From NCBI GenBank assembly GCA_963727485.1, contig CAVSGM010000002.1, positions 1,504,001 to 1,568,000 on the forward strand: a stretch of DNA of 64,000 bases, given 5' to 3'. Below, one piece after another: positions 1 through 64,000 of the stretch (the stretch's first letter is position 1; each line of letters begins with the position of its first letter). This DNA is from an uncultured delta proteobacterium (GTDB lineage: Bacteria > Myxococcota > Myxococcia > SLRQ01). Under the pieces are notes generated by a model that was not told the DNA's origin, made no database searches, and was given only the letters and a program-made list of their open reading frames with translations. The translations under genes and the position numbers were made by a program.

Positions 1-713
1 TCGAACTCGGCGAGGATGGAGAGGGCGTCGAGGACCCGCACCGAGCCGTCGCGGTGGAGGAAGCGGTCCTCGCGGGAGGGGAGGTCGGTGCGCCCGGCGG
101 CGACCTGGACGATGCGCTCGGCGACCACCTCCCGGTCGTCGGGGTGGATGTGGTCGACCACCTGGGTGCCGACGAGCTCCTCGGGCCGCGCGTAGCCGAG
201 GACCGAGCAGCCCTTGGCGTTCACGTAGACGAAGCGGCCCTGGCGGTGCACCGCCACCGCCACCGGCGCGTGCTCGATGAGGGTGCGGAAGTTCCCCTCG
301 GAGCGGCGCAGGGCGGCCTCGGCCCGGTGCTTGTAGAGGGCCATCTCGATGGCGGTCTGGAGGGCCTGGGCCTCGAAGGGCTTGATCACGTAGCCAAAGG
401 GCTGGGTGGCCTTGGCCCGGGCGAGGGTCTGCTCGTCGGCGTAGGCGGTGAGGTAGACCACCGGCACCTGGGTGGTCTCGCGGATGCGCTGGGCGGCGTC
501 GATGCCGTCCATCTCCCCGGCGAGGCGCACGTCCATGAGCACCAGATCCGGGCGCACGGTGGCCGCCAGGCTCACCGCCTCCTCGCCGGTGGTCACCACC
601 CGGGTGTCGGGGTAGCCGAGGGTCCCGAGCTGCCGGGCCACGTCCTGGGCGACGATCCGCTCGTCCTCGACGATGAGGATCCGGGTGCTGGCGGGGTCCG
701 GGGCTTCGGTCAT
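1..713 (-). CDS. Response-regulator receiver + PAS domain protein (runs off the window start)
   Basis: Not in the ORF track. Manual translation from ATG at 713 (ATGA overlap with the kinase stop) gives MTEAPDPASTRILIVEDERIVAQD...PDLVLMDVRLAGEMDG...VVYLTAYAD...GYVIKPF, then a PAS-like segment FRTLIEHAPVAVAVHRQGRFVYVN. Confidence 0.9.
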   Translation of the reverse strand, partial: MTEAPDPASTRILIVEDERIVAQDVARQLGTLGYPDTRVVTTGEEAVSLAATVRPDLVLMDVRLAGEMDGIDAAQRIRETTQVPVVYLTAYADEQTLARAKATQPFGYVIKPFEAQALQTAIEMALYKHRAEAALRRSEGNFRTLIEHAPVAVAVHRQGRFVYVNAKGCSVLGYARPEELVGTQVVDHIHPDDREVVAERIVQVAAGRTDLPSREDRFLHRDGSVRVLDALSILAEF

Positions 714-2074
714 CGGGGGGTCCGGAAGCGGATGGTGAACCGGGTGCCGGGGCGGGTCGACATCTCGATCCACCCGTGGAGCTGATCGGTGAGGGCGAGG
801 ACGAGCTGGAAGCCGAGCCCCTCGCTGTGCTTGTAGTCGAGATTGGCGGGGAGCCCCACTCCGTCATCGGCGATCGTGAGCGCGACCTGACCCTCGCCCA
901 CCGGGGCGAGGCGCACGGTGAGGGTGCCGGCCCGGCCCTCGGGGAAGGCGTACTTGAGGGCGTTGGAGGCCAGCTCGGTGACCAGCAGCCCGCAGGGGTG
1001 GGCGGCGTCGAGGTCGAGGTCCACCGCCTCCACGGCGAGCGCTGGGACCACCCGCCCCGGGTCGACGCCGTAGGCGCGGTAGAGGTGGCCGGTGAGCGCC
1101 TCGAGGTAGGCGGCGAGGTCGAGGCGGGTGCCGGCCTCCCCGTGGTGGAGGAGCTCGTGGAGCAGGGCCATGGACCGGATGCGCACCTGGCTCTCGGCGA
1201 AGACCTCGCGCACCGCCGGGTCCGGGTGGCGCCCGGCCTGGAGCGAGAGGAGGCTACTGACCACCTGGAGGTTGTTCTTCACCCGGTGGTGCACCTCCCG
1301 GAGCAGCACCCGGCCCTCGTCCACCGCGGAGGTCAGCCGGGCCTCGGCCTCGATCCGGTCGGTGATGTCGTGGAGGATTGAGTGGAGGTAGGTGTGGCCG
1401 TCGACGGTCACCGGGCCGGTGTAGACCTCCATGGTGCGCAGCTCCCCGGAGGCGAGGCGGTGGGGGAAGAGGAAGTAGGTGCGCTCCTCGCGCCGGGCCC
1501 GGGCCATCTCCTCGCGGACCAGGTGCCGGGGCAGGGCGTTGAGGTCGTGGACGGTGAGGGTGCGCAGCTGCTCGAGGTCGTAGCCGTAGAAGGCGGCGGC
1601 GGCGGGGCTGGCGTCGACGATCCGCCCGTCCTCGGGCTGGAGGAGGAGCTGCACCGCCCGGTTGTGGGCGAGGAGCTCCAGGAGGTGGTCGGCGGCGCGC
1701 TGCGGGCCCGAGGGGTGCGGGGCCGGGGCGAGGCGGAGGGTGAGGATCTCCGCGGCGGCGCCCCGCCAGGTGGCCGGGGCCAGGGTCGCCGAGAGGGGCA
1801 GGGCGTGGCCTTCGAGGTGGACGGACAGCGGCCCCGGGGCCCGCACCGCGAAGGCCTTGCGCCCGGCGTCGTCGAGGCGGTCGGCGAGGCGGGCGCCCAT
1901 CAGCCCCTCGGGGTCGGCGCAAAGGAGCCTCACGGCCGCGGGGTTGGCGAAGGCGACCCGGCCGTCGACCAGGACCAGGAGGCCGTCGGGGCAGGCGTCG
2001 ACCAGCACCGCGTCGTCCCGCACCGCGCTCTCCCGCTCGTCGGCCCTGGCCCGGATCTCGGCTCGGTCGGTCAC
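710..2074 (-). CDS. PAS-domain sensor histidine kinase (HisKA_2 type)
   Basis: H-box EVHHRVKNNLQ, N-box ELASNALKYAF, G-boxes DDGVG and GLG, two PAS-like regions. Confidence 0.92.
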   Translation of the reverse strand: MTDRAEIRARADERESAVRDDAVLVDACPDGLLVLVDGRVAFANPAAVRLLCADPEGLMGARLADRLDDAGRKAFAVRAPGPLSVHLEGHALPLSATLAPATWRGAAAEILTLRLAPAPHPSGPQRAADHLLELLAHNRAVQLLLQPEDGRIVDASPAAAAFYGYDLEQLRTLTVHDLNALPRHLVREEMARARREERTYFLFPHRLASGELRTMEVYTGPVTVDGHTYLHSILHDITDRIEAEARLTSAVDEGRVLLREVHHRVKNNLQVVSSLLSLQAGRHPDPAVREVFAESQVRIRSMALLHELLHHGEAGTRLDLAAYLEALTGHLYRAYGVDPGRVVPALAVEAVDLDLDAAHPCGLLVTELASNALKYAFPEGRAGTLTVRLAPVGEGQVALTIADDGVGLPANLDYKHSEGLGFQLVLALTDQLHGWIEMSTRPGTRFTIRFRTPR

Positions 2075-2198
2075 CCTGGAGGCGCTCCCTTCGCCGGGTC
2101 ATCCTAGCGCGTTCCCTCGCGGCGCGCGGCCCGACGACCGGCGAAGCCTGCCCCGGGCGGCCGGTCGCCGCAACCCCTCCGGGCGCCGGGGGCGGTGC

Positions 2199-2768
2199 CT
2201 ACTCGCCGGCGCCGCCGGGGCCGAAGCCGGCGGCGTCGAGGGCGGCGACCAGATCGCCGGGCGGCGGGTGGTCCCCGGCCTCGCCCGAGGCGAAGGCGTA
2301 GACCATCTCGCCCGGGGGCACGATGACGAACGCGCCCCCCTGCTGGTTGGGATCGCCGAGGACCCGGCCCTGGCGGAAGCCCTTCTTCAGGGCCCGGGCC
2401 GCGTGGGCCAGGCTCCTCGGCGAGAAGGTGGACAGGGCCCCGTGCTTCAGGGCCAGGGCCTGGTAGGCATGGCGCCCCGGGTCCACCAGCACCGGGAAGT
2501 CGACGTGGTGCTGCGCCACGAAGTCCGCGGCCATCAGCTCGGTGCCGCTGCCCACGGCGACGAGCTCGGCGCCGCGGCGGCGGATGTCCTCGAGGGCCTC
2601 GTCGCGCAACTGCGCGACCTGCTCGCGGCAGAACAGTCAGCCGAAGTGGCGGAGGAAGACCAGGACCACCGGCCGCGCGGCCCACAGGTCGCCGAGGCGC
2701 ACGGGGTTGCCGTCGGCGGCGTCGAGGGTGAGGTCGGCGAGGACGTCGGCGGTGCGGGGGTCGGGCAT
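2199..2768 (-). CDS. Peroxiredoxin-like (AhpC/TSA, PRXL2-like) selenoprotein with UxxC motif
   Basis: In-frame TGA at 2637-2639 in VLVFLRHFG-U-LFCREQ, at the position of the first Cys of a CxxC motif. The upstream and downstream ORF pieces share one frame. C-terminal QQGGAFV and GDHP are typical of the family. Confidence 0.85.
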
Positions 2769-2861
2769 GTGCCGGATCATACCCCGGCCGGGGGCGCACG
2801 CCAGGGGCCCAGGCCCGGGGCGCGTCGTTGCCCTCGGGTTTCGGGCGGTTAGGATGCGCCC

Positions 2862-3650
2862 ATGGAGACCACCCGTCACCCGGCGGTGGCCGGGACCTTC
2901 TACCCCGCCGATCCCGCGACCCTCGCCACCCTGGTGGACGACCTCCTCGGAGCCGATCCGGCGCCGCCCGAGGCGCCCCCCAAGGCGATCATCGTCCCCC
3001 ACGCGGGCTACCGGTTCTCCGGGCCGGTGGCCGCCAAGGTCTACCGCCACCTCAAGCCCCTCCGGGGGCGGATCACCCGGGTGGTGCTCCTGGGGCCGGC
3101 CCACCGGGTGCCGGTGCCGGGGCTGGCGGCGCCCACGGTCCGCGCCTTCGAGACCCCCCTGGGCCTGGTGCCCCTCGACCGGGGCGCCCTGGAGCGGGCC
3201 AGCCACCTCCCCCAGGTGCACCTCACCGACACCCCCCACGACCTGGAGCACAGCCTCGAGGTCCAGCTCCCGTTCCTCCAGACCGTCCTCGGCCACTTCG
3301 AGCTGGTGCCCTTCGCGGTGGGCGAGGCCACCATGGACGAGGTGGCAGGGGTCCTCGACCTGCTCTGGGGCGGCGAGGAGACCCTGATCGTGGTCAGCTC
3401 CGACCTCTCCCACTACCTCGACTACGCCCGGGCCCGGGAGATTGACACCGCCACCACCGAGGCCATCGAGTCCCTGGCCCCCGAGCGCATCGGCCCCTGG
3501 CAGGCCTGCGGGCGGCTCCCGGTCCAGGGGCTGCTCCTGGAGGCGAAGCGCCGGGGGCTCTCGGTCCAGACCGTGGACCTGCGCAGCTCCGGGGACACCG
3601 GCGGCGACCGGAAGCGGGTGGTGGGCTACGGCGGCTGGGTGCTGGCCTGA
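2862..3650 (+). CDS. amrB: AmmeMemoRadiSam system protein B (MEMO1 family)
   Basis: Motifs PAVAGTFYP, PHAGYRFSG, GPAH, EHSLEVQLPFLQ, SSDLSHY, ACG, VVGYG. Confidence 0.92.
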   Translation: METTRHPAVAGTFYPADPATLATLVDDLLGADPAPPEAPPKAIIVPHAGYRFSGPVAAKVYRHLKPLRGRITRVVLLGPAHRVPVPGLAAPTVRAFETPLGLVPLDRGALERASHLPQVHLTDTPHDLEHSLEVQLPFLQTVLGHFELVPFAVGEATMDEVAGVLDLLWGGEETLIVVSSDLSHYLDYARAREIDTATTEAIESLAPERIGPWQACGRLPVQGLLLEAKRRGLSVQTVDLRSSGDTGGDRKRVVGYGGWVLA

Positions 3651-3668
3651 GCTAGAGTCGCGGGCACC

Positions 3669-4619
3669 ATGGAGACCCGCACCCTGCCCGGCACCGAGCT
3701 CGCCCTCTCCGTCATCGGCCTGGGGGCGTGGGCCATGGGGGGGCTGTGGTGGGGCGACGACGTCCGGGACGCCGACTCGGTGGCCGCGGTGCAGGAGGCC
3801 CTCGACCGGGGGATCAACTGGGTCGACACCGCGCCCCTCTACGGCCAGGGCCACGCCGACGCCGTCCTCCGGGAGGCCCTCGGCGAGCGGCGCCACCAGG
3901 TGATCGTGGCCACCAAGGTCGGGCCCCGGTGGGACGGGCCCGGGGGCCACGCGGTCTGTGATCTCTCCCCGGCGCACGTCCGCGCCGACGTCGAGGGGAG
4001 CCTTTCGCGCCTCGGCCTCGACACCCTGCCCCTGGTGCAGCTCCACTGGCCCTGCGAGCAGGGGACGCCCCTGGCCGCGACCCTGGAGACCCTCTTCGCC
4101 CTGCGCGACGAGGGGAAGCTCCGGTACGTGGGCCTGTGCAACTACGGCCCCGACGAGGTCCGCGCCGCGCGGCGTCTGGGGCCGGTGGTGGCCCTCCAGA
4201 CGCCCCTGTCCATGGTCCGGCGGGAGTACGAGCAGGGCCTCGAGGGCGCCTGCGCCGAGACCGGGATGGGGGTGCTCGCCTACGAGCCGCTGGCCCGGGG
4301 GCTCCTGACCGGGAAGTTCAAGGCGGCGCCGCGCTTCCCCGACACCGACCTGCGGGCCCGGGACTACCGCTTCGCCGGGATCCCCTTCCAGAAGGCCGCG
4401 CGCCTCGTCGAGGGGCTCGGCCGGATCGCCGCCCACTTCGACCTGCCCCCGGCGGCGTTGGCCCTGGCCTGGGTCCTGCGCCGGCCCGGGGTCACCGCCG
4501 CCATCGCCGGGGCCAAGCGCCCGGCCCAGGTGGCGGCCAACGCCCGGGCCGCCGAGGCGCTGGCCGCCGGGATCCCCTGGGACGTCGTCGACCGGATGGT
4601 CGACGCCACCCGGCTCTAG
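3669..4619 (+). CDS. Aldo/keto reductase
   Basis: GLGAWAMGG, DTAPLYG, ATKVG, QLHWP, PLARGLLTGK. Confidence 0.93.
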   Translation: METRTLPGTELALSVIGLGAWAMGGLWWGDDVRDADSVAAVQEALDRGINWVDTAPLYGQGHADAVLREALGERRHQVIVATKVGPRWDGPGGHAVCDLSPAHVRADVEGSLSRLGLDTLPLVQLHWPCEQGTPLAATLETLFALRDEGKLRYVGLCNYGPDEVRAARRLGPVVALQTPLSMVRREYEQGLEGACAETGMGVLAYEPLARGLLTGKFKAAPRFPDTDLRARDYRFAGIPFQKAARLVEGLGRIAAHFDLPPAALALAWVLRRPGVTAAIAGAKRPAQVAANARAAEALAAGIPWDVVDRMVDATRL

Positions 4620-4651
4620 GCGCCCGCGGCGGGGGCGCCCCCGGCCCGCGC

Positions 4652-6346
4652 CTAGCCGGCCACGGGCATCAGCGACGCCAGCCGCGCCCGCACCGAGGGA
4701 TCGAGGCGGCGCACCACCGTCCCCGGGGCGGCGCCGTCGAGGACCTTGAGGGCCCGGGCCCGGTGGCTCGCCGCGGCCTTGGAGCGCCGGGCGAGGCCGG
4801 CGAGGACCGCGGTGAGGTACATGAGGGTCGGCACCGGGGTGGTGGCGGTGGTGGCCTCGGCGAGGTCGGCGAGGCCCTCGAGGAGCGTGTCCTCGCCGGA
4901 GAGGGACCGGGGGTCGACGAGGCCGTGGCCGGCGATGAGCGAGAGGAGCACCCCCTCCCGGGCCACCAGGTCGAGGGCGGCGAGGTCCTCGGGGACCTCG
5001 AGGGCCGAGAGGCCCGCCGGGCGGAGGTGGACGTCGCCCTCGGCCTCGAGGGCGGCGAGGACCTCGGCGTCGAGGCGGCGGGAGAGCGCCACCGGGTCGT
5101 CCTCGGCGTCGAGGACCAGGTGGGCGAAGCGCTGGCCGAGGCGGACCTTCACCAGGTCGACCTCCAGGACCACGCCCTCGTCCCGGCGGAAGAAGCCGCC
5201 GGTGACGATGACGTCCACCGGGGGCTCGTCGGGTGCGGCCTCGACCACCAGCGCCGGGTCCCAGGGGTCCGCGGGGGTGAGGGGGCCCTGGCCCTCGACC
5301 ACCGGGACCACGCAGCCCACCTCGGCGTCGGTGCCGAAGCGCAGGACCTCGGCGAGGCGCATGGGGAGGACCCGGGCCAGGCGCCCCCGGTCGGGGTGGC
5401 GGGTGGCGTCGCTGAAGGGGAAGGTGCGCAGGCGCTTGGTCGCCGCCGGGGTCGGGGGCAGGGCCTGCACCGCGCCGGGGAGCGCCACCGCCCACACCGG
5501 CACCGGCAGCGGGACCGCGGTCATCGGCGTCCCCTCGGCGGCGGCGGCGGACTCCGGGGCCTGGGCCCGGGCGATCTCCTGGTCGATGCGCGCCAGGTGC
5601 TCGGCCAGCCCCGGGGCCTCCAGGGTGCGCAGGCGCGCCACCAGGGTCTGGGCCGCCATCAGCTTGTCCTGGCCGAGGTAGACCCGGGCGAGGTTGAGGC
5701 CGGGGAACGGCCCGTGGCGCGCGGCGTCGTAGACCGGGGCCACGATGGCCTCGGCGTCCTGGAACCGCCCGGCGGCGCCGAGGTCGCCGCAGACGGCCAT
5801 GAGCATCTCGCCCCGGTCCCCGGCGGCCTGGGCCACCTCGCGGTAGAGGCCCAGGGCCGGGGTGGCGTCGCCGGTGTCGAGGAAGTGCTTGGCGAGGCGG
5901 AGCTTGGGCCACAGGCCCCCGTCGCGCTCGACCAGCTGGGCCATGGCCTCGGCGAAGGCGTCCTCGCCCCCGTGGCGCCGCGCCCGCTCGCCGTACCAGT
6001 CCACCGCCGCCGGGTGGTCCGGGTCGAGGGCCAGCGCCCAATCCAGGGCGGCGTCCACCGCCGAAGCGTCGTCCCGGGCGTCGGCGCACCGGGCCCGGAG
6101 CAGCGCCACCGTCGCGGTCTCGTCCCCCTCGAGGGCGCCGAGGGCCGCCTCGGCCTCGTCGACCTTCCCCAGCTTGAGGCACGCCGAGGCCAGGGCCACC
6201 GCGCTGCGCTGGCGGTCGGCGTCGATCTCGGCGAGGCGCCGGGCCCCGTCGAGGACACTGGCGGCGTCGCCGGCGCGCAGGCCCGCCATCACCAGGCGGT
6301 GGAGGGCGTCGGCGTCGTCCCAGGCCGCGGCCAGCGTGTCGGCCAC
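4652..6346 (-). CDS. TPR-like repeat hypothetical protein
   Basis: Ala/Leu-rich helical repeats (ALASACLKLGKVDEAEAAL; NLARVYLGQDKLMAAQ). Starts immediately after the nfuA stop. Confidence 0.65.
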   Translation of the reverse strand: MADTLAAAWDDADALHRLVMAGLRAGDAASVLDGARRLAEIDADRQRSAVALASACLKLGKVDEAEAALGALEGDETATVALLRARCADARDDASAVDAALDWALALDPDHPAAVDWYGERARRHGGEDAFAEAMAQLVERDGGLWPKLRLAKHFLDTGDATPALGLYREVAQAAGDRGEMLMAVCGDLGAAGRFQDAEAIVAPVYDAARHGPFPGLNLARVYLGQDKLMAAQTLVARLRTLEAPGLAEHLARIDQEIARAQAPESAAAAEGTPMTAVPLPVPVWAVALPGAVQALPPTPAATKRLRTFPFSDATRHPDRGRLARVLPMRLAEVLRFGTDAEVGCVVPVVEGQGPLTPADPWDPALVVEAAPDEPPVDVIVTGGFFRRDEGVVLEVDLVKVRLGQRFAHLVLDAEDDPVALSRRLDAEVLAALEAEGDVHLRPAGLSALEVPEDLAALDLVAREGVLLSLIAGHGLVDPRSLSGEDTLLEGLADLAEATTATTPVPTLMYLTAVLAGLARRSKAAASHRARALKVLDGAAPGTVVRRLDPSVRARLASLMPVAG

Positions 6347-6347
6347 C

Positions 6348-6941
6348 CTACTTCCCCTGCTCGTAGTAGGGGTTGTCGCCGGCGGCGTGGTCGGTGGTGT
6401 CGATGACCCGGGTGACCTCGGGCACCAGCTCCTTGAGCTGCCCCTCGACCCCCTGGGTGAGGGTGACGCTGGCCAGCCCGCAGCCCTGGCAGCCGCCGCC
6501 CATGTGGACGAAGGCGGTGCCCTCCTTGAACTCCAGCAGCTCGATGACCCCGCCGTGGCTGGCGATCTGGGGGTTGATGCGCTCGTCGAGGAGCGCCTGG
6601 ATCCTCTGGGCCACCGGGTCGTCGAAGTGGGCCTGCTCCTGGGGGTTCTCGAACTTGAACCCGGCGCCGGCCAGGCCCCCCTGGTCGACGAAGTCCACGG
6701 TGGCGCCCTCGAGCCGGGCCGCCGACTCGGGGTCGACCCGGACCTCGACGCCGCGGACCTCGAGGTGGAGGTCCCCCTCGCGCCGATCGTCGCCCTCGAC
6801 GATGTCCATGGCGTAGTGGAACTTGCGGACGCCGGTCTGGGTGGCGACCACCCGGATGACGTAGTCGCCGGTGACCGCCTCGGCGAGCATGTCGGCGGCG
6901 GCGTCGGTGAACGAGAGGTTTACGGCCGGTGCGTCTGGCAT
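6348..6941 (-). CDS. nfuA: Fe-S cluster carrier, NfuA-like (A-type domain + NifU C-terminal domain)
   Basis: LEGATVDFVD...GFKFENP, INPQIASHGG, GGGCQGC. Confidence 0.88.
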   Translation of the reverse strand: MPDAPAVNLSFTDAAADMLAEAVTGDYVIRVVATQTGVRKFHYAMDIVEGDDRREGDLHLEVRGVEVRVDPESAARLEGATVDFVDQGGLAGAGFKFENPQEQAHFDDPVAQRIQALLDERINPQIASHGGVIELLEFKEGTAFVHMGGGCQGCGLASVTLTQGVEGQLKELVPEVTRVIDTTDHAAGDNPYYEQGK

Positions 6942-6989
6942 GGGGGCGAGAGGTTAGTCCAAGGGGCCGGGGGCTGCCAGCGCCGGCCG

Positions 6990-8219
6990 TCAGGCCGGGT
7001 CGATCACCGGGACCAGGTGGGCCCAGGCGGCCCGGAGCGCCGCCTCCACCCCGGCGGGCGCGGTGCCCCGGGCGAAGACGAAGCCCAGGTAGCGCCGGCC
7101 CTCGGGGAGGGGGACGACCTCTGCCCCGAGGGTGGCCGTGATCTCAATCCCCTCGATCCCCGGGACCTTTCGGGCCGCCGGGACGCCGTCGACCCGCCGG
7201 AGGATCCCCCGCCTCGGCACCGGGAGCATCAGCACCCCGGCGGCGCCCGCGACGAGCGCCGGGGCCTCGAGGGGCAGGCCCGCCGCCTGGCGCAGGACGA
7301 GCGCCTCCAGGGAGGTGCCGGCGCCGAAGCGCAGGGTCCGGGCGCAGAGCCCCCCGATGGTCCGGGCGGCGATCTCCAGGATCCACGGCCGGCCGGCGGC
7401 GTCGACCCGGAGCTCGGCGTGGATGGGGCCGGTCTCGAGGCCCAGCGCCCGGCACCCGGCGGCGACCGCCGCGTCCACCCGGGCCAGGACCGCCTCCGGC
7501 TGCCGGGAGGGGGTGACGAAGAGGGTCTCCTCGAAGGTGGGGCCGGCCATGGGGTCGGGCTTGTCGAAGCGGGCGAGGACCTCGAGGGCGCCATGGTCGA
7601 GGAGGCCCTCGACGGTGAGCTCGGCGCCGTCGACGTAGCCCTCGACCAGGAGGCGCGCGGCGACGCCGTCGCCTTCGAGGATCGCCGCCACCCGGGCGGC
7701 GGCGGCGCGGAGGGCGACCGGGTCGTCGGCCCGGAGGACCCCCCGGCTCGCCGAGCCGGCGACGGGCTTGATCACGCAGGGGAAGGGCAGGGGCCAGCGG
7801 TCGCCGGCGAGGGCCCCCTCGAGGGCGGCGGGACCGTCGAAGGCGGCAAACGGCGGCACCGGCACCGCGGCGTCGGCGAGGCGCCGGCGCTGGGCGGCCT
7901 TGTCCCGGGTCGCCCGGGCGGCGCCGAGGGGGTGGTGGGGGCGGCCGAGGGCGGCGGCGACCGCGGCCCCGGCGACCACCGCCTGCTCGTCCACGGCGAC
8001 CACCGCGTCGACCGGGACCGTCGCCGCGAAGCGCCGGGCGGCCCGGGCGGCGGCCTCGGGATCGTCGAAGGGCAGGCGCAGGTAGGCCCCGGGGGCCAGG
8101 TCGATGGCGCCGCCCGCCGAGGGGGTGGCCACCGTGACCTCGAGGCGAAGGGCCCGCGCGGCGGCGAGGAAGTCCGAGGCCCGGTAGGTCTCCGGGGAGA
8201 TCAGGAGGAGCACGCGCAT
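6990..8219 (-). CDS. ATP-grasp domain protein
   Basis: RDKAAQRRRL, PCVIKPVAGSASRGV, LVEGYVDG, HAELR, EIAARTIGG. Confidence 0.88.
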   Translation of the reverse strand: MRVLLLISPETYRASDFLAAARALRLEVTVATPSAGGAIDLAPGAYLRLPFDDPEAAARAARRFAATVPVDAVVAVDEQAVVAGAAVAAALGRPHHPLGAARATRDKAAQRRRLADAAVPVPPFAAFDGPAALEGALAGDRWPLPFPCVIKPVAGSASRGVLRADDPVALRAAAARVAAILEGDGVAARLLVEGYVDGAELTVEGLLDHGALEVLARFDKPDPMAGPTFEETLFVTPSRQPEAVLARVDAAVAAGCRALGLETGPIHAELRVDAAGRPWILEIAARTIGGLCARTLRFGAGTSLEALVLRQAAGLPLEAPALVAGAAGVLMLPVPRRGILRRVDGVPAARKVPGIEGIEITATLGAEVVPLPEGRRYLGFVFARGTAPAGVEAALRAAWAHLVPVIDPA

Positions 8220-8320
8220 GGCCCGGGGGGAGCATAGCCCCCATCGGCGCCGGGGGCGCGGCGACCGTAAGGGGGGCGGGGGGTGACCTCTAGACCCACC
8301 TCGGGGTATACCGCCCGACC

Positions 8321-9913
8321 ATGCGCGCGACCACTGCCGTCCTCCTCGCCGGGCTCCTCGCCGGGCCCCCCCTCGCCGCCCGGGCGGCGACCCCCCAGCC
8401 CGGCGCCAAGCCGGCCGCCAAGGTCGCGCCCAAGAAGAAGTTCGTGATCCACACGGTGGACACCGGCGCCACCCACCACACGGTGCTGGCCAACGTCCAC
8501 TACCGCCTCAAGAACGGGCTGAAGGTCGTCCTCCTCGAGGACAAGCAGCGCCCCCAGGTGCGGGTGAGCGTCTGGTACCACTCGGGCTCGTGCAACGAGC
8601 AGCCCGGCCTCCACGGGATGGCCCACCTCTTCGAGCACCTGATGTTCGAGGGCTCGATGCACATGGGCCAGAGCGTGCTGTCCCAGGACACCGGCGGCTT
8701 CTACCACGTGAGCTTCGGCGTGTTCACCTACCTCTCCTACGCCGGCGCCACGGGGATGAACGGCCAGACCACCTACGAGAACACGCGCTACTTCGAGACC
8801 GTGCCCCCGGAGAACCTCGAGATCGCCCTGTGGCTGGAGAGCGACCGGATGGGCTTCCTCGACGCCTTCAAGCAGAAGCGCCTCGACAAGCAGCGCAAGA
8901 TTGTCGACAACGAGCTGCGCCAGCGGATCCAGACGGTGCCCTACGGCCAGGCGGACGTGAAGCTGTGGCGGTCGCTCTTCCCCAAGAGCCACCCCTGCCA
9001 CGACACCCCGGCCGGCTCCATCTCCGACCTCGAGCACGTCACCATCAAGGACATGCGGGCCTACTACAACCCCGCCTACGCGCCCGGTGACGCGGTCCTG
9101 GTCCTCGCCGGCAACCTCCCCAAGAACACCCGGGCGCTGGTGGCGAAGTACTTCGGGACCCTCCCGGCCCGCAAGCCGATGCCCCGCATCGACTACCCGA
9201 AGGTGCACCTCGACCACCCGGTGTCCCTCACGGTGAAGGACAAGCTGGCCCGGGTGCCCGAGGTGGTCCTGGCCTGGCACTCGCCGAAGGTCCTCTCCCA
9301 GGGCGCGGCGGTGGCCGACCTGGTGTCCCTCCTGCTCACCGGCAGCCCCCAGGCGCGGCTCACCCGGGCCCTCAAGGACCAGCACCTCGTCCTCGACGTC
9401 GGCGCCGGCACCGAGGACTACGGCTTCGGCGGCATCTTCGAGATCAACGCCCGCCCCCGGCCGGGGGTGAAGCCCGCGGCCATCGTCGCCGCCATCGACC
9501 AGGCGCTCGCCAAGCTGAAGACCCCGGTCTCGAAGGACGAGCTGGCCCGGGCCCGGATGCGCCTGGAGACCGAGCGCCTCACCGACCTCCAGGGCCTCTC
9601 CTCCAGGGCCCACCTGCTCCAGCTCTACGCCCAGTACACCGACAACCCCGACGGGTTCTACGCCGACCTCTCCCGCTACGAGAAGGTCACCCCCGCGGAC
9701 ATCGCCGCCTACGTGACCCAGCACCTCGACCCGCAGCACCGGGTGAAGATGATCGTCACCCCCACCCATCCCCTCAAGGTCCCGGCGACGGCCTCGGCTC
9801 CCAAGCCGGCCGCGCCGGCGCCGGCCACCGCCAAGGCCGCCGCCCCCAAGCAGGCCGCCGCCCCGGCGGCCGCCACCCCGGCGGCCGCCACCGCCGAGAA
9901 GGAGGCCCGGTGA
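8321..9913 (+). CDS. M16 family zinc peptidase, catalytic subunit, with signal peptide
   Basis: Inverted zinc motif HLFEH, LKNGLKV, WLESDRM, N-terminal signal peptide. Confidence 0.92.
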   Translation: MRATTAVLLAGLLAGPPLAARAATPQPGAKPAAKVAPKKKFVIHTVDTGATHHTVLANVHYRLKNGLKVVLLEDKQRPQVRVSVWYHSGSCNEQPGLHGMAHLFEHLMFEGSMHMGQSVLSQDTGGFYHVSFGVFTYLSYAGATGMNGQTTYENTRYFETVPPENLEIALWLESDRMGFLDAFKQKRLDKQRKIVDNELRQRIQTVPYGQADVKLWRSLFPKSHPCHDTPAGSISDLEHVTIKDMRAYYNPAYAPGDAVLVLAGNLPKNTRALVAKYFGTLPARKPMPRIDYPKVHLDHPVSLTVKDKLARVPEVVLAWHSPKVLSQGAAVADLVSLLLTGSPQARLTRALKDQHLVLDVGAGTEDYGFGGIFEINARPRPGVKPAAIVAAIDQALAKLKTPVSKDELARARMRLETERLTDLQGLSSRAHLLQLYAQYTDNPDGFYADLSRYEKVTPADIAAYVTQHLDPQHRVKMIVTPTHPLKVPATASAPKPAAPAPATAKAAAPKQAAAPAAATPAAATAEKEAR

Positions 9914-11441
9914 TGCGCCGCCTCGTCCCCGTCCTCGCCCTCGTCTCCCTCGCCGCCTGCGTGCCCCAGGCCTGGCGCGGCTTCGCCCCCAAGATGCGCC
10001 TGGGGACCAACGTCGCCGCCCCGACCTTCAAGCAGGTCAGCCTCCCCAACGGCCTCACCCTCCTGGTCCACGAGGATGGCCGGGCCCCGGTGACCACGGT
10101 CCTGGTGGCCCTGCGCGCCGGCGGCTCCACCGATCCGGCGGGCAAGGCCGGCCTCGCCACCCTCACCGAGCAGCTCGCCGGCCACGGCGCCGGCACCCGG
10201 GACGAGCAGGCCCTCCAGACCAGCTTCGACCGCCTCGGCAGCCCCCTGGGGAACCTGGTGAGCGCCGACCAGTCGGTCTACGGCGTCACGGTGATGCCCT
10301 TCGACACCGGCCCGGCCCTGGCGCTGCTCTCCGACGTGGTCCAGCGGCCGCGCTTCGAATCCTTCGGTGTTCGCCCAGGTGAAGTCCCAGGCCATCGCCG
10401 ACGCCGAGATCCCGGTCACCGACCCCCAGGCCCTGGGCATCCAGGCCCTGCGCCGGACCATCTTCGGCGCCACGAGCCCCTACGCCCGCAAGCTCGACGG
10501 CACCCCCAAGAGCCTCGAAGGCCATCACCCTCGACGACGTGAAGGCCTGGCACCACAAGTGGGTCGGGCCCAACACCACCGCGGTGATCGTCACCGGGCG
10601 GGTGAACTTCCGGCAGGTCATCGGCTGGGTGAACCAGACCTTCGGCAAGTGGCAGGGCAAGGCCGCCGAGCCCCCGGCCCCCGAGGCCCCGTCGGTCGAG
10701 AAGCGCACCACCATCGAGGTGGTCCCCGAGCCGGGCCTCTCCCAGACGGTGATGGTCCTCGGCCGGGTGGGGGTGCCCATCGAGAGCTCCGAGCGCTTCC
10801 CCCTGGCCATCGCCACCGGCTTCGTCGGCGGGCGGATGAACATCCAGCTCCGGGAGGAGCAGCACGTCTCCTACGGCGCCGGCGCCGGGAGCGCCGCCTA
10901 CCAGGGCACCGGGATGCTCGTCGCCGCCTCCAAGGTGAAGGCCAGCGCCACCGGCGAGGCCCTCCGCACCAGCCTCGGCGCCCTCGAGCACACCCACTCG
11001 GGGATCATCAGCGACCGGATGGTCGCCCCGGCGCGCCTCGGGGAGATCGAGGGCCAGGTCGCCGGCACCGACTCCACCATCGGCCTCGCCTACGCCGCCG
11101 CCAACATCTTCTGGCGCCACCGGCCGCTCAACGCCCTGGTCACCGACATGCGCCGCCTCGAGCACCTCAAGAGCGGCCCGGTGCAGCAGGCCGCCAGCAA
11201 GTACCTCGCCCCGGACACCTGGCAGATCGTGCTGGTCGGCGACCCCAAGGTCATCCGGAAGCAGGTCTCGGGGCTGGGGCTCGGCAAGCTGGTGATGGTG
11301 GCCCCGCCCAAGGCCGAGAAGGAGGCCCCGGCGAAGCCCGCGGCCCCGGCGCCGAAGAAGGCCGAGGCCACCGCCGGCGCCAGCAAGGCCGGGCCCGACG
11401 CGAGCAAGGCCACCCCGGCCACCGGCAAGGCCGGCGGCTGA
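9910..11441 (+). CDS. M16 family peptidase, non-catalytic lipoprotein subunit (two apparent +1 frameshifts near 10358 and 10518)
   Basis: Lipobox SLAAC, LPNGLTL, GKAGLA with no HxxEH, LREEQHVSYG. Removing one A at each site gives a continuous RFDPSVFAQVK...SLEAITLDDVKAWH. Confidence 0.8.
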
Positions 11442-11564
11442 TCCCGGCGCGGTCCGCTCCCCCGAACCGCGCCCACGGACCCAGGTTTCGCCGGGACCCT
11501 GATTTGGATCAGGGCACCGCACGGCCGCTTCGCCTCTAATCCCCCGGGTGGGGATCCCCTTCGG

Positions 11565-12374
11565 ATGACCGGTGACGCCCGGGCCGCCCGGCGGCGGACG
11601 CGGCTCGCCCTCCGGGCGACCTGGCAGCCGCTCCTCCAACGGTTCCGGGTCCACGAGGGGCTGCTCCTGGCGGCGCTGGCCTCCCTGGTGGTGGTCGCCC
11701 GCCCGGCGCCGGGGCGCGGCCTCGCCGAGCTGGTCCTCGGGGTCTGGCTCCTGGCCCTCCTCTACGCCTACAACGACGTCCACGACGCCCCCCGGGACAC
11801 CGGCAATCCCAAGAAGGACCCGGCCCTGGTGGCGCACCTCTACGCCGACCGGGCCTGGCTTCGGGGCTGGATCCTGGCCCAGACTGGGGCGGTGGCCCTC
11901 CTCGCCGGGACTCTCCTCGGGACCGGGGCCCTCGTGGCCACCGCCGCCGTCGCCGGCCTCAACGTCGCCTACTCCCATCGCCTCAAGGGCGTCCCGGTCC
12001 TCGACGTCCTCACCGTGGGCCTCTGGGGCGCGGCCTACGTGACCCTGGTCCAGCCGCCGGTGGCCCTCTGCGTGCTCATCGGCGCCATGACCGCCATCAG
12101 CCACGTGTTCCAGACCCTCCGGGACCGGCGGGCCGACGCCGACGGAGGCGTGCACACAGTGGGGCAGCTCACGGAGGGCGGGGTGGCGATGGTGCTCCTC
12201 GGCGCGTCGGCGGTGCTCTTCGCGGTCCTCCTCCCGCTGGGCTGGCCCCTGGCGGCGAGCGCCGCCTTCCCCCTGGTCGCCTGGTGGGCCATCCGGCGAC
12301 CGGTGCCCGCCTGGCTCGTGGTGAAGGCCTACTTCGCCGCCGTGTGGGTGGTGGCCCTGGTGGTCCACCCGTGA
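11565..12374 (+). CDS. UbiA family prenyltransferase
   Basis: YAYNDVHDAPRD (NDxxD motif), AYSHRLKGVPVLD, RDRRADADGGVHT, multiple TM helices. Confidence 0.82.
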   Translation: MTGDARAARRRTRLALRATWQPLLQRFRVHEGLLLAALASLVVVARPAPGRGLAELVLGVWLLALLYAYNDVHDAPRDTGNPKKDPALVAHLYADRAWLRGWILAQTGAVALLAGTLLGTGALVATAAVAGLNVAYSHRLKGVPVLDVLTVGLWGAAYVTLVQPPVALCVLIGAMTAISHVFQTLRDRRADADGGVHTVGQLTEGGVAMVLLGASAVLFAVLLPLGWPLAASAAFPLVAWWAIRRPVPAWLVVKAYFAAVWVVALVVHP

Positions 12375-13378
12375 ACCTCCCCGACCGGGTCCGCCTCGCC
12401 TCGGCGTTCGGCCGCAGCCTGGTCGCCCACCGGCTGCACCTGCGCCCCCGGCCCTTCTCCGCCTCGGTGGCCGTCACCAACCGCTGCAACCTCCACTGCC
12501 GCTACTGCGACTTCCCCCGCCTCGACCGGCGACAGCTCGACACCGCCGACCTCACCACCGTCTTCGGCCGCCTCGCCCGGCTGGGGGTGCGGCGCCTGGG
12601 GCTGGTCGGCGGCGAGCCCCTGCTCCGGGCCGACCTCCCGGACCTCATCGCCGCCGCCCGGGACCTGGGCCTGTTCGTGAGCGTCAACACCAACCTCACC
12701 CTCCACGCGCGCCACCCCGAGCGCCTCCGGGGCGCCCAGCTGGTGTTCACCAGCCTCGACGGGGGCCCGGACGCCCACCGGGCCAACCGCGGTGACGAGG
12801 GGCCCGAGCCGGTCCTCGCCGCCATCCGCCGCCTCCGGGCCCGGGGGGTGCCGGTGATCGCCATCTTCGTGGTCACCGCCCACAACCTCGACGACGCCGG
12901 GGCCGTGCTCGACCTCGCCGCCGCCGAGGGCTTCCGGGTCCACTTCCAGCCCCGGTGCGAGGGGGCCCCGGTGGTGCGCGCCGACCCGGGCCTCGACGCG
13001 GACTCGGCGGCGCTCCGGGCGCTGTTCCGCGACCTCGCCGTCGCCCGGGCCCGGGGGGCGCCGGTGGCGAGCTCCGCCGGGTACCTCGCGTCCCTCGCCC
13101 GCTGGGAGGACTTCCGGGTGAGCGCCGTGGACGACCCCACCACCCGCTGCGCCGCCGGCACCGGCTTCCTCTTCGTGGATCCCCAGGGGCGGGCCTGGCC
13201 CTGCGCCTTCACCCAGGGCGTGGCCGAGCCCGTGGACCTCCTCCGCCAGGACTGGGCCCGGGCCTTCTCCGGTGACACCCCGTGCACCCGGTGCGCCGTG
13301 GGCCCCTACGTCGAGTTCAACGCCCTCTTCCGGCACCCGGCGGCCACCTCCCTGGCCCTCGCCCGCAGCTATGGCTAG
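12371..13378 (+). CDS. Radical SAM protein with C-terminal SPASM/twitch-like Cys motifs
   Basis: CNLHCRYC, GGEPLL, CAAG...GRAWPC, CTRC. GTG start overlaps the UbiA stop (GTGA). Confidence 0.9.
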   Translation: MNLPDRVRLASAFGRSLVAHRLHLRPRPFSASVAVTNRCNLHCRYCDFPRLDRRQLDTADLTTVFGRLARLGVRRLGLVGGEPLLRADLPDLIAAARDLGLFVSVNTNLTLHARHPERLRGAQLVFTSLDGGPDAHRANRGDEGPEPVLAAIRRLRARGVPVIAIFVVTAHNLDDAGAVLDLAAAEGFRVHFQPRCEGAPVVRADPGLDADSAALRALFRDLAVARARGAPVASSAGYLASLARWEDFRVSAVDDPTTRCAAGTGFLFVDPQGRAWPCAFTQGVAEPVDLLRQDWARAFSGDTPCTRCAVGPYVEFNALFRHPAATSLALARSYG

Positions 13379-15149
13379 CCGTCGGCGGTGGCCGGGTGCC
13401 GGGGAGATCGCGGTGGGGCTGGTGGCCGCCTCGGTGGTCGCCCTCGCCCTCGTGGTGTTCACCCGGGAGGCCGCCCGGCTCTCCCCGGCCCTGGCGAAGA
13501 TCCTGGTGCAGCAGCTCCAGGTGGCCCTGGGGGACGGGCACCTCTTCGCGCACCCCGGCGACCCCCTGCCCCTGCCCCGGGCCCTGCAGATGCTGTGGCT
13601 GGGTCCGGCGACCACCGCCGAGGCCCTCTTCACCCTGGCCCTCCGCCGCCTCACCGGGACGGTGGCGGCCCTCACCGCCCAGCGCGCCTTCCAGGTGGCG
13701 CTCTTCGAGACCGGGGCCCCGCTCCTCCTCGTCGCCGCCCGGCGCCGGGGGCTGCCCCGGGGCGAGGCCATGGCCCTGGCCCTGCTCTACGCCCTCCAGC
13801 CGGTGGTGCTCACCAAGCTCGCCTGGGACACGGTCCTCCCGGCGGCGCCGCTGGTGATCCTCGCCTACCTCGGGTGGCTGCAGCGGCGCTTCGGCCACTT
13901 CGCCGCCGGGCTCCTCCTCGCCGCCGCCACCCACCCCTTCGCCTTCGCCGGCGCCGCCCTGCTCACCGTTTGGCTGGGCCGGGGCGAGACCGATCCCCGG
14001 GCCCGCCGCGCCCTGGGGCGCACCCGCGTCGCCCTCCTCGCCCTGGGCACGGTCACCGTCTCGGGGGTGGTGCTCCCCGGCCTCCTCTGGCCCCACGGCC
14101 CGACCCTCGCCGGGGCCCTGACCCACGGCCGGACCCTCGTGGGCCTGGTCCGGGAGCCAGCGGGGCGCCTCCTGGGGATCCTCGGCACCAACGCCGCGGC
14201 CATCGGTCTGCTGGTCCTCGCCGCCGGCGGCGGGCTCCTGCGCCGGCCGGGGATGATCTGGGTGGTCGCCCTCGACCTCGGCTACGCCCTCTTCTCCTAC
14301 CAGGGACTCGACCACGGTCTGGTCGGCGCCACCTTCGGGCTGCTGGTGGTCCTGTGCGTCGAGGCCGCCGCCACCCGCCCGGGGCCCGGCGTCCGGTGGC
14401 TCCTCGGGGCCGGGGCGCTGGCGGTGGCGGTGGGCTGGGGCGTCGCCGGGCCCCGGAGCCTCCTCGCCCAGCTGGGCGATCCCGCGCCGCCCCCGGCGCT
14501 CGCCGAGCTCACCGCGGCGCCCCTGCCGGCGCTCGCCGGGCCCTGCGCCGTGGAGGCGACCCTGGTGCCCTACGTCCTCGATCGCTGCCCCGGCGCCCGG
14601 GCCTACGGGGACGGGGCTCAAGGCGATCGGCAAGCCCGGCCCCCGCCGGCGTTCGTCGTGCTGTCGCCGGCGCGCCTCACCGCCCCGGCGGCGGCCTGGC
14701 CCCGGGGGTACCAGGAGCTGCGCCGCCTGGACCGGGACCGCCGGGCGCTGGGGCGGATCCGCGCGGCGATCGCCGCCGGCCACCTGGGGCTGGTCCGGGT
14801 GGCCGGACCCCTGGTGGTCCTGGGCCGGGACCGGGGGCGGCCGGTGCCCCCCTGGATCCCCGCGGCCCTCGACCGGGTCCTCCAGACGGCGCCGGCAGAT
14901 CGGGCCGCCGGCCCACCTCCCGGGCGCGGGCCCGAGGTCACTCGCCGAACACCCGCTCCAGGCGCACCGCCGCGGGCAGGGTCCGCACCGCCTCCATCAG
15001 GGGCCCCCGCGCCCGGCGCCAGAACGCCGCCAGGGGCTCCCCGGGCTCGGTGTCCAGACGCCGTACCGCCGAGGCCAGCTGCCGCAGGGCCGGGGCCAGC
15101 TCCGGCACCGAGATCGGGTCGTTGTCGTAGCGCGGCGCCAGGCAGTTGA
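13371..15149 (+). CDS. Polytopic membrane protein, possibly glycosyltransferase-like (true 3' end uncertain)
   Basis: Many hydrophobic helices. ATG overlaps the radical SAM stop. The last ~70 codons overlap the opposite-strand halogenase and look non-coding. Confidence 0.55.
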   Translation: MASRRRWPGAGEIAVGLVAASVVALALVVFTREAARLSPALAKILVQQLQVALGDGHLFAHPGDPLPLPRALQMLWLGPATTAEALFTLALRRLTGTVAALTAQRAFQVALFETGAPLLLVAARRRGLPRGEAMALALLYALQPVVLTKLAWDTVLPAAPLVILAYLGWLQRRFGHFAAGLLLAAATHPFAFAGAALLTVWLGRGETDPRARRALGRTRVALLALGTVTVSGVVLPGLLWPHGPTLAGALTHGRTLVGLVREPAGRLLGILGTNAAAIGLLVLAAGGGLLRRPGMIWVVALDLGYALFSYQGLDHGLVGATFGLLVVLCVEAAATRPGPGVRWLLGAGALAVAVGWGVAGPRSLLAQLGDPAPPPALAELTAAPLPALAGPCAVEATLVPYVLDRCPGARAYGDGAQGDRQARPPPAFVVLSPARLTAPAAAWPRGYQELRRLDRDRRALGRIRAAIAAGHLGLVRVAGPLVVLGRDRGRPVPPWIPAALDRVLQTAPADRAAGPPPGRGPEVTRRTPAPGAPPRAGSAPPPSGAPAPGARTPPGAPRARCPDAVPPRPAAAGPGPAPAPRSGRCRSAAPGS

Positions 15150-16561
15150 GCTGCCAGTTCTCGGTCTGGAAGAGGCTGGGGGCGGCCGGGTCCCTCGGCT
15201 CCACCAGGAAGAAGAGGCTCGGGGGCCTCGGCCCGTCCTGGTGGCGCAGGTGGAGACAGAGGAAGCCCAGCTCGTCGGGGTCGGCGTCGTCGAGGGCCGG
15301 CCGATCGTCGCCGGTGGCCCGGGCCGCCCGGCTCCGGTGGTCGGCGGTGCGCCGCTCGTCGAGGGCGAGGTTGCGGACCAGGCCGCTGGTGAGCACCAGG
15401 AACGCCTTCTGGGGATCGAGGCGCGGGGCCGTCTCCACCAGGATCTCCTTGGACTCCCAGAAGTAGTCCTCCTTGGCGAGGTTCTGCTGGTAGAAGAACC
15501 GCACGATCCGGGTGAGGTCGTCGAAGAGCGCGCGGTGGGCGGTCTCGTACTCGGCCACCAGCGCCGCCTCCTCGGCCCCCTCGCGCACCAGCCGCACCGC
15601 CGCCCCGGCCACGTGCCAGCCGGCGTGCATCGCCAGGAACACCCCCTGGGAGAGGACCGGGTCGAGGAAGCCCGCCGCGTCACCGGCGAGGAAGTACCCG
15701 GGGCCGGCCACCTGGCGCATCCGGTAGCTCCAGTCCCGCTCGTGGCGGACCTCGGTGACCCGCTCGGCGCCGGGCCCCAGCACCGCCCGGATCTCCTCGC
15801 ACCCCGCCACCGCCGCCTCGAAGCGCCGGGTGCGCTCGGCCTTGTCGGCCTTGTCGTCCTCGTCGAGGCGGACCACGCCCACCGAGGCCGTCTCCGGGCC
15901 CAGGGGGAAGTGCCACAGCCAGTGGCTGCGATCGGCGGCGAAGAGGGCCTGGCGCGCCCGGGGATGGGGCTGGCGGCCGCGGCTGCGGTAGTGGGCCCAG
16001 GCGGCCTGGTGCTCGAGGCCGGGGATGGGCTCGCGGAGCTTCAGGTCCCGGGCCACCACCGCGGCCTGGCCGGTGGCGTCGAGGGTGACCCGCGCCGCCA
16101 CGGTGGTTTCGCCCCCGCCGGCGGGGTCGGCGATCCGGGCGCCCTGGAGGCGGGGGCCGTCCCAGAGCAGGCGGGTGGCCACCGCCCGCTCCCGGACCTC
16201 GGCGCCGGCCCGGCGGGCGGCCTCGAAGAGGATGGCGTCGAACCGCGACCGCTCCACGAACCAGGCGTGGTCGTAGGCCTCGGTCTCCTCGAACCACAGG
16301 TCCCACCGGGGGGTGCGCCCCCAGCGCAGGTGGGTGGAGCCCGACTTGCGCTCGAAGGCGGCCTCCACCTCGGCCAACACCCCCAGCTCGTCGAGGATCG
16401 GCACCACCCCGGGCAGGAGGCTCTCGCCCACGTGGGTGCGGGGGTGCCGCCGGGCCTCGACCAGCACCACCCGGAGGCCGGCGCGGGCGGCGAGGGTGGC
16501 GGCGGTGGACCCGGCGGGACCGCCGCCGAGGACCAGGAGAATCGACCGGGGCCCCGCTCAT
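14938..16561 (-). CDS. Flavin-dependent halogenase-like oxidoreductase (+1 frameshift near 16540)
   Basis: Corrected N-terminus VDLLVLGGGPAGSTAA, HVGESLLP, ERKSG (putative catalytic Lys), WLWHFP, GDAAGFLDPVLSQGV. Confidence 0.85.
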
Positions 16562-18458
16562 CGCCGGGGGGCCCCGGCCGCGAGGAGGGCGGCCAGCGGC
16601 CCGGCCACCGAGGCGAGCAACCGGTCGAGGCGTCCCAGGTCCTCACCGTCGAGATGCTGGCCCTCGTAGGCCGCGGACATCCCCTCCACCTCCTGGTAGC
16701 AGGGGCGGCCGCCGCCGTCCCCGCGCCAGAGGACCACTGCCAAGCGTCCCTGGGGGGCCACCAGCTCGAGGCGGACCTCGGCGTCGTCCACCCGGCCGGC
16801 GGCGGCGAGGACCCAGGCCCCGCCGGTGGCCGTCTCGGTGGCCTCGGAGAGGCGATCCAGGGCGGGGGTGGAAAGCGGCGTCGAGGCCGGGGCCCCGGAG
16901 GTCGCGCCTCCCGGCGCCCCGGCGTCGTGGGCCGCGTCGGGGGCGGGGGCCTCGGGCGTGGGGGGCGGCGCCGGCCAGGGGCCCTGGACCCGGACCCGGG
17001 CCACGGCGTCGCCCGCGGGCACCACCGCCGGCGGCAGGGTCGCCACGGGCCCCCGGTACCGGGCGTAGAGCCGGCCCCATCCCTCGGGCCGGCGCACGGG
17101 GTGGGTGAAGAGCATCAGCTCAGTGTCCAGGTCCACCGAGAGCCGCGCCGGGGCCAGGTTCCACAGGCGCTTGCGCCCCAGGAAGAACACGTCCGGCCAC
17201 CCGGCGTCGAAGTCGAGGACCGAGAGGAGATCCCGGGCCCAGACCTCGAGTCCGCAGGCGAACGCCGTACGGGGATTGGGGGCGGGGGCCTCGGTGAAGG
17301 CGGCCCGGGTTGGGTCGTAGGCGAGGACCCGCGGCGGCAGGGAGGCGTGGTGGAGCACCAGGGCCGCCTGGGGGCGCACCCCCGGCGCCAGAATCCCGCC
17401 CGGCCTGGAGGGCGTGGAGCCCCTTGAAGGTGGTGCGGTTGAACAGGTCCCCGGCCCAGGCCTGGCACCCGGTCTCGAGGCGCGCCCACTCGTCCGCGGT
17501 GAGGGCCGCGTCGCCCGAGAGCGGCCGCGTCCCCATGGGGTTCGCCGGGCGCGGCGCCGGGGCGGCCGGCGACGCCGGCTCGGCGCGGAGGAACGGGGCC
17601 TGGTCCCGCACCGCCACCACCTCGCCCCCGGCCATCACCACCGTCAGCCCCGGGGCCGTCGCCCGCACCGGCTGGCGGAGCCGGGTCCCGACCCGGGTGG
17701 CCACCCGGCCGGGGTCGGCGACGAAGACCGCCTCGCCCAGGGGCCCGAGCGGGCCGGTGGGCCGCAGCCCCTCGCCATTGACCAGGAACTGCGCAGGCCG
17801 GCGCCCGGGGAAGGCCGCAAGGTACTCAGCGACCACCTGCTCGGCCACCGCCCCGTCGGGGTCCTCGTCCCGGGGCAGCCAGGGCCGGAACACCCCCTGG
17901 TCGAGGTCGGGCATCGGCCTCACCCAGACCCCGGGCACGGCAATCTCCCCCAGGACCTCGGCGGCCCAGGCCGGCGGCTGGTGGAGATCCACGGAGGTGA
18001 AGAAGCTGCCGTCGCCCCCGTGGGGCTCGACCACCAGCGGCGCGGTCGCCAGCTCGTTGCCCCCGGTGGGGAGCACCTCGACCGCGGGCGCCAGGGGCCG
18101 GAATCCGCGAATCGCCGAGGTGGCGATCCTCCCCTGGGCGCAGGGCCACCACCTGGAAGCCCAGCTCGGCAACCGCGGCCCGGGCCGCCGCGGAGCTGTG
18201 CGCCGGGAGGTGGATGGGCACCCGACGGTCGAGGAGGGCGAGGCTCGGCAGGTCGAGGTGATCCGGGTGCTCGTGGGAGATCACCACGCCGTCCACCGGC
18301 GGCATCGACGCCAGGTCCAGGTCCCGTCCGGGGTGGAGCGCCATCCGGGTCAGGGGCAGGTGGGCGAGGCCCGGTCGGAGCAGCGGATCGACGAGGAGCC
18401 GGGTGTCGCCGCTGTCGATGAGCCAGCCCTGGTGGCCCAGGGCGGTGACCGTAAACAC
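16558..18458 (-). CDS. Metallo-beta-lactamase-fold protein with long C-terminal extension (+1 frameshifts near 18103 and 17393)
   Basis: LGHQGWLI, LLVDP, SHEHPDH (HxHxDH). Three ORF pieces join after single-base corrections. The stop overlaps the halogenase ATG. Confidence 0.78.
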
Positions 18459-18574
18459 CGGCGCATCGTACCAGAGGCCCGGCGCCGGAAACAGGCGCGG
18501 CCGCCCAGTGGGGGCACGGACCCGCCCCGGGCGGGCCCTGGTCTGGCGGCGGCCCCCTCGGCTAGAGTCGGCGC

Positions 18575-20791
18575 ATGGCGGACACCACCGATCTCGTGGT
18601 CATCGGCGGCGGCCCCGCGGGTGGCCTGGTGGCGGCCCTGGTCCGGCAGCAGGACCCGGACCGCCGGGTGGTGCTCCTCGAGCGGGGACGGTTCCCCCGC
18701 CACCACGTCGGCGAGTCGTCGATCCCCTCGTGGCGGCCGATCCTCGAGCGGGCCGGGGTGCGGGAGAAGGTCGACGCCGCCATCCGCACCCGGAAGGTGG
18801 GCACCATCTTCTGGTGGGGCACCAGCGAGGATCGGACCTGGACCATCGACTTCCGCGACACCCGCACCGGCGGCGCGCCCCCGGCGAGCTACCAGCTCGA
18901 CCGCTCGGTCTTCGACCAGGTGCTCCTGGACCACGCCGCCGAGCTCGGGGCCGAGGTGCACCAGGAGGCCACGGTCACCGCGGTGACGCCCCTGGGCTCC
19001 GGGCGCCACCGGGTCACCTGGCAGGCCGGCGACGAGACCCACCACCTCGAAACCGACTACGTGGTCGACGCCTCGGGACAGGCGAGGCTCCTCGCCCGGC
19101 TCTTCCGCCTGCCCCTGGTGGGCTTCGACGACATGAACAACTTCGCCGTGGTCGGCTACTGGCGGGGGAGCAAGCTCGCCCAGTACGACTGGCCGGTGGC
19201 CGAGCACGAGCGCTGGACCTACATCGCCGCCTCCGACGACGGCTGGGTCTGGCACATCCCCCTCGACGGCGACCTCGTGAGCGTGGGGCTGGTAACCGAC
19301 GGAGACTCCCTGCCCAAGGGGGGCGCCTCCGAGCTCGAGGCCCACTACCTGCGCAACGTCCGCGCCTGCCCCCCGGTGGCGGCGCTCCTCGAGGACGCCA
19401 CCCTCGACCGCCACCCCCTGGCCCCCCAGGCCCTGACCACGGTGCGGGACTGGTCCTATCACTGCGAGGAGGCCTGCGGCCCCGGGTGGTTCGTCGCCGG
19501 CGACGCGGCGGTGTTCGTGGATCCGGTGCTCTCCAGCGGGATGCTACTGGCGGCCAACGGCGCGTCCATGGCCGCCAACGCCCTCCACACCCTGTGGCGC
19601 GACCCGGCGGTGGACCCGGCCCTGCTCCGCCGCAGCTACACCGATACCTACCGGGACATGGCCGGCAGCTACCACCGCCTGGCGCGCATCTGGTACGCCC
19701 GGAACTTCAAGGCCTCCACCTGGCACTGGGAGGCCAAGCGCCAGCGGCTGATGGCCGGGGGCCGCGCCGACGCCGAGACCGACGCCCGCGCGTTCCTCGC
19801 CCTCTGCCTCGGCTCGTTCACCAACCCCCTGGAGGCGGCGATCCGCGGGGATCGGGGAGACCTGCTCCGGCCCGACGCCCGGATCTACGCCGGCCACCTC
19901 TTCGCCGACGACGTCCGCGACAATCCCCTCTACGCCGTCCTCGACGACGCCACCGAGACCGGCGCCACCGAGACCGAGACCCGGGCGGCAATCCGGGCCG
20001 ACACCGCCCGGCAGTGGCAGCGGATGCTCCATGCCCGCCCCCGCCTCAATCACTGCACCTGGGAGACCCGGGAGAGCTACGTCACCGACGGGTACCTCAA
20101 TCACTGGGAGCGGGTGCGGCTCATCGAGGTCCGGGCCCGCGCCGAGGACGACGCCTTCGGGCGGGTGATCCTGCCCTCCCCCGAGGTCGCCCGGGACGGG
20201 GTGCTGCCCTTCCTCGACGGGCGGCGCACCCTCGCCGAGGCGCTGGAGGCGGCGGCCGCGGACACCCCGGTGGGCTCCCAGGCCTACGACGAGCTCCTCG
20301 AGGGCCTCCAGTACCAGATCTTCCAGCTCGACTTCCGCTGCTGGCTCGACGGGGTGGCCGAGGCCCCGCCGGCGCCGACCCCCGAGGCCCTGCCCGCGCC
20401 CCTCGAGGCGGTGCTCCGGGGCGAGACCGGCGGGCCGGCGGCGCGCTTGGAGATCGGGCTGCTGGGAGAGACGGCGACGGTGCGCTTCGAGGACGACTCG
20501 GCGCCCTGGACCCTCACCCGCCTCGACCGCTCGCCCGAGGGCTACCGCTACGCCGCCTCGGCGACCACCGCCTTCGCCTACCGGGGCCGTGACCTGGCCC
20601 CCGAGGCCCGGGCGCGCCTCGACGACCTGGTGGCGGCGCTCCGGCGCCTCGAGGCATCGGACCCGGAGGGCGCGGACGGCCTCTGGCCCCGGATCCTCGG
20701 GCCCCGGGCCGGGGAGGTGGTGGCGCCGGCCGCCGCTGCCGAGCTCCCCGACCTCACCGAGCCGCCCCCGGCCGTCGACGGGGTCGGGTGA
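18575..20791 (+). CDS. Flavin-dependent halogenase-like enzyme with C-terminal RRE/PqqD-like region
   Basis: GGGPAG, HHVGES, TRKVG, WVWHIP (WxWxIP), GDAAVFVDPVLSSG; C-terminal FLDGRRTLAEAL. Confidence 0.88.
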   Translation: MADTTDLVVIGGGPAGGLVAALVRQQDPDRRVVLLERGRFPRHHVGESSIPSWRPILERAGVREKVDAAIRTRKVGTIFWWGTSEDRTWTIDFRDTRTGGAPPASYQLDRSVFDQVLLDHAAELGAEVHQEATVTAVTPLGSGRHRVTWQAGDETHHLETDYVVDASGQARLLARLFRLPLVGFDDMNNFAVVGYWRGSKLAQYDWPVAEHERWTYIAASDDGWVWHIPLDGDLVSVGLVTDGDSLPKGGASELEAHYLRNVRACPPVAALLEDATLDRHPLAPQALTTVRDWSYHCEEACGPGWFVAGDAAVFVDPVLSSGMLLAANGASMAANALHTLWRDPAVDPALLRRSYTDTYRDMAGSYHRLARIWYARNFKASTWHWEAKRQRLMAGGRADAETDARAFLALCLGSFTNPLEAAIRGDRGDLLRPDARIYAGHLFADDVRDNPLYAVLDDATETGATETETRAAIRADTARQWQRMLHARPRLNHCTWETRESYVTDGYLNHWERVRLIEVRARAEDDAFGRVILPSPEVARDGVLPFLDGRRTLAEALEAAAADTPVGSQAYDELLEGLQYQIFQLDFRCWLDGVAEAPPAPTPEALPAPLEAVLRGETGGPAARLEIGLLGETATVRFEDDSAPWTLTRLDRSPEGYRYAASATTAFAYRGRDLAPEARARLDDLVAALRRLEASDPEGADGLWPRILGPRAGEVVAPAAAAELPDLTEPPPAVDGVG

Positions 20792-22647
20792 CGGCCATGC
20801 GGACCCAGCGCGTCGCCACCAACGAGACCTGCAACCAGAACTGCCCGTTCTGCAACGCCCGGCGTCCGGCCGAGGACCCGGCGTTCGTGGCCCGGTCCCG
20901 GGTCCTGGAGCGCATCGCAGGGGCCGCGGGCGCCGAGGAGCTGGTGCTCACCGGCGGCGAGCCCACCCTCCGCCGGGACCTCCCGGCGCTCATCGCCGCC
21001 GCCCGGGACGCCGGCGCCGGGTCGGTGGTCCTGGAGACCAACGCCACGGTGGTGGACGCCGCCCGGGCCCGGGGCCTCGCCGAGGCGGGCCTCACGCTGG
21101 CCCGGGTCCACCTGCCGGGCTGGGGCGACGCCTACGAGTCGGTGACCCGCAATCCCGGGAGCTTCGCGGCGGCCCTCGCCGGCGTCCGGGCCCTCGCCGG
21201 CGCCGGGGTGGCGGTGGAGCTTGCCGTGCCCCTGGTGGCGGGAACCCTGGACGCGGCCCCGACGATCCCGGCGGCGGTGCAGGAGGCCGGCCTCCCGGTG
21301 CGGGCCCTGGTCCTCGGCTGGCCCGTCGAGGGCCCCGATCCGGGTGCCCTCCTCGCCCCCGGGGACGCCGCCGCGGCGGTGGAGGCGGTGGAGGCCGAGG
21401 CCCGGCGGGTGGACCTGCCGGTGCGCCTCGCCGACGACGCGGCCCTGCCCCCGTGCCTCTTCGCCCACCCGGCCCGGGTGGCCCACCTCTTCAGCCTCAC
21501 CCGGGGCGGCAGCGCCCGGCCGGGGCTCGCCCACCTGCCCGCCTGCGACGGCTGCGCCGTCCGCGACCGGTGCCCGGGCCTCGCCGAGGCGACCCTCGCC
21601 CGGCACCCGGACCTCGAGGTCACACCCATCGTCGAGGACCGCCTCCGGCGCCGGCTCTCCACCATCGCCGACGTGGGCGCCCAGGTGGACCGGGAGCTCT
21701 ACCAGGACGACATGTACCGCCGGGAGACCGGCGAGGCGGTGCCCTCGCGGATCGTCCGGGTGAACTTCCGCTGCAACCAGGCGTGCACCTTCTGCTTCGT
21801 CTCCACCCACCTCCCCGCCGCCGACGACGCCGCGGTGGAGGCGGCAATCGTGGAGATGGCGCGCCAGGGCGGGGTGGTGGTCCTCTCGGGCGGCGAGCCC
21901 ACCCTCAACCGCCGGCTCCTCGACTACGTGCGCCTCGCCCGCCGGGAGGGCGCCCCGGAGGTGGAGCTGCAGACCAACGCCATCAACCTCGGGGACCGGG
22001 CGCGGGTCGACGCCCTGGTCGAAGCCGGGGTGACCCAGACCTTCATCTCCCTCCACGGGCCCACCGCCGCCATCTCCGACACGGTGACCCGGGCCCCGGG
22101 GACCTTCGAGAAGACCGTCGCCGGCATCGACCAGGTGGTGGCCGCCGGCCTCACCGCCCGGCTGAACTTCGTGTTCTGCCAGGCCAACCTCGAGAGCTTC
22201 CCCGACCACGTGGACCTGGTGGCCCGGCGCTGGCCCGGCGCCGAGCTCGCCGTGAGCTTCGTCGCCGCCTCCACCGACGTGGTCCCCCGGAGCCGCGAGC
22301 TGGTCCCCCGCTACGTCGAGGTCCTCCCGGCCCTCGCCGAGGGGATGCGCCGGGCCGAGGCCACGGGCCTCAGGGTCCTGGGCTTCGAGTCCATGTGTGG
22401 CATCCCCTTGTGCCTGGTGCCCCGGAGCCTCGAGAACTACCTCGACCTCGCCACCGTGCCCCCGGGCTTCGACCAGGGCGAGTTCCTCCACGCCGAGGCC
22501 TGCGAGGGCTGTGACCTCAAGGGCCGGTGCTTCGGGATCCGCCGGGGCTACGCCGAGCTCTACGGCACCAGCGAGTTCCAGGCGGTGCGGCTCAGCGACT
22601 CGGCGGCAGACGGTCCAGGTCCCGGGTCCCCGCCGCCAGGGGGCTGA
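20788..22647 (+). CDS. Tandem two-domain radical SAM protein (HxsC-like)
   Basis: CNQNCPFC and CNQACTFC, each with GGEPT and each followed by PxC...CxxCx5CxG. GTGA overlap with the halogenase stop. Confidence 0.9.
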   Translation: MTAMRTQRVATNETCNQNCPFCNARRPAEDPAFVARSRVLERIAGAAGAEELVLTGGEPTLRRDLPALIAAARDAGAGSVVLETNATVVDAARARGLAEAGLTLARVHLPGWGDAYESVTRNPGSFAAALAGVRALAGAGVAVELAVPLVAGTLDAAPTIPAAVQEAGLPVRALVLGWPVEGPDPGALLAPGDAAAAVEAVEAEARRVDLPVRLADDAALPPCLFAHPARVAHLFSLTRGGSARPGLAHLPACDGCAVRDRCPGLAEATLARHPDLEVTPIVEDRLRRRLSTIADVGAQVDRELYQDDMYRRETGEAVPSRIVRVNFRCNQACTFCFVSTHLPAADDAAVEAAIVEMARQGGVVVLSGGEPTLNRRLLDYVRLARREGAPEVELQTNAINLGDRARVDALVEAGVTQTFISLHGPTAAISDTVTRAPGTFEKTVAGIDQVVAAGLTARLNFVFCQANLESFPDHVDLVARRWPGAELAVSFVAASTDVVPRSRELVPRYVEVLPALAEGMRRAEATGLRVLGFESMCGIPLCLVPRSLENYLDLATVPPGFDQGEFLHAEACEGCDLKGRCFGIRRGYAELYGTSEFQAVRLSDSAADGPGPGSPPPGG

Positions 22648-24946
22648 CCTCCAGGGGCAGGCCCAGGGCCGCGCACCGGGCCGAGAGGCGATCCACCGCG
22701 GCGGCGGCGTCGGCGAGGCGGTCGAGGCCGACCGCGTCGAGGGCGACCTCCAGGCGCAGCTGGCCGGCCCCGAGCGTCCGGGCGAGGTCCGCGTAGTCGG
22801 CGACGGCGTCGAGGACACCGGCGGAGAGGGGTAGCCGCAGCTCCAGGCCTTCGAGCCCCGCCGCCGTCAGCGCCCGGATCCCCGCCACCGCCTGGTCGAA
22901 GCCCCCGGGGTCCCGGCTGCAGGCGTCGGCGAGGTCGGCCCGGGGGCCGAAAAGCTTGACGCTGGCCCCGGCGAGGCCCGCGCGCACCGCCGCCTCGGCG
23001 AAGCCGGGCACCGAGAACCGCCGGCCGTTGGTCACCACCGCCACCGTGCGTCGGTCCTCCCCCCGGGCGCGGCGTACCAGGGCCAGGAACCGCGGGTGGA
23101 CCGAGGGCTCGCGGCCGGCGAGGATCACCGGGCGCCCCGTGGTCCGGGCGGCGTCGACCCGGGCGGCGGCGGCGGCCTCGGCGTCGTCGAGCCAGCGGTC
23201 CCGGTGGGCGCAGGTGGGGCAGCCGTTGTTGCAGGCCCCGGCGAAGGCCACCAGGGCGCCGTGGTCGCTGGTGCCGCGGGGGGGTGCGCCTGCCGGGCGC
23301 GCCGGGGACAGGAGGGCGTCGAGGCGGGCCCCGAGGGCGTCGAGGCCGGCGACGACCCGGTCGGCGAGGGCGGGCACCGCCGCCTCGTCGCCGGCGTGCC
23401 GCCGGGCGAAGGCCACCGCGGCGGCGAGCTGCCCGGCCTCGGTCTCGTGGCCCAGGCGATCCCGGAGGCGTCGCGAGAGCCGTAGGCGAGCCGGGTCCCC
23501 GGCTCGAGGAAGCGCCAGGGGTGCTCGGGGTTGTAGCCCTTGCGCCGGCCAGCCCCGGCGTCGCCGTCGTCCCAGTGGTCGAGGAGGGCCCCGTCCCGGC
23601 GCGCGGCGTGGGTGATGGGCAGGTCGTGGTAGAGTCGCAGGCGGTTTCTGCCGAGCTCGTCGAAGAGCTCGCCGAGGCCGTGGCGGCGGAGGCGTCCCAG
23701 GCTCTCGTCGAGGTCGTCGAGGCTGGTCCAGGGGCTCCAGAGGATGAGGCTGTGGCCCCGGGCCCGGGCGTAATCGAAGGCGCCGGGGTGGTCCGCGGCG
23801 AGCTTGCGCATCGCCGCGATGGAGGCGACCAGGGCCTCGGCGTCGAGGCCCTTGTTGTAACGGACGAGCTCCCGATCGCTGAAGCTCTCGAAGCCGGTGA
23901 GGTAGAGCTCCACGGTCTGGCCGGTCTCCTCGGCGGCGGCGATGGCGGCCTCGGCGAGGCGGCGCTGGCGCCCGAAGGCGTCGGCCCGGGCGGCGAAGAG
24001 CCAGCGCACGGGCGGCACCCCCGCGGCCCGGGCCGCCCGGACCAGGTCGCCGAGGTAGCGCAGGGCCGCCTGGTCCCCGAGGACCAGCTCCTCGAGGTCG
24101 GGGGTCCGGTCGGCGAGGTAGCGCGCCTGGTCCACCAGCTCGGCGACCACCTCGGGGGCCGGGCGCTTCTGGTAGTCGCCGCCCATGGCGCAGAAGGCGC
24201 ACCCGAGCCGGGCGATGCCGGCGCCCTCCGGGAGCGCCACCCCGGCGTAGTGGGGGTTCGCCGCGGGGTCCTCGGCGTAGGGGCACCCCACGTCGCCGAA
24301 GAGGGTGCGCCGCACCACCTTCGGCGCCGGCTCGAGGCAGATGACGTCCTGGTCGAGGACCGGGGCGTAGGGCACCGCCGGTGCCGGGTCCGCCGGGGGC
24401 CCGGCCACCACCTCGCCGCCGGCACCCACCACCGTCACGCCCGGCGCCCCCCGGACCTCGGCGCCCCGGGAGAGGCGTTCGACCAGGGCGGCGAAGCCCG
24501 CCTGGAGCTCGGGGATCGTGGGCGTCCGGCGGGTGACGCCGCCCCGGGAGGTCCCCACCGCGAGGCCCACCGCGTAGCGGATCCCCTCGGAGACGTCGAA
24601 GGACTCGCCCCGGGACACCAGGACGCTGGCGGCGCCGGGTCGCCGGCGGAGGTGGGCGGCGATGGGCGCCGGGATCGAGGAGGCAATCGACGACCACGAG
24701 GTCCACCTGGTGGGCCTCGAGCCACTCCTCGAGGCGCCGGGCCACCTCCCGGTCCCGGCCCGGATCCCGGCCGTCGTAGTAGACGCGCACCACCCGGCCC
24801 CGGTGGCCGGCCCGGCGGGCGTCGGCGCACAGGAGGCCCAGCAGGGTGTCGGGGAAGAAGCCGTCGGCGGGCTCGCCGTAGGGGAGCACGAACCCCAGGG
24901 AGAGGGACCGGGTCTCGGCCGGCGTCTCGGTGGCTCGGTGGGTCAT
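22592..24946 (-). CDS. Two-domain radical SAM protein: atypical GC-x27-CxxC domain plus CxxxCxxC domain (frameshifts near 24670 and 23480)
   Basis: Pieces from two frames: MTHRATET...; GDVGCPY-(insert)-GCAFC...GFESFS; CNNGCPTC...AGREPS...VTNGRR. Confidence 0.72.
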   Translation of the reverse strand: MTHRATETPAETRSLSLGFVLPYGEPADGFFPDTLLGLLCADARRAGHRGRVVRVYYDGRDPGRDREVARRLEEWLEAHQVDLVVVDCLLDPGAHRRPPPPATRRRQRPGVPGRVLRRLRGDPLRGGPRGGDLPGRRHPPDAHDPRAPGGLRRPGRTPLPGRRGPGGAGRDGGGCRRRGGGRAPGGPGTGGALRPGPRPGRHLPRAGAEGGAAHPLRRRGVPLRRGPRGEPPLRRGGAPGGRRHRPARVRLLRHGRRLPEAPGPRGGRRAGGPGALPRRPDPRPRGAGPRGPGGPALPRRPGPGGPGRGGAARALALRRPGRRLRAPAPPRRGRHRRRRGDRPDRGALPHRLRELQRSGARPLQQGPRRRGPGRLHRGDAQARRGPPRRLRLRPGPGPQPHPLEPLDQPRRPRREPGTPPPPRPRRALRRARQKPPATLPRPAHHPRRAPGRGPPRPLGRRRRRGWPAQGLQPRAPLALPRAGDPARLRLSRRLRDRLGHETEAGQLAAAVAFARRHAGDEAAVPALADRVVAGLDALGARLDALLSPARPAGAPPRGTSDHGALVAFAGACNNGCPTCAHRDRWLDDAEAAAAARVDAARTTGRPVILAGREPSVHPRFLALVRRARGEDRRTVAVVTNGRRFSVPGFAEAAVRAGLAGASVKLFGPRADLADACSRDPGGFDQAVAGIRALTAAGLEGLELRLPLSAGVLDAVADYADLARTLGAGQLRLEVALDAVGLDRLADAAAAVDRLSARCAALGLPLEVSPLAAGTRDLDRLPPSR

Positions 24947-25098
24947 GGGCGCGGCGGGGCCCGGGGACCGGGGCCGACGCGACGACCATAGCCCCGGGGG
25001 CGCGAGGCGAACAACGGGGCCCCGGGCCGCCCTGGCGACCGGTCGCGCGGCCATGCTAGCGTCTCCTCGCCGTCCGCGCCCGGTGGCAGCCGACCCCG

Positions 25099-28000
25099 AT
25101 GACGTCCCCTCCAACCAAGGTCGCGCCCCCCGAGACCGGGGCCGTGGTGGTCCTGGGGAGCACCGGGCGCCTGGGGCCCGCGGTGCTCCGCGCCCTGGCT
25201 CCCCGGCCGGTGCGGGGCCTCTCCCGTCGCCTCCCGGGCCCCGACGAGGCGAAGGCACCGGTCTTCGTCGAGGCCGACCGCCGGGATCCCGAGGCCCTCC
25301 GCCGGCTGGTGGACGGGGCGGCGGCGGTGGTGGACCTCCTCGCCTTCGACGCCGGGGACGCCGACGCCCTCCTGCAGGCGGTGGCCGCCGCCGACGCGCC
25401 GCCAGGCCACCTGGTCTTCGTCTCCTCGGTCGCCGAGCTCGACCGCCCCCGGCCCGGCGCCCCGGCGGGCCCCGACGGCGCCTACGGCCGGGGCAAGCGC
25501 GCCGCCCGGCGGCGCTACGAGGCCGGCTTCCCCGGGACCGTCCACACCCTGGTGCTCCCGCGCCTGGTCGCCGAGGTCGACCCGGGCCTGCGCGACCGGC
25601 CCTACCTGGAGAGCGCGGCCGGGGGACGGGTCCTGGTCGCCGGGGACGGGTCTCAGCGCCAGACCGTGGCCCCGGTGGTCGGGGTCGCCGAGGTCGTCCG
25701 CCGCCTGGTCGACGACCCGAACGCCCTGCCCCCGGGGCCGGTGGTGGTGGGCCCGCCGGCGCCGGTGACGGTGTCCGAGCTGGTCGAGGCCCTCCTCGCC
25801 GGCGCGGGCCTCGAGGTGCCCCTGGCCCGGCACCCGGACCGGGACTGGCGCGGCCCCCACGGCGGCGGCGACGAGAATCCACGACACCTCGGCCCTCGCC
25901 CGGGCCTTCCCCGACCTCGCCTGGCCCGATCCCCGGGCGGTGAGCCGGCGCCACGGCGCCTGGCTGTGCCGGCACCTCCCCGAGGAAGCGCGGCCCCGGG
26001 ACACGGTGCAACAGCGCCAGAAGGCCTTCCGGGGGCACCGGGTGGTCGACGTCCACGGCGTCCGGGAGCCGCCGGCGCTCGCCGAGCCCCGCCCCGAGCT
26101 CGCCGAGCTCGCCGGGTGGCTCTCGCCGGCCTTCTACGTCGACACCGGCCGCCCCTGCAACGCCGCCTGCCTCTACTGCGCGGTCTCCCCCCACGCGGAC
26201 ACCGAGGGGTTCACGCCGCTCTCACGCTTCGACGACATGATCGCCGCCGGAAAGGCCGCCGGGGCCACCCGGGCGATCCTCATCGGCGGCGAGCCCACCA
26301 TCCACCCCCAGCTCGACGCCCTCCTCGGCCTTCTCGCCGACGCCGGGCTCCCCCGGGGGCACGTGATCATGACCAACGGCCTGCGCCTCGCCGACCCGGC
26401 GCGGGTCGACGCCCTGGTGGCCGGGGGCGTCGAGACCTTCCACCTGTCCATCGACACCGCGGACCCGGCGGTCTACCGGCGCCTCGCTCGCGGTGCCGGG
26501 CGTCTTCAGACCCAGCACCAGGCCCTCGACGGCCTCCTCCGGCGCTCGGAGCTGAACGTCTACGTCTACACCTGCGTCTCCCGGATGAACGCCCCGGGGC
26601 TCGGCGACCTCCTCGCCGACGTCGCTCGCCGGGCCGGGGCCGCCGGCCGGGCCCCGCCCCCGGTGGTCCTGGGCTTCGCCAAGCCCATCGGCGACGGCCT
26701 CACCCACGCCGACGCCCTCATCCCGCCCCCGGCCAATCGGGCCCGCATCGCCCGAGCGGCGGTGGCCGAGGCCGACCGCCTCGGGGTCCCCCTCGGCCTG
26801 CGCAACCTCCAGTCGTGCCTCGCCCCGGAGCTGGTGCGCCGCTCGGTGGACTACTACCTCGAGGACTTCTCGGTGGACCTGGAGCGACGGTCCCGGGTCC
26901 CCTACGCCCACGCCGAGTACTGGCGCCAGGGGGCGCCCTGCCACGCCTGCGCCGACCGGGGGGTGTGCACGGGGATCTACGAGGATGACCTCTCGCGGTT
27001 CGGGGCCGACGCCTTCCGGGCCCTCGCCGAGGACCCGGCCCTGGCGTCGCCGGCGCCGGTGCCCCCCGACGCGCCGCGGGAGGCGCCCGCCCGGGAGGAC
27101 GACGCGCCGGCGGTGGGTGACGCGTGGGAGGCGGGTGACGGACCGGAGGTGGACGACGCGCCGGCGGTGGGGATCCTGCGCCTGGCGGCCGCCGGCCACC
27201 GGCGCTTCCTCCTGCTGACCGAGGACCCGGCCGGCGCGCGCCCCTGCCTTGCCCGGGCCGGGGGCTTCGGCCTCTCCTACGAGGGCACCCTCTCGCCCCC
27301 GGCGCTCCGGGACACGGTGGTGTCCCTGGGCCAGCGCTTCGCCGCCGGGCCCCAGGACCCGGGCCCCCTCGACCGGGCCGTCGACCTGCTCCGCCGGGCC
27401 GCCGGCCCGGGCGCCGACCTCACCGAGGTGCGCCGCCTCCCCCGGGGGCAGCGCCTGGCCCGGTGGTCGCCCCGCCGGCGCCACGCGCCCCCGGCGACGG
27501 GCCCAGCCCTCTGGCCCTTCAATCCCGAGGTCCTGGGCCTCGTGGCGGGGACCCGGCGCCTGCTCAAGCGCGAGGTGGCCCGGGGCGACGACGCCGACAC
27601 CGAGACCGCGCGCCTCGTCGCCCGGGGCCTGGCGGTGCGAGCGGTGGACACCGGGGAGGCGGTGGTGCTCCTCGCCGCGCGGGAGGCCGGGGAGGCCGCC
27701 GCCGCCGAGGACGCCGAGCGCGCCCTGGGCCGGGGCGACGACGCCGACGCGGTCCGGCACCTGGGCGAGGCGCTCGGCTACCCGGCCTGCTGCGTGGCGG
27801 CAATCCAGGACGTGGGCAGCCACGACGACCTCACCCTCCGGGCCACCTGCCTCCCGCCCGCGGGCACGGCCCCGGCGCCGCCCCAGACCCAGTGGCTCCT
27901 CCCCGCCCTGGCCCTGGTGTCCCACGTCCCCTGCGGCCTCGACTGCGCGGCCACCTCGGCCCTGGCCAATCGCCTCCTCGCCGCCCTCGACGCCGACTGC

Positions 28001-28279
28001 CCGGGCTTCGCCGACCGCTGGCGGGCCCTGGCCCGGCGCCTCCACCTGGTGGACCGCGAGGGCCGCGCCTTCTCCCTGGCCCTCGAGCCCGGGCCCCTCG
28101 ACGGCGGCCGGGTGGTGGACGCCCTGCACCTGGCCCTCGACCCCTCGGCCCCGGGCGGGGTCCGCCTGGTGCCCCGGGGCGACCTCGCCGGCGCCCGGGT
28201 GGCGCTCTCGGCGGCGGGCGTGGCCCTCCGGGGGGCCGGCGCCCTCGAGGCCGCCCTCGCCGCCGACCACCGGGGGTAG
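25099..28279 (+). CDS. NAD-dependent epimerase/SDR - radical SAM - Cys-rich (DUF483-like) fusion (+1 frameshift near 25876)
   Basis: GSTGRLG and YGRGK; CNAACLYC, GGEPT, CHACADRGVCTG; LGYPACC and SHVPCGLDC. Removing one A joins the frames as DEIHDTSALARAFP. Confidence 0.75.
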
Positions 28280-28334
28280 GTCCGTCCCGGGGCCGCCTCG
28301 ACACGGGGACGAGCCCTCGGCGAGACTTGGGCCC

Positions 28335-30251
28335 GTGGACGCCCGACGCGTGGTCACCAACGAGACCTGCAACCAGAACTGCGGGTTCTGTGACGCCCGG
28401 CGTCCCACCGACGACCCGGTGCGCTTCGCCGGGCGCGCGGTGGCGACCCGGGTGGTGGCCGCGGCCCGGGACGGGGGCGAGGTGGTGCTCACCGGCGGCG
28501 AGCCCACCCGGCGCCGGGACCTGCCGTCGCTGGTGGCCCTCGCGCGGCGCGCCGGGGCCCGGCGGGTGATCCTGGAGACCAACGCCGCCCTGGTGGACGA
28601 CGCCCGGGCCTCCGCCCTCGCCGGCGCCGGCCTCGACCTCGCCCGGATCCACCTCCCGGCCACCGGCGCCGCCCTCGACGCCCTGACCCGGGACCCGGGA
28701 GGCTTCGAGGCCACCTGCCGGGGCGCCCGGGCCCTCGCCGACGCCGGGGTGGCCCTGGAGGCGGTGGCCCCCCTGGTGGCGGACAACGCCGCGACCCTCC
28801 CCGGGCTCCCGGCGGCCCTGGTGGACACGGGCCTGCCCTTCGGCGCCCTGCTCCTCCACTACCCCACCACCGGTGCCCCGGACCCGGCCACCCTCCTCGC
28901 CGCCGGCCGGGTCCCCGGGATCGTCGGCGCCGTCCTCGAGGCCGCCGCCGGGGTCGGCCTCCCGGTGCGCCTGGTCGGCGGCCTGGCGCGCCCGGGCCCG
29001 GAGGATCCCCGCCCCGGCGACGGCCCCTGGCAGGACGTCGCCCGGGCCCACCTCGCCGGCCACCCCGAGCGCCGCCTCGCCCTCGGGGCGCTCCTGCCCC
29101 CGGAGGCGCTCCCGGCCATCCGCTGCACCCTCCCCTGGCACCGCCTGGAGGTGAGCACCCGGCGCCTCGCCGGCCCCTGCTGCGCCGACTACCAGGCGCA
29201 CCCCCACCTCGCCCGGGCCCCGGACGTCGCCGCCCTCTGGAACGGCCCCGCCCAGCGCGCCTTCCGCCGGGCCCTCGCCGGCGAGGGCCACCCGGCCACC
29301 TGCCTCTCCACCTGCCCCATCCTCGCCGGCGGGAGCCACACCCCGGACCGCTTCGTCCTCCGGGGGGGCACCGCCGCCTTCGTGGACCACCAAATCGAGG
29401 TCGCCGAGGACCTCCTCGCCGGCCGGGAGACGGTCCGCGGCGGCCCCCTGGAGCTCGAGCTCCCGCCCACCACCTTCTGCAACTACGACTGCCTGATGTG
29501 CGAGTGGGGCGACGAGGGAACCCTCGAGGACGAGCTCCCCGCGGCCTTCTACGCCGGCCTCGCGCCGCTGCTCCCCGGGCTCTCGCGCCTCGAGGCCTCC
29601 GGGGGCGAGCCGCTGGCCTCCCCGGCGTTCCGCGCCTTCCTCGAGGGCCTCGACCGGGCCGCCCTCCCGGACCTGGAGGTGGGGCTGGTGACCAACGGCT
29701 CCTACCTGGCGCCGAAGGTCCTCGACGGGCTGGCCCACGTGCCCTTCTCCACCCTCACCGTGAGCCTCAACGCGGCCACCGCCGGGACCTACGAGACGGT
29801 GAACCGGGGCCTGCCCTTCGCCCGCGCCCGCGCGATCCTCGACGACCTCCTCTCCCGGCGCCGGGCGGGCACCCTCGCCTGCGGCATCACCTACAGCCTG
29901 GTGATCCTCGAGGCCAACCGGCACGAGATCCGCGCCTTCGCCGAGCTCGCCCACCGGGACGGGGTGGACGTGCGCTACATGCTCCCGATGTTCGACCGCA
30001 ACGGTCAGAGCATCATGACCCGGCCCGCGTCCATGGCCGCGGCCCTCGCCAATCTCGACGCGGTGGCCGCCGACCTCGAGGCCCGGGGGGACGCCCACGG
30101 CGCGGCCCTGGCCCGGGGCGAGGCGGACGTCCTTCGGGGGCGCCTCGAGGCGGGTCGGTTCACCCCCCTGCCCGACGGCCGCCACTTGGCCACCGAGCCG
30201 GCACCGGGTCCGACGCCGCGCCCGACCGGGGACGGTCCGTCGACGCCATAG
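28335..30251 (+). CDS. Two-domain radical SAM protein with internal SPASM/twitch-like segment
   Basis: CNQNCGFC + GGEPT; CTLPW...GPCC...CLSTCP; CNYDCLMC + GGEPL. Start codon uncertain. Confidence 0.85.
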   Translation: MDARRVVTNETCNQNCGFCDARRPTDDPVRFAGRAVATRVVAAARDGGEVVLTGGEPTRRRDLPSLVALARRAGARRVILETNAALVDDARASALAGAGLDLARIHLPATGAALDALTRDPGGFEATCRGARALADAGVALEAVAPLVADNAATLPGLPAALVDTGLPFGALLLHYPTTGAPDPATLLAAGRVPGIVGAVLEAAAGVGLPVRLVGGLARPGPEDPRPGDGPWQDVARAHLAGHPERRLALGALLPPEALPAIRCTLPWHRLEVSTRRLAGPCCADYQAHPHLARAPDVAALWNGPAQRAFRRALAGEGHPATCLSTCPILAGGSHTPDRFVLRGGTAAFVDHQIEVAEDLLAGRETVRGGPLELELPPTTFCNYDCLMCEWGDEGTLEDELPAAFYAGLAPLLPGLSRLEASGGEPLASPAFRAFLEGLDRAALPDLEVGLVTNGSYLAPKVLDGLAHVPFSTLTVSLNAATAGTYETVNRGLPFARARAILDDLLSRRRAGTLACGITYSLVILEANRHEIRAFAELAHRDGVDVRYMLPMFDRNGQSIMTRPASMAAALANLDAVAADLEARGDAHGAALARGEADVLRGRLEAGRFTPLPDGRHLATEPAPGPTPRPTGDGPSTP

Positions 30252-30277
30252 GCGGCGGTGCGCTAGGCTGCCGGGCG

Positions 30278-31828
30278 ATGGAGCCGGACACCCAGGTCGA
30301 GATTCAGCTCGGCCACATGTGCAACAACCGCTGCGTGTTCTGCGTGAGCGGCCAGCGCACCCAGATGCGCATGGCCCGGCCCCTCGAGACCGCCCCCATC
30401 CTCGCGCGCATCGAGGCCGCCCGCGCCGAGGGCCACCGGAAGATCACGCTCCTCGGCGGCGAGCCCACCCTCCAGCCGGGCTTCCTCGAGGTGGTACGCC
30501 GCTGCGTGGCGCTGGGCTTCGAGGAGATCGTCATCTTCACCAACGGGGTGAAGATCGCCCGGGCGGCGTTCATCGACGAGGTGCGCGCCACCGGCGGGCG
30601 CTTCAACTGGCGCATCTCCATCCAGGGCGCCACCAAGGAGAGCCACGAGCGCACCACCGGGCGGCCGGGCTCCTTCGACCGCATCGTCGCCGCCATGGGC
30701 CACCTCGCCGAGCGCGGCGAGAAGCTCACGGTGAACATGTGCGTGGTCGGCTCCAACTACGAGAGCGTCGACCACTTCCCCGACCTCCTCGACCGCTTCG
30801 GGGCCCGGCAGCTCCACCTCGACCTGATGCGCCCCCTCGACGCCGGGGAGCGCACCGACGCCGAGCTCGAGGCGATGATGGTCCCCTACTCGCAGATGGT
30901 CGGGCCCCTGACCCGGATGATCGCGGGCTTCCCCGAAGGCTTCGACGTGAACCTGGGGAACCTGCCGTTCTGCATCGCCCCCGAGCTCGCGCCGTACATC
31001 CACCACGACGGCGAGACCACCTACACGGTGGCCATCGAGGGCGACGACCAGCTCTCGCAGCCCTGGGACAAGTACCAGACCAAGCGCCGGGACAAGTTCC
31101 AGCCGGAGACCTGCCGCCCCTGCCTGTTCCGGGAGAAGTGCAGCGGGGTGTTCGAGCACTACGCGCGCTTCCACGGCACCGCCGAGCTGGTCCCGGTGGA
31201 TGCCGCGCGCCTGCGCCGCGCCGACCCCGGCCTGCGCCTGCTGCCGCTCCATCTCAAGCCGGTGATCGCCGGGCTCAAGGGGTTCCGGCCGCCGCCGCCG
31301 TTCACCGGCCTCGCGGCGAAGGAGACCGCCGACGACGAGGTGACCCTCACCCTCACCGGCCCCGAGCCCCTGGAGGTGGCGCTCCGGCGCCCCGGGGAGG
31401 TTGGGATCTGCGCCTTCGAGGGGATGAGCCTCCACCTCCGGGCGGTCCCCGGCGACCTCGCGGTGGCCCGGGCGGGGCTCGAGGCGCTGGTGGCGGCCCT
31501 GGCGGCCACCTGCGGGGCGCCCGTCCACCCCCTGGGCGACGACGCCCTCGCCCCCCTGCCCCGGACGGTGGCGGCGCGGCTGGGCCGCCTCCGGGGCGCC
31601 GCGCCCTTCCCCGGCCTCGCCTGGACCTCGGTGGCCGCCGCCGGGGGCCGGGTGGAGCTTGGCCTCGCGGATGCCGGCGGCGCCGAGCTGGCCTTCTGGC
31701 TCGCCGAGGAGGCCGGGCGGCCCACCGGGGGCTACCGGGTGGTCTCCGGGGCGCCGGCGCCGGCGGCCATCGAGGGCCTCAAGGCGATGATGGCGGCCCT
31801 GCGGCGGCCCCGCGCCGCGGCCGCCTGA
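30278..31828 (+). CDS. Radical SAM protein (HxsC-like) with C-terminal extension
   Basis: CNNRCVFC, GGEPT, NLPFC, CRPCLFREKCSG. Confidence 0.9.
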   Translation: MEPDTQVEIQLGHMCNNRCVFCVSGQRTQMRMARPLETAPILARIEAARAEGHRKITLLGGEPTLQPGFLEVVRRCVALGFEEIVIFTNGVKIARAAFIDEVRATGGRFNWRISIQGATKESHERTTGRPGSFDRIVAAMGHLAERGEKLTVNMCVVGSNYESVDHFPDLLDRFGARQLHLDLMRPLDAGERTDAELEAMMVPYSQMVGPLTRMIAGFPEGFDVNLGNLPFCIAPELAPYIHHDGETTYTVAIEGDDQLSQPWDKYQTKRRDKFQPETCRPCLFREKCSGVFEHYARFHGTAELVPVDAARLRRADPGLRLLPLHLKPVIAGLKGFRPPPPFTGLAAKETADDEVTLTLTGPEPLEVALRRPGEVGICAFEGMSLHLRAVPGDLAVARAGLEALVAALAATCGAPVHPLGDDALAPLPRTVAARLGRLRGAAPFPGLAWTSVAAAGGRVELGLADAGGAELAFWLAEEAGRPTGGYRVVSGAPAPAAIEGLKAMMAALRRPRAAAA

Positions 31829-32366
31829 CGGCGAAGAGCCAGAGGCCCACCAGGAGCGCCACGGCGAGCGCCACCTGGGCCAGCCAGAATCGCCCGCCGG
31901 GCCGCCGGCGAGAGGGACGCCGCCGAGGGGGACTCCCGCCCTCCGACGGGGTGACTGCCGACGGCCCGCTGCACCCAGAGGCCCTGCACGTCGAGGCGCA
32001 CCACGTTGGCCACCGCCGCGTCGAGGGCCGCCGCCACCTGCGGGCCCGGGTCGAGGGCCTCCACCCGGATGGCGAAGTGGAGGCTCTTCCGAATCCCCGG
32101 GCGCGGCCAGGGGCCGCGGGAGGAGGCGCACCCGGCCCACCACCTGGCCCCCGGCCTTCCGGGTGAGGGTGAAGGTCACCCGGTCCCGGTCGATCGACAC
32201 GTCGCTGTAGACGTAGCCCCCGGGCAGCACCCGATCGCCGCCGGCCTCGCCGAGGAGCCCGGCGATCCGCCCGGCCGCCCCCCGGGGGAATCCCCTGGGC
32301 GATGGCGGGCAGCCCGGCGACGAGGGTGGCGGCGAGGACGAGGCCCCTGGCTTGCTGGCGGGTCAT
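31779..32366 (-). CDS. Exported protein with C-terminal membrane anchor (three +1 insertions scramble the middle of the ORF-track translation)
   Basis: Correcting GAATC to GATC at 32288, 32091 and 31887 gives signal peptide...LPGGYVYSDVSIDRDRVTFTL...RKSLHFAIRVE...IWLAQVALAVALLVGLWLFAVRR. Confidence 0.65.
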   Translation of the reverse strand: MTRQQARGLVLAATLVAGLPAIAQGIPPGGGRADRRAPRRGRRRSGAARGLRLQRRVDRPGPGDLHPHPEGRGPGGGPGAPPPAAPGRARGFGRASTSPSGWRPSTRARRWRRPSTRRWPTWCASTCRASGCSGPSAVTPSEGGSPPRRRPSRRRPGGRFWLAQVALAVALLVGLWLFAVRRPRRGAAAGPPSSP

Positions 32367-32408
32367 GGTTGCGACTAAACAAACGGTGCGTGAGGCCTCG
32401 GAGTCAAG

Positions 32409-34213
32409 GTGGGCGCCGGTGGCCGCCCGGAAGTCTGGCGACCGCCCGGGTCCTCGGGGTCGCCGCCGCCAGCGCCGCCTGGCTGCTGCTCTTCTACCGG
32501 TTCTCGCAGCCCACCGCGGACACCTGCCGCGATCTCCTCTACGCCCGGGACCTCGCCGAGGGGCGGCTGCTCCACCTGGCGGGGGTCCACGCCTCCCTGG
32601 GCAACCTGTGGCAGGGGGCCCTCTTCCCTGCCCTCATGGGCCTGGGCCTCGCCCTCCATGCCCCCATCGTCGGGGTGCGGGCGGCGATGCTCGCCCTCTT
32701 CGTGGCGTCGGCGGTGGCCCTCTTCGCCGGGGCGCGGTGGCGCCTGGGCCCCCGGGCGGCGTGGGTGGCGACCGTCCTCTGGGCGGGGCTCGGGCCGCGG
32801 GCGGTCTCCCTGCAGGCCCTCGACAACCCGAACCTCCTCGCCCTGCCCCTGGTGGCGTTCACCCTCGCCCTCCTCGACCTCGCCGACGATCGGGGCCTGC
32901 TCGCCGCGGCCGCCGCGGGCGCCGCCCTGGGCCTGGCCGTCCTCGCCCACGTGGACGCGGCGCTGCTCGGCCCGGCACTCGTGCTCGCCCTGCTCTGGGG
33001 CCGGCGCCCGGCGTGGGGCCTCGGGGTGGGCCTCGCCGCCCTCGCCGCCACCGTCGCCGCGCTCTCACCGGAGACCGCGGTGGTGGACCTGCGGGGGCTC
33101 GTGACCCGGTGGCCGGTGCTGACCGCCGGGGGCGTGGCGCTCTGGATCGCGGTGGCCCTGGGGACGCGCCGGAGGGCGAGGCGCCTCGACCCAAGGAACC
33201 GGGGCCTGGTCCTCCTGGCGGTCGCGTCCGCGCTCGGCGCCTCGGCCCTCGCGGCCCTCGCGGTCCTGGCGGGCCTCGGCGCCCCGGCCTGGACCTGGCG
33301 CTACCTCGCCCCGGCGTTCCCGGCGGCCTGCCTCCTCGCCGGCGCCGGGGTGGCGCGAGTGGGCCGGCGGGCGGCGATCGCCGGGGCGGTGGTCCTGGGG
33401 ATCGCCCTGGCCGGCGTGGCCACCCGCGGCACCCTGGCGGCGCAGGTCCCGATGGAGTCGGTCCCCACGGTCCTCGCCGATCTGGCCGACCTGGGCTACG
33501 GCCCGGAGGCCCTCCGCCTCCGGCTCCGCGGCCCCCTGCGCGGGCCGCTCCTCGCCTGCGCCACCGCCCTGGTGCCACGCCGGCCGGGCCCACCCCCCGT
33601 CGACGACCTGGTGCTCCTCGACGACTGGACCTCGACCGACTACGCCCTCTTCAGTCGGGCGCGGCCCCTCGGGCACACCCAGGCCCGGGTGTACCGCTAC
33701 CGGCCCTGGGTCGACCAGGTGCACCCGCGCATCTGCGTCACCGGCCCGGCCGGAGAGCAGTGCCAGCGCACCGCCTGGTCCGGGGAGCCCCCGCGCGCCC
33801 CCGGGGCTCCGCTCTTCGATGGCGCCTACCCCGAGCTCCCCGGGGTCCGCGCGCTCTTCCGCGAGGTCGGCGCCCCGGCCACCAAGGCGACGGTGACCTT
33901 CCCCCTGAAGGTGACCGGGCCGGGGGGCGCCCGGAGCCTGACCCTGCTCCCCGGCCGCGACCCCGGGTCCTGCCAGTTCCGGATCCGGCGGGTGACCGGT
34001 GTTCGGACCCGCTCCCCCCTCCCGGCGACGCGGGTGGCGATCCTGGGACGTCCGGGGGAGGCCGGGGAGGTGACCCTCGAGGTCACGTTCGATTCCGAGC
34101 GGTGCGCGCCAGACGCAGGCCGCGTGGCGGCTCCGCCCTCGATCGTCGAGGTCGGCGAGGCCCAGCCGGGCGCGCCCTGGAGGCTTCCGTCGAGGCTCCT
34201 GGGCTCGTGGTGA
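32409..34213 (+). CDS. Polytopic membrane protein, ArnT/PMT (GT-C)-like, with periplasmic C-terminal domain (start uncertain)
   Basis: DTCRDLLYARDLAEG after the first TM, many TM helices, WRYLAPAFP motif. Confidence 0.55.
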
Positions 34214-34402
34214 TGGCTCGGGTCAACCCCGGGTTCACCCGTCCCGAGTTTACTTCCCTCCACCAGTAGTCCAAAATCGTATCGCTATTATTGCCCCCCG
34301 GCGTACGGCTTGCCCGGCAGGGGAGGGGATGACGACGGCCGACGGGCGGTCGGCGGTCGGCGGTCGGAACTGGATGCCAGAGCATTGGAGGAGCAGGTCG
34401 GT

Positions 34403-37400
34403 ATGAGAGCGCCCAGCGAGAACCTTCGCAGCATTGGCCGGGTCACCCTCGGTCTCGTCGCCGCTGTCTGTCTGCTGGGGCTGTCGGTCCCGGCCTACGC
34501 GGCTACCGGCACCATCAGCGGGACGGTGCTCAACTCCGGCGGTGCCGGCGTCGCCGGCATCCGGGTGGTCGCCTACCGCAGCACGTCCAAGGGCTACCAG
34601 GCGGTGAAGTCGGTGGTCACGCCGGCCGGCGGTGCCTACAGCCTCACCGGCTTGGTGGACGGCACCTACAAGATCCTGGCCCGCATCAACCCGTCGGGCA
34701 ACACGCCCACCGGCGGGACATCGGTGACCAAGGACGACTGGTACGGCGACAAGATCATCGAGGAGCAGGCCACCACGGTGACCATCAAGAACGCCAACAC
34801 CGTGTCCGGCAGGAACCTCACCCTCAGCGCAGGCACCTGGGGCTCGGTGTACGTCAAGGCGCCGGGCGGCGCGGCCGTCTCCAGCGGGATGCTCTGCCGG
34901 GCCGAGGACGAGACCGATCCCCGGGTCAACCACCTGACCAGCCAGATGACCGTCGCGGTCTCCGGGTCGAGCCCCGGCTACGCCGAGACCGGCCGCTGCG
35001 TGTTCCTGGGGATCGAACCCACAGCGAGCGCCAACGGTGCCTACCACCTGTGGCTTCACGACACCCAGGCCCGCTACAAGGATCTGTTCACCGCCACCCC
35101 CAAATCCGCGGCGACCAACAGCTACATCAATTGGGGCAACGTGACCCTCACGGCCCTGCCCGCGGACCCCAACGAGCCGAACAACTCCCTCTCCGCCTTC
35201 ACCAACATCAACAGCGGTGTCGGCTCCAATCTCTACGGCTACCCCGCGGCGACCTACACCGTGAGCAACGGGGTGATCACCCCGGGCGACGTGGATGTCT
35301 ACTGCTGGCTGGGCCAGGCGGGCGACCGGTTCATCGTCACCGCCACCACGTCCACCAACCTCACCGGCAGCCAGCGCTACAGCCCCTTCGTGGATCCCTA
35401 CCTCCAGGTCCACGGAGCGGTCTTCGGCAACAAGGCGAACGACGACGGCGGCCCCGGGCCCCTCGATGCCCGGGTGGACACCGGGCTTTTGGCGCAAGGG
35501 CAGCAGGTGTGTGCCGAGGTGAGCACCTACAACGACACCACCCTCACCGGCGCCAGCCAGGGCAGCCACGGGACCTACTCCCTGGTGGTGGGCATGGGCA
35601 ACCGGCCTCCGGTGATCACCAAGCCGGCCGACGGGAGCTCGGTACAGGTCCTCGAGGGCGCCACCATCAACGAGGCGATCACCGTCCAGGACCCCGACTC
35701 GGCGCACCCCACCCTCACCGCCACCCTCCAGGACACGGGCGGGAACGTGGTCTCCAAGGGGAGCCTCACCTACGACCCCACGGCCTGCACCGGCGGCACC
35801 GGCTCGCCCTTCACCTGCGACGGGAGCTGGAGCTGGACCACCGCGACCCTCGACTCCAACGGCAGCCCCTACTCGCTGATCCTGAAGGCCAGCGACGGTG
35901 AGTTCACCACCACCAGCACCGTCAGCCTGGTCGTCGCCAAGAACAACCTCCCGCCGACCACGCCGGTTCAGACCGATCCGGCCGACGGGAGCCAGGTGGC
36001 CTCCAACCAGCCGACGCTGACCATCACCAACAGCACCGACCCCAACGGCGACCCCATCACCTACCACTTCGAGCTCTACGACACCGACCCCTCGACCGGC
36101 ACCGGGATCACCCCGATCGCCACCCAGGACGTGGCCAACGATCCCTCCGGGAGCACCAGCTGGGCCACCACCCAGACCCTCACCGAGAACAAGACCTACT
36201 GGTGGCGGGTGCAGGCCGACGACGGGACCGCGGGCGCCAACGCCACCAGCAGCTGGACCGGCTACTGGAGCTTCTTCGTCAACACCGTCAACGATCCGCC
36301 CCTGCCGCCGCAGCTCACCGAGCCGGTGGACGGGTCCACGGTGCAGACGGTCCAGCCCACGCTCACGGTGAACAACACCACCGATCCCGAGGGCGACCCG
36401 ATCACCCTCTACTACGAGATCTCCACGGACCCGACCTTCGCCGACACCACCCAGACGGTGGCCACCTCGCAGGCGGTGCCCCAGGTCTCCGGGACCTCGA
36501 CCACCGACTGGCCCGTCGACGCGGCCCAGCGCCTCAAGTACGGCACCGACTACTACGCCCGGGCCTATGCCCAGGACGACAAGGGCGCCCAGAGCACCTA
36601 CAGCAACGTCGACCACTTCACCACGCCGGCGGACAACCCGCCGACCGACCCCAGCCTCGGCGCGCCCTTCGACGCCACCTGCTCCAACCTGGTGATCACC
36701 GACAGCGCCAACATCCCCACGCAGGTGGTGGTGAACAACCCGACCGACCCGGAGAACGACCCGCTGCAGCTCGAGCTCCAGGTCTACGACGCCAGCGCCG
36801 ATCCCAGCGCTCCGGGGTTCACGCCGGCCATCGACACCACGGTCGCGGTGGACACCACCGGAACCACCACCACCATCCCCGTGGACCCCTCGGTGCTCAC
36901 CGAGAACGGGCACTTCATCGTGCGGGTGCAGGCCAGCGACGGCACCATGCAGTCCAACTGGGTGCAGTGCGACCTCTGGATCAACACCACCAACACCCCG
37001 CCCTCGGCGGTCACCATCCTCTCGCCGACCAAGGGCAGCACCTTCGACGCCAGCACCACCACGGTGAGCGTGAAGGTCCAGAACGCCAGCGACCCCGACT
37101 ACGGGATCCCGGGCACCAGCCTCGCCATCGCCTACTGTGCCTCGAAGCAGTCGGACTTCTCCGACTGCCCGACCGACCAGACGACCTGGCCGAACGTGCC
37201 CCAGACCTCGGGCAATCCCACCGGCACCACCGACTTCCCGCTCAGCGTCGCCGCCGGGGACACCTGGTACGTGAAGGTGTGCGCCATCGACGAGTCCGGC
37301 GTCTGCGGCGCCACCGACCAGACCAACTTCTCGGTGAAGACCGCGTCCGCGGGCAACGACGGCGGCTCCGGCGGCACCGACGGCGGCTCCGGTGGCGGCA

Positions 37401-37537
37401 CCGACGGCGGCTCCGGCTCGGGCGCCACCCCCGGTGGCTGCTGCACCACGGCCCGGGGCGGCCAGCCGGTGATGGCCCTGTGGGCGGCGTTGGGTCTGCT
37501 GCTCCTCATCCCGCGGCGCCGGCGGTACCGCGGGTGA
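34403..37537 (+). CDS. Large cell-surface protein with Ig-like/FN3-like repeats and MYXO-CTERM-like sorting signal
   Basis: Signal peptide, GTISGTV carboxypeptidase-regulatory-like start, repeated NxPP...TDPxGDPITY units, C-terminal GGCCTT...LLLLIPRRRR. Confidence 0.82.
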   Translation: MRAPSENLRSIGRVTLGLVAAVCLLGLSVPAYAATGTISGTVLNSGGAGVAGIRVVAYRSTSKGYQAVKSVVTPAGGAYSLTGLVDGTYKILARINPSGNTPTGGTSVTKDDWYGDKIIEEQATTVTIKNANTVSGRNLTLSAGTWGSVYVKAPGGAAVSSGMLCRAEDETDPRVNHLTSQMTVAVSGSSPGYAETGRCVFLGIEPTASANGAYHLWLHDTQARYKDLFTATPKSAATNSYINWGNVTLTALPADPNEPNNSLSAFTNINSGVGSNLYGYPAATYTVSNGVITPGDVDVYCWLGQAGDRFIVTATTSTNLTGSQRYSPFVDPYLQVHGAVFGNKANDDGGPGPLDARVDTGLLAQGQQVCAEVSTYNDTTLTGASQGSHGTYSLVVGMGNRPPVITKPADGSSVQVLEGATINEAITVQDPDSAHPTLTATLQDTGGNVVSKGSLTYDPTACTGGTGSPFTCDGSWSWTTATLDSNGSPYSLILKASDGEFTTTSTVSLVVAKNNLPPTTPVQTDPADGSQVASNQPTLTITNSTDPNGDPITYHFELYDTDPSTGTGITPIATQDVANDPSGSTSWATTQTLTENKTYWWRVQADDGTAGANATSSWTGYWSFFVNTVNDPPLPPQLTEPVDGSTVQTVQPTLTVNNTTDPEGDPITLYYEISTDPTFADTTQTVATSQAVPQVSGTSTTDWPVDAAQRLKYGTDYYARAYAQDDKGAQSTYSNVDHFTTPADNPPTDPSLGAPFDATCSNLVITDSANIPTQVVVNNPTDPENDPLQLELQVYDASADPSAPGFTPAIDTTVAVDTTGTTTTIPVDPSVLTENGHFIVRVQASDGTMQSNWVQCDLWINTTNTPPSAVTILSPTKGSTFDASTTTVSVKVQNASDPDYGIPGTSLAIAYCASKQSDFSDCPTDQTTWPNVPQTSGNPTGTTDFPLSVAAGDTWYVKVCAIDESGVCGATDQTNFSVKTASAGNDGGSGGTDGGSGGGTDGGSGSGATPGGCCTTARGGQPVMALWAALGLLLLIPRRRRYRG

Positions 37538-37553
37538 GGTTGCTCAGCGGTCG

Positions 37554-39359
37554 ATGAAGGCCCTCATCAAGGTCGGCTACGGGTGCAACGACCACTGCAC
37601 CTTCTGCCACACCCTCGACGTCCGCCATCTCGATGACACCGCCGCCGCGGTCGATCGCAAGATCGACCGGGCGGCGGAGCTGGGCCACACCATGGTGGTG
37701 CTCTCCGGCGGGGAGCCCACCATCCGCCCGGAGCTCTACCGGTGGGCGGGGCGCACGGTGCGCCTGGGCCTCGACTTCGGCCTGGTGACCAACGGGCGGC
37801 TGCTGTCCTACCCCGAGGTGGCCGAGCGCCTCCTCGGGCTGCGCCTCAAGTACGCCTACATCTCGCTCCACGGGGGCACCGCCAAGGTCCACAACGCGGT
37901 GGTGCGCTCCCACGCCTTCGAGGAGAGCTTCGGGGCGTTCAGAAACCTCACCGGGCGGGGCGTGGACCTCACGGCCAACTGCGTGGTCACCAAGGTGAAC
38001 CTCCCGCACCTCCGGGCGCTGGTCGACCTGCTGCTCCCCTACCCCGACGTGACGGTGAAGTTCTCCATGGTCGAGGCCAAGGGGGGCGGCGCGAAGCTCT
38101 TCGACAGCATCGTGCCGAGGGTCGCCGAGGTGGCGGCGGGGGTCCGCGACGCCCTGGCCTACGGTGCCGAGCGCGCCGGACCCGAGGGGGCGCACCGGTT
38201 CACCCACGGCGGCATCCCCCTGTGCCTGATGCAGGGCTACGAAGACCGCTTCGACGACCTGCGCACCGACGGCTTCGCCACCATGACCGAGGTCTGGGAG
38301 CCCGACTTCTTCCCCGTCGACGACCTCAACAAGACCCAGCCGCCGCCGTGCCGCGACTGCGGGCTGCGGGCGGCGTGCCCCGGGCTGTTCACCGGCTACC
38401 TCGAGCGCCACGGCCACGGGGAGCTGAAGCCCACGCCCGGCCTGCGGTCCAACTCCTTCAACTACGTGCCCACCAGGCGGCTCACCTGGCTGGTGGGCAC
38501 GCCGTGCCCGGTGCGCCGGGACGGGGTCACCCCCTACGACCGGGGGCGCTCGGTCTTCGTCCGCGAGGGCGAGACCATGGTCCTCTACGAGACCCGCACC
38601 CGGGACTTCGCCGACCCGGAGATCGACGAGGTCAAGCGCCGGCAGGGGCAGGTGTACCTCGACGTCTCCGACAAGCCCGCCCCCGACGACTTCGCCCGCG
38701 ACCTCAAGAAGCTGGCCCGGGTGGACACCTGCAACACCTGCCCGGTGGAGACGCTGTGCGCCGGGTGCTACCACGCGCTCCCCGACGACGTCTTCCGCCG
38801 GGACGACGCGCTCCTGCGCGAGCGCCTCGAAGCCTTGACCGGCGACGTGCTGGACCTCGGCTGCGGGGACGGGCGCTACGCCGACGTCCTGGCGGAGGCG
38901 GTGGCGGCCGGACGGGTGCGCTACCACGGGGTGGACCCGGACGCGGCGGTGCTGGCGGCCGTGGCCGCGCGGCTCCCTGGCGCCAGGACCAGCTGCGCCC
39001 GGGCCGAGGATCTGGCGCTGGCGCCTGCGAGCTACGACCACGTGCTGCTGCTCCAGAGCTACGACCACCTGGTGGAGCCGGATCAGGTGATCCCCCGGCT
39101 GGTGAAGGCCCTGCGCCCGGGTGGTACCCTCCTGGTGGCCGACAACGTGGCCTTCGGCCTCCTGCGCTCCCCGGGGCAGGCGGCGCGCGCCGAGGCGGGG
39201 CCGGCCCGCTTCGAGCACCATCGCAACCATGACGCCGGGGCGGCGGAGCCGCTGTTCGCCGGCCACCCCCTCACCCTTCTGGCCCGCCGCGACGTGGGCC
39301 CGGGAACCAGCAACCAGTGGTTCCTCCACTACCGACGCCAAGAGGAAGCCGCATGCTAG
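37554..39359 (+). CDS. Radical SAM (HxsC-like) fused to class I SAM-dependent methyltransferase
   Basis: CNDHCTFC, GGEPT, GIPLC, CRDCGLRAACPG, CNTCPVETLC; VLDLGCGDGRY, LRPGGTLLV. Confidence 0.9.
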   Translation: MKALIKVGYGCNDHCTFCHTLDVRHLDDTAAAVDRKIDRAAELGHTMVVLSGGEPTIRPELYRWAGRTVRLGLDFGLVTNGRLLSYPEVAERLLGLRLKYAYISLHGGTAKVHNAVVRSHAFEESFGAFRNLTGRGVDLTANCVVTKVNLPHLRALVDLLLPYPDVTVKFSMVEAKGGGAKLFDSIVPRVAEVAAGVRDALAYGAERAGPEGAHRFTHGGIPLCLMQGYEDRFDDLRTDGFATMTEVWEPDFFPVDDLNKTQPPPCRDCGLRAACPGLFTGYLERHGHGELKPTPGLRSNSFNYVPTRRLTWLVGTPCPVRRDGVTPYDRGRSVFVREGETMVLYETRTRDFADPEIDEVKRRQGQVYLDVSDKPAPDDFARDLKKLARVDTCNTCPVETLCAGCYHALPDDVFRRDDALLRERLEALTGDVLDLGCGDGRYADVLAEAVAAGRVRYHGVDPDAAVLAAVAARLPGARTSCARAEDLALAPASYDHVLLLQSYDHLVEPDQVIPRLVKALRPGGTLLVADNVAFGLLRSPGQAARAEAGPARFEHHRNHDAGAAEPLFAGHPLTLLARRDVGPGTSNQWFLHYRRQEEAAC

Positions 39360-41023
39360 AGGCCGACGCCACCTTCGACGCCGAAGGCCAGAAGATCGCC
39401 GAGAAGGAGTCCGCGGCGCACGAGAAGCGCGCCTGGATCCGGCTGACGAGCTACTGCAACAACCGCTGCACCTTCTGCCTCGACTCGGCGGCCCACAACG
39501 GGACCTACGTGCCCCGGCTCAACATCCGCTCCCAGATCATCGACGGGCGGCGCAAGGGCGCCACGCGGCTGATCCTCTCCGGGGGCGAGCCCACCATCCA
39601 CCCCAACTACGTGGAGTTCATCAAGCTCGGGCGGCAGCTGGGGTACCGGAAGATCCAGACGGTCACCAACGGCCGGCTCTTCTCCTACGACGACTTCATC
39701 GGCAAGTGCCTCGACGCCGGGCTCTCGGAGATCACGTTTTCCATCCACGGCCACAACGCCAAGGTCCACGACGCCCTGGTGGGGGTGAAGGGTGCCTTCG
39801 ACGAGGAGGTCGAGGGGCTGAAGAAGGCGCTGGCCGACGGCCGGCCCATCGTCAACGTCGACGTCTGCCTCAACAAGGGCAACGTCCGGAACCTCCCCGA
39901 GCTCCTCGACATGTTCATGGAGATCGGCGTGCGCGAGTTCGACCTGCTCCACCTCATCCCCTTCGGGCGGGCCTACGAGGAGGGGCGCAACTCGCTGTTC
40001 TACGACATCGACGAGGCGATGCCCGCGATCCAGCACGCCCTCGAGCTCTCCAAGCGCCCGGACGTGCACATCTGGTTCAACCGCTTCCCGCCGCCGTACC
40101 TCGAGGGCCACGAGCACCTGATCCAGGACCCCTACAAGCTCAACGACGAGGTCCGCGGCCGCTACGAGGAGTACGAGCGGTGGCTGGAGCACGGGGTGCC
40201 CCTCTCGTGCCGCGAGCCCGACCGGTGCAACCGCTGCTACCTCCAGAACCTCTGCGACACCCTCGAGGGGAAGATGGCGACGCAGAAGGACGACCGGTTC
40301 GAGCTGATCCGGGTGCACGCGGGCGCCGCCGGCACGGACGTGGAGCTGCCGAAGCTCACCGGCACCTACGCCGGGAGCTGGCTGTGTGCCCCGGACGTGG
40401 CCGCCGCCAAGGCGCTGGCGGGCCGGCTCCCGGGCGACGAGCTCACCCTGGAGCTCGAGGACTACGACGGCCTCGCCGAGGCCCTGGGCGACGGGAAGCT
40501 TTCGGGCAAGAAGCTGGTGCGCGCCTACGCCGCGCGGCCCGAGGACGTCGAGGCGCTGCTCGCCCTCGAGGGCGATCATGAGGTCGTCGCCTGGCTCAAC
40601 CAGGCCAACGTGGCGGCGCTGTTGGAGAAGGGCACCGAGGCGCCGGCGCGCCTCGCCCTCTCGGGCCGGAACTACGAGCGGCTCACCGAGGCGTCCGAGC
40701 AGGACCCGGACCTCAAGGCCTTCTTCGCCGCCTACGACAAGGCGGTGCCGGTGGAGGACGTCCCCGCGTGCATCAGCGGCCGAGCGCCGCGCGCCCGCCC
40801 CGAGGTCCTCGACGCCTCCATGCTCCAGCCCGGTGGGCGCCTGGACATCTACGGCTACGCCAAGCGCTACATCCTCGACCACTACTACACCAAGAGCCAT
40901 AGGTGCCGCGGCTGCGCCCACTTCGAGGGCTGCGCCGGGGCGCACATCAACTGGGTGCGCGCCCACGGGTACCAGACCCTGGTGCCGGTCCCCGGCGAGC
41001 CGGCGAAGCAGGCGGCGGGGTAG
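39353..41023 (+). CDS. Radical SAM protein (HxsC-like) with extra Cys clusters
   Basis: CNNRCTFC, GGEPT, VTNGR, CREPDRCNRCYLQNLC, CRGCAHFEGCAG. Confidence 0.9.
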   Translation: MLEADATFDAEGQKIAEKESAAHEKRAWIRLTSYCNNRCTFCLDSAAHNGTYVPRLNIRSQIIDGRRKGATRLILSGGEPTIHPNYVEFIKLGRQLGYRKIQTVTNGRLFSYDDFIGKCLDAGLSEITFSIHGHNAKVHDALVGVKGAFDEEVEGLKKALADGRPIVNVDVCLNKGNVRNLPELLDMFMEIGVREFDLLHLIPFGRAYEEGRNSLFYDIDEAMPAIQHALELSKRPDVHIWFNRFPPPYLEGHEHLIQDPYKLNDEVRGRYEEYERWLEHGVPLSCREPDRCNRCYLQNLCDTLEGKMATQKDDRFELIRVHAGAAGTDVELPKLTGTYAGSWLCAPDVAAAKALAGRLPGDELTLELEDYDGLAEALGDGKLSGKKLVRAYAARPEDVEALLALEGDHEVVAWLNQANVAALLEKGTEAPARLALSGRNYERLTEASEQDPDLKAFFAAYDKAVPVEDVPACISGRAPRARPEVLDASMLQPGGRLDIYGYAKRYILDHYYTKSHRCRGCAHFEGCAGAHINWVRAHGYQTLVPVPGEPAKQAAG

Positions 41024-41122
41024 GCCTCTTGGCCGCCGCCCGCAGACGCACCAAGGGGGCGCGCGGTGTGTCGCACGCCCCCTCGGGAGGCCGGCCGGGG
41101 CCGGCAGCCGGTAGCGACCCGG

Positions 41123-42017
41123 CTAGTTGATCTCTGATGTAGTAGTTCACCGTGACGTTGCGGGGACGGGTCTCGGCGCCGCCGGCGTCACCGGTGAGCC
41201 CGTGGGGGTCGATGACCGCCGTGCCGCTGGTGCCCGGAGGGGCCGGGAAGATGGCCCCGGGCGTGCCGCCGGCCACCACCACCCCGGAGGCCCCCGGGGA
41301 GACGTTGTGGTGGTGCTGCTTGAACTGGTCCGCCTGGTAGGTCCCCGGCGCCGTGTCGCCGTCGGGGTTGCCCTTGCTGTCGGCGCGCGACCCGTTCTCG
41401 CCCCGGAGGAACACGCCCCGGAGGTCGGGGACGGTGGTGTTCCCGGTGATCTGGGCGTACCGGGAGCTGCTGTAGCTGCCCCCGTCGGCGAGGACCCAGT
41501 CGGGCCCGCGGATGGCGGTGAACTCGCTGGGGGTGAGCATGCTGGCGACGATGTCGCCCACCACGCCCCCGCCGGTGGCGGCGTGGAGGGTGGTGATCCC
41601 GGTGGCGATGGGGTTGGTGGCCAGGATCACGCTCTGGCTGGTGTTGCCCAGCGCCCCGCCCTTGCCCGAGACCTGCACCCACAGGGGCGACCCCGCGGCC
41701 TCGGCGATGCCCGAGGCGCAGGCGGTGTCCTGCATGGTGTGCCGGAACCAGCCGCCGGTGGTGGCGGCGCTGAAGTTGGTGTCGCCGCACACGTGGTTGG
41801 TCGCCGCCTGGTCCTTGAAGATGTTGATCGACAAGGTGTAGGTGTCGTCGGCGATGGGGGTGCCGTTGACGAAGAGCTGGCCCTGGTAGGTCAGCGGCGG
41901 CGGCGTGCTCGAGGGCCCCGCGGCCGAGGCCTGGTAGCCGAACCAGGCCACGCTGGCGAGAAGAGCCCCGGCGAGGAGCATGGGAGCCCGCTTGCTCCAC
42001 GAAGGTGCGCGTCTCAT
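41123..42017 (-). CDS. Secreted protein with phage tail-collar-like C-terminal domain
   Basis: Signal peptide, LTYQGQL, WVLADG...VPDLRGVFLRG...ETRPRNVTVNYYI. Probable true end YYIKIN* at TAG 41123-41125 after a one-base correction. Confidence 0.7.
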
Positions 42018-42430
42018 TGGGTGAAGCCTCCACACAGTTGGTAGATGTCCTTGGTCCCGCAGGCCACGTTGCCCAGCTGGGCCCCAGCGATGTTGAACCC
42101 GCCCGACTGGGGCGCCTCGCCGATGCTGGAGAAGGCGCCGTGCATCACCACGCAGCCGCAGGTGCCGTCGGTCCCGCAGACCTGGGCGCCGGCGCCGCAG
42201 GGCGGGCAGTCGGAGGGGCTGGTGCAGACCAGGCCGCCGTCGGTGCCGCCGTCGGTGCCGCCGTCGGTGGGGGTCGCCGAGACGACGCAGGCGTCGTTCT
42301 GGCAGACGAAGCCCGAGGGACACTTGCCGTTGAGGCAGGGGCGCCCCGTGTCCTTGCCGCTGATGAGCAGCGAGCACCCGGCGAGGGTCAGGGCGGCGGT
42401 GGCTGCGAGGATGAGCAGTCGGCGCGACAT
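42014..42430 (-). CDS. Cys-rich lipoprotein
   Basis: Lipobox LAGC, CLNGKCPSGFVCQNDAC, TDGG repeats. Confidence 0.7.
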   Translation of the reverse strand: MSRRLLILAATAALTLAGCSLLISGKDTGRPCLNGKCPSGFVCQNDACVVSATPTDGGTDGGTDGGLVCTSPSDCPPCGAGAQVCGTDGTCGCVVMHGAFSSIGEAPQSGGFNIAGAQLGNVACGTKDIYQLCGGFTQ

Positions 42431-42454
42431 CGGTCTAGAAGCTCCCATGGATCG

Positions 42455-43883
42455 TCACCGCGGCGCCCCCGGGACCGGGACCGGCGCCAGGGAGAAGACG
42501 TCACCGCCCGCGGGCGCGTTGCTCGGGGCGGCGGCCCCACCCGCCGGCTTGAGGAAGAGCCAGCTCCCCACCCCCGCGCCCACGATCCCCACCGCGTAGA
42601 GGATGTCGGCGACCAGGGCCTGGCCGCGCGCCTGGGAGAGGGTCTTCTGGTAGAGGGCGTCGTCGAGCTGGGGGACCGCCCGGGCCTTGGCCGCGGTGCC
42701 GTTGGCCGAGAGCCCCATGACCACCCCGCCGACGATCGCCGCCACCCCCACCCCGCCGGCGATGACGCCGTAGAGCTTGGGGCCGGCGAAGGAGAGGCCG
42801 CTGGAGAGGGTGGTGATGGGCTCGCCGCCGGGGCCCCGGGGCCGGTCGGTCTTGTGGATGCCCGGCGGCAAACGCCATGACCGCCTGGGCCAGGCCGTGG
42901 CCGGAGGGGACGTCGGCGCTGGAGACCGCCAGCAGATGGCCGTCGTTGGCCACCCGGGCGCCGTCGAGATGGAGGCCCTTCTGGGCGCCGGTCGTCACCC
43001 GCACCGCCAGCACCTGCTTGGCCCCGGCCCACTTGGCCAGCGCCGCCTCGGGGCGCGACCACGCCTGCTTCTTGAAGCCGGCGGCGACGCCCTGGAGCAG
43101 GGCGTCGAGCCTGGCCTTGCCCGGGGCCGCCTGGAGCTTGACCTCGACCAGCTTCCCCGGAGCGGCGAGCTGCCGGCTCTGGCTGAAGGCGTAGCCGGGG
43201 CGGACCGCCGTGACCATGTGGTAGCCCGGGGTCAGCCCCTTGGCCTCGGCCGGGGACACGCCGACGTAGTTCCCGTCGACCCACACCTGGGCGTTCGCCG
43301 GGCTGGTCTGGACCTCGAGGCTGGTGGTGGGGATCTTGGTCTGGTTGGCCCGGACGCCGTTGACCACCTGCTGGACGTCGGGGGTCATCCGCGTCTTGTC
43401 GAACTGGTAGTCGTGGTCGAGGGTGAAGATGTCGATGAGCTGGTTGCGGGCGTCGGCGACCTTCCCCGCGTAGTAGAGGGCGAGGACCCGGGCCCCGTAG
43501 ACATCGAGGAGCCCCTTGAGGTGGTCGCGGATGTCCGAGTCGAGGTAGGCCTTGGCCGCCGCGTCGAGGTCGGCGAGGGCCTCGTCGTAGGAGAGGCTGT
43601 CGTAGGCGGTGAGGCCGGCCTGGAGCTTGGCCGCGCCGGTCTTGGCCGCCGCCTGGCGCTTGGCCGGCCCGTCGCCCATGGCCGTGTCGGCGACGCTCAC
43701 CGGGGAGTAGCGCCCACTCTTCGCGGTCCACGCCTCGAGGGCGCGGGCGACCGCAGGCGCCGCGGAGGCGCTGCCGGCGTCCGCCGGAACCACCACCACC
43801 GCCTCCTTGACGGCGGCGTGCGCCGGACCGGCGGTGACGAGGGAGACGGCCAGCAGCGCAGGGGCAACGATTCGTGATCTCAT
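42455..43883 (-). CDS. PEGA-domain exported protein (+1 frameshift near 42871)
   Basis: Signal peptide, LEVQTSPANAQVWVDGNYVGVSP...LTPGYHMV, C-terminal hydrophobic segments in the adjacent frame. Confidence 0.78.
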
Positions 43884-43917
43884 GCCGTTCGCACCATAGC
43901 AGAAAGAGGTTGGCCGG

Positions 43918-46108
<2,191 letters not shown>

Positions 46109-46188
46109 GTTACGAGGCTTTCCGGGGGCGGTCAAAGCGCCTTTTGACGCCTTGGCGCCGGTGGCCGGGCCCGTCTATGCTGGCGCCG

Positions 46189-47435
46189 ATGACCCCTCCT
46201 GCCCGGGCCGGCCGCGCCGGCGCTGCGACCCCGCGACATCACCCTCCCCGAGCCCGGATCCACCACCGCCCGGGAGGTCCTCTCCCGGGCCATCCGGGCG
46301 GTCCTCGGCGACCTGGTGCGCCTCCCGCCGTCGATGTGCCTGACCCCGGCCGGGCGCCGGAGCGCCGAGGGGCTCCAGGCCGCCGTCCGGGCCGCGGCGC
46401 GCCGGCACCCCGGGGCCCTGGCGAGCCTGGTCCGGGACCCCACCGCCGGCGCCCTGGTCCGGGTGCTCCGGGAGCGGCGCGACGGCGAGGGGGATCCGGA
46501 ACGGATCGATCCCCTCTACGGCGAGCTCGCCTGCGTCCTCGGCCTGGGGCTGGCCCGGGCCGGCGCCCTCGAGGCGCCGCTCACCTGCGCCCCGGCCCCG
46601 GCGCGGATCCTCTCCCTGACCCTGCGCCTCTCGCTGCCGCTCCCCGAGGGGACCCGGGCGGTGACCTTCGATCCCACCGGCGCCGTCACCGCCGAGACCG
46701 GCGCCGGCCCGGTGCCGGTGGACCTGTCGACGGCCACCGACCCCTACCACCCCCTCGACGCCGACAGCGTGCTGGCCACCGCCGACAACAACCCCCTGGC
46801 GATGTTCGAGCTCCACCCCGACAAGTCGGGCAACGCCCTGGACCTCGGGGGCCGGGACCCGGCCGAGTGGGTGGCGACGCTCCGGGAGGCCCTCGACCTG
46901 GTCGAGGCCCACCTCCCCGACGCTCCGGGAGGAGATGCGCCTCTTCGTCCGGCAGGTGGTCCCGGTGGGCTATGACGCCGAGCGCCACCTCTCGGCGAGC
47001 TACCAGGAGGCCATCGGCACCCTCTACCTGACCCTCCACCCCCAGCTGATGACCATGACCGAGGCGCTCATCCACGAGTTCAGCCACAACAAGCTCGGCG
47101 CGCTGCTGGAGCTGGACCCGCTGTTGGAGAACGCCTTCCACCCCCTCTACAAGAGCCCGGTGCGCCCGGACCCGAGGCCCCTGCACGGGGTGCTCCTCGC
47201 GGTCCACGCCTTCCAGCCGGTGGCGCGGCTCTACGAGCGGATGATCGAGGCGGACCACCCGCGGGCCCGGTCGGCGGACTTCCGCCGGCGCTACCAGCAG
47301 ATCCTCGCCACCAACCGCGAGGGCGCCGAGACCGTGCTCACCCACGGCGTGCCCACCGAGGTGGGGGCGGCGGTCCTCGACGAGATCCGCCGCTGGGACG
47401 ACCACTATCGGGGCGCCATCTCGTCCCAGCCGTAG
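46189..47435 (+). CDS. aKG-HExxH-type peptide-modifying protein (HEXXH motif domain); frameshifts near 46205 and 46918
   Basis: EALIHEFSHNKL...SPVRPDPRPLHGVLLAVHAF, the signature of HExxH domains associated with radical SAM RiPP systems. Confidence 0.85.
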
Positions 47436-48457
47436 CGGGCGAGGTAGTTCTTCCACACCCCCTCGCACACGGCGTCGTAGCGGCAGGTGGCGCACTCGGG
47501 GCGCTTGGCGCGCTCCACCGCGTCGAGGTCGGACCGGCGCACCTCGAGGAGCTCGGCGTCGCCCCCCTCGGCGAGCGCGTGGGCGCTGGCGGCGTTCGCC
47601 GGGGCCGCGGGATCGGCGACCTCGTAGTGCTTGTAGCGCTCCACGTAGCCCCGGTTGCGATCGGGGATCCCCTCGGTGACGCACAGGGGGATGTCGACGA
47701 GGTAGGCCTGGAGGTCGTCGTCGCCGGCGGCGGCGGCCTCGGCGCAGAAGGCCCGGAACCGGTCGGCGATGTCGGTGTACCGGGGGAAGAGCTGGTCGAA
47801 GTAGGTGTTCGCCCGGCCGTTGGCCTGCATCACGTTGAACACCACCTGGTCGACGCCGTGGCCCCGGAGGAACCGGTAGATGTCGGCGAAGTGCTCGAGG
47901 TTGCGCCGGGTGACCACCGTGGAGGTGTGGAGGCTGACCCCGTGGCGCTTGAGCCTCGCCACGTTGTCCAGGCCCTTCACCGTCTGGACGAAGGCGCCGG
48001 GGGTGCGCACCAGGCCGTCGTGGAGCTTCTTGGTGTGCCCGTGGATGGACACGTAGAAGAAGTTCATCCCCGCCTTCACCAAGGTGGCCAGGTAGGGCAG
48101 GTGCGAGAGGCGCCGGCCGTTGGTCATCACGCTGATGCGCCGGTAGCCGAGCGCCCGGGCCCAGGTGCAGTACTGGGGCAGGCCCCGGACCAGGGTGGGC
48201 TCACCGGAGGTGAAGCAGACCTCCTCGGCGCCGGCGTTGGCCTCGAGGATGTGGCGGATCCGCTCGGGGGTGAGCGCCCCGTTGACCTCCTCCCGGAGCG
48301 CGCGGTCCTCCTCCATGCAGAAGATGCAGTTGTTGTTGCACACGGGCCCGAGGTTGATGTGGACCCGCTCCACGCGCCCCTCGATGCGGCCCGCCACCGA
48401 CGCCTCGGGGGCGAGGGGGACGGGGGCCTGCTGGAGGATGGGGAGGCGCTCGGCCAT
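47405..48457 (-). CDS. Radical SAM protein (HxsC-like)
   Basis: CNNNCIFC, TSGEPT, MTNGRR, DIPLC, CATCRYDAVCEG. Confidence 0.9.
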   Translation of the reverse strand: MAERLPILQQAPVPLAPEASVAGRIEGRVERVHINLGPVCNNNCIFCMEEDRALREEVNGALTPERIRHILEANAGAEEVCFTSGEPTLVRGLPQYCTWARALGYRRISVMTNGRRLSHLPYLATLVKAGMNFFYVSIHGHTKKLHDGLVRTPGAFVQTVKGLDNVARLKRHGVSLHTSTVVTRRNLEHFADIYRFLRGHGVDQVVFNVMQANGRANTYFDQLFPRYTDIADRFRAFCAEAAAAGDDDLQAYLVDIPLCVTEGIPDRNRGYVERYKHYEVADPAAPANAASAHALAEGGDAELLEVRRSDLDAVERAKRPECATCRYDAVCEGVWKNYLARYGWDEMAPR

Positions 48458-48598
48458 GACCCGGGGCAGTGTAGCAGACGCGGCCCGGGCGCCCGCAGGG
48501 GTCGCGCCGTCTCCCCCCGGGTGGAACCCGAGCTTGTGGACCGAACCCCGGGCGGCTACCATGTGGAGGACTGTAAGTCCCCCTGTGGAGGCCGCCCC

Positions 48599-49180
48599 AT
48601 GAAGAAGGTCGATCGTCGCGACGCCCTGAAGTTCCTCGGTCTTGGCATCCTGGCCGCCGGGAGCGCTCCGCTCCTCGGCGCCCGGCGCGCCGCCGCCGAG
48701 CCCCGGCTCCCCCGGGCCGGCCGCGGGACGCCCAAGGCCACCGTCTCCCGGGACGGCGCCGCCCCGGCGGTCCGCGCTCCCCTCGACACCCCGGTGCCCG
48801 CCGACCCCACCTCGGCCCTGGCGCCGCTGGGCGTCGGCAGCCGCCTCGCCGGCTCGACCATCCTCCGCGTCGACGGCCCCGACCACGGCGCCATCCACGT
48901 GGACCTGCGGGCGGCCGACGGCCACACCTTCCGGGTGGAGATCTGCCGCCACGACGCCGGGGGCCCGGCGCCGGTGACCCGCACCCGTCACTACGACCTC
49001 TTCCTCGCCAACGGCGGCCGCGGGGACAAGCGCACCGACCGGTCCGAGGGCCTGGCGGTCCTGGGGCTCACCGAGGCGCTGCGCCACAACGAGGCGCGCG
49101 CCCGGAAGCTGCCGGTGATGACCATGCGCCGCCGGTGGGCGAGCTTCCGGCCCACCGAGCTCTCCCGCTACGACGGGTAG
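48599..49180 (+). CDS. Tat-exported hypothetical protein
   Basis: MKKVDRRDALKFLGLG twin-arginine signal with AxA-type cleavage; GGAGG ribosome-binding site upstream. Confidence 0.75.
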   Translation: MKKVDRRDALKFLGLGILAAGSAPLLGARRAAAEPRLPRAGRGTPKATVSRDGAAPAVRAPLDTPVPADPTSALAPLGVGSRLAGSTILRVDGPDHGAIHVDLRAADGHTFRVEICRHDAGGPAPVTRTRHYDLFLANGGRGDKRTDRSEGLAVLGLTEALRHNEARARKLPVMTMRRRWASFRPTELSRYDG

Positions 49181-49183
49181 CGC

Positions 49184-50170
49184 TTGAGCGCATCCGCCGC
49201 GGTACCCGACCCTCCGGTCTCGCCGGGGGGTCGCTTGCGCCTGCACCTGGGCTACCGGTGCAACAACCGCTGCGTGTTCTGCGCCCAGGGGGACCTGCGC
49301 CGAGGCGAGGCCGCGCCCCCGGATGACGCCACGGTGGCCGCCCGCCTCGCCGCCGGCCGGGCCGCGGGCCTCGAGGCGGTGGCCTTCGTGGGCGGCGAGC
49401 CCACCGTCCACGACGGGCTCCCCGGGTGGATCGCCGAGGCCCGGCGCCAGGGCTTCACCTCGGTGCTCGTCCAGACCAATGGCCGGCGGCTGGCCTACCC
49501 CGGCTACGCCGCCGCCCTCGCCGAGGCGGGCCTGGAGGCGGTGGAGGTGTCCCTCCACGGGCCCACCGAGGCGATCCACGGCTACCACACCCGGGTTCCC
49601 GGGAGCTTCGCCCACACGGCGCGGGGCCTCGGCGCCGCCCGGTCCGCGGGCCTCACGCTGGCCCTGACCTGCGTGTCTCACCCGCTCGAACTTCCGCCAC
49701 CTCCCGGAAATGGTCCGCCTCGCCGGCCGCGCCCGGGCCGCGGCCCTCCACCTGGCCCTGCCCCGGGTCCGGGGGCAGGCGGCGACCGGCTTCGATCGGG
49801 TGGTGCCCCGCCTCGGCCTCCTGCGCCCCTACCTCGCCGCCGCCGCCCGCCTCGCCTGCGACCCTGCGCGTCCCCCTGGTCCTCGGGGGCCTGCCGCTCT
49901 GCGCCGCCGCCGCCGCCCCGGGGGCGGTGCGCCTCGAGGTCGCCGACGCCGGGGGCGCCTTCGGCCCCGGCTGCGACGGCTGCCCGGTGCGGGGCGCCTG
50001 CCCCGGCGTCGACCCCGCCTACGCCGCCGTCCACGGCACCGCCGAGCTCACCCCCGTGGCCGACGGCCACCGAGCCCGCCTCCCCGGCGCTGGCCCGGCA
50101 CTTCGCCGGCACCGGCCCCATGGCCGATGCGGCCGAGGGGCCTGCGGTACACTCGGCCGAAGGCTCCTGA
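49184..50170 (+). CDS. Radical SAM protein (HxsC-like), about three apparent frameshifts between 49670 and 50075
   Basis: CNNRCVFC, GGEPT, QTNGRR; GLPLC and CDGCPVRGACPG appear in other frames. Confidence 0.78.
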   Translation: MSASAAVPDPPVSPGGRLRLHLGYRCNNRCVFCAQGDLRRGEAAPPDDATVAARLAAGRAAGLEAVAFVGGEPTVHDGLPGWIAEARRQGFTSVLVQTNGRRLAYPGYAAALAEAGLEAVEVSLHGPTEAIHGYHTRVPGSFAHTARGLGAARSAGLTLALTCVSHPLELPPPPGNGPPRRPRPGRGPPPGPAPGPGAGGDRLRSGGAPPRPPAPLPRRRRPPRLRPCASPWSSGACRSAPPPPPRGRCASRSPTPGAPSAPAATAARCGAPAPASTPPTPPSTAPPSSPPWPTATEPASPALARHFAGTGPMADAAEGPAVHSAEGS

Positions 50171-51401
50171 TGGCGAACATCGGCTACATCCAGGTCGTCC
50201 GGCACTGCAACCACTTCTGCGGGTTCTGCTCCAACCCCACCACCCCCTACAGCCACACCTTCGAGTCGATGAAGGTCCTGGTGGACGACTTCGTGGCCCG
50301 GGGCTACTTCGGGGTGATCCTCACCGGCGGCGAGCCCAGCCTCCACCCGGACCTCCCGCGGATCTGCGCCTACGCCCGGGAGCCGGCCTCCACGTGCGGA
50401 TGATCACCAACGGCTCGCGGATGGCCGACCCGGCGTTCGCCCGGGAGATGGCCGACGCCGGGCTCCAGCTCGCCCACGTCTCGGTGTACTCGGTGCGCCC
50501 CGAGGTCGAGGCGCGCCTGCGCGGGATCCCCGGGACCCTGCCCAAGGCCTTCGCCGCGGTGGACAACCTCGTCGCCAGCGGCGTCGAGGTGAACATCAAC
50601 TGCGTCATCAACAAGCTCAACGCCGACCACCTCGACGAGAACATCCGCTACTGGACCGCCCACCACCCGGCGATCCGCCACTTCGTGTGGAACAACCTCG
50701 ACCCCTCGATGGGCCGCGCGGAGGTGAACCAGGACCAGTTCACCCCCCGGCTCGCCGACTTCGAGGTGTCGCTGGCCCGGGCGCTCTCGCTGCTCCAGAA
50801 GACCGGGCGCACCTTCCGGGTGGAGAAGGTGCCGCTTTGCTACATGGTCGACTTCGCCTGGGCGAGCACCGAGACCCGGAAGATCGTCAAGGGTGAGGAG
50901 CGCATCGTCCACTTCCTCGACGTGAAGCAGACCGTGCGCCAGACCCACTGGGAGCACGTCTACAGCGAGGCCTGCGACGTCTGCTCGCTGCGGACCATCT
51001 GCGGCGGGCTCTTCGACCGGGGCGACGCCTACGACCCCGCCGAGCTCCACCCGGTGTTCGTGGACCGGGACCAGGTGGTGCGCCGGATCATCGAGGACGC
51101 CGGGGACCCGAGCTACGCCCTCCGGGACCTCGAGGCCTGGCGCGACGACTTCGACCGACGCCTCGCCGACGCCCGGACCGAGGCGGGGAGCGCGCACGCG
51201 CCGGCCGGGGACCTGCCGCCACCCTCGATGCGCGATCCCGGGGCCCCGGCGGTGGGCCAGATCACCGAGGAGAGCCGCAAGCGCTTCGAGGCCAAGCGCC
51301 GCGCCGAGGGGCGCCGGGCGGAGAAGGTCGGGGTGCGCCTCGAGCGCCTGGCGATCCAGGCGCCCGAGCTCGCCGAGGGCGACGGCGAGGCGGGCGACTG
51401 A
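50170..51401 (+). CDS. Radical SAM protein (HxsC-like), one frameshift near 50382
   Basis: [46 protein letters not shown]. Confidence 0.88.
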
Positions 51402-51485
51402 GGCCGCGCCGCCCGGATGCACGTCGGCCGGACCGCCTTGGGGGCAGCCCGGCCGAAGGGGTTGCGGGGTCGGCTGCGGGGTCGG

Positions 51486-51803
51486 CTACCAGGACCCGTG
51501 GGACCCGTGCGAGCCGTGGGACCCGTGCGACCCATGCGAGCCGTGCGAGCCGTGGGACCCGTGCGAGCCGTGGGACCCGTGGGAGCCGTGCGACCCGTGG
51601 GAGCCGTGCGAGCCGTGGGAGCCGTGCGAGCCGTGGGAGCCGTGCGACCCGTGGGAGACGTGCTGCGCCAGCAGGCGCCCGCCACCCGGGACCTCACCCG
51701 CCTCGGTCGCGGACGCGGCCTCCTTGGACGAATCCTTCAGCTCGTGCTCCAGCTCGGAGAGCAAACCCTTGGAGCGCTTCTTGTACTTGGGAATCTTTGC
51801 CAT
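51486..51803 (-). CDS. hxsA: His-Xaa-Ser repeat precursor peptide (HxsA-like): 47-aa leader + HVS-(HGS)18-W
   Basis: Direct translation; AAGGGG ribosome-binding site; lies immediately downstream of hxsB. Confidence 0.93.
51492..51662 (-). repeat. 19 tandem 9-bp units encoding His-Xaa-Ser
   Basis: Units CAY-GGS-TCS (first unit CAC-GTC-TCC). Variation among the HGS units is synonymous only. Confidence 0.95.
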
Positions 51804-51828
51804 GAACGGCCCCTTGACGTTCCAGCCC

Positions 51829-53356
51829 CTACGACTCTGCCGGCGACTCTACCACGTCGTCTGCAGGGTCGGAAGTGTGAAGGAAGTGGTCCCGGGGACG
51901 GTTGGTGGTCCACCTACGGAAGACCTCCAGGGTCCCGGGGTCGGCCTCGCCGAGCTTCCCGAAGAGGTAGTCCTGGATGCCCTTGATCGCGTGGCACCAG
52001 GCGCTGTCGCGCATCCGACCGCCCAGGCTCCCCTGGTGCCGGTAGTTGTACTCCGGGGAGATCCCACAGAACGGGTGGTAGGCGCAGTTCACGCAGTCGG
52101 GGCTCGAGTCGAGGATCGAGGCGAGGGTCACCGCCCGGGTGGTCTCGTGCTCCATGAGCGCCTGGTAGCTCGAGGTGTCCACGTGGCCGATGTGGAACAT
52201 GTCGTCCCCCATCTCGTGGAGCATCCGGCCCTCGTCGCTGGTGAAGATGAGCCCGTCGTAGTTGTAGGCGAGCCCGCCGATGCCGGCGCCCGCAGGGGTT
52301 GCGCAGATCGAGGAAGTTCGGGTCCTCGCCGCCGAGGATCTTGGTGAGGAGGATGGCGGCGTAGCGCTCCAGGATCTGGGTGCCCTGGAGGTTGAGCTGC
52401 ACCATGTAGTCGACCGCCTCGGCGTAGAAGTCGAGGTAGGCCCGGCGGTCGTAGTCGACCTTCTGCCCGGTCTTGGCGGCGAAGCCGAAGGGATCGACCG
52501 GGCGGAGGAAGAGGGCCCGGCACCCGAGCTCGACGTAGGTGTCGACAATCTCGCGCGGGTACTTCAGCGCCTCCTTGGTGGTCGTGAGCAGCGCCTCCAC
52601 GTGGTAGAGCGTGGTGTCGAGGCCGCGCTCGGCGTAGGCCTCGTTGATGCGCTTGATCCACTTGGTGGCATGCGAGAAGGCGTCGCCGCCGGGGAGGATC
52701 CGCTGCTTGTTGTGCAGGTGCTTGGGCCCGTCCACCGAGGTGCACATCTGCACCTTGTTGTCGAGGAGGTAGTCGAGCTTCTCCTCGGTCATCAGCGACA
52801 TGTTGGTCACCAGGGTGAACTCGAGGCTCTTGCCGAGGGTCTCGTTCTTCTTCTTGGCGTACTCGATGATGTGCTGCATCACCGGGTAGTTCACCAACGG
52901 CTCGCCGCCCTGGAACTCGAGGGTGACCCAGGGGCTGGTGGTCTCGAAGGCGAGATCCACCATCTTCTCCGCGGTCTCCTTGGACATGTCGGTCTGCGTC
53001 GCCTCCATGCCGGCGCGGCTGGCGTGGCAGTAGACGCAGGTCTCGTTGCACCGCAGGGTGACCACGGCGATGTGGAGGTTGGGGCCGTAGTGCAGGAAGC
53101 GCTGGCGGGCGGCCAGCCGCTGGGCCAGGTCGTCCACGTCGACCTCGGCCCGGAGGAAGTTCTTCTCCTTGAGGGCCTGATAGGTCTCGGAGGTCGGGTC
53201 CAGGCTCCCGTCCACGAAGGCCCGGAACTCCGCGGGCTCGAGGAGGTGGAACTGGCCCACCTGGTTGGTGACCAGGTAGCGCTCCCCCACCACCCGGTAG
53301 CGGAAGAAGGCGGGGAACGCCGGGTCGATCTGCTCCACCTGGGCGAGCTGCCTCAC
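51829..53356 (-). CDS. hxsB: His-Xaa-Ser system radical SAM/SPASM maturase HxsB (+1 frameshift near 52290)
   Basis: [36 protein letters not shown]...YNYDG...[19 protein letters not shown]-terminal RRE-like region; adjacent to the HxS precursor. Confidence 0.9.
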
Positions 53357-53574
53357 TGGCCCCCCCGCTTCTCTTCGATGGTGAGCGCCAGGGCGTAGTT
53401 GCCGAACTCGCCGGCGACCTCGTCCTCGTCGGCGTCGTCCTTGGCGGTCAAGGCAATCTCGAAGTAGGGCATCTTCTGGGTGGAGGCGATCTCGGCGACC
53501 TCGTCGAAGACCTCGGCGGTGGTCTCGAGGGCGGCGGCCGAGTAGGCCTGGTGGTGGAAGCGCAGGTGCCGCAC
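53353..53574 (-). CDS. HxsD-like small protein
   Basis: F...YS..AL...EFGNYAL pattern resembles the upstream HxsD; its stop overlaps the hxsB GTG. Confidence 0.72.
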
Positions 53575-53577
53575 CGG

Positions 53578-54102
53578 TCAGCCCCCCGCCGCCTGGTCGT
53601 CGCCACCGTCCGCCGGGGGCGGGCCCTTGGGCGCACCCTCCTTGGGGGCCTCGGCCTCGCCCTGCTTGCCGTACTTCTCCTCCCAGCTCATGGCGATGCC
53701 GAGGGGATCCTCGAAGGCGTCGTCGGAGAAGTCCATGTCGCCGGCGAGGTCGTCGAGGCTGGCGGTGCCGGTGGCCCCGGCGAGCGCCTGGGCGGCCACC
53801 GCCTCGATGATCGGCTTGTTGTACTCGGTGATCTCCCGGCGCCAGGCCTGGGACAGGAGCTCGTTGGCGAACTCCCCGGCGAGCGCCGAGAGGTCGTCGG
53901 CGGAGAGGGCCTCGCGCCCCCGGAGCACCACCTGCACGTGGGTCTCGTCGGGCACGTCGAGGAGGACGTAGCACCGGTCGATGAACACGTAGGCGGCGCC
54001 GTAGATGGCGTCGAGGGGGTAGAGGCTGCGCTCGAAGCGCACCTGCACCCGGTTGTCGTCGGCTTCGACCTGGATCTGGTCGAGCCCCTGGTCCTTGTCC
54101 AC
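53578..54102 (-). CDS. hxsD: His-Xaa-Ser system protein HxsD
   Basis: [19 protein letters not shown]...[16 protein letters not shown]...[10 protein letters not shown]; operon position. Confidence 0.82.
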
Positions 54103-54228
54103 GTCTGCCCCCTTCGGGTCCGGACGGATCGGTTCCGCGAAACGAAGGCCGATGATGGCGGATGGGTGCCCGGCAGATCAAGCGTGGGAAGTACCCGAGA
54201 GCCGGGAAGGGGACTACGCTGCCCCGCC

Positions 54229-56028
54229 ATGGCCGCCTCGCCCCCCTCGCCCCTGCGCCGCCTCTGGCGCCAGGCCGCCGCCCACCGCCGGCAGGTGGCC
54301 CTGGCGACCGGCTGCTCGATCCTCAACAAGGCCTTCGACCTGGCGCCCCCGGTGCTCATCGGGATGGCGGTGGACATCGTGGTCCGCCGGCAGGGGAGCC
54401 TCCTGGCCCACCTGGGCGTCGCGGCCCCCCGGGACCAGATCCTGGTTCTGGCCGGGCTCACCTTCGTCATCTGGGCCCTGGAGAGCCTCTTCGAGTACCT
54501 CTACGCCATCCTCTGGCGAAACCTCGCCCAGACCGTGCAGCACGAGCTGCGCCTCGAGGCCTACGCCCGGGTCCAGAGCCTGGAGCTCGCCTACTTCGAG
54601 GACCGGTCCACCGGCGGGCTGATGGCGATCCTCAACGACGACGTCAACCAGCTCGAGCGCTTCCTCGACGGGGGCGCCAACGACCTGCTCCAGGTGGCCA
54701 CCACCGTGGTCCTGGTGGGCGTCGCCTTCTTCACCCTGGCCCCGAACATCGCCTGGCTGGCGTTCCTCCCGATCCCGGTGATCCTCTGGGGGTCGTTCCG
54801 GTTCCAGCGGCGCATCGCCCCGCGCTACGCCGCGGTCCGCGCCCAGGTCGGGGTCCTCTCGGCCCACCTCGCCGGGAGCCTCGGGGGCATCGCCACCATC
54901 AAGAGCTTCACCACCGAGGCCCGGGAGGTGGCGCGCCTCGCCGCCGCCTCGGACCGCTACCAGGACGTCAACCGCGACGCCATCCGCCTCTCCTCCGCCT
55001 TCAGCCCCCTCATCCGCGTGGTGATCCTGGTCGGCTTCACCGCCACCCTGGTCTACGGCGGCTTCGAGGCCCTCGCCGGGACGCTGGCCGTGGGCGCCTA
55101 CAGCGTCATGGTCTTCCTCACCCAGCGCCTGCTCTGGCCGCTGACCCGCCTGGGGCAGACCTTCGACCTCTACCAGCGGGCCATGGCCTCCACCACCCGG
55201 ATCCTCGACCTGGTGGACACCGAGCCGGCCATCGTCTCCGGGGCCTCGCGCCTGCCGGTGGACGCGGTGCGCGGCGCGGTGCGCTTCGACGACCTCTGCT
55301 TCGCCTACCACCCGGACGCGCCGGTCCTCGAGCACCTCGACCTCGAGGTCCCCGCCGGGGAGACGGTGGCGGTGGTGGGGGCCACCGGCTCCGGGAAGAC
55401 CACCCTGGTCAAGCTCCTCCTGCGCTTCTACGAGGCGTCCGGCGGGCGGATCACCGTCGACGGCCGCGACGTGCGGGACCTCGACCTCGGCGACCTCCGC
55501 CGCGCGGTGGGCCTGGTGAGCCAGGACGTGTTCCTCTTCCACGGCACCGTCCGCGAGAACATCGCCTACGCCCGCCCCGACGCCTCCGAGGCCGAGATCG
55601 TGCGGGCGGCCCGGATCGCCGAGGCCCACGCCTTCATCGAGGCGCTCCCCGACGGCTACGACACGGTGGTCGGCGAGCGGGGGCAGAAGCTCTCCGGGGG
55701 CCAGCGCCAACGGATCTCCATCGCCCGGGCGGTCCTCAAGGACCCGCCGATCCTGGTCCTCGACGAGGCCACCAGCGCCGTGGACAACGAGACCGAGGCG
55801 GCGATCCAGCGCTCGCTCGCCCGCCTCTCGGTGGGCCGGACCACCCTGGTCATCGCCCACCGCCTCTCGACCATCCGCCACGCCCACCGGATCGCGGTCC
55901 TCGCCGGCGGCCGCCTGGTGGAGTCGGGGACCCACGACGAGCTCCTCGACCGGGACGGGATCTACGCCTCGCTGTGGAAGGTGCAGACCGGCGAGGTCGT
56001 CCCCGAGGTCGAGGCGGCCGCGGGGTAG
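54229..56028 (+). CDS. ABC exporter, fused permease/ATP-binding (MsbA/MdlB-like)
   Basis: TM domain, [31 protein letters not shown]. Confidence 0.95.
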
Positions 56029-56131
56029 GCACGCGGCAGACGCGCCCTGACTGAGGGCGGCCGGCGGGGGGAGCCCGGGCGCCGGTCGATTCTCCATATC
56101 CGGGTTGGGATCCGGCTGATATGCTCCTAGT

Positions 56132-56773
56132 ATGAATACCTACCGATCGCTGATGACGCTGGTGTTCTTCTCATTCACCTTCTCAGCCCTGGGGTGCGGG
56201 GGAGGCTTCGATCTTCAGGGGGCGCGAGCCGGGAGCGGGTTCGATGTCAACGCCGAGGGATGGACGATCACGGGCGACGCGCAGGCCGCGCACGTCAAGC
56301 CCGACTACAACGGCACCGGCGGCAACCCCGGTGGCCTCATCAGCGCGGTCGACGACGTCACCGGGGGCACCTGGTACTTCCAGGCACCGAGCAAGTACAT
56401 GGGCGATGCCAGCTCGACCTATGGCAAGTCGCTTCGCTTCGACCTGAAGACGACGGACGTGTCGAACCCCTTCGACAACTTCGACGTCATCCTCTCCGGC
56501 GCGGGGAAGGTGCTGGTGTTCAACACCGCCAACAACGCCGCGGTGGGGAAGTGGACCTCGTACAAGGTCAAGCTCGATGAGACCGCCGGGTGGGGGGTCA
56601 TCAACGCGGTGGGCGACAGCTACCCTTCCGACTGGAGCACCCTCCCCAAGCCCTCGGCCGCCGATTTCAAGGCCGTCCTCGGAGACGTCACCCAGCTTCT
56701 CATCCGCGGCGAGTTCAACGACGGGCCCGACACCGGCTTCCTCGACAACGTCCGCTTCGGCACCCCCAACTGA
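56132..56773 (+). CDS. Lipoprotein with laminin B (IV)-like domain
   Basis: Lipobox ALGC; WYFQAPSKYMGD...YGKSLRFDL and FKAVLGDVTQLLIRGEF...LDNVRF resemble laminin B domains. Confidence 0.72.
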   Translation: MNTYRSLMTLVFFSFTFSALGCGGGFDLQGARAGSGFDVNAEGWTITGDAQAAHVKPDYNGTGGNPGGLISAVDDVTGGTWYFQAPSKYMGDASSTYGKSLRFDLKTTDVSNPFDNFDVILSGAGKVLVFNTANNAAVGKWTSYKVKLDETAGWGVINAVGDSYPSDWSTLPKPSAADFKAVLGDVTQLLIRGEFNDGPDTGFLDNVRFGTPN

Positions 56774-57042
56774 TCCGGCTTCGGGTCAGTCGGTGTAGGC
56801 CACCGCGACCCAGCGCCCGTACTTCTTCTTGAAAACGGCGACGTAGCCGTGTCCGCCGAGGTCGGCGATGGCCACCCAGGCGTCCTTCAGGTCCAGCTTG
56901 CCGAGGCGGGCCGGCGGCGGGCCGTACTGCTGGACCATGGCGTCGGCCGGGAGCGTCTTCATCCCGTAGAGGGGCAGGCGGGAGAAGTCCTTGCCCTGGA
57001 AGAGCTCGGTGAGCAACTCGTCGACGGTGGGGCCGTCGCCGT

Positions 57043-57756
57043 CAAGTCCGGTGGGCGGAGCCCGAGCGTGGGCCAGGCCTCGTCGGCGCGGCACCGTGGG
57101 CAAGCCCAGGTGATCGAGGATACGGCGGACCACCGCGGGCTCCATGATCACCGCGACGACCTCCACCCTGCCTTGGCACTCGGGGCAGGTGGTGAGGTCG
57201 TGCCCGAAGACGCGCTTCAGCAGGTCGGCCCAGGGTATCCGGCGCTGGCGGACGTCGCTGGGCGGCTCCCAAGGCTGCCCACCGCTCCGGCTCGAGGTCG
57301 ATTGCTCGGGGTTCTGGCCCTTCGGGGGGACGAAGGCGGCCAGCCGGCGCAGGAGGTCGACCGGATCGAGTAGCAGCTGGCTGCGACCATCGCGCAGCGG
57401 CTTTCGCAGGCGATAGTAGACCTCGCCCCGCGTGCCCTCCTCCAGGCGGTGCTCGGCGAAGGGAGGCCGCAGACCGTAGCGCAGGATCCGCTCGAGGCCG
57501 GCCCGGTCATTGGGGTTGAAGGCGACGAGCTGCTCTCCGATGGACCGGCCCAGCTCGGCTGCGAGAACACGCCGTCGGGGAGGAAGCTGTGGAAGTGCAA
57601 GTTGAGGTTGAGTGCGTCGCCGAAGCGCTGGATGCAGGTGATGGAGCCAGCGAGGGGCCGTGCCACCCCGTTGCGACGGGCGCGACGGCAAAGCCAGGCG
57701 AAGAGCACCCGCTGGAAGACTCCGAGGACAGGCGTGACCAGCTCGGGACGCGTCAC
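57043..57756 (-). mobile_element. Degenerate IS91-family (Y2 rolling-circle) transposase fragment
   Basis: QRFGDALNLNLHFH, LRYGLRPPF, WADLLKRVFGHDLTTCPECQG...RILDHLGLP. Frameshifted, N-terminally truncated, internal segments missing. Confidence 0.82.
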
Positions 57757-58223
57757 CAGAAGGTCGCCAGGTGCCCGCGCACCAAGCGGTGGAAGAGACC
57801 CGAGGCCGGGGTGCGCGGTTGATGGGGGCGCTGCGAGGCCTGGAGAGACGGGGCGAGCAAGGGTCGCCGTGGGCTCGACTCGCCCTGGACGACGTCCGCG
57901 ATCCGGCGATGACGGCCCCAGGGAGCCACCGATGACGCGGCTGCGCTCACTCCGAGGGCTGGGCCGCGGGCGACCGCCACCGCGCTAGATGGTCCAGGAC
58001 GGATCCGAGTCACAGACCCCGGCCTGGTACACCGCCGCCACGATGCGCCCGGAGAGGTGGGCGGCGCGAACGCGGAAGGCGCGCTCGCCGAGGAGCAGGT
58101 GGCTCCCGAAGCCCACCAGGCCCAGGAAGACGATGCTCGCCACGGTCCCGCCCGCGGGCGCCGAGCCGGTCGGCCACTGGACCGTGTAGCGCCAGTTGCC
58201 CAGCAGGACCTTGGGATAGCCGT

Positions 58224-60530
58224 CTAGATTGCGGCGTTGACGTCGTCCTCGGTGAACTCCCACGGCAGCTCCTTGGAGGCCTTCAGCTCGTAGAACCCGC
58301 CGCAGAAGATCTTGTGGGGGCACGCCTCGCACTCCTCGTGATGGCTGCGCTGCGCCTTGAGGTACTCGAAGAGGTTCACGTCGGTGTTGTTCACGAACAC
58401 CATGTGCCGCTCGAGCTTGAGCAGGTCGCCCATCATGAACCGCTCGTAGCCGGGCATGAAGCAGAACGGGAGGTTGATGACCTGGAACTTCATCTTCCCC
58501 TCCCACCGGTCGATGACCGACATGGCCACCTTCGCCGCCGCGGCGGTGTCGGGGTTGACGAACACCGTGGCCCGGCCGAAGGGGGTGAGGAACTGGAGGT
58601 TCATCCACCGCAGCCCCAGGTCCCAGGCGAGCTCGGCCATGGCCGGCAGGTGGGCGTAGTTGCTCTTGGTGACGGTGACGTTCATCCCCAGCTCGACCCC
58701 CAGGGGCCGGTGCTTCACCGCGTGGCGGACCCCGGCGCAGGTCTGCTCGAAGGCCTCGGCGACGCCCACGTTCTGGGCGTGGGTCCTCGCGTCGTGGCCG
58801 TGGATCGAGAAGAGCAGGGTGGTCAGCCCCGAGCGCGTAAGGCTCCGGGCGAAGTCCTCGTAGACCAGGCGCCGGCCGTTGGTGGTGACGTTGATGCGCC
58901 GGTAGCCCAGGGCCCGGGCGTGGCGCACCAGGGGGATGATCTCCTCGTAGAGGGTGGGCTCGCCGCCGTCGAAGTCGACGAGATCGAGGCCCTGGGCCCG
59001 GTAGCGGGCGAGGATCTTCTTCTGGTTCTCGAAGCTCCCGTCGAGCTGGGTCCGGGTGCCCACCGCACAGAAGGTGCAGCGGTTGTTGCACCGGTAGGTG
59101 ACGTTCATGATCACCTTCCGCGGCCCGCGGCCCGCCTCCAGGCGCCGGTCGAAGGTCCACTTGAAGCGGCGGAGCTCCTCGGCGGTGAAGTCCTCGGAGG
59201 TGGTCACCGGGGTGTGCTGGAAGAGCGGCCCGAAGTCGTCGACCACCGGCAGGGGGGTCTTCGCCGCGGCGGCGGCGGTGTCGGCGAGGCGGGTGCCCGG
59301 CAGGGGCGTGGCGAACTGCACCCCGGGCCAGGCGCCGTAGGCCTCGTGGAGGTGCAGGGCCCAGTCGAGGGTGGTGTTGATCTGGGCCTTGGTCTCCCCG
59401 GGCATCCCGATGATGAAGTGGACCAGGGTGGGGATCCCGCGCGCGGCGGCGCCGGCGACCGTCTCCTCGACCCGGGCGAGGTCGAGGTTCTTGCCCACCA
59501 CCCGGTCGACCACGCCCTGGTCGCCGCTCTCGGCGGAGACCGAGAGGGTGGCCACGTGGCCGGCCATGGCGTCGAGGTGCGCCTCGGCCACCCAGTCGGC
59601 GCGCATCCCGTTGGGGAAGTCGAAGGCGAGGTCGTGGGGGGCGAGGGCGGCGAGGAGGGCCTCGAAGTGGCCCGGGTCGACGTTGACCATCTCGTCGAGG
59701 ACGTCGAGGCGGGTGGCGCCGTGCTCCCGGACCAGGGCGTCGACCGCCCGCGCCAGGTAGGCGGCGTCGTACCGGCGCTGGGTCTTCTTCTTCCCCTGGC
59801 GGCCGGGGTTCGAGGAGCAGTGGGCGCACCGGTAGGGGCAGCCCCGGCTGGAGACCATCGGCAGGGTCCGCCCGTCCACCGGGAAGGCCCAGGGCCCGCG
59901 ACCCAGGCCCGCGACCACCCGGGCGAGGAAGGCGTCCCGGGCGGGCAGATCGACCAGGTCCCAGGCGGGCAGCGGCAGGGCCGAGAGGGCGTCCACCTCG
60001 CCGCCGACCACGGTCTCGGGGACCTCGGGGCGGCCGCCGTCGAGGAGGCGCTGGAGGAGGGGCACCAGGGCCTCCTCGGCCTCGTACTTGAGGAGGGCGT
60101 CGACCTCGGGGTAGCTCGCCAGGGTCCCCTGGCCCGGCGCCTCCACGTAGTGCTGCCCGCTCTGGTAGAGGTCGGCGAGGACCACCGGCGCCTCCGGGAG
60201 GCGCGCCCGGAGACCCTCGAGGAGGGCCCCGAGGAGGGGATCGCGCCGGGGCGGGCGGTGGAACGGCGTGAGGGTGACCACCACCGCGTCGGGGGTGCCG
60301 AGGGCCCCGAGGACCTCGTCGAGGCCCGCGCCGAGGCGGACCCTGTCGCCGTCGAGGTCCTCGAGGGTGCTCCCGGGGAGGGCGAAGGCGTCGAGGAGGC
60401 GCACCTCGAGGCCCGCCTCCCGGATCACCGCCGCCGCCTGCGCCCCGGCGAGGTCGCAGTGGTAGGGGTAGTCGATGAAGTCCCGGGAGAGCCGGAGCGG
60501 CGGCTGGACGACGAGGACCCGAGGGGTCAT
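58224..60530 (-). CDS. B12-binding-type radical SAM domain fused to a second HxsC-like radical SAM domain
   Basis: RVLVVQPP, YEAEE, LPLPAWDL, SRGCPYRCAHC, SAESG, FIIGMPGET; then CNNRCTFC, GGEPT, NLPFC, CEACPHKIFCGG. Start may be 60554. Confidence 0.88.
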   Translation of the reverse strand: MTPRVLVVQPPLRLSRDFIDYPYHCDLAGAQAAAVIREAGLEVRLLDAFALPGSTLEDLDGDRVRLGAGLDEVLGALGTPDAVVVTLTPFHRPPRRDPLLGALLEGLRARLPEAPVVLADLYQSGQHYVEAPGQGTLASYPEVDALLKYEAEEALVPLLQRLLDGGRPEVPETVVGGEVDALSALPLPAWDLVDLPARDAFLARVVAGLGRGPWAFPVDGRTLPMVSSRGCPYRCAHCSSNPGRQGKKKTQRRYDAAYLARAVDALVREHGATRLDVLDEMVNVDPGHFEALLAALAPHDLAFDFPNGMRADWVAEAHLDAMAGHVATLSVSAESGDQGVVDRVVGKNLDLARVEETVAGAAARGIPTLVHFIIGMPGETKAQINTTLDWALHLHEAYGAWPGVQFATPLPGTRLADTAAAAAKTPLPVVDDFGPLFQHTPVTTSEDFTAEELRRFKWTFDRRLEAGRGPRKVIMNVTYRCNNRCTFCAVGTRTQLDGSFENQKKILARYRAQGLDLVDFDGGEPTLYEEIIPLVRHARALGYRRINVTTNGRRLVYEDFARSLTRSGLTTLLFSIHGHDARTHAQNVGVAEAFEQTCAGVRHAVKHRPLGVELGMNVTVTKSNYAHLPAMAELAWDLGLRWMNLQFLTPFGRATVFVNPDTAAAAKVAMSVIDRWEGKMKFQVINLPFCFMPGYERFMMGDLLKLERHMVFVNNTDVNLFEYLKAQRSHHEECEACPHKIFCGGFYELKASKELPWEFTEDDVNAAI

Positions 60531-60566
60531 GACGCCCGTTGTACCATCTGCCATCCTGGCTCCGCC

Positions 60567-60866
60567 ATGAGCGACCCCACGCCCCGCGACCGTCTCGCCC
60601 GCCTCATCCGCCCTCTGCCCGTGGACGGACCGTTCCTCAAGCAGTGGCGGGTGGGCGCCGTCGAGGGCGACGCCGAGGGGCTGAAGGTGACCCTCGACCA
60701 CCCGACCTACGGCCCGGTGGCCCTCGAGATCGCCCGGGCCTCCGGCGCCCCGGCCTTCGCCCGGACCAACCACTTCGAGGTGCGCCATGGCGCCGGCGGG
60801 CTCACCGAGCGGCAGCAGGACGCGGTGCGGACCCTGGTCCGGGCGATCCTCGCAAACGGGATGTGA
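60567..60866 (+). CDS. Small hypothetical protein (stand-alone copy of the recurring beta-sheet/helix module)
   Basis: MSDPTPRDRL...AFARTNHFEVRHG...AVRTLVRAILANGM; codon usage fits the rest of the window. Confidence 0.65.
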   Translation: MSDPTPRDRLARLIRPLPVDGPFLKQWRVGAVEGDAEGLKVTLDHPTYGPVALEIARASGAPAFARTNHFEVRHGAGGLTERQQDAVRTLVRAILANGM

Positions 60867-60892
60867 TTCCAGTTAGTTGGTTGGCTCCGGCG

Positions 60893-60908
60893 GACTAACG
60901 CATTAGTC
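60893..60908. promoter_or_regulatory. Palindromic operator candidate GACTAA-CGCA-TTAGTC
   Basis: Perfect 6-bp AT-rich inverted repeat upstream of the hydrolase-tetR unit. Confidence 0.6.
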
Positions 60909-60941
60909 TGACACCGTGAGCAATCCCACCAGGAGGTCCCC

Positions 60942-61234
60942 ATGCAGCCCGCCACCCCGGCCACCGTCCTGCTCCGTCGCCCTCCCGCGAGGTCCACGGC
61001 GCCGGCGCCGAGACCGTCGTCTGCCTCCCGGGCATGGGCGACGTCCGCGGCGAGTACCGCCACCTGGTCCCCCGCCTGGTCGCCGCCGGCCTCCGGGTAG
61101 GGGTCGCCGACCTCCGGGGCCTCGGCCACTACCCCCACCTCGAGGACCCGGCGGCGGTCGCCCGGCTCATCGTCGAGACCACCGGCGGGACCCACGGCCA
61201 CCCGCACGGCGACGGGGCCCGGCATGTCGCCTAG
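60942..61234 (+). pseudogene. Alpha/beta hydrolase remnant with large internal deletion
   Basis: VVCLPGMGD...ADLRGLG is joined directly to HYPHLEDPAAVA, with no nucleophile region; AGGAGG ribosome-binding site before ATG 60942. Confidence 0.65.
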
Positions 61235-61841
61235 GTCCGCCGCCAAGGCCCCCCGCCGCGCGCCCCTGTCCCGGGCGGCGGTGGTCGACGCCGCCGTGGC
61301 CCTGGTCCTCGAGGAGGGCGCCTCGGCCCTCGGCATCAACCGGGTGGCCCGGGCGCTGCGGATCCGGCCGCCGTCCCTCTACGACCACGTGGCCAGCGGC
61401 GACGACCTCAAGCGCGCGGTGGTCATCGAGGGGTGGCGCCGCCTCGGCGACCGGTTCGCCGAGCTCGAGGGGGCCCCGGCCGAGGCCGACCCCAAGGCGA
61501 CCCTCGCCGCCATCGCCGAGCGCTTCCGGGACTTCGTCCTGGAGGGGCCCGCCCTCTACCAGCTCATGTCCCAGACCCCCATCGCCCAGGGCGACGCCGA
61601 GTTCGCCGGGGTGCAGGCGGCCATCCTCGGGACCTTCGCCCGGGCCCTGGCGCCCCTGGGCCTGACGGGCGACGACGTCATCCACGCCACCCGGGCCCTG
61701 CGCGCCGCCACCCACGGCTTCGTCCTCCTCGAGGCCACCGGCCAGTTCGCCCTCGCCCAGGACCCCGCCGAGAGCTACCGGCGCCTGGTGGGCTGGCTGG
61801 TCGCCGGCCTCGGCGCCGAAACCGGGGACGCCGCCTCATAG
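61224..61841 (+). CDS. TetR/AcrR family transcriptional regulator (WHG-like C-terminus)
   Basis: LSRAAVVDAA...LGINRVARALRIRPPSLYDHV; ATHGFVLLE. Confidence 0.92.
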   Translation: MSPRSAAKAPRRAPLSRAAVVDAAVALVLEEGASALGINRVARALRIRPPSLYDHVASGDDLKRAVVIEGWRRLGDRFAELEGAPAEADPKATLAAIAERFRDFVLEGPALYQLMSQTPIAQGDAEFAGVQAAILGTFARALAPLGLTGDDVIHATRALRAATHGFVLLEATGQFALAQDPAESYRRLVGWLVAGLGAETGDAAS

Positions 61842-61900
61842 CCTCACCGCCCAGCGCCGTGGGCGTCCTTGGCACCCCCCGGTACCCCTCGGAACGCGTC

Positions 61901-61938
61901 ACGTTGGGAGACGTTGGGAGACGTTGGGAGACGTTGGG
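61901..61938. repeat. Intergenic 10-bp tandem repeat (ACGTTGGGAG), about 3.8 copies
   Basis: Directly visible. Confidence 0.9.
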
Positions 61939-62062
61939 GCGGATTGCCCCAATGGGATACGTTGTGATGCGCTCGACGGGGCGGCCGCCCGCCGCCCGCC
62001 GCCCGCCGCCCGCGCCCCCGCGCCCCGCCGGCCGCCGGCCGGGCACGCTCGGCAACCCGCGG

Positions 62063-62727
62063 CTAGGGCGAGAACACCAGCGGGTAGTTCACCGTGACGC
62101 CCTTGGGGTCCTTCGGGGGCTCGAAGCGCAGGCCCGAGAGCACCGAGAGCACGCAGCCGTCGAGGAAGCGGTTCCCCAGCCCCCCCTGGGCGACCCTCAC
62201 GGCGGTGACCCGGGCCACCGCGGGGTCGGCGCCGGGCTCGGGGGCGCCAATGTGGAAGGTGGTGACCACCCGGCCACCGGCGCTGGGGTTCAGGTCGAGC
62301 CAGGGGAGGTAGCAGGCCTTCAGCTGGGGGACCGAGGCCTTCACCGCGTCCTGGATGCCCTTGGGGCCCACCGGGAAGCGCCGGTCGGCCGCGCCCGGGG
62401 CCCTGGGACCCTTCGGCGCGGCGGCGGCGTGGGCGGCGGCGGCGGGGCGGCGGCGGCGCGGGCGGCGGCCTCGAAGGCCTTCGCCAGGGGGGCGAGCTCG
62501 GCGCGCTCCGCGGGGGTGAGCCTCGCGAGGGCGGCGCGGCCCTCGGCGACGGTGTGGGGCACGGCCGGGTCCGCGGCCTTCGCCCCGGGTGACGGGGGCG
62601 CGGCGGCCCGCGACGGGGCGGGCCGGGGCGGCGCCGGCGGGGGATGGGCCGGGGTCTCGACCACGAACCACACGGCGCCGGCGACCACCAGGGCCACGAT
62701 CCCCAGGCTGATGACGTGCTTGCGCAT
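62063..62727 (-). CDS. AgmX/PglI C-terminal (TonB-like) domain membrane protein (frameshift near 62420)
   Basis: N-terminal TM, Pro-rich linker, QLKACY...GRVVTTFHI...GCVLSVLSGLRF...VTVNYPLVF. Confidence 0.75.
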
Positions 62728-62821
62728 CCGGCGCGTCCTCCCGCGAGCCCCGGGCCGGCCCAAGCCGCGCCGACCCCAGCTCATCCGGTGTAGCCTAGGG
62801 GCACCCCGGAGGGAACCCGAC

Positions 62822-64000
62822 ATGCACCGCCGCGCCACAGGCAACGTCCTCGCCGCCGTCCTCGCTGCCGGCTTCGCCGCCGGCCTCGGCGCCTGCGGGG
62901 GCGCCGGCGCTGGGGGGAAGGACCCCTGCGTCGGGGTCGACTGCTCGGGGCACGGCCAGTGCGCGGTCATCGGCGGCGCCGAGGCGGCGTGCGTCTGCGA
63001 CGCCGGCTACGAGGCCTCGGGCCTCGCCTGCGTCGCCCCGGGCGCGGGCCCCACCGTGCCCCCGGGCGGGGCCAGCCTGGGCCTCACCGTCCCCTCGCCC
63101 TTCGTGGAGCGGCTCTCCCCCGGGGGCGGGTACCTGGACTACGTCGCCATGGCGACCACCGCCGACCCGGCGCGCTTCACCCTCGGCCACGAGAAGGTCC
63201 GGGACCTCGCCACCGGCCACGAGGTCGACCTGGGCGCCGCCACCCTCCACTGCGGCCCGGGGGGGTGCGCCATCTACGGGGAGCGCCTCACCTTCGCCGA
63301 GGCCCCGGGGGTGGGCCGGGCGCTGGTGAGCCAGGCGGGCGGCGCGGCGATCGTGGACCTCATCACCGGCGACCAGACCCCCATCCCCCTGCCGGCGAAG
63401 CAGTTCGTCATCGGCCGGATGCCCGACCTCTCGGGGGTGGTCTCGATGAAGCAGACCTACGGCGGCCACCCGGGGGCGGTGAGCTACGTGGACCTCGGCA
63501 GCGGCAAGGTCACCCAGCTCGCGGCCACCGCCAACGACCCCTCGTCCCTCGGCGACGTGGCCCTCGCGGGCGAGGGGTCCTCGGGCACCGTGGCCCTGCA
63601 CCTCTACGTGTCCGGGGGCGAGGAGCTCGACCTGTGGGCGGTCCCGGGCCTCGCCGAGACCCAGGTGGGCCCGATCCACGCCGTCCACCTGGGCCTCGCC
63701 CCGGGCCGCCTGGTCTTCGTCGACTGTGGCACCGGCTCCCGGTGCATCACCGGCGAGGTGCGCTCGGTGCCCCTCTCCGGCGCGCCGGTGGCCGATTCCG
63801 GGGGCCCCGGGGACTGGCGCGATCCCTCGCCCTCGGGGACCTTCGTCCTGGTCGGCCACGGCCAGGCGTGGTCGGTGGTCCGCCTCGACGGCACCGGGCG
63901 CCCCCAGGCCCTCCCGGACCCGGTCTCCAGCGTCCAGTGGCGCGACGACGCCAGCTTCTACTACCTGGACGGCCAGGGGGACCTGAAGCGCTACGACACC
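62822..64000 (+). CDS. Lipoprotein with EGF-like Cys motif and beta-rich repeats (runs off the window end)
   Basis: Manual translation: MHRRATGNVLAAVLAAGFAAGLGAC...DPCVGVDCSGHGQC...CVCDAGYEASGLAC. Confidence 0.72.
   Translation, partial: MHRRATGNVLAAVLAAGFAAGLGACGGAGAGGKDPCVGVDCSGHGQCAVIGGAEAACVCDAGYEASGLACVAPGAGPTVPPGGASLGLTVPSPFVERLSPGGGYLDYVAMATTADPARFTLGHEKVRDLATGHEVDLGAATLHCGPGGCAIYGERLTFAEAPGVGRALVSQAGGAAIVDLITGDQTPIPLPAKQFVIGRMPDLSGVVSMKQTYGGHPGAVSYVDLGSGKVTQLAATANDPSSLGDVALAGEGSSGTVALHLYVSGGEELDLWAVPGLAETQVGPIHAVHLGLAPGRLVFVDCGTGSRCITGEVRSVPLSGAPVADSGGPGDWRDPSPSGTFVLVGHGQAWSVVRLDGTGRPQALPDPVSSVQWRDDASFYYLDGQGDLKRYDT

Follow-up and report, generated by a model that had tools for sequence, protein, structure and literature searches.

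An expanded HxsA4/HxsC4-type His-Xaa-Ser peptide locus with a recurrent small module and a Tat-signal protein in an uncultured delta proteobacterium

The 64,000-nucleotide stretch of DNA analysed here (the window) holds a 49-kb cluster whose core is the HxsA4/HxsC4 variant of the His-Xaa-Ser (Hxs) system catalogued in NCBIfam. We read the cluster as an expanded system of this type, in which paralogous enzymes would modify the (HGS)n tail of the precursor, followed by Tat export, retention in the envelope and possibly action as a phage DNA barrier, and we give this reading a probability of about one half. That there is one system, centred on HxsA4, we consider very probable; an envelope destination of the product is likely, and an antiphage role is a tentative suggestion. 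An earlier note, made from the sequence alone, had described a greatly expanded Hxs system. The expansion stands, and most of its radical-SAM genes travel with the precursor, but the variant was already catalogued and expansion is usual in it, not unique to this locus.

The note had proposed a search with Hxs models, and in it all five proteins of the NCBIfam set pass their curated cut-offs. As the note had it, the operon runs hxsD (53578-54102, minus strand; TIGR03976, 60.8 bits, cut-off 50), hxsD-like (53353-53574, minus; NF038315, 58.7 bits, cut-off 41), hxsB (51829-53350, minus) and hxsA4 (51486-51803, minus; NF038313, 120.5 bits, cut-off 55), with HxsC-type genes convergent to it. HxsB, a SPASM-type radical SAM maturase, is frameshifted in the assembly, and its N-terminal piece alone scores 382.4 bits (TIGR03978, cut-off 370); its closest solved relatives are SPASM peptide maturases (PDB 5wgg, AnSME 4k37, 8vpo and ChlB 9gm3). 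HxsC4 (47405-48472, minus; NF038332, 540.7 bits, cut-off 500) has no close relative among solved structures, the best being BlsE (E 9e-9). For canonical HxsC (TIGR03977) the best score in the window is 109.1 bits against a cut-off of 267.9, while a control HxsC (G157) reaches 397.8. A literature search under the names of the HxsA4/HxsC4 set found no paper.

The precursor, HxsA4, has 105 residues: a 47-residue leader with no twin-arginine motif, then 19 HxS triplets (HVS and 18 HGS) and a terminal W. In a six-frame translation of the genome it is the sole ORF with at least three tandem HxS, so the single visible (HxS)19 precursor of the note is confirmed. We found in its 105 residues no hydrophobic segment and no peptidoglycan-binding Pfam domain. 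Pfam Collagen scores 38.2 bits on the repeat. A collagen-like Gly-X-Y triple helix was rejected because Gly is not fixed at every third residue in relatives, whose 30 precursors contain 24 HAS among 533 triplets, with up to 7 non-Gly triplets in one.

A six-frame scan of the window gave 19 CxxxCxxC matches, of which 16 lie in codon-supported radical-SAM frames (plus strand: 12485, 20830, 21772, 26156, 28368, 29478, 30320, 37584, 39455, 49259 and 50206; minus strand: 23233, 48340, 53050, 59090 and 59840) and three in shadow frames. One atypical motif, C-x27-CxxC, lies in 23458-24669 (minus) and is kept in an unbroken orthologue in G335. Together with a codon model that located the frame breaks, the motif scan upholds the count of 13 radical-SAM genes and 17 domains given earlier; 16 domains pass the Pfam Radical_SAM cut-off, and the Pfam search gave no match for the atypical one. 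The window holds 17 of the 48 Radical_SAM matches genome-wide, one domain being counted as two pieces. The locus is no record in size, since 16-19 motifs are reached in relatives. Elsewhere in the genome lie satellite loci and a second, intact hxsB (C1:650801).

Most of these domains are of HxsC type. In a quickly built tree, in which few branches are starred, the canonical HxsC clade takes in 12 window domains and three from satellite loci (SH-aLRT 91), and rS11 (50164-51401, plus), with 47-72% orthologues in seven of the ten first loci, is the paralogue nearest canonical HxsC (SH-aLRT 86). An auxiliary motif, CxxCx5CxG, is common to 9/16 domains. Further HxsC-type enzymes are rS02 (20788-22647, plus; two domains), rS08 (39357-41023, plus), the most constant accessory enzyme, and rS10 (49236-50070, plus). 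Others are fusions. rS03 (22560-24989, minus) joins the atypical-motif domain to an HxsC-type domain across two frame breaks, its G335 homologue being a single ORF; rS05 (28351-30251, plus) adds a twitch-type radical SAM domain, with C-terminal homologues in G332, G229 and G128; rS06 (30275-31828, plus) carries two C-terminal copies of the module described below and has 63-70% orthologues in G332 and G283; rS07 (37554-39359, plus) adds a class I methyltransferase; and rS13 (58224-60530, minus) joins a B12-type radical SAM domain to an HxsC-type one. rS07 and rS13 count as core. At 25130-28279 (plus) an SDR domain and rS04 are probably parts of one fusion protein interrupted by a frame break. 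rS04 consists of an HxsC-type domain, a module and a C-terminal domain of no known family; this last domain has no Atlas match and also adjoins rS08 in G335. rS01 (12368-13378, plus) is not HxsC-type and has 28-34% homologues in the loci of G348, G228, G002 and G052.

The accessory list of the note survives in most entries. A UbiA-family prenyltransferase (11565-12374, plus; Pfam UbiA 39.4 bits, over cut-off) opens it; the HxsA4 loci of G348 and G228 also have a UbiA gene, adjoining their homologue of rS01. Two flavin-dependent halogenase/hydroxylase-like proteins carry a C-terminal module: Hal1 (14938-16561, minus; Trp_halogenase 97 bits, WxWxFP) and Hal2 (18575-20791, plus; 102.6 bits, GxGxxG and WxWxIP), whose best homologue (40%) lies in the G348 HxsA4 locus. 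Both fall far under the CmlS cut-off (Hal1 scores 182 of 900) and resemble, below cut-off, the protein hydroxylase QhpG (Hal1, 150 of 240). An MBL-fold protein with a C-terminal module (16558-18494, minus; Lactamase_B_2 37.8 bits, HxHxDH) is read from three frame pieces, and an aKG-HExxH-type peptide beta-hydroxylase (46233-47435, plus; TIGR04267, 92.7 bits, cut-off 40) has one frame break. A PMT_2 GT-C-like membrane protein (32430-34213, plus; 28.4 bits, cut-off 26.1), the methyltransferase fusion, the Tat protein and an ABC exporter are likewise present, whereas the first GT-C-like polytopic protein (13388-14885, plus), the B12-type domain and the SDR fusion rest on sub-threshold matches or inference, the first on hydrophobic segments and DUF2079 at 23.8 bits against 28.2.

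Surface-protein and kinase/PEGA genes fill about 9 kb of the span. A large Ig-repeat surface protein of uncertain membership with a MYXO-CTERM-like end (34310-37537, plus; 19.2 of 20 bits) lies 5' of rS07 in G128, G332 and G283 only, and a block of Ser/Thr kinase, PEGA protein and lipoproteins (41136-46135, minus) is syntenic with rS08 only in three same-family genomes. A further 4 kb or so is an insertion, probably outside the system, with the ABC exporter, a laminin-B lipoprotein and an ISCR/IS91 transposase fragment (54162-58013); in G283 and G332, hxsD lies less than 4 kb from rS13 without these genes. Such gene neighbourhoods suggest that neither the exporter nor the kinase block is more than a probable passenger. 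The exporter, which the note had placed in the locus, has no orthologue in the ten first relatives' loci and sits in the insertion; Tat is the likelier export route.

To follow these genes across genomes we used 80, pre-grouped by HxsA4/HxsB into 33 of HxsA4 type and 47 others, five of the latter with canonical hxsB. rS08 was found in 33/33 against 0/47, rS07 in 27/33 against 0/47, rS13 in 22/33 against 0/47 and rS03 in 12/33 against 0/47, while the rS02 family occurs in 24/33 and in one of the 47. Most window radical-SAM domains belong to a family confined, in this sample and apart from that one rS02 match, to HxS-peptide genomes; gene order is shuffled among relatives' loci and gene content retained. 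The note had taken independent occurrence of the accessory radical-SAM and halogenase genes as evidence against itself. Given the four distributions above, this is not what the radical-SAM genes show. HxsB, HxsD and the dozen HxsC-type paralogues likely modify HxsA4, and the remaining enzymes may act on it too. The halogenase-like and HExxH genes, in contrast, are sporadic and gain no co-occurrence support (Hal1 1/33 and 1/47; Hal2 2/33 and 1/47; HExxH 2/33, away from hxsA4, and one weak match in 47).

The locus holds nine copies of a domain of about 75 residues, carried by cytoplasmic enzymes as well as by exported proteins. By its sequence it appears to be a small uncatalogued domain, new here; 24 members gave no Pfam match at E<0.01. 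A Tat-signal protein with a twin-arginine N-terminus (48599-49180, plus) consists of one module, a 99-residue protein (60567-60866, plus) is a stand-alone copy (matching the C-terminal end of G163's rS03 homologue at 37%; predicted model pLDDT 82), and a small frameshifted protein read from three frames (31779-32366, minus) has a signal peptide, a module and a C-terminal hydrophobic segment. An hhalign comparison (95%, E 3.6e-8) shows homology between the fused module and the Tat protein, and both have the same predicted fold, a beta-meander and one helix (pLDDT 82). None of 609 random segments scores as high as the nine copies in the window, although eight of these are individually sub-threshold and were chosen by eye. 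With a relatives-only profile, the 99-residue protein is the top match (E 9e-6) out of 5,563 coding segments. Both results are partly circular because the first five training copies came from a window-built profile. A profile of 150 Tat-family sequences picked up the stand-alone copy only. The module was found in 19/33 HxsA4-type genomes and 0/47 others, with five matches in genomes outside the training set, and the search gave none in the remaining 14/33. Its carriers include radical-SAM and nitrogenase-like enzymes, and it also stands behind the signal peptides of 7-10-TM proteins. We give even odds that it binds the precursor or its product.

The Tat-signal family comprises 921 clusters with R6/R7 nearly invariant and occurs in 13/33 HxsA4-type and 0/47 other genomes. 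Among 30 relatives' precursors, 16 have TRR, four TRG and ten neither; all ten relatives without the motif have a module protein with a twin-arginine signal, and those without such a protein have the motif in the precursor, a pattern that may reflect one event, the genomes not being independent. The domain is also present in three genomes whose precursors have RR. TatC is present.

Our preferred mechanism would proceed as follows. By analogy with E. coli HXS, HxsB, HxsD and rS11 would install the core His/Ser change on the triplets. A constant accessory set (rS07 with its methyltransferase, rS08, rS13 with its B12-type domain, and HxsC4) would complete maturation, and lineage-specific enzymes (Hal1, Hal2, the MBL protein, rS03, rS04, rS06 and relatives' nitrogenase-like proteins) would be recruited through the shared module, predicted to bind precursor or product. 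Because the leader here has no export signal, we propose that the matured peptide hitchhikes on the Tat-signal protein; exported module copies, UbiA and the GT-C-like proteins may then hold it or decorate it further at the membrane.

The same pathway could serve another purpose, the tail becoming an envelope polymer or cofactor that binds metal, resembles a pigment or is redox-active, with no phage barrier. This is unlikely. In its favour, HxsA4-type precursors have 10-59 His at even spacing and no basic residues, and relatives' accessory kit (B12-type radical SAM, methyltransferase, UbiA, nitrogenase-like H/D/K with fused module) parallels tetrapyrrole-tailoring kits. Moreover, HxsB occurs in 14/18 and 4/4 genomes of two families, a spread that suits a stably kept trait better than a patchily distributed defence system; PADLOC places a defence pair beside one of six HxsA4-type flanks (AbiE, G228), compared with Shango beside one of two canonical loci; and HxsC4 has no match in plasmid or phage records. 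Against it, the one relative that has been studied acts against phages, the tailoring set differs so widely among genomes that diversification fits better than a fixed cofactor, and G000 (93% complete) has no nitrogenase-like gene.

A narrower role is quite improbable: the core alone would act on HxsA4, the module would dock proteins within an enzyme complex, and many accessory enzymes would have other substrates (lipid, glycan or surface proteins) or, in some cases, serve as inactive scaffolds. UbiA, GT-C, GT2, epimerases and carbamoyltransferases do recur in HxsA4-type loci, in two families rS08 is next to large surface proteins with Ig domains, rS03C and rS05N have no auxiliary motif, many paralogues sit in satellite loci far from hxsA4, and rS07, rS08, rS11 and rS13 have no module. 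But the module occurs on both membrane sides, and the evident ligand shared by the two is the exported peptide; the genome has no second precursor, and the Tat copies track the precursor's signal.

That unrelated radical-SAM and tailoring genes gathered by chance at an hxs operon of four genes, or that the cluster is decaying into pseudogenes, is very improbable and largely refuted: passenger blocks and a transposase fragment do lie inside the span, hxsB and six other genes are frameshifted and the window has 21 frame switches, but co-occurrence reaches 33/33 against 0/47, the genome-wide rate is 17 switches per 64 kb, the extra bases at 49857 and 50063 within rS10 are missing from nearly identical contigs of short-read origin, a 99% contig crosses the hxsB break with one gap, and the broken genes are unbroken in relatives. 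The checked frameshifts look like assembly errors.

Returning to the expanded HxsA4/HxsC4-type system, a bolder and doubtful extension would make the product a lineage-specific, heavily cross-linked and decorated envelope polymer diversifying against phages, with an undescribed substrate-recognition domain unrelated to RREs that lets any acquiring enzyme plug in, on both membrane sides, and doubles as Tat carrier. If so, radical SAM, flavin halogenase, metallo-hydrolase, nitrogenase-like reductase and membrane glycosyltransferase would join one poly-(His-Gly-Ser) assembly line, and this peptide would be the missing substrate of uncharacterised nitrogenase-like enzymes.

RREs are small domains that occur by themselves or as fusions with the various tailoring enzymes of a cluster, and SPASM maturases and aKG-HExxH enzymes cross-link three-residue motifs. 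The module resembles the RRE (PqqD/RRE) in being small and stand-alone or fused to diverse enzymes, and would be a functional analogue; it differs in its lack of a Pfam match, in its predicted beta-meander and helix, and in occurring on exported proteins. Its best structural Z values, 7.0 and 5.6, fall short of a clear match. The HExxH domain here, unlike that of the aKG-HExxH pairs, is stand-alone and sporadic. Tat hitchhiker export is reported, for example, for PaoABC (PMC4273604), where a partner with a signal takes along one that has none; the putative cargo here would be the modified repeat peptide. Group VI nitrogenase-like proteins are described as uncharacterised (PMC13474568). As for Hxs itself, the note's statement that no product was characterised no longer holds. 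According to Li et al. (Nat Commun 2026, PMC13128918), HXS of E. coli and Klebsiella is an antiphage system, HxsD-HxsB-HxsC-HxsA, that blocks phage DNA entry; the HxS repeat is changed by +8 Da (core change +C/-4H), the periplasmic effector requires B, C and D, and basic residues of E. coli HxsA are credited for DNA binding. Shared with the window system are HxsB and HxsD, enzymes of HxsC type that bear a second cluster motif, a substrate with HxS repeats, and likely export. Canonical HXS has four genes in >99.8% of cases, one HxsC, and a substrate with five basic repeats, a signal peptide and a peptidoglycan-binding domain (PMC13128918), whereas here the order D, D-like, B, A4 replaces the D-B-C-A operon, there are 12 HxsC-type domains, none over the HxsC cut-off, and the precursor has 19 neutral repeats ending in W without signal peptide, peptidoglycan-binding domain or the basic residues to which DNA binding is ascribed. 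Beyond the five proteins of the NCBIfam set, the locus adds 11 other HxsC-type domains, the module, the Tat partner and the tailoring enzymes.

In the window, HxsA4, HxsB, HxsC4, HxsD and the HxsD-like protein all score over their NCBIfam cut-offs, and the locus belongs to the HxsA4/HxsC4 set that is already catalogued. No canonical HxsC passed its cut-off (best match 109 against 267.9; control 397.8). In a quick tree of 47 radical-SAM domains, 12 domains of the window formed one clade (SH-aLRT 91) with two canonical HxsC, three domains encoded outside the window in this genome and one long-branch stray, and rS11 was the domain nearest to HxsC (support 86). The motif CxxCx5CxG is common to nine of the 16 window domains examined. 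The precursor (51486-51803, reverse strand; 105 aa) carries the repeat HVS(HGS)18W and is the only tandem-HxS ORF of the genome. Every complete HxS repeat run that we read ends in W (30/30), and in 30 relatives Gly occupies the middle position of 481 of 533 triplets and Ala that of 24, with Cys or Val occurring in the first triplet. We therefore rejected a collagen-type helix, with which non-Gly middle residues such as these Ala disagree, in favour of H-x-S as the repeat unit. Another genome (G163:C104:65353-66744, loci L022-L023) encodes two HxsA4 precursors in tandem, with 35 and 59 repeats.

The window (G000:C2:1504001-1568000) has a GC content of about 75% and abundant single-base frame breaks, so a dicodon model was used to map its genes. 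Scanning all six frames yielded 19 matches to CxxxCxxC, 16 of them in real frames, and a seventeenth radical-SAM domain has the atypical motif C-x27-CxxC, which reproduces the earlier note's count of 13 radical-SAM genes with 17 domains. Seventeen of the genome's 48 matches to Pfam Radical_SAM fall here. The window has 21 frame switches, where the rate for the whole genome is 17.2 per 64 kb. The break in hxsB is spanned by a contig that shows one mismatch and one gap at an unlisted position. Near-identical short-read contigs have one base fewer at 49857 and at 50063, and rS03 is a single unbroken ORF in a relative (G335); the checked breaks therefore appear to be assembly errors. Decay of the cluster into pseudogenes was rejected. 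Three metagenome studies of salt marsh (X1, X3 and X4) contain short contigs about 99% identical to positions 36000-55900, which suggests that the organism lives in this habitat.

Several neighbours were discarded as parts of the pathway: the ABC exporter as its dedicated transporter, its block being an insertion; the kinase/PEGA block, whose synteny is limited to the family; and the flanking M16 peptidases as leader proteases, with one 26% match across 10 loci. The C-terminal domain of rS04 (27077-28279) has paired Cys motifs and recurs in G335 and in a second locus of the source genome, with no match in Pfam, NCBIfam or ESM Atlas. PADLOC matches in the window are generic only (viperin, kinase). 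In two families, rS08/rS07 have large, mutually unrelated Ig-domain surface proteins as neighbours (window 34310-37537, L033:12660-16313 and L037:13953-17561), which may carry the product or act together with it.

Among 401 genomes of the phylum, including the unpublished G196, which has no match over either cut-off, 31 passed the HxsA4 cut-off and 50 that of HxsB. Before counting accessory genes we fixed a set of 80 genomes: 33 of HxsA4 type (29 over the HxsA4 cut-off and four included on the strength of their HxsB), while the other 47 include five with canonical hxsB and G032, a genome without hxsB that passed the HxsA4 cut-off via a low-complexity match. With thresholds chosen to part orthologues from paralogues, and in genomes that are related and not independent, rS08 was found in 33/33 HxsA4-type genomes, rS07 in 27, rS13 in 22 and rS03 in 12, all versus 0/47 others, and the rS02 family in 24/33 versus 1/47. 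Hal1 (1/33 versus 1/47), Hal2 (2/33 versus 1/47) and HExxH (2/33 versus one weak match in the 47) gave no such pattern. Co-occurrence supports the earlier note's reading of one expanded His-Xaa-Ser system for these five radical-SAM genes or families and gives it no support for the two halogenase-like enzymes and HExxH. That accessory enzymes act on other substrates is a serious rival reading. Accessory genes differ between relatives (UbiA beside rS01 in G348 and G228, WelO5, carbamoyltransferases, GT2), the order of the genes is not conserved, and satellite loci house many of the paralogues. The window locus holds no record for size, four relatives (G229, G269, G002 and G052) reaching 16-19 motifs within 60-100 kb; its size is usual for the upper part of the range. 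Nearly all genomes of two families carry the system, and HxsC4 was absent from the plasmid and phage collections searched.

By eye, we recognized a beta-beta-beta-beta-helix segment in Hal1, Hal2, the MBL protein, rS04 and rS06 (twice), and again in an exported protein (31779-32366), the Tat protein and a 99-aa ORF at 60567, these nine copies being a lower bound for the window. A profile of eight of them found five non-orthologous copies in relatives' loci, and iteration restricted to relatives yielded 23 credible copies; a 70-aa ORF from G046 that had entered this profile proved to lie in a shadow frame and was removed from alignment A4. When the relatives-only profile was used to rank 5,563 coding segments, seven of the first 18 were from the locus, one alone significant, and in hhalign all nine candidates scored above 609/609 random segments, both tests being partly circular. 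Independent support for the module comes from its alignment, which matches 19/33 HxsA4-type genomes (five of them not used for training) versus 0/47 others, from a 95% probability alignment with the separately collected Tat-protein family, and from two AlphaFold models with the same element order (pLDDT 82). It has no Pfam family and no clear solved fold: neither model had a clear match in Foldseek or VIA-align, with no RRE/PqqD chain among the 50 matches listed, a PDB sequence search was empty, and the leads from ESM Atlas for the Tat domain all fell below 0.9. Single-sequence phmmer left the window's copies unlinked, the Tat-family profile recovered only the stand-alone copy, and the rS06 C-terminus found one other protein. 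Radical-SAM enzymes and nitrogenase-like enzymes of relatives carry the module as a fusion, and in relatives it also stands behind the signal peptide of 7-10-TM proteins. Since it occurs on cytoplasmic enzymes and exported proteins of one pathway, it would most simply bind whatever crosses the membrane.

Precursor leaders of 30 relatives have TRR and a hydrophobic stretch in 16 cases, TRG in four and neither in 10, and the leader of the source genome resembles the last. All 10 relatives without a leader motif encode a module protein with a twin-arginine signal; among the other 20, three have its domain, which comes with a plain membrane anchor in one case and a lipoprotein-like signal in another, the third being unread. 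The pattern may reflect a single evolutionary event. TatC is present in the source genome.

Elsewhere in the genome (G000:C1:650801-653226), a second hxsB, this one intact, lies next to an HxsC-type gene and has no precursor with it. Two genomes of the same family, G128 and G332, have kept this remote pair alone, with no hxsB beside hxsA4. There are two further satellite sites. The satellite locus at G000:C2:395400-404700 encodes a B12-type radical SAM, a 982-aa HxsC-type fusion, an rS03-like gene ending in the module and a domain like the rS04 C-terminus, and adjoins a glycosyltransferase/hydrolase/acyl-carrier block. Nitrogenase-like H/D/K genes lie within HxsA4 loci of G332 (L008:4366-8403), G046 (L039:5991-12896) and G002 (L035:16166-18253), below every nif/DPOR cut-off and with the module fused to a D/K-like subunit; none was found in the source genome. 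In G246, an hxsB-like gene under the cut-off (about 315 bits) adjoins an HExxH gene (L106, G246:C1:6519843-6523289), a separate radical SAM/HExxH pair; scores are similar in about nine genomes of the family.

We propose that HxsB, HxsD and rS11 would carry out the core His/Ser modification, as in E. coli, that rS07, rS08, rS13 and HxsC4 would complete maturation, and that the module would recruit lineage-specific tailoring. The product would be exported by hitchhiking on the Tat protein and retained at the envelope. The module offers a concrete test of which enzymes are in the pathway, would connect uncharacterised nitrogenase-like proteins with a peptide substrate, and could be a new peptide-recognition domain for RiPP engineering. 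HXS radical chemistry, unsolved even in E. coli, could be studied with this locus, whose substrate is short and uniform, having 19 identical sites, and whose core enzymes are defined (HxsB, HxsD, rS07, rS08, rS11, rS13 and HxsC4).

The original bioinformatic definition of the system is cited in PMC9062424. We found no paper on HxsA4, HxsC4, their model numbers or the repeat among the openly accessible literature searched. According to PMC13128918, canonical HXS is an antiphage system in which HxsA is processed by HxsB, HxsC and HxsD, one HxS repeat gains 8 Da (+C/-4H), the periplasmic product delays phage DNA entry, and the four genes occur in >99.8% of systems. A complete Shango (SngABC) directly adjoins a canonical myxobacterial hxs operon in G157 (L090:13641-19811), and an HxsA4 locus of G228 contains a reverse transcriptase together with small genes that resemble those of the FtsH ternary system (fvmX3/X5 profiles; L017:9214-10544). 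By homology, an antiphage role may extend to the window locus, raising the question of whether a defence effector can be diversified by chemistry instead of sequence. The HxsA4 effector lacks both the basic residues and the anchor that HxsA has in E. coli, the two families carry the system almost throughout, and a defence pair flanks 1/6 HxsA4-type loci, so a product that binds metal or resembles a pigment is a serious rival. Three tests of membership place the window locus outside canonical HXS, although its core would work alike.

Follow-up and report, generated by a model that had tools for sequence, protein, structure and literature searches.

The four-gene HXS system comprising HxsA, HxsB, HxsC and HxsD (TIGR03976-03979) acts against phages (Li et al., 2026; PMC13128918); in that paper, HxsA carries a signal peptide and a peptidoglycan-binding domain, no product of the E. 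coli system other than the HxsA peptide is known to cross the membrane, and defence needs a periplasmic location while the export route is left open. The text of the paper contains no mention of 'RRE' or 'Myxococc'. The window analyzed here, a stretch of 64,000 nt to which all coordinates refer, holds a His-Xaa-Ser locus of the HxsA4/HxsC4 type, in which HxsA4 and HxsC4 (NCBIfam NF038313 and NF038332), HxsB and HxsD all exceed their curated cutoffs (Table 1). In contrast to the published system, the HxsA4 of the window (105 aa) consists of leader and repeats and has neither the signal peptide nor the peptidoglycan-binding domain of canonical HxsA; approximately 12 radical SAM genes occur beyond the core, and a small recurring module has been added. 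The cluster also contains GT-C-like proteins (DUF2079 and PMT_2 matches) and, by eye, a prenyltransferase-like ORF, all membrane enzymes, together with B12 enzymes and a surface protein.

Table 1. Module copies (M1 to M8) and HXS genes of the window; coordinates are window positions.
Feature	Coordinates	Strand	Description
M3	14938..16557	-	Flavin-dependent halogenase/hydroxylase-like enzyme 1 (Hal1), C-terminal module ~15040-15270
M5	16558..18458	-	Metallo-beta-lactamase-fold (MBL) gene in three frames, terminal module ~16573-16833; probable deletion-fusion
M4	18575..20791	+	Flavin-dependent halogenase/hydroxylase-like enzyme 2 (Hal2), C-terminal module ~20429-20668
M6	25099..28279	+	SDR and radical SAM (frameshifted), continuing in frame into module ~27122-27352 and DUF483-like region
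M7a and M7b	30284..31828	+	HxsC-like radical SAM; tandem modules ~31241-31513 and ~31562-31807
M8	31782..32366	-	Signal peptide, module ~31993-32236 (frameshift near 32081-32100), C-terminal membrane anchor
HxsC4 radical SAM	47405..48448	-	Core gene without module; NF038332 546.7 bits (cutoff 500)
M2, Tat protein	48599..49180	+	Twin-arginine signal, module (~48821-49102), NxGxG loop, conserved C-tail; candidate HxsA4 export partner
HxsA4 precursor	51486..51803	-	Signal-less leader, 19 His-x-Ser repeats, Trp; NF038313 120.5 bits (cutoff 55); proposed ligand
HxsB radical SAM	51829..53350	-	Core gene without module, frameshifted; TIGR03978 387 bits for the N-terminal piece (cutoff 370)
HxsD	53578..54102	-	Core gene without module; TIGR03976 60.8 bits (cutoff 50)
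M1, Solo	60567..60866	+	Predicted stand-alone 99-aa protein consisting of one module (~60609-60863)

Nine segments in eight proteins of the window were confirmed as members of one uncatalogued domain family. An earlier note, made from the sequence by eye, had proposed a module of about 70-80 aa recurring in some eight unrelated proteins; profile-profile matches were obtained for all of them (for M8 through an intact orthologue), and the single module stands, with its length revised to about 85-95 aa including an N-terminal helix or linker. Since single-sequence similarity is as weak as had been claimed, with M5 and M6 forming the only direct link among the window segments (phmmer E 0.002-0.015), homology was tested with profiles. 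An independent HMM built without any window sequence was run in round 3 over 33,260 ORFs, of which half were reversed decoys; it recovered M1 (4e-12), M2 (1e-7), M6 (0.004), M3 and M4 (both 0.02) and the second half of M8 (E ~1), did not report M5 and M7 among these ORFs (E of at least 30), and matched no reversed decoy at E≤0.1. A histidine-kinase-like ORF of the same genome also reaches 0.02, and an E-value near 0.02 is therefore borderline when taken alone.

Profile-profile comparison (HHalign) of the independent profile with 36 genes and gene pieces of the window yielded E<0.005 for Hal1, the C-terminus of the MBL gene, Hal2, the SDR-radical SAM gene, the radical SAM gene at 30284 (two copies), both pieces of the membrane-protein gene, the Tat protein (1.2e-14) and Solo; the other 26 genes and pieces remained at E≥0.07, and the best score of the reversed profile was 0.03. 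One additional match at E<0.005, covering 36 columns in a B12-binding domain (N-terminus, ~24700-24800), comprises a strand and a helix only and is probably a false positive. Under a stricter regime, in which rows common to segment and profile were removed first, the values were 6e-12 (M1), 8e-7 (M3), 9e-6 (M4), 1.5e-5 (M6), 4e-5 (M5), 7e-5 (M7a) and 2.2e-4 (M7b), compared to E≥0.028 for 126 of 127 control windows, the remaining one being the B12 match at 2.7e-4; with the whole gene compared, the Tat protein stands at 1e-14. The frameshifted membrane protein was placed in the family by way of its intact orthologue (L250:342-1091), for which the two pieces in the window gave matches of 6e-13 and 2e-7; this orthologue scores 1.6e-7 against alignment A2, which excludes it. 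Common rows had inflated some pairwise values, for example M5-M7a, which went from 1e-9 to 4e-3 once cleaned. The outcomes named beforehand as speaking against the family, unrelated folds or a lack of significant profile-profile matches, were not observed; HHalign E-values of seven segments extend from 6e-12 to 2e-4, and the structural models of Solo and M7 agree. A relation of HxsD to the module was not found (HHalign E 0.04-0.07). Iterative searches seeded singly with M1, M3, M4, M6, M7a, M7b or M8 did not expand in the first database, where M2 and M5 were the only single-copy seeds to do so, and a MAFFT-based iteration drifted, losing M4 and M5 in later rounds.

Among the sequence motifs quoted in the earlier note, 11 of the 12 searched lie where it had placed them; the exception, DRKSLHF, is absent from any single frame and had been joined across the frameshift at ~32081-32100 of the membrane-protein gene. 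The suspicion that the radical SAM protein at 30284 might carry two copies was borne out by HHalign and by an AlphaFold2 model of the M7 tandem. Several gene labels required correction. The M6 module is present in frame and makes up the N-terminal part of a DUF483-like protein, which a relative encodes in a gene of its own; the M5 module is present as well, but its closest relative is the C-terminus of a B12-radical-SAM protein and not of an MBL protein. Both halogenase-like genes carry the module, whereas the label "halogenase" derives from NCBIfam matches below cutoff; models of the protein-modifying flavoenzymes QhpG, LodB and GoxB also match these genes below cutoff. An origin of Solo as a tail detached from the B12 enzyme at 22595-24943 was rejected: the module is missing from 14 close orthologues of that enzyme, and a module-bearing paralogue elsewhere in the genome has its own copy. 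The Solo gene has a GC3 of 0.95, and no clear ribosome-binding site was seen. A short-read contig spans positions 48807-49160 of the Tat gene with one difference and no gap.

No model in Pfam, NCBIfam or PHROG covers the domain, and 66 members gave single-member chance matches only; 1,729 sequence clusters match it. The best match among PDB sequences was E 0.3, the ESM Atlas gave no usable match for Solo and one lead (0.76) for P0003, an automatically named twin-arginine cluster without Pfam assignment, and tblastn of P0003 against phages and plasmids found no match. A literature search over freely accessible main texts found no paper combining all the terms sought.

Two independent AlphaFold2 models, with pLDDT 87 (Solo) and 93, show the same β-sheet and C-terminal helix; the second of them, a model of the M7 tandem computed from its own eight orthologous rows only, contains two copies with the element order of Solo; the order predicted for each copy is a helix, four to five strands and a single C-terminal helix. 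The domain is predicted to be a small antiparallel sheet packed on its C-terminal helix. RRE domains (PqqD, PF05402) are likewise small, occur stand-alone or fused to unrelated tailoring enzymes of peptide-maturation clusters, and have a fold of three strands followed by three helices. The module resembles them in size, fusion habit and genomic setting, but its predicted element order departs from the RRE arrangement, and it is also found on exported proteins and in arrays. PqqD was not matched in Pfam or NCBIfam by any of the 66 members, and no RRE/PqqD chain is among the structural matches listed.

The domain is tied to expanded HXS systems. Among 401 sampled genomes of the phylum, 28 carry it; HxsB occurs in 21 of these 28, compared to a background of 62/401. 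At a best E<1e-6, 19 of 21 genomes have HxsB; the two without it have completeness values of 79% and 70%, and an HGS precursor is present in one of the two. Of the 18 genomes in which canonical HxsB scores highest, none carries the domain, and many HXS genomes that have HGS precursors gave no domain match (e.g., 0/4 in family f16 and G269). Its fusion partners, N- or C-terminal, include radical SAM, B12-radical SAM, DUF483, nitrogenase-like PF00148 and flavoenzyme domains; enzyme-free arrays of four to six copies (P0002, P0009, P0010) also exist and would suit a repetitive ligand. Forms with a twin-arginine (RR) signal, a lipobox-like motif or a transmembrane anchor occur, and other copies reside on cytoplasmic enzymes. 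The earlier suggestion that the module ties these genes into one system across the membrane holds insofar as copies occur on both sides, on cytoplasmic enzymes and on Tat-signal, lipoprotein and membrane-anchored proteins; however, the core maturases HxsB, HxsC, HxsC4 and HxsD lack it (none of 358 BLAST hits obtained for eight core genes carries a copy), and the domain therefore ties in accessory genes, not the whole system.

The export side was compared in 80 hand-picked genomes, chosen by HxsC4 or HxsB similarity. A signal-less HxsA4 occurs in 40 of them, and the RR-protein profile matched in 40/40; where the precursor has its own hydrophobic signal-like leader (30 of 80), the profile matched in 3/30, and these three matches lack the NxGxG loop and tail, the sole complete example being TM-anchored. 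Judged by sequence, none of these 30 genomes clearly encodes a twin-arginine version. Chondromyces apiculatus DSM 436 and Nannocystis exedens DSM 71 are among the organisms whose genomes encode the RR protein together with a signal-less HxsA4. In the HxsB tree (18 vs. 10 rows), the signal-less systems group as a single clade with one change and support of 100/99, so that the 40/40 represents a single evolutionary event; the HxsC4 tree, available as a quick version only, needs two changes. Of the NxG-type ORFs in the loci, 25/25 have the RR motif, as do 97 of the 129 database proteins that start with Met. With its N-terminal twin arginine and hydrophobic stretch (by regular expression, R6 and R7 are conserved in at least 90% of 100 rows), the 48599 protein qualifies as a putative Tat substrate, and the maximum 15-residue hydropathy of the HxsA4 leader is 0.12. 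A described precedent for Tat hitchhiking is the Streptomyces tyrosinase MelC2, which travels on MelC1 (PMC2758597); there, too, a signal-bearing helper and a signal-less passenger share one locus, although the proteins are unrelated, the likeness is one of analogy only, and in the present case a modified repeat peptide would take the passenger's place. A complex predicted between the Tat module (A3) and the HxsA4 leader with six repeats (A4) scored 0.02 with an uncertain partner fold, and weighs neither way.

A docking or recognition role would account for the fusion pattern most economically. We give a probability of about 45% to the reading that the domain docks onto the His-Gly-Ser repeats of HxsA, that its fusion to variable tailoring enzymes recruits these enzymes to the peptide, and that the copy behind the twin-arginine signal escorts the signal-less HxsA4 across the membrane by Tat hitchhiking; the exported product may then act against phages. 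The homology of the copies, their restriction to expanded HXS systems, the varied catalytic fusions, the absence from core maturases and the pairing of the RR protein with signal-less precursors are observations in its support. Against docking count the core maturases, which function without the domain, the lack of the short fourth strand in the M7b model together with the degenerate M4 orthologue, and module-bearing enzymes far from any HxS peptide gene (in the same genome at C1:500768 and C2:~401000); moreover, the family has no invariant residue (mean column identity 27%), and a single conserved ligand is difficult to reconcile with this. A bolder version appears rather doubtful: a second, structurally unrelated class of RiPP substrate recognition that reads modified His-Gly-Ser repeats, so that a single peptide is open to dozens of radical SAM, B12 and flavin enzymes, the export signal has moved from peptide to module protein, and the matured peptide hitchhikes via Tat as a likely periplasmic defence polymer. 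If HxsA is bound, the domain would be the analogue of an RRE in another fold, and might serve as a portable tag by which enzymes are targeted; the RR-module protein is a concrete candidate answer to how signal-less HxsA4 could reach the periplasm. Among the many orphan radical SAM, B12 and flavin enzymes of myxobacteria, the domain also marks those that are part of expanded HXS pathways, among them the products of satellite genes at a distance from hxsA.

As an alternative to peptide docking, the module could be an assembly tag that binds a core protein (HxsC, HxsC4 or HxsD), itself or a membrane-anchored copy, and assembles several enzymes into one complex at the membrane, with no contact to the peptide. 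Its presence on accessory but not core enzymes, the scaffold-like appearance of TM-anchored, lipoprotein-like and tandem-array forms, and the nearest predicted-fold matches (KA1, adaptin appendage and BamC, all interaction modules) are in keeping with such a tag; yet exported copies would sit apart from the cytoplasmic enzymes, and the pairing of the RR version with signal-less precursors would be left unexplained; this alternative is somewhat unlikely. It is less probable still that the domain binds an intermediate other than a peptide (a sugar, a small molecule or a lipid-linked compound), in a cell-envelope pathway whose only tie to the HXS core is that the two travel together; the GT-C-like and prenyltransferase-like membrane enzymes could indicate a non-peptide product, and the B12 enzymes, the surface protein and the satellite copies distant from hxsA point the same way, but an open sheet of 85 residues with one helix offers no obvious tunnel in its predicted element order, and the carriers are strongly tied to genomes with HxsB and HGS peptides. 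That gene shuffling has left many copies behind as passengers in decay, with the RR-type protein alone functional, is very unlikely: M5 resembles a deletion-fusion, the M4 region is degenerate in its one full orthologue (E 0.28, where it does not score) and the Solo ORF starts exactly at the module boundary, but M3 retains 48-64% identity across 41 orthologues and M7 46-52% across four, and 13 of 32 B12-like homologues keep the module.

KA1 domains (PF02149) present a basic surface for anionic lipid or RNA. KA1 is the most frequent top structural match for the three predicted copies (Z 5.0-7.3), with a loose KA1/TBP-like likeness of M7b to SAD-B (5iri; Z 7.3, rmsd 2.7, 78 residues aligned), of M7a to AMPK (4eai; 7.3, 3.3, 81) and of Solo to the same chain (5.7, 3.6, 72); but every Z is below 8, the tool's level, identity is at most 15%, and arrangement alone is in common. 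A KA1-like domain targeting anionic phospholipids is most improbable, as 107 fused copies show no basic bias (median net charge 0, +3 or more in only 18%, counted over the whole domain with surface patches aside) and none of the 66 members matched KA1 in Pfam. Foldseek against the PDB and viral libraries returned nothing at E≤0.001. Further named matches of the KA1/TBP-like type are METTL16 (6m1u), Chk1 (5wi2) and TBP (1mp9).

The recurring module noticed by eye in the earlier note is borne out by profile HMM and profile-profile comparison as a real, uncatalogued domain family, with a function that we infer; 11 of the 12 motifs quoted lie where they were placed, and the twelfth runs across a frameshift. 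No Pfam or NCBIfam family covered any module segment at E≤0.01, and a literature search, with most subscription papers outside its scope, found no description of the domain. The window copies are carried by the stand-alone protein Solo (M1), the twin-arginine (RR) protein (M2), Hal1 (M3), Hal2 (M4), the C-terminus of the MBL gene (M5), the SDR-radical SAM gene (M6), a radical SAM protein with a tandem (M7a, M7b) and a frameshifted membrane protein (M8; second half, M8b). The ORF sets searched comprised stretches of 10 relatives, 159 HxsC4-bearing loci, 40 further stretches, the remaining ORFs of the same genome, and reversed decoys. Profile iteration seeded with M5 alone reached M1 (1e-7) and M4 (0.002), both before inclusion; seeded with M2, with window sequences barred, it reached M1 at 9e-6. 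The final HMM, built without window sequences, recovered M1 (4e-12), M2 (1e-7), M6 (0.004), M3 and M4 (0.02 each) and M8b (~1); M5 and M7 were not among its reported matches, and it matched no reversed decoy at 0.1, but one histidine-kinase-like ORF at 0.02.

Profile-profile comparison is clearer than the HMM search: among 36 window genes or pieces, E<0.005 was reached by the proteins originally listed and by one 36-column B12 match, and 26 gave E of 0.07 or worse. After removal of shared rows, seven segments scored from 6e-12 to 2.2e-4; the 127 null windows gave 2.7e-4 (again the B12 match) and 0.028 as their two best scores. Since M7b (2.2e-4) is by sequence no better than the best null match, its membership rests on structure. 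Of 41 Hal1 orthologues, 7 matched at ≤0.01 and 23 at ≤0.1, 2 of 4 M7a orthologues matched at ≤0.005, and no reversed sequence scored; the membrane protein has an intact orthologue that is also a family member. We place the probability that the window copies are homologous at about 0.93.

The AF2 model of Solo (66 family rows; pLDDT 87) has predicted strands at residues 16-24, 27-33 and 40-46, a two-residue strand, a strand at 59-63, and a helix at 70-87; the M7 tandem (8 rows of its own orthologues; pLDDT 93) was modelled as two copies of helix, strands and helix, with the short strand missing in the second copy. In VIA structural matches for all three copies, KA1 domains recurred near the top and TBP-like chains further down; the best Z scores, 5.9 to connectase (Solo) and 7.3 to KA1 domains (M7), fall short of a level signalling kinship, and Foldseek returned nothing at E≤0.001. 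The module is neutral in net charge on average.

The window (74.6% GC; source genome 5.55 Mb, 93% complete) holds an expanded His-Xaa-Ser (HXS) system: HxsA4, HxsC4, HxsB and HxsD score above NCBIfam cutoffs, with roughly twelve additional radical SAM genes around the core. Because most relatives sharing this core carry the label Myxococcota or Polyangia, the locus is termed myxobacterial. The beta-hydroxylase gene argues for a peptide as the cluster's substrate. Frameshifts are common among the window genes; single-base indels relative to near-identical short-read contigs (46198, 49857, 50063) and to a more distant one (50383) make assembly error likely, in a comparison that did not extend to the frameshifts of the MBL and membrane-protein genes. 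The C-terminal tail of the Ig/FN3-like protein is presumably MYXO-CTERM-like.

Features of the window, its source genome (G000, contigs C1 and C2) and a related locus
Feature	Position	Context	Match
HxsA4 precursor	51486-51803		NCBIfam cutoff passed
aKG-HExxH-type peptide beta-hydroxylase, frameshifted	46316-47435	converges on hxsC4	TIGR04267, 92 bits, cutoff 40
UbiA-like prenyltransferase (by eye) and two GT-C-like membrane proteins	11565-12374, 13380-15149, 32282-34213	32282 gene and membrane module gene also adjacent in related locus L250	
1044-aa secreted Ig/FN3-like repeat protein	34403-37537	Gly-rich linker, Cys-Cys, C-terminal hydrophobic-basic tail; orthologue in genome G128 upstream of same two radical SAM genes	
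Transposase-like remnant (by eye)	56786-57756	between laminin-B-domain gene and B12 radical SAM at 58224	
Satellite cluster: module-ending frameshifted B12-like enzyme, double radical SAM, DUF483-like gene	G000 C2:~393000-405000	no HxS peptide gene nearby	
Frameshifted radical SAM gene, N-terminal module	G000 C1:499698-501460		
Second, apparently orphan hxsB	G000 C1:650873-652273	150 kb from the C1 module gene	
Nitrogenase-component-1-like protein, N-terminal module	L197:6792-8645	HxsC4 locus	PF00148

The module family is tied to expanded HXS systems. Among 401 genomes of the phylum, with 12 candidates scored per genome and kin not independent, the domain occurs in 28, HxsB in 62 and both in 21; the seven carriers without HxsB comprise five weak matches (3e-5 to 8e-4) and two incomplete genomes. 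Several module matches directly adjoin hxsB (G002, G031, G052), and locus L109, which bears the label Elusimicrobia, holds one copy. Among 1.84 billion database representatives, the profile matched 1,729 clusters at E≤0.001, the best 150 being mostly RR-type proteins of 110-290 aa, plus 6-, 5- and 4-copy arrays. P0002, P0009, P0010 and P0126 consist of tandem modules only (6, 4, 5 and 2 copies); the modules of the first three look acidic.

The module is carried by accessory rather than core proteins (0 of 358 matches to eight core genes). It sits at either terminus of radical SAM or B12-radical SAM domains, accompanies DUF483, a flavoenzyme and a nitrogenase-like PF00148 domain, and is present on TM-anchored and lipobox-like proteins; cytoplasmic and exported forms both exist, as the earlier note had proposed in placing the module on both sides of the membrane. 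Six orthologues of the SDR-radical SAM protein stop before M6, which in locus L205 forms the start of a DUF483-like gene of its own. In L065, the MBL orthologue likewise stops before the module; the next gene there and in L246 encodes a B12-radical SAM with a C-terminal module, and the best match of M5 is the C-terminus of such an enzyme. Since the source genome has no close homologue of this B12 enzyme, M5 is probably the product of a deletion-fusion.

HGS-repeat precursors form two classes by leader: hydrophilic (37 of 40 inspected; maximum 15-residue hydropathy at most 0.87 in 30 measured) and hydrophobic, signal-like (30 of 30 inspected; at least 0.97), the latter with 16 twin arginines, 13 RK/RG/KK variants and 1 canonical HxsA. 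In 80 hand-picked genomes, the RR-protein profile matched in 40/40 with signal-less precursors, 3/30 with signal-bearing ones and 0/10 without a precursor match; the three exceptions are without the NxGxG loop and the tail, that of G231 being TM-anchored and the other two cut by contig ends. In the HxsB tree (28 genomes) the signal-less class is one clade (support 100/99), so the 40/40 association is one event, not statistical proof; the pattern is consistent with a signal that moved from the peptide to the module protein.

Promiscuous fusion suggests a recruiting domain, and an interaction or docking role is likely. The simplest ligand to fit tandem arrays and to occur on either side of the membrane is the repeat peptide; HxsA is a plausible candidate, at slightly less than even odds. 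More tentatively, the RR copy would carry the signal-less peptide out by Tat hitchhiking, of which MelC1/MelC2 is a case (PMC2758597). A four-gene HXS system stops phage DNA entry and requires HxsA in the periplasm, by an export route that the study leaves open (Li et al., 2026; PMC13128918). Against the mechanism stand the single event, the absence of any invariant residue, the degeneracy of the M4 orthologue, the satellite copies, and HGS systems without a detected module. The inferred role would resemble that of an RRE, with a different fold and in a known but expanded HXS system; the passages of PMC9062424 on HxsB and HxsC do not mention this domain.

Precursors of 35, 59 and 60 His-x-Ser repeats occur in L227 (G163:C104) and L259 (G405); G163 and G428 each carry a tandem pair of precursors. 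A short N-terminal motif (Pro, aromatic/aliphatic, basic, then Leu-Ser/Thr, Glu) is apparently shared by the HxsA leaders of the two classes and is a candidate site of recognition by the core maturases.

Follow-up and report, generated by a model that had tools for sequence, protein, structure and literature searches.

In the canonical His-Xaa-Ser (HXS) system of Escherichia coli, HxsB, HxsC and HxsD are all required for processing of HxsA, a substrate with five HxS repeats, and HxsC binds HxsD (Li et al., Nat Commun 2026, PMC13128918). According to that report, matured periplasmic HxsA blocks the entry of phage DNA, and the gene order HxsD-HxsB-HxsC-HxsA holds in 99.6% of systems. The chemistry is described there as a change of +8 Da on one motif, by enzymes that could not be reconstituted (PMC13128918). 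A paper naming HxsA4, HxsC4, HxsA2, HxsA3 or an HGS repeat was not found in the literature searched.

The window analysed here is a stretch of 64,000 nucleotides from the genome of an uncultured delta proteobacterium. A sequence-only reading had seen in it about 11 radical SAM domains of HxsC type, taken as one subfamily with a single auxiliary Fe-S site, duplicated and diversified for sequential or position-specific chemistry or acting as a hetero-oligomer. A profile scan of window and genome placed 12 HxsC-like radical SAM domains within about 40 kb (20.8–59.1 kb). The 5.55-Mb genome holds 16 such domains in total, 12 of them in 0.7% of its length; the remaining four comparable domains lie outside the window, at C1:652318, C11:943151, C2:398112 and C2:399030. 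In-window domains scored 190–335 bits, values that are circular because the search profile was built from these same domains, and D11 and D12 were detected piecewise. Among the domains stand the core genes of a type-4 His-Xaa-Ser system (HxsD, HxsD_rel, HxsB, HxsA4 and HxsC4), all of which pass curated cut-offs. This core is already catalogued, since the HxsA4, D10 and HxsD_rel of the window pass NCBIfam type-4 cut-offs. Judging from sequence, the window probably carries an enlarged type-4 His-Xaa-Ser locus, with mostly ancient, non-redundant paralogs that would act successively, by different radical steps, on HxsA4. Its features are as follows, "tail" denoting the C-terminal CxxCx5CxG motif.

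18575..20791, plus strand: Hal2, flavin-dependent Trp-halogenase-like protein of 738 aa (PF04820, 102.6 bits).
20788..22647, plus strand: D1-D2 tandem gene, 619 aa, two HxsC-like domains (D1 20794-21669, D2 21736-22632), each with its own tail (21544 and 22501).
22595..24890, minus strand: D3 gene, a degenerate B12-type/radical-SAM-like N-terminal part (PF04055, 16.9 bits) and HxsC-like D3 (22601-23269, 205 bits).
25099..28279, plus strand: D4 gene, a Rossmann/epimerase-like N-terminal part, HxsC-like D4 (26120-27046, tail 26939) and a Cys-rich C-terminal part of 400 aa.
28335..30251, plus strand: D5-D6 gene, tail-less HxsC-like D5 (28332-29108) fused to twitch-type D6.
30278..31828, plus strand: D7, HxsC-like radical SAM domain (30284-31237, tail 31112) and a C-terminal domain.
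32369..34213, plus strand, start approximate: PMT_2-type membrane glycosyltransferase-like protein (PF13231, 27.7 bits).
34403..37537, plus strand: large protein, secreted or at the surface, that sister genera also keep between D7 and D8 (tblastn, 34–37% identity in G001, G002 and G003).
37554..39359, plus strand: D8, HxsC-like radical SAM domain (37548-38453, tail 38349), a second CxxCx5C and a SAM methyltransferase domain.
39353..41023, plus strand: D9, HxsC-like radical SAM domain (39419-40351), a degenerate first tail and a complete C-terminal PxC/CxxCx5CxG module (tail 40904).
46193..47435, plus strand: homolog of aKG-HExxH-type peptide beta-hydroxylases (TIGR04267, 90.7 bits versus a cut-off of 40).
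47405..48457, minus strand: D10, HxsC4 (NF038332; tail 47494).
48536..49180, plus strand: twin-arginine-signal protein without family match, conserved upstream of D11 in sister genera (tblastn, 37–44% identity).
49184..50160, plus strand: D11, HxsC-like radical SAM domain (tail 49972).
50170..51401, plus strand: D12, HxsC-like radical SAM domain (tail 50973).
51486..51803, minus strand: HxsA4 precursor (NF038313, 120.5 bits versus 55).
51829..53356, minus strand: HxsB, radical SAM/SPASM maturase (TIGR03978), in two frames split near 52294.
53353..53574, minus strand, ends approximate: HxsD_rel small protein (NF038315, 57.6 bits versus 41).
53578..54102, minus strand: HxsD (TIGR03976, 62.1 bits versus 50).
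54229..56028, plus strand, start approximate: ABC exporter with fused membrane and ATPase domains (PF00664, 126.8 bits; PF00005, 115.5 bits).
58224..60788, minus strand: D13, B12-type radical SAM N-terminal part and HxsC-like radical SAM domain (58230-59126, tail 58331).

The genes from D4 through D9 are co-directional on the plus strand (25099-41023). Stop and start overlap at D8/D9, and at Hal2/D1-D2 by 4 nt. Pfam returned nothing for the D4 and D9 C-terminal parts, the twin-arginine protein, orf40950 or HxsD, and NCBIfam nothing for 10 other open reading frames of the window.

Likeness to canonical HXS systems (TIGR03976-03979) resides in the core. HxsB and HxsD pass the same curated models, the substrate is a His-x-Ser repeat protein, and the HxsC-type enzymes combine CxxxCxxC with a C-terminal PxC...CxxCx5CxG, the same four Cys being present in four canonical HxsC of the phylum. 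HxsB reaches 386.6 bits (profile 3-340) against a cut-off of 370 with its first frame alone, and a further 148 bits (336-466) fall in the other frame; HxsD bears an invariant C-terminal motif in the alignment, DPLGIAxSWEE(K)Y. Unlike canonical systems, the window has 12 HxsC-like domains instead of one, and its HxsA4, composed of a leader of about 50 aa, one HVS, 24 uniform HGS repeats and a final Trp, has neither signal peptide nor peptidoglycan-binding domain. Gene order also differs: HxsD, HxsD_rel, HxsB and HxsA4 follow one another on the minus strand, and HxsC4 lies 3 kb away, past the opposite-strand twin-arginine protein, D11 and D12. The window further adds a methyltransferase, B12 radical SAM parts, a hydroxylase, halogenases and an exporter. 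The NCBIfam type-4 models (NF038313, NF038332 'rSAM_rare_HxsC4' and NF038315) cover one radical SAM enzyme, HxsC4, whereas the other 11 domains are uncovered.

A six-frame regex scan located the CxxxCxxC motifs of 13 domains (D1-D13) between 20830 and 59090. Eleven (D1, D2, D4, D5 and D7-D13) fit the form CN-x2-C-x-[FY]-C that had been described for them; the deviants are D3 (CNNGCPTC) and D6 (CNYDCLMC). D6 is a different, twitch-type radical SAM domain (NF033640, 57.8 bits) and is not counted among the 12 HxsC-like domains, all of which have the three Cys of CxxxCxxC as expected of the radical SAM superfamily (PF04055). The GGEPT-like motif also attributed to the domains was recovered as GGEP or SGEP in 11 of 12, but D3 has GREP (GREPS in place of GGEPT). 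All ten quoted CxxCx5CxG tails were present in the window, and the spacing from CxxxCxxC to the tail is 236–282 residues in all 10 tailed domains. As a feature common to the family, the tail holds for most domains, but D3 and D5 are entirely without it, and the one quoted for D9 belongs to a second module: the first tail of D9 is degenerate (CNRCYLQNLCDT) and the quoted tail follows about 226 residues after. D4 has its tail, with LQSC instead of PxC, and D8 an additional CxxCx5C at 38730.

SPASM domains (TIGR04085-type) have seven Cys, with CX2CX5CX3C among them, and two auxiliary clusters. The HxsC-like domains do not show this seven-Cys pattern: only four Cys are conserved, with Gly where the fourth Cys of CX2CX5CX3C is expected. 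The four Cys (PxC plus CxxCx5C) are invariant in 10 of 12 window domains and, together with the Gly, are kept across the orthogroups defined below and canonical HxsC, OG_D9, D3 and D5 being the exceptions. We know of no solved structure from the HxsC family. Among solved structures the best sequence match is BlsE (113 bits, core only). The AF2 model of HxsC4 (pLDDT 88.6) aligns with twitch/SPASM enzymes, predicting a partial TIM-barrel core and, C-terminal to it, a Cys-rich auxiliary-cluster region like that of BlsE (7vob), SkfB (6efn), SuiB (5v1s), anSME (4k36) and CteB (5wgg). VIA Z scores against these structures were 17–20, with a Foldseek TM of only about 0.5; SuiB, anSME and CteB align through the C-terminal Cys region of HxsC4, to residues 339-341 (Z 17–19).

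Family models agree with the claim that the domains are of one recognisable kind, HxsC4 or HxsC being the best NCBIfam match for 11 of 12; D1 is a near tie between moaA_archaeal (60.3 bits) and HxsC4 (58.5 bits). D10 is the sole domain over any curated family cut-off (HxsC4, NF038332, 546.8 versus 500 bits). The other 11 score only 46–143 bits against the same cut-off and are thus not HxsC4 members. The equivalog cut-off for canonical HxsC (TIGR03977, 267.9 bits) is reached by no window domain, the best being D1-D2 with 108.9 bits summed over two domains. D10 scores 90.5 bits with the HxsC model, and intact D12 orthologs 104.5 and 92.1 bits. Canonical HxsC gave no match at E<=1e-40 in genomes G000, G002 and G003.

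Pairwise identity among the domains is 19–34%, D1/D5 (52%) being the exception. These values are too low for recent local amplification, which we ruled out on that basis. What stands of the proposed duplication and diversification is the divergence and the separate conservation of orthogroups, but not a local burst, recent duplication being confined to D1/D5. The remaining paralogs are, by these measures, ancient and gathered at the conserved HxsA4 system. One-to-one orthologs in other Hxs loci, whose presence the sequence-only reading had proposed as a check, were found for D7-D13. These form seven orthogroups, all of which recur in sister genera and six in other families of the phylum as well. 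In a careful IQ-TREE analysis of 76 rows, support (UFBoot/SH-aLRT) was 100/100 for OG_D7 and OG_D8 (10 rows), 100/99 for OG_D9 (9 rows), OG_D10, OG_D12 and OG_D13 (7 rows), and 99/90 for OG_D11, with the qualification, a circularity, that the tree on which the orthogroups were counted had also supplied their labels.

Orthogroups are also marked by fixed fusion partners found in loci of other families, namely the methyltransferase of D8, the C-terminal second Cys module of D9 and the B12 part of D13; the C-terminal domain of D7 is kept in three sister genera. Gene order is shared as D7..D8-D9 and as D11-D12-HxsA4-HxsB-HxsD..D13 on two contigs of G002 (C91 and C19, respectively). The D12 orthogroup is sister to canonical HxsC (joint group 95/85). 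When eight other radical SAMs of the genome were added to the tree, deep branches were poorly separated, so that the tree spoke neither for nor against a single HxsC-like clade; the HxsC-like label needed two changes, and D4 and the outgroups came together on long branches. Orthologs of D3, D4 and D5-D6 were not found in the sister genera searched, nor of D4 in G001-G004; D3, D4 and D5 are apparently lineage-specific. Orthogroups D7, D8, D9, D11, D12, D13 and D1-D2 are without NCBIfam models of their own, and current annotation gives them no more than the generic names 'radical SAM' or 'MoaA-like'.

The D1-D2 gene, for which AF2 gave a confident two-domain model (pLDDT 93.2, pTM 0.86), represents a wider family. 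Tandem fusions of such radical SAM domains are widespread; these fusions and the model lend indirect support to possible hetero-oligomers. Its orthologs, at 45–60% identity, were found in 55 loci of more than 50 genomes. They usually stand apart from Hxs genes: an HxS run occurs in 4 of 53 loci and HxsB in 4 of 37, and about 30 of 53 loci show only the gene's own two radical SAM motifs. Conserved neighbours, searched for from the Chondromyces locus, were none but further radical SAM paralogs. At the genome level, among 301 genomes of the phylum, HxsA4 was over cut-off in 26, and HxsC4 at E<=1e-60 in nine, all nine HxsA4-positive. A D1-D2-type gene at E<=1e-80, with four candidates scored per genome, was present in five of the 301; these are the same five that have HxsC4 over cut-off, and all five are HxsA4-positive, counts that are small and come from genomes related to each other. 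HxsA4 was also present in four of five further genomes with a D1-D2-type gene, and the cultured Chondromyces apiculatus DSM 436 has both genes. The orthogroup analysis across families, the sister link between D12 and HxsC, and the linking of the D1-D2 tandem family to HxsA4 come from the present analysis.

We infer stepwise maturation of HxsA4 by the paralogs. Each HxsC-like domain would cleave SAM at its CxxxCxxC cluster and then abstract hydrogen from the peptide, and the PxC and CxxCx5C cysteines would hold one auxiliary [4Fe-4S] cluster, as in twitch/SPASM enzymes. The peptide may be presented to the enzymes by HxsD and HxsD_rel, by analogy with the HxsC-HxsD complex of E. coli, with the D12 group as the predicted counterpart of canonical HxsC. 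As HxsA4 repeats one tripeptide perfectly, what would distinguish the paralogs is the type of reaction each performs and not the repeat served. Further marks would come from the methyltransferase fused to D8, the B12 radical SAM part of D13, the HExxH hydroxylase and, in this lineage, the halogenases, and product release would be via the ABC exporter.

A bolder version of this scheme, which we offer tentatively, has at least seven non-interchangeable HxsC-type enzymes and HxsB, several of the enzymes fused to one another or to a methyltransferase or B12 module, converting perfectly periodic (His-Gly-Ser)n-Trp into a polymer-like product dense in cross-links and bearing methyl and hydroxyl groups, within a physical multi-enzyme complex organised by HxsD. 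If true, such a product would represent either a novel class of ribosomal peptide or a material for an envelope barrier, and no larger radical-SAM assembly dedicated to one peptide would be known.

Alternatively, and somewhat unlikely in our view, the locus may, with its biochemistry unchanged, serve defence, with matured HxsA4 as an envelope or extracellular barrier to phage DNA entry and the extra paralogs as arms-race elaboration. Canonical HXS sets the precedent through matured periplasmic HxsA (PMC13128918), the HxsA4 proteins of G042, G068 and G081 start with a twin-arginine-like signal, and the locus includes an ABC exporter and conserved surface proteins. However, the window's own HxsA4 lacks the signal peptide and peptidoglycan-binding domain noted above and has 24 uniform HGS repeats versus the five HxS repeats of E. 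coli HxsA (PMC13128918). In PADLOC, whose 2023 library predates HXS and has no Hxs model, matches were confined to pVip and were generic to the radical SAM core, and HxsA4 and HxsD had none. A single transposase fragment was the one sign of a mobile or defence-island context.

Unlikely, too, is a division of the window into two neighbours. The left part (about 12–31 kb), comprising two halogenases, D1-D2, the D3 gene, the D4 gene, D5-D6, another radical SAM and a membrane protein, would then be a separate natural-product cluster with borrowed HxsC-like domains and another substrate, and only D7-D13 would serve HxsA4. Such a split would fit the absence of halogenases (Hal2 included), the D4 C-terminal part, the PMT-type protein and the ABC exporter from 16 related contig stretches, the lack of a D4 ortholog, the tail-less D3 and D5, and the mostly solitary occurrence of D1-D2-type genes. 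The enlarged-locus reading is weakened in addition by the distance of D1-D6 from HxsA4 (20–30 kb) and by the missing sister-genus orthologs of D3, D4 and D5-D6. Against a split, the D4 gene, D5-D6 and D7 share the direction of the conserved D7..D8-D9 block and are packed with it, genomes that have a D1-D2-type gene tend to have HxsA4 and HxsC4 too, as described, and an HxS scan of the window, confined to HxS-type precursors, gave no second repeat peptide.

Seven other loci have 13–59 repeats and 2–6 paralogs, and the two numbers do not track. This makes the earlier suggestion of position-specific chemistry unlikely, and one enzyme per repeat was rejected on the same ground. It likewise speaks against redundancy, that is, interchangeable enzymes performing the same reaction and kept for dosage or one per group of repeats. 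A highly repetitive substrate and cofactor motifs common to all domains would suit redundant copies, but their low identity (D1/D5 apart) and the separate conservation of orthogroups with their own fusion partners make them very improbable.

At least eight apparent frame changes occur between 22.6 and 53.4 kb. They affect the D3 gene (near 23360-23480 and 24560-24680 in the frame plot), the D4 gene (near 25890, D4 alone would begin at 25940), the HExxH gene (near 46900), D11 (near 49690, 49857 and 50063), D12 (one, at 50382/50383) and HxsB. In near-identical metagenome contigs from four independent runs, 1-nt indels occur at 49857, 50063, 50382/3 and 52294, four of the inferred break sites, in D11, D12 and HxsB. 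The genes are probably intact and the breaks assembly indels, not decay. That the breaks are real and many of the radical SAM genes pseudogenes of a once larger system is scarcely credible, however numerous the breaks, given these contigs, an rpoB in the same genome that is likewise split over two frames, high third-codon-position GC on either side of each break, and intact orthologs in G001-G003.

Seven hitherto unnamed radical SAM orthogroups emerge from the analysis, along with a tandem-domain family that spans thousands of database clusters. With their uniform (HGS)n substrate, type-4 loci offer handles on HXS chemistry. Their graded series of conserved enzymes, each with a distinct fusion partner, would allow steps to be removed one at a time, and the D12 group, as sister of canonical HxsC, is a lead for the first enzyme to try. 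Chondromyces apiculatus DSM 436 offers a cultured carrier of HxsA4 and a D1-D2-type gene for such work.

All six reading frames are open at the GC content of the window (68–79%), so genes were called from GC at the third codon position together with family scans (coordinates G000:C2:1504001-1568000; assembly of 5.55 Mb in 14 contigs). Radical SAM cores were confirmed by Pfam, and the nearest named homologs come from Myxococcota MAGs (Polyangiaceae, Minicystis, Archangium, Sandaracinaceae, Nannocystaceae and Chondromyces among them), which makes Myxococcota the most likely phylum. A six-frame motif scan found 13 CxxxCxxC motifs within 20830-59090 and located 10 of 10 C-terminal CxxCx5CxG tails where the sequence-only reading had placed them. 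The motif CN-x2-C-x-[FY]-C, claimed for about 11 domains, was matched by 11, and the alignment bore out common blocks GGEPT, TNG, S-[IL]-HG, PG-F, [IL]P[LF]C and CxxCx5CxG. Profile scanning counted 12 HxsC-like domains in the window (D1-D5 and D7-D13) and just four comparable ones in the rest of the genome, the profile having been made from the window's own domains, which renders in-window scores circular. D6 is a twitch-type enzyme from a different family. The proposal of a shared tail holds for ten domains, all with 236-282 residues between the radical SAM motif and the tail, but fails for D3 and D5, which have none. Likewise, the tail quoted for D9 is present but belongs to a second module; D8 has an extra CxxCx5C. 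The four Cys and the Gly of the tail occur in canonical HxsC and in every orthogroup save that of D9 (OG_D9), where the Gly and the first of the four Cys have been lost from 9/9 members, which contain a second complete module. None of the 12 domains reached the canonical HxsC cut-off in the NCBIfam scan; the best match was HxsC4 or HxsC for 11, and D1 tied with archaeal MoaA.

NCBIfam models recognized a type-4 His-Xaa-Ser gene set in the window. The original prediction of HXS, the four-gene His-Xaa-Ser system, is credited to Haft and Basu (PMC9062424). Our literature search found no mention of HxsA4, HxsC4, HxsA2, HxsA3 or the HGS repeat.

Type-4 His-Xaa-Ser genes of the window, with family scores and cut-offs.
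51486-51803, minus strand: HxsA4 (NF038313, 120.5 against a cut-off of 55 bits)
51829-53356, minus strand: HxsB (TIGR03978, 386.6 plus 148 bits in a second frame, against 370)
about 53353-53574, minus strand: HxsD_rel (NF038315, 57.6 against 41 bits)
53578-54102, minus strand: HxsD (TIGR03976, 62.1 against 50 bits)
47405-48457, minus strand: HxsC4, which is D10 (NF038332, 546.8 against 500 bits)

HxsA4 consists of a leader followed by HVS, 24 HGS units and a terminal Trp. A homolog of aKG-HExxH-type peptide hydroxylases (TIGR04267, 90.7 bits) is encoded convergently with HxsC4. Aligned across ten loci from several families, HxsD ends in an invariant DPLGIAxSWEE behind a variable acidic linker, a motif that is a candidate docking peptide for radical SAM partners.

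The HxsC-like domains are old paralogs rather than the product of a recent burst: any two of the 12 share 19-34% identity, the exception being D1/D5 (52%). Several HxsC-like genes are present in all four other genomes of the family, which represent different genera, and a search of 36 other genomes of the class gave no HxsC4 match at E<=1e-20. The profile scan was also run on stretches of four comparison genomes (G001-G004). A first tree (55 rows; hits of at least 90 bits covering more than 180 profile positions) addressed the check proposed earlier, that paralogs be compared for one-to-one orthologs in other loci, and recovered such orthologs for D7, D8, D9, D10, D12 and D13; for D11 the result was weaker. 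A second tree of 76 rows, with a quick build followed by a careful one, left out seven long or redundant rows (W_D6twitch, ownC3_282569m, L018_1m, L024_11892m, HxsC_L027, HxsC_L033 and HxsC4_P0031).

Support for orthogroups in the 76-row tree (rows; UFBoot/SH-aLRT); labels were taken from this tree and counted on it, so the counts are circular.
OG_D8: 10 rows; 100/100
OG_D9: 9 rows; 100/99
OG_D13: 7 rows; 100/99
OG_D10: 6 rows; 100/99
OG_D11: 6 rows; 99/90
OG_D12: 5 rows; 100/99
OG_D7: 4 rows; 100/100
D12 with canonical HxsC: 9 rows; 95/85

In a further tree, which included eight other radical SAMs of the genome, the deep branches had little resolution. Synteny accords with the 76-row tree: in the sister genus G002, contig C91 carries D7..D8-D9 and C19 carries D11-D12-HxsA4-HxsB-HxsD..D13. 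Fusion partners also accompany the orthogroups: loci of other families again contain the methyltransferase fused to D8, the C-terminal module of D9 and the B12-type part of D13, and the C-terminal domain of D7 reappears in sister genera. After D9, 40950-46135 (minus strand) encodes a secreted protein, a PEGA-domain protein and a Ser/Thr kinase, which are kept beside the D8-D9 pair in three sister genera.

The model of HxsC4 (pLDDT 88.6) has BlsE as its best Foldseek match (TM 0.51), and VIA-align matched it to many radical SAM enzymes at Z 17-20. In VIA-align, the SPASM enzymes SuiB, anSME, CteB, ChlB and PqqE align over its C-terminal Cys region, and sequence matches to solved structures are confined to the core. 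PxC and CxxCx5C are predicted to hold a single auxiliary cluster. Such a cluster would be consistent with the description of E. coli HxsC, reported to have two 4Fe-4S cluster domains and for which a C342A/C345A mutant was made (PMC13128918).

Among 301 genomes sampled from the phylum, HxsA4 scored above cut-off in 26 and canonical HxsC in 16, the latter all from another family; canonical HxsC was not found in G000 (the window's own genome), G002 or G003. About 40 kb surrounding HxsA4 in seven further genomes held two to six full-length HxsC-like domains each (28 in total, with minimum thresholds of 130 bits and 220 profile positions), and repeat number ranged from 13 to 59. All nine HxsA4 peptides read, eight from these genomes plus that of the window, terminate in HGSW. 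The leader in the window and nearer relatives is non-secretory and ends in LAQH(C/V)SH, whereas HxsA4 of G042, G068 and G081, from another family, has an N-terminal twin-arginine-like signal (TRRDLL), a difference that suggests two export routes within the peptide family.

Several genes are disrupted by mid-domain frame changes: D11 (three breaks), D12, HxsB, the HExxH gene, the D3 gene (two) and the D4 gene. Because rpoB is likewise split over two frames (G000:C11:589009-593117), indel errors are genome-wide in this assembly and pseudogene calls in it are unsafe. Contigs from four independent metagenome runs, compared over 49000-53600, differed at best by 0-2 mismatches per piece and carried 1-nt indels at 49857, 50063, 50382/50383 and 52294, sites inferred beforehand. 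The breaks are accordingly read as assembly errors, with the organism itself probably having intact genes; the contig comparison bears on these four sites. The near-identical pieces came from runs labelled salt marsh metagenomes (X1, X2, X4) and sediment (X3); with shares of only 0.14-0.36, they merely hint at habitat.

The D3 gene, the D4 gene, D5-D6 and two flavin-dependent Trp-halogenase homologs (PF04820; 14938-16470, minus strand, 97 bits; 18575-20791, plus strand, 102.6 bits) are specific to this lineage, and no halogenase was found in the related loci fetched. These extras may belong to a neighbouring pathway, the left part of the window with its halogenases and D1-D6 forming a separate natural-product cluster, or may decorate HxsA4, which invariably ends in Trp. 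Halogenases acting on a peptide C-terminal Trp have precedents, and since Trp ends 9/9 HxsA4 peptides, its halogenation is conceivable. The second halogenase overlaps the start of the tandem D1-D2 gene by 4 nt and is read as translationally coupled to it. D1-D2 orthologs at 45-60% occur in most of 55 loci (named MAGs and Chondromyces apiculatus DSM 436), and G001 has a full-length homolog (39%) in another context. Near these orthologs an HxS run is rare (4/53 loci), as are HxsB (4/37 loci of at least 12 kb) and HxsD (3/37). At the genome level, the link between D1-D2 and HxsA4 is tight in small samples of related genomes. With four candidates scored per genome, D1-D2-type tandem genes (E<=1e-80) occurred in 5/301 genomes, the same five with HxsC4 above cut-off, and all five were HxsA4-positive; so were four of five further D1-D2 carriers. 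A wider search with a profile of the domains gave 4749 clusters at E<=1e-30; all of the best 150 had two to five matched stretches, with at least two CxxxCxxC motifs in 142 and at least two tails in 128, and one of these 150 is from Nanoarchaeota MAGs.

Other features were observed among these neighbours. The C-terminal part of the D4 protein (27050-28276, plus strand; 400 aa) is Cys-rich (GYPACC ... HVPCGLDC), with no Pfam match and no relative in sister genera. Left of the array, a further SPASM-type radical SAM gene (12284-13378, plus strand; best matches PqqE/NirJ-like, all far under cut-offs) adjoins a DUF2079-like membrane protein. Between the halogenases lies a metallo-beta-lactamase-fold-like ORF with HxHxDH (17829-18599, minus strand; apparent frame change into 17123-18280). 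Between the ABC exporter and D13 are a Y2-transposase-like fragment (56786-57691, minus strand; PF04986, 38.3 bits) and a Laminin_B-domain protein (56132-56773; Pfam).

For D1-D2, AF2 gave a model of high overall confidence (pLDDT 93.2, pTM 0.86), a prediction which suggests that the two domains are packed in a fixed arrangement. Tandem and fused forms, as read from the genes, argue that HxsC-like domains may work side by side. In the maturation route we propose, HxsD and HxsD_rel would grip the HxsA4 leader, and HxsB with a D12-type enzyme would carry out the ancestral HXS step. HxsC4, D11, D7, D8, D9, D13 and D1-D2 would perform additional radical steps on every His-Gly-Ser unit, with methylation predicted to come from the fusion partners of D8 and D13, and hydroxylation from the HExxH enzyme, before the product would be released through the ABC exporter.

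Follow-up and report, generated by a model that had tools for sequence, protein, structure and literature searches.

We found that the window, by which we mean the whole stretch of 64,000 nucleotides analysed here, carries on its minus strand a precursor gene, hxsA4 (51486..51803). Its 105-aa product matches the HxsA4 family model NF038313 at 120.5 bits (cut-off 55) and stays under the cut-offs of the HxsA2 (24 vs 48 bits) and HxsA3 (17 vs 65 bits) models. The product consists of a 47-aa leader (51663-51803), with six K/R within residues 1-12 and acidic thereafter, which ends GGGRLLAQ, and of a core of the form HVS-(HGS)18-W (51489-51662), for which the assembly gives 19 unbroken HxS triplets and a terminal Trp, with 19 His and no K/R in 58 aa. 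This translation bears out an earlier sequence-only reading of the gene as regards the basic-then-acidic leader and its end, the triplets and the Trp. The leader motif LP-F-K...L...E...AQ|H is common to 37 aligned homologs. A Shine-Dalgarno-like AAGGGG (51810..51815, minus strand) lies 6 nt before the ATG, and a G+C-rich 14-bp hairpin (51424..51456) sits between the converging 3' ends of hxsA4 and a plus-strand radical SAM gene. The hairpin (z -2.85; equally good folds in 2 of 200 shuffles; without a U-run) is a possible transcript end and was not called by the terminator scan, while the promoter scan returned no match. In a six-frame scan of the genome (5.55 Mb; G+C 73%), hxsA4 is the sole run of at least three HxS triplets. 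An antisense ORF (51417-51986) was considered as the true gene and ruled out, since families and homologs favour the minus strand.

When the repeat units were compared with each other, we observed 18 departures from the majority 9-bp unit, including one CAT, with 18 of 18 at third codon positions and none at positions 1-2; exact internal repeats reach 35 nt at most. The Ser codons of the array are TCC and TCG only, despite the use of AGC for 50 of the 159 Ser codons across nine genes of the window, and the array was therefore probably expanded from one unit with synonymous drift after. Over 133 homologous arrays we counted 296 identical pairs of adjacent units, where 439 would be expected; the corresponding figure for the hxsA4 array alone is 2 of 17 against 3.5 expected (P=0.27). 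The sequence-only reading had noted that the units differ only synonymously, as is the case, and had attributed this to selection on the peptide and not slippage. The synonymous substitutions and the shortage of identical neighbours support the part about selection, but the length varies freely between genomes and the array appears to have expanded from one unit, which goes against setting slippage aside. These patterns indicate that slippage sets the array length and selection maintains the peptide.

HxsA4, HxsB, HxsD, an HxsD-like protein and HxsC4 all score over curated cut-offs and are encoded within 7 kb. In minus-strand order the genes are hxsD (53578..54102; TIGR03976, 60.8 bits vs a cut-off of 50), the HxsD-like gene (53353..53574; NF038315, 58.4 vs 41), whose stop overlaps the hxsB start (GTGA), the radical SAM/SPASM maturase gene hxsB (51829..53356; TIGR03978, 385 bits vs 370, plus 148 bits in a second frame), and hxsA4 last. 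The radical SAM gene hxsC4 (47405..48451, also minus; NF038332, 546.7 bits vs 500) lies 3 kb from hxsA4. The scores of HxsA4, HxsB and HxsD agree with the RiPP-type precursor beside HxsB and HxsD that had been implied earlier and, by these models, hxsA4 is a catalogued HxsA4-family member in an expanded, uncharacterised Hxs system. We found no mention of the names HxsA4 and HxsC4 in the literature searched; the description of the His-x-Ser motif is credited to Haft and Basu in the available text of PMC9062424. An aKG-HExxH-type peptide hydroxylase gene, lying in two frames on the plus strand (46316..47435; TIGR04267, 92.3 bits vs 40), is present in 2 of 5 genomes and 4 of 37 loci, a distribution by which it is accessory and not core.

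The assembly sequence of hxsB has one extra base at 52293/4, which splits the frame. This base is missing from a 206-nt contig of one run, which has no substitution, and from a 766-nt contig that a different study obtained from a close relative, so that the break is an assembly error; contigs from two runs and two studies thereby rule out hxsB as a pseudogene for this break. At least five frame breaks occur across 46.3-53.4 kb, of which only that of hxsB is shown to be an error, the four further ones, in neighbour genes, having been seen against intact orthologs. Because frame changes are rarer elsewhere (2 of 26 gene-sized matches), this block may be partly decayed. Contig C1 carries another hxsB (G000:C1:650825-653223, L032), which is intact, lies away from hxsA4 and is followed by an HxsC-like gene. 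This copy has all its SPASM cysteines, including three that the hxsA4-adjacent copy has lost; the SPASM cysteine pattern varies among 34 HxsB proteins. In the HxsB tree, the C1 copy is nearest to the HxsB of the relative G003 and the hxsA4-adjacent copy pairs with that of the relative G002.

The HxsC-like radical SAM suite

We counted 19 CxxxCxxC motifs in the window, 16 of them in radical SAM context (14 by a stricter rule). On the plus strand beside hxsA4 are two HxsC-like radical SAM genes, one with two frame breaks (49184..50150) and one with a single break near 50380 (50170..51401). The latter is 70-89% identical in two frames to an intact G002 ortholog; its break is likely an assembly error, and it has orthologs in 9 of the 37 full-length named loci. 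Further genes of this type are found at 30236..31828 (plus; 53-57% orthologs in G001 and G002) and 39317..41023 (plus; 48-70% orthologs in G001, G002, G003 and G048), together with a fusion of an HxsC-like radical SAM domain and a SAM-methyltransferase at 37554..39359 (plus; 51-64% orthologs in five relatives, 18 of 80 named loci) and a fusion of B12-type and HxsC-like radical SAM domains at 58224..60530 (minus; 55-68% orthologs in five relatives). Overall, the radical SAM genes at 30-61 kb have 48-70% identical orthologs in relatives, and those at 12-30 kb have no orthologs among the relatives' loci compared.

Directly upstream of the methyltransferase fusion, a gene at 34310-37537 encodes a 1075-aa secreted protein with an SdrD-B/carboxypeptidase-regulatory-like domain, whose orthologs in G001, G002 and G003 sit at similar loci. 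The lineage-specific block at 12284-30251 holds further radical SAM genes, three of them with two motifs or fused domains, as well as UbiA prenyltransferase, membrane glycosyltransferase-like and two flavin halogenase-like genes, likewise without orthologs among the relatives' loci compared, and may be a separate pathway. The halogenase-like genes (14938-16470, minus; 18575-20791, plus) were considered for tailoring of the core His or Trp, a role that is not supported, as neither was found in the relatives' loci compared; the one at 18575-20791 was not found in 300 other genomes at E<=1e-60 among the best 3 candidates per genome. Left of the radical SAM block are an ATP-grasp gene (6990-8219) and M16/PqqF-like peptidase genes (8321-11441), the second of which is split over two frames. 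A broken IS91/ISCR-like transposase gene (56786-57756) lies between the ABC transporter region and the B12-type fusion, and a secreted lipoprotein-like protein (56132-56773) matches Laminin B (domain IV) at 58.9 bits.

When partitioning the genomes by taxonomic level, we find that of 61 genomes at the level of the class, five carry HxsA4 over cut-off and give 7-12 HxsC4-like matches each, one other (85% complete) gives a single match and the remaining 55 give none. Among 301 phylum genomes, in which at most 6 HxsC4-like matches were scored per genome and kin are not independent, HxsA4 over cut-off is present in 27 and a suite of at least three HxsC4-like matches in 29, with both in 26 and neither in 271; of the 27 HxsA4 genomes, 26 thus also carry the suite. 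In two of the three genomes with the suite alone, HxsA4 matches below cut-off are found next to radical SAM genes, and the sole HxsA4 match without the suite falls in a frame of 481 aa. The distribution is patchy, with the pair turning up in at least seven families. At the level of single loci, the neighbours of hxsA4 are syntenic within the family, hxsB is within 10 kb of hxsA4 in 18 of 37 full-length loci, and 14 of the 37 have no radical SAM motif within that distance.

Array length, leader classes and export

The homolog set comprised 146 loci, at least 121 from a pattern scan of the genome collection and 25 from another search, which yielded at least 97 different precursors that are free of gaps and have a stop upstream. 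Among the matches listed (97), the number of triplets per precursor ranges from 5 to 64 with a median of 15, and 9 have at least 19. At least 90% of the triplets are HGS in 69 of the 97 precursors listed, a share that is overstated, since the pattern behind most loci demanded three HGS and a W and so favours pure arrays. The triplet types among the matches listed are HGS (1903), HCS (92) and HAS (62), with His and Ser invariant, and the first triplet is mostly HCS in these homologs, whereas it is HVS here. Family-level relatives have 21, 25 and at least 19 triplets (the last interrupted by an assembly gap); in a class-level relative two hxsA4 paralogs, of 35 and 59 triplets, stand in tandem (L001 / L030, G048:C104:65350-66700). 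The sequence-only reading had described an exceptionally long, pure core and had proposed comparing repeat number among homologs as a check; by that comparison 19 triplets are ordinary and, as the product is typical of its family, the headline does not stand. Tandem hxsA4 pairs were also seen in L087 and L091.

A protein search extended the family beyond this phylum, with source names among the best 120 of 147 hits including HxsA4 in Omnitrophota and Elusimicrobiales, and with a mixed middle residue (G/A/S) in the HxS triplets of those of the best 120 hits that lie outside Myxococcota. One HxS-repeat homolog, a hypothetical protein (P0081), is named from a Diapherotrites archaeon, so that the HxsA4-type family may reach archaea. 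A locus titled as a Klebsiella pneumoniae MAG (L084) has a precursor near-identical in type to the deltaproteobacterial ones, and its label is probably wrong. Cultured carriers of hxsA4 are Chondromyces apiculatus DSM 436 and Nannocystis exedens DSM 71.

HxsA4-type leaders form two classes, with or without a hydrophobic segment, and many of the former have a twin-arginine motif, which makes export a family trait. The leader of the hxsA4 studied here has no hydrophobic segment (13-residue hydropathy maximum 0.05). The window also encodes a 193-aa Tat-signal protein (48599..49180, plus strand), a candidate export carrier to which we refer as the companion, with RR and a hydrophobic stretch in 23 of 29 homologs. 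Its 120-residue domain belongs to no Pfam or NCBIfam family, and the Atlas gave only leads below 0.9 (MucB/RseB C-terminal). With the best 14 candidates per genome scored, the companion was found in 10 of the 301 phylum genomes, all with the suite. They comprise 8 of the 8 genomes whose leader is signal-less and 2 of the 18 whose leader bears a signal. The profile was trained on one leader class, and its alignment contains 4 of the 8 positive genomes as rows, with two further positives apparently identical to rows. In ten further genomes chosen by leader class it was present in 5 of 5 signal-less and 0 of 5 signal-bearing ones, giving 13 of 13 against 2 of 23 overall, a difference that is confounded by kinship. 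All 10 matches are in the window's class and the pattern follows taxonomy; two genomes carry both a signal-bearing leader and the companion. TatC is present in the genome, and hitchhiking through Tat exists (PMC4273604, available text). The pattern of leaders and companions suggests hitchhiker export by Tat, and a signal-less leader with a companion would constitute a testable carrier-based Tat route for a ribosomal peptide.

A 99-aa ORF (60567..60866, plus strand) without a signal peptide resembles the companion domain (hhalign probability 86.9, E 4.2e-6, 86 columns) and has no homolog in the loci compared. That the domain is a repeated module on suite enzymes was rejected, as profile iteration stays at 29 hits, none of them fused to radical SAM, and a cluster-encoded prepilin-type leader peptidase was ruled out, both A24 genes being far from the cluster. 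An MsbA-like ABC exporter gene (54245-56028), divergent from hxsD, was not found in the relatives' loci compared, and its product is therefore probably not the peptide's exporter.

Comparison with known systems

According to the available text of Li et al. 2026 (PMC13128918), 99.7% of the HXS system is in Pseudomonadota, and modification in E. coli needs HxsB, HxsC and HxsD, with HxsC binding HxsD in an HxsC-HxsD core; HxsBCD process the N terminus of HxsA and add 8 Da (+C -4H) at a single SHRSS motif, the one Hxs modification that has been measured. The same text describes mature HxsA as a periplasmic protein that attaches to DNA and slows the entry of phage DNA, attributes anchoring and DNA binding to the peptidoglycan-binding domain, signal peptide and basic residues, reports that the repeats remain in the mature protein and that each is needed for defence, and states that even for E. 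coli the radical chemistry of His-x-Ser repeats has yet to be solved. By arithmetic, +C -4H equals CH2 minus 6H, i.e. one methylation and three losses of 2H, or a bridging carbon and two, and is thus compatible with crosslinks plus methylation. The serial -2 Da shifts expected in the sequence-only reading are at odds with this gain of 8 Da. As in E. coli, the system described here has a substrate in which HxS repeats follow a leader, and it encodes HxsB, HxsD and HxsC-related enzymes. Unlike E. coli HxsA, the hxsA4 product has no signal peptide and no peptidoglycan-binding domain, and its units are 19 neutral HGS in place of five basic ones. The best TIGR03977 (HxsC) score in the window is 109 against a cut-off of 268, the gene order is D, D-like, B, A4 in contrast to hxsD-hxsB-hxsC-hxsA, and there are a dozen or more radical SAM domains compared with two. 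The present system is scattered in Myxococcota and others, whereas the E. coli type is almost wholly in Pseudomonadota. PADLOC (2023 library) gave no match for the hxsA4 product, HxsD or the companion.

Triceptides carry ring-to-C-beta(i+2) bonds formed by specific enzyme families (PMC11002830), His C2 is bonded to Ser C-beta within an H-A-S motif of minviopeptin (PMC12912966), and HExxH enzymes act on RiPP precursors by hydroxylation or cleavage (PMC12636437), each according to the text available. The locus has in common with the triceptide systems (HaaB, YhhB, MscB, MicB) the aromatic-X-X motif, here 19 H-x-S, and an aKG-HExxH neighbour, but its maturase is of the HxsB family instead. Intact HxsB orthologs score 45-62 bits on cyclophane-forming families (GrrM/OscB, YhhB and AmcB models; cut-offs 310-445) and 92-120 bits on nif11 and thioether-type maturases, far below cut-off for all but the HxsB model. 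HxsC4 scores 37 bits on the GrrM/OscB model, and the best solved relative of HxsB is 5wgg (74 bits), with ChlB at 29 bits. The triceptide idea of the sequence-only reading thus holds up in so far as an Hxs substrate is likely and a His-Ser bond has a precedent, and loses ground on the low scores of HxsB on triceptide families; its set of hxsA, hxsB and hxsD also leaves out the HxsC-like suite. By analogy, His-Ser cyclophanes on HxsA4 are plausible. The hxsA4 system probably operates along the lines of HXS, with radical maturation guided by the leader, export and action at the envelope, but on the features tested it fails membership of both the canonical anti-phage HXS systems and the triceptides. 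From catalogued HxsA4 relatives, this member differs by its signal-less leader, its HVS start and two genomic hxsB copies; the window adds two things, a signal-less leader that is paired with a Tat-signal companion and a suite that comes with no nitrogenase-like reductase.

Loci of the Group VI nitrogenase-like enzymes with radical SAM suites have been described by Meheust et al. (10.1101/765248), who propose that Group VI makes a cofactor, with a tetrapyrrole as the proposed substrate; the word 'peptide' is absent from the main text as available. Group VI is devoid of characterised members according to a 2026 review (PMC13474568), which likewise proposes a tetrapyrrole substrate and in whose available text 'Hxs', 'His-Xaa-Ser' and 'RiPP' are absent, and no paper joining Group VI and Hxs was found in the literature searched, subscription papers aside. 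The present locus shares with these loci a large radical SAM suite with B12-type fusions, and Myxococcota as host, but NflH/NflD/NflK-type genes were not found in this genome; neither PF00142 nor PF00148 was found in it (93% complete) or in G002. In the relatives G001, G003 and G048 there are two to three NifH-like genes together with NifD/K-like genes, some beside hxsA4 or hxsB. A NifH-family match occurs in 61 of the 301 phylum genomes, and 18 of these 61 belong to a divergent NifH-like class, picked by score band and profile start. All 18 have the suite, and 11 of the 29 suite genomes are without such a gene; G269, which has no suite, has two low-scoring NifH-family hits that were left outside the divergent class tally. 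A NifH-like gene lies 4-40 kb from hxsA4 in 10 genomes, and none was found in the two cultured carriers. The G001 copy is below the cut-offs of NifH, CfbC, BchL and BchX. In a NifH tree with no published Group VI reference among its rows, 14 of 25 rows group with three copies from a groundwater Elusimicrobia genome (SH-aLRT 84, subclade 95). The relatives' NifH-like genes appear to resemble Group VI, and their co-occurrence with HxsA4 would offer Group VI enzymes a candidate substrate.

Proposed pathway and rival explanations

We give a probability of about one half to the reading in which HxsA4 is a precursor that is serially modified by HxsB and the HxsC-like suite, loses its leader and is exported to act at the envelope. 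The conserved leader would very probably dock on HxsB/HxsD, with the core beginning at AQ|H. The chemistry would be mixed, with oxidative His-to-Ser(i+2) links on some or many triplets and one-carbon additions, at odds that we put slightly short of even; the methyltransferase fusion and the B12-type enzyme encoded in the cluster bear on the one-carbon additions. Somewhat more tentative is the export step, in which the peptide would pass through Tat by hitchhiking on the companion. Held with similar reserve is the form of the product, which by analogy with mature E. coli HxsA could be a rigid multivalent periplasmic His array of tunable length that hinders phage DNA entry. An anti-phage barrier role is possibly shared with the E. 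coli relative, but the system looks chromosomal and scattered, unlike a defence island.

The strongest rival holds that the His-Gly-Ser unit, or the first triplet with the terminal Trp, is built by a long enzyme line into a small cofactor-like or signalling molecule and cut out by a protease, with repeat number setting the yield. This would suit the free repeat number (5-64 among the matches listed), the use of at least 10 different enzymes for a three-residue unit, the scattered and vertically kept genes and the M16/PqqF-like peptidase at 8321-11441, and the nitrogenase-like reductase genes near hxsA4 in 10 genomes would accord with the cofactor proposal for Group VI (10.1101/765248, available text). 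It is nonetheless unlikely, as the E. coli repeats persist in the mature protein (PMC13128918, available text), the search for nitrogenase-like genes came up empty in 11 of the 29 genomes with the suite, this one included, no conserved protease is among the families shared by loci, and the many precursors with export signals accord with a chain exported intact. Lower still we place a uniform poly-cyclophane rod of the triceptide kind, in which HxsB alone would install up to 19 His-Ser cyclophanes. The aromatic-X-X spacing, in which His and Ser never vary and the residue between them is small, the His C2-Ser C-beta precedent (PMC12912966, available text) and the aKG-HExxH gene in the cluster agree with such a rod. 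The HxsB scores (45-62 bits on cyclophane families vs 92-120 on thioether-type/nif11 maturases) do not, and the HExxH gene is in only 4 of 37 loci. In addition, the E. coli change is +8 Da and needs HxsC, the words 'cyclo' and 'cross' are absent from the review file of PMC13128918 as available, and the HxsC-like suite would be left unexplained.

That the array is mainly a scaffold or store for Ni, Cu or Zn, with a Gly-periodic polyglycine-II or collagen-like chain presenting His on one face, we regard as improbable. The 19 His in 58 residues and the HCS that is usual as first triplet among the matches listed would fit it, as would Atlas collagen-labelled clusters in Myxococcota (weak, with a low recognition score) and the Pfam match to Collagen (38 bits). 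The latter is the sole Pfam match of the product and is explained by the Gly period alone. Metal binding requires neither strict H-x-S nor obligatory maturases. The metal-binding scaffold of the sequence-only reading draws no support from gene context, as no metal transporter, chaperone or metalloregulator is among the families shared by at least 3 of 95 loci (best 45 clusters); metal binding may accompany the other models. Finally, indel errors nearby in the assembly could point to an assembly artefact or a slippage microsatellite without a protein product, which the in-frame and synonymous-only variation, the conserved leader, the Shine-Dalgarno-like sequence, the operon position and more than 100 homologs refute for the gene, leaving this reading with a negligible share.

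The preferred reading of a serially modified and exported precursor has a bolder form, which we consider doubtful. Here HxsA4 would be the substrate of one of the largest radical SAM assembly lines, yielding an envelope polymer of unfixed length that is crosslinked and methylated and that, in signal-less lineages, a dedicated Tat-signal companion of a new family would carry out as a hitchhiker, and the orphan Group VI reductase of the relatives would tailor the same peptide and not a tetrapyrrole. If so, this genome, without the reductase, would be a natural minus-reductase control. A leader followed by a pure (HGS)n core would be the simplest substrate for solving the His-x-Ser radical chemistry.
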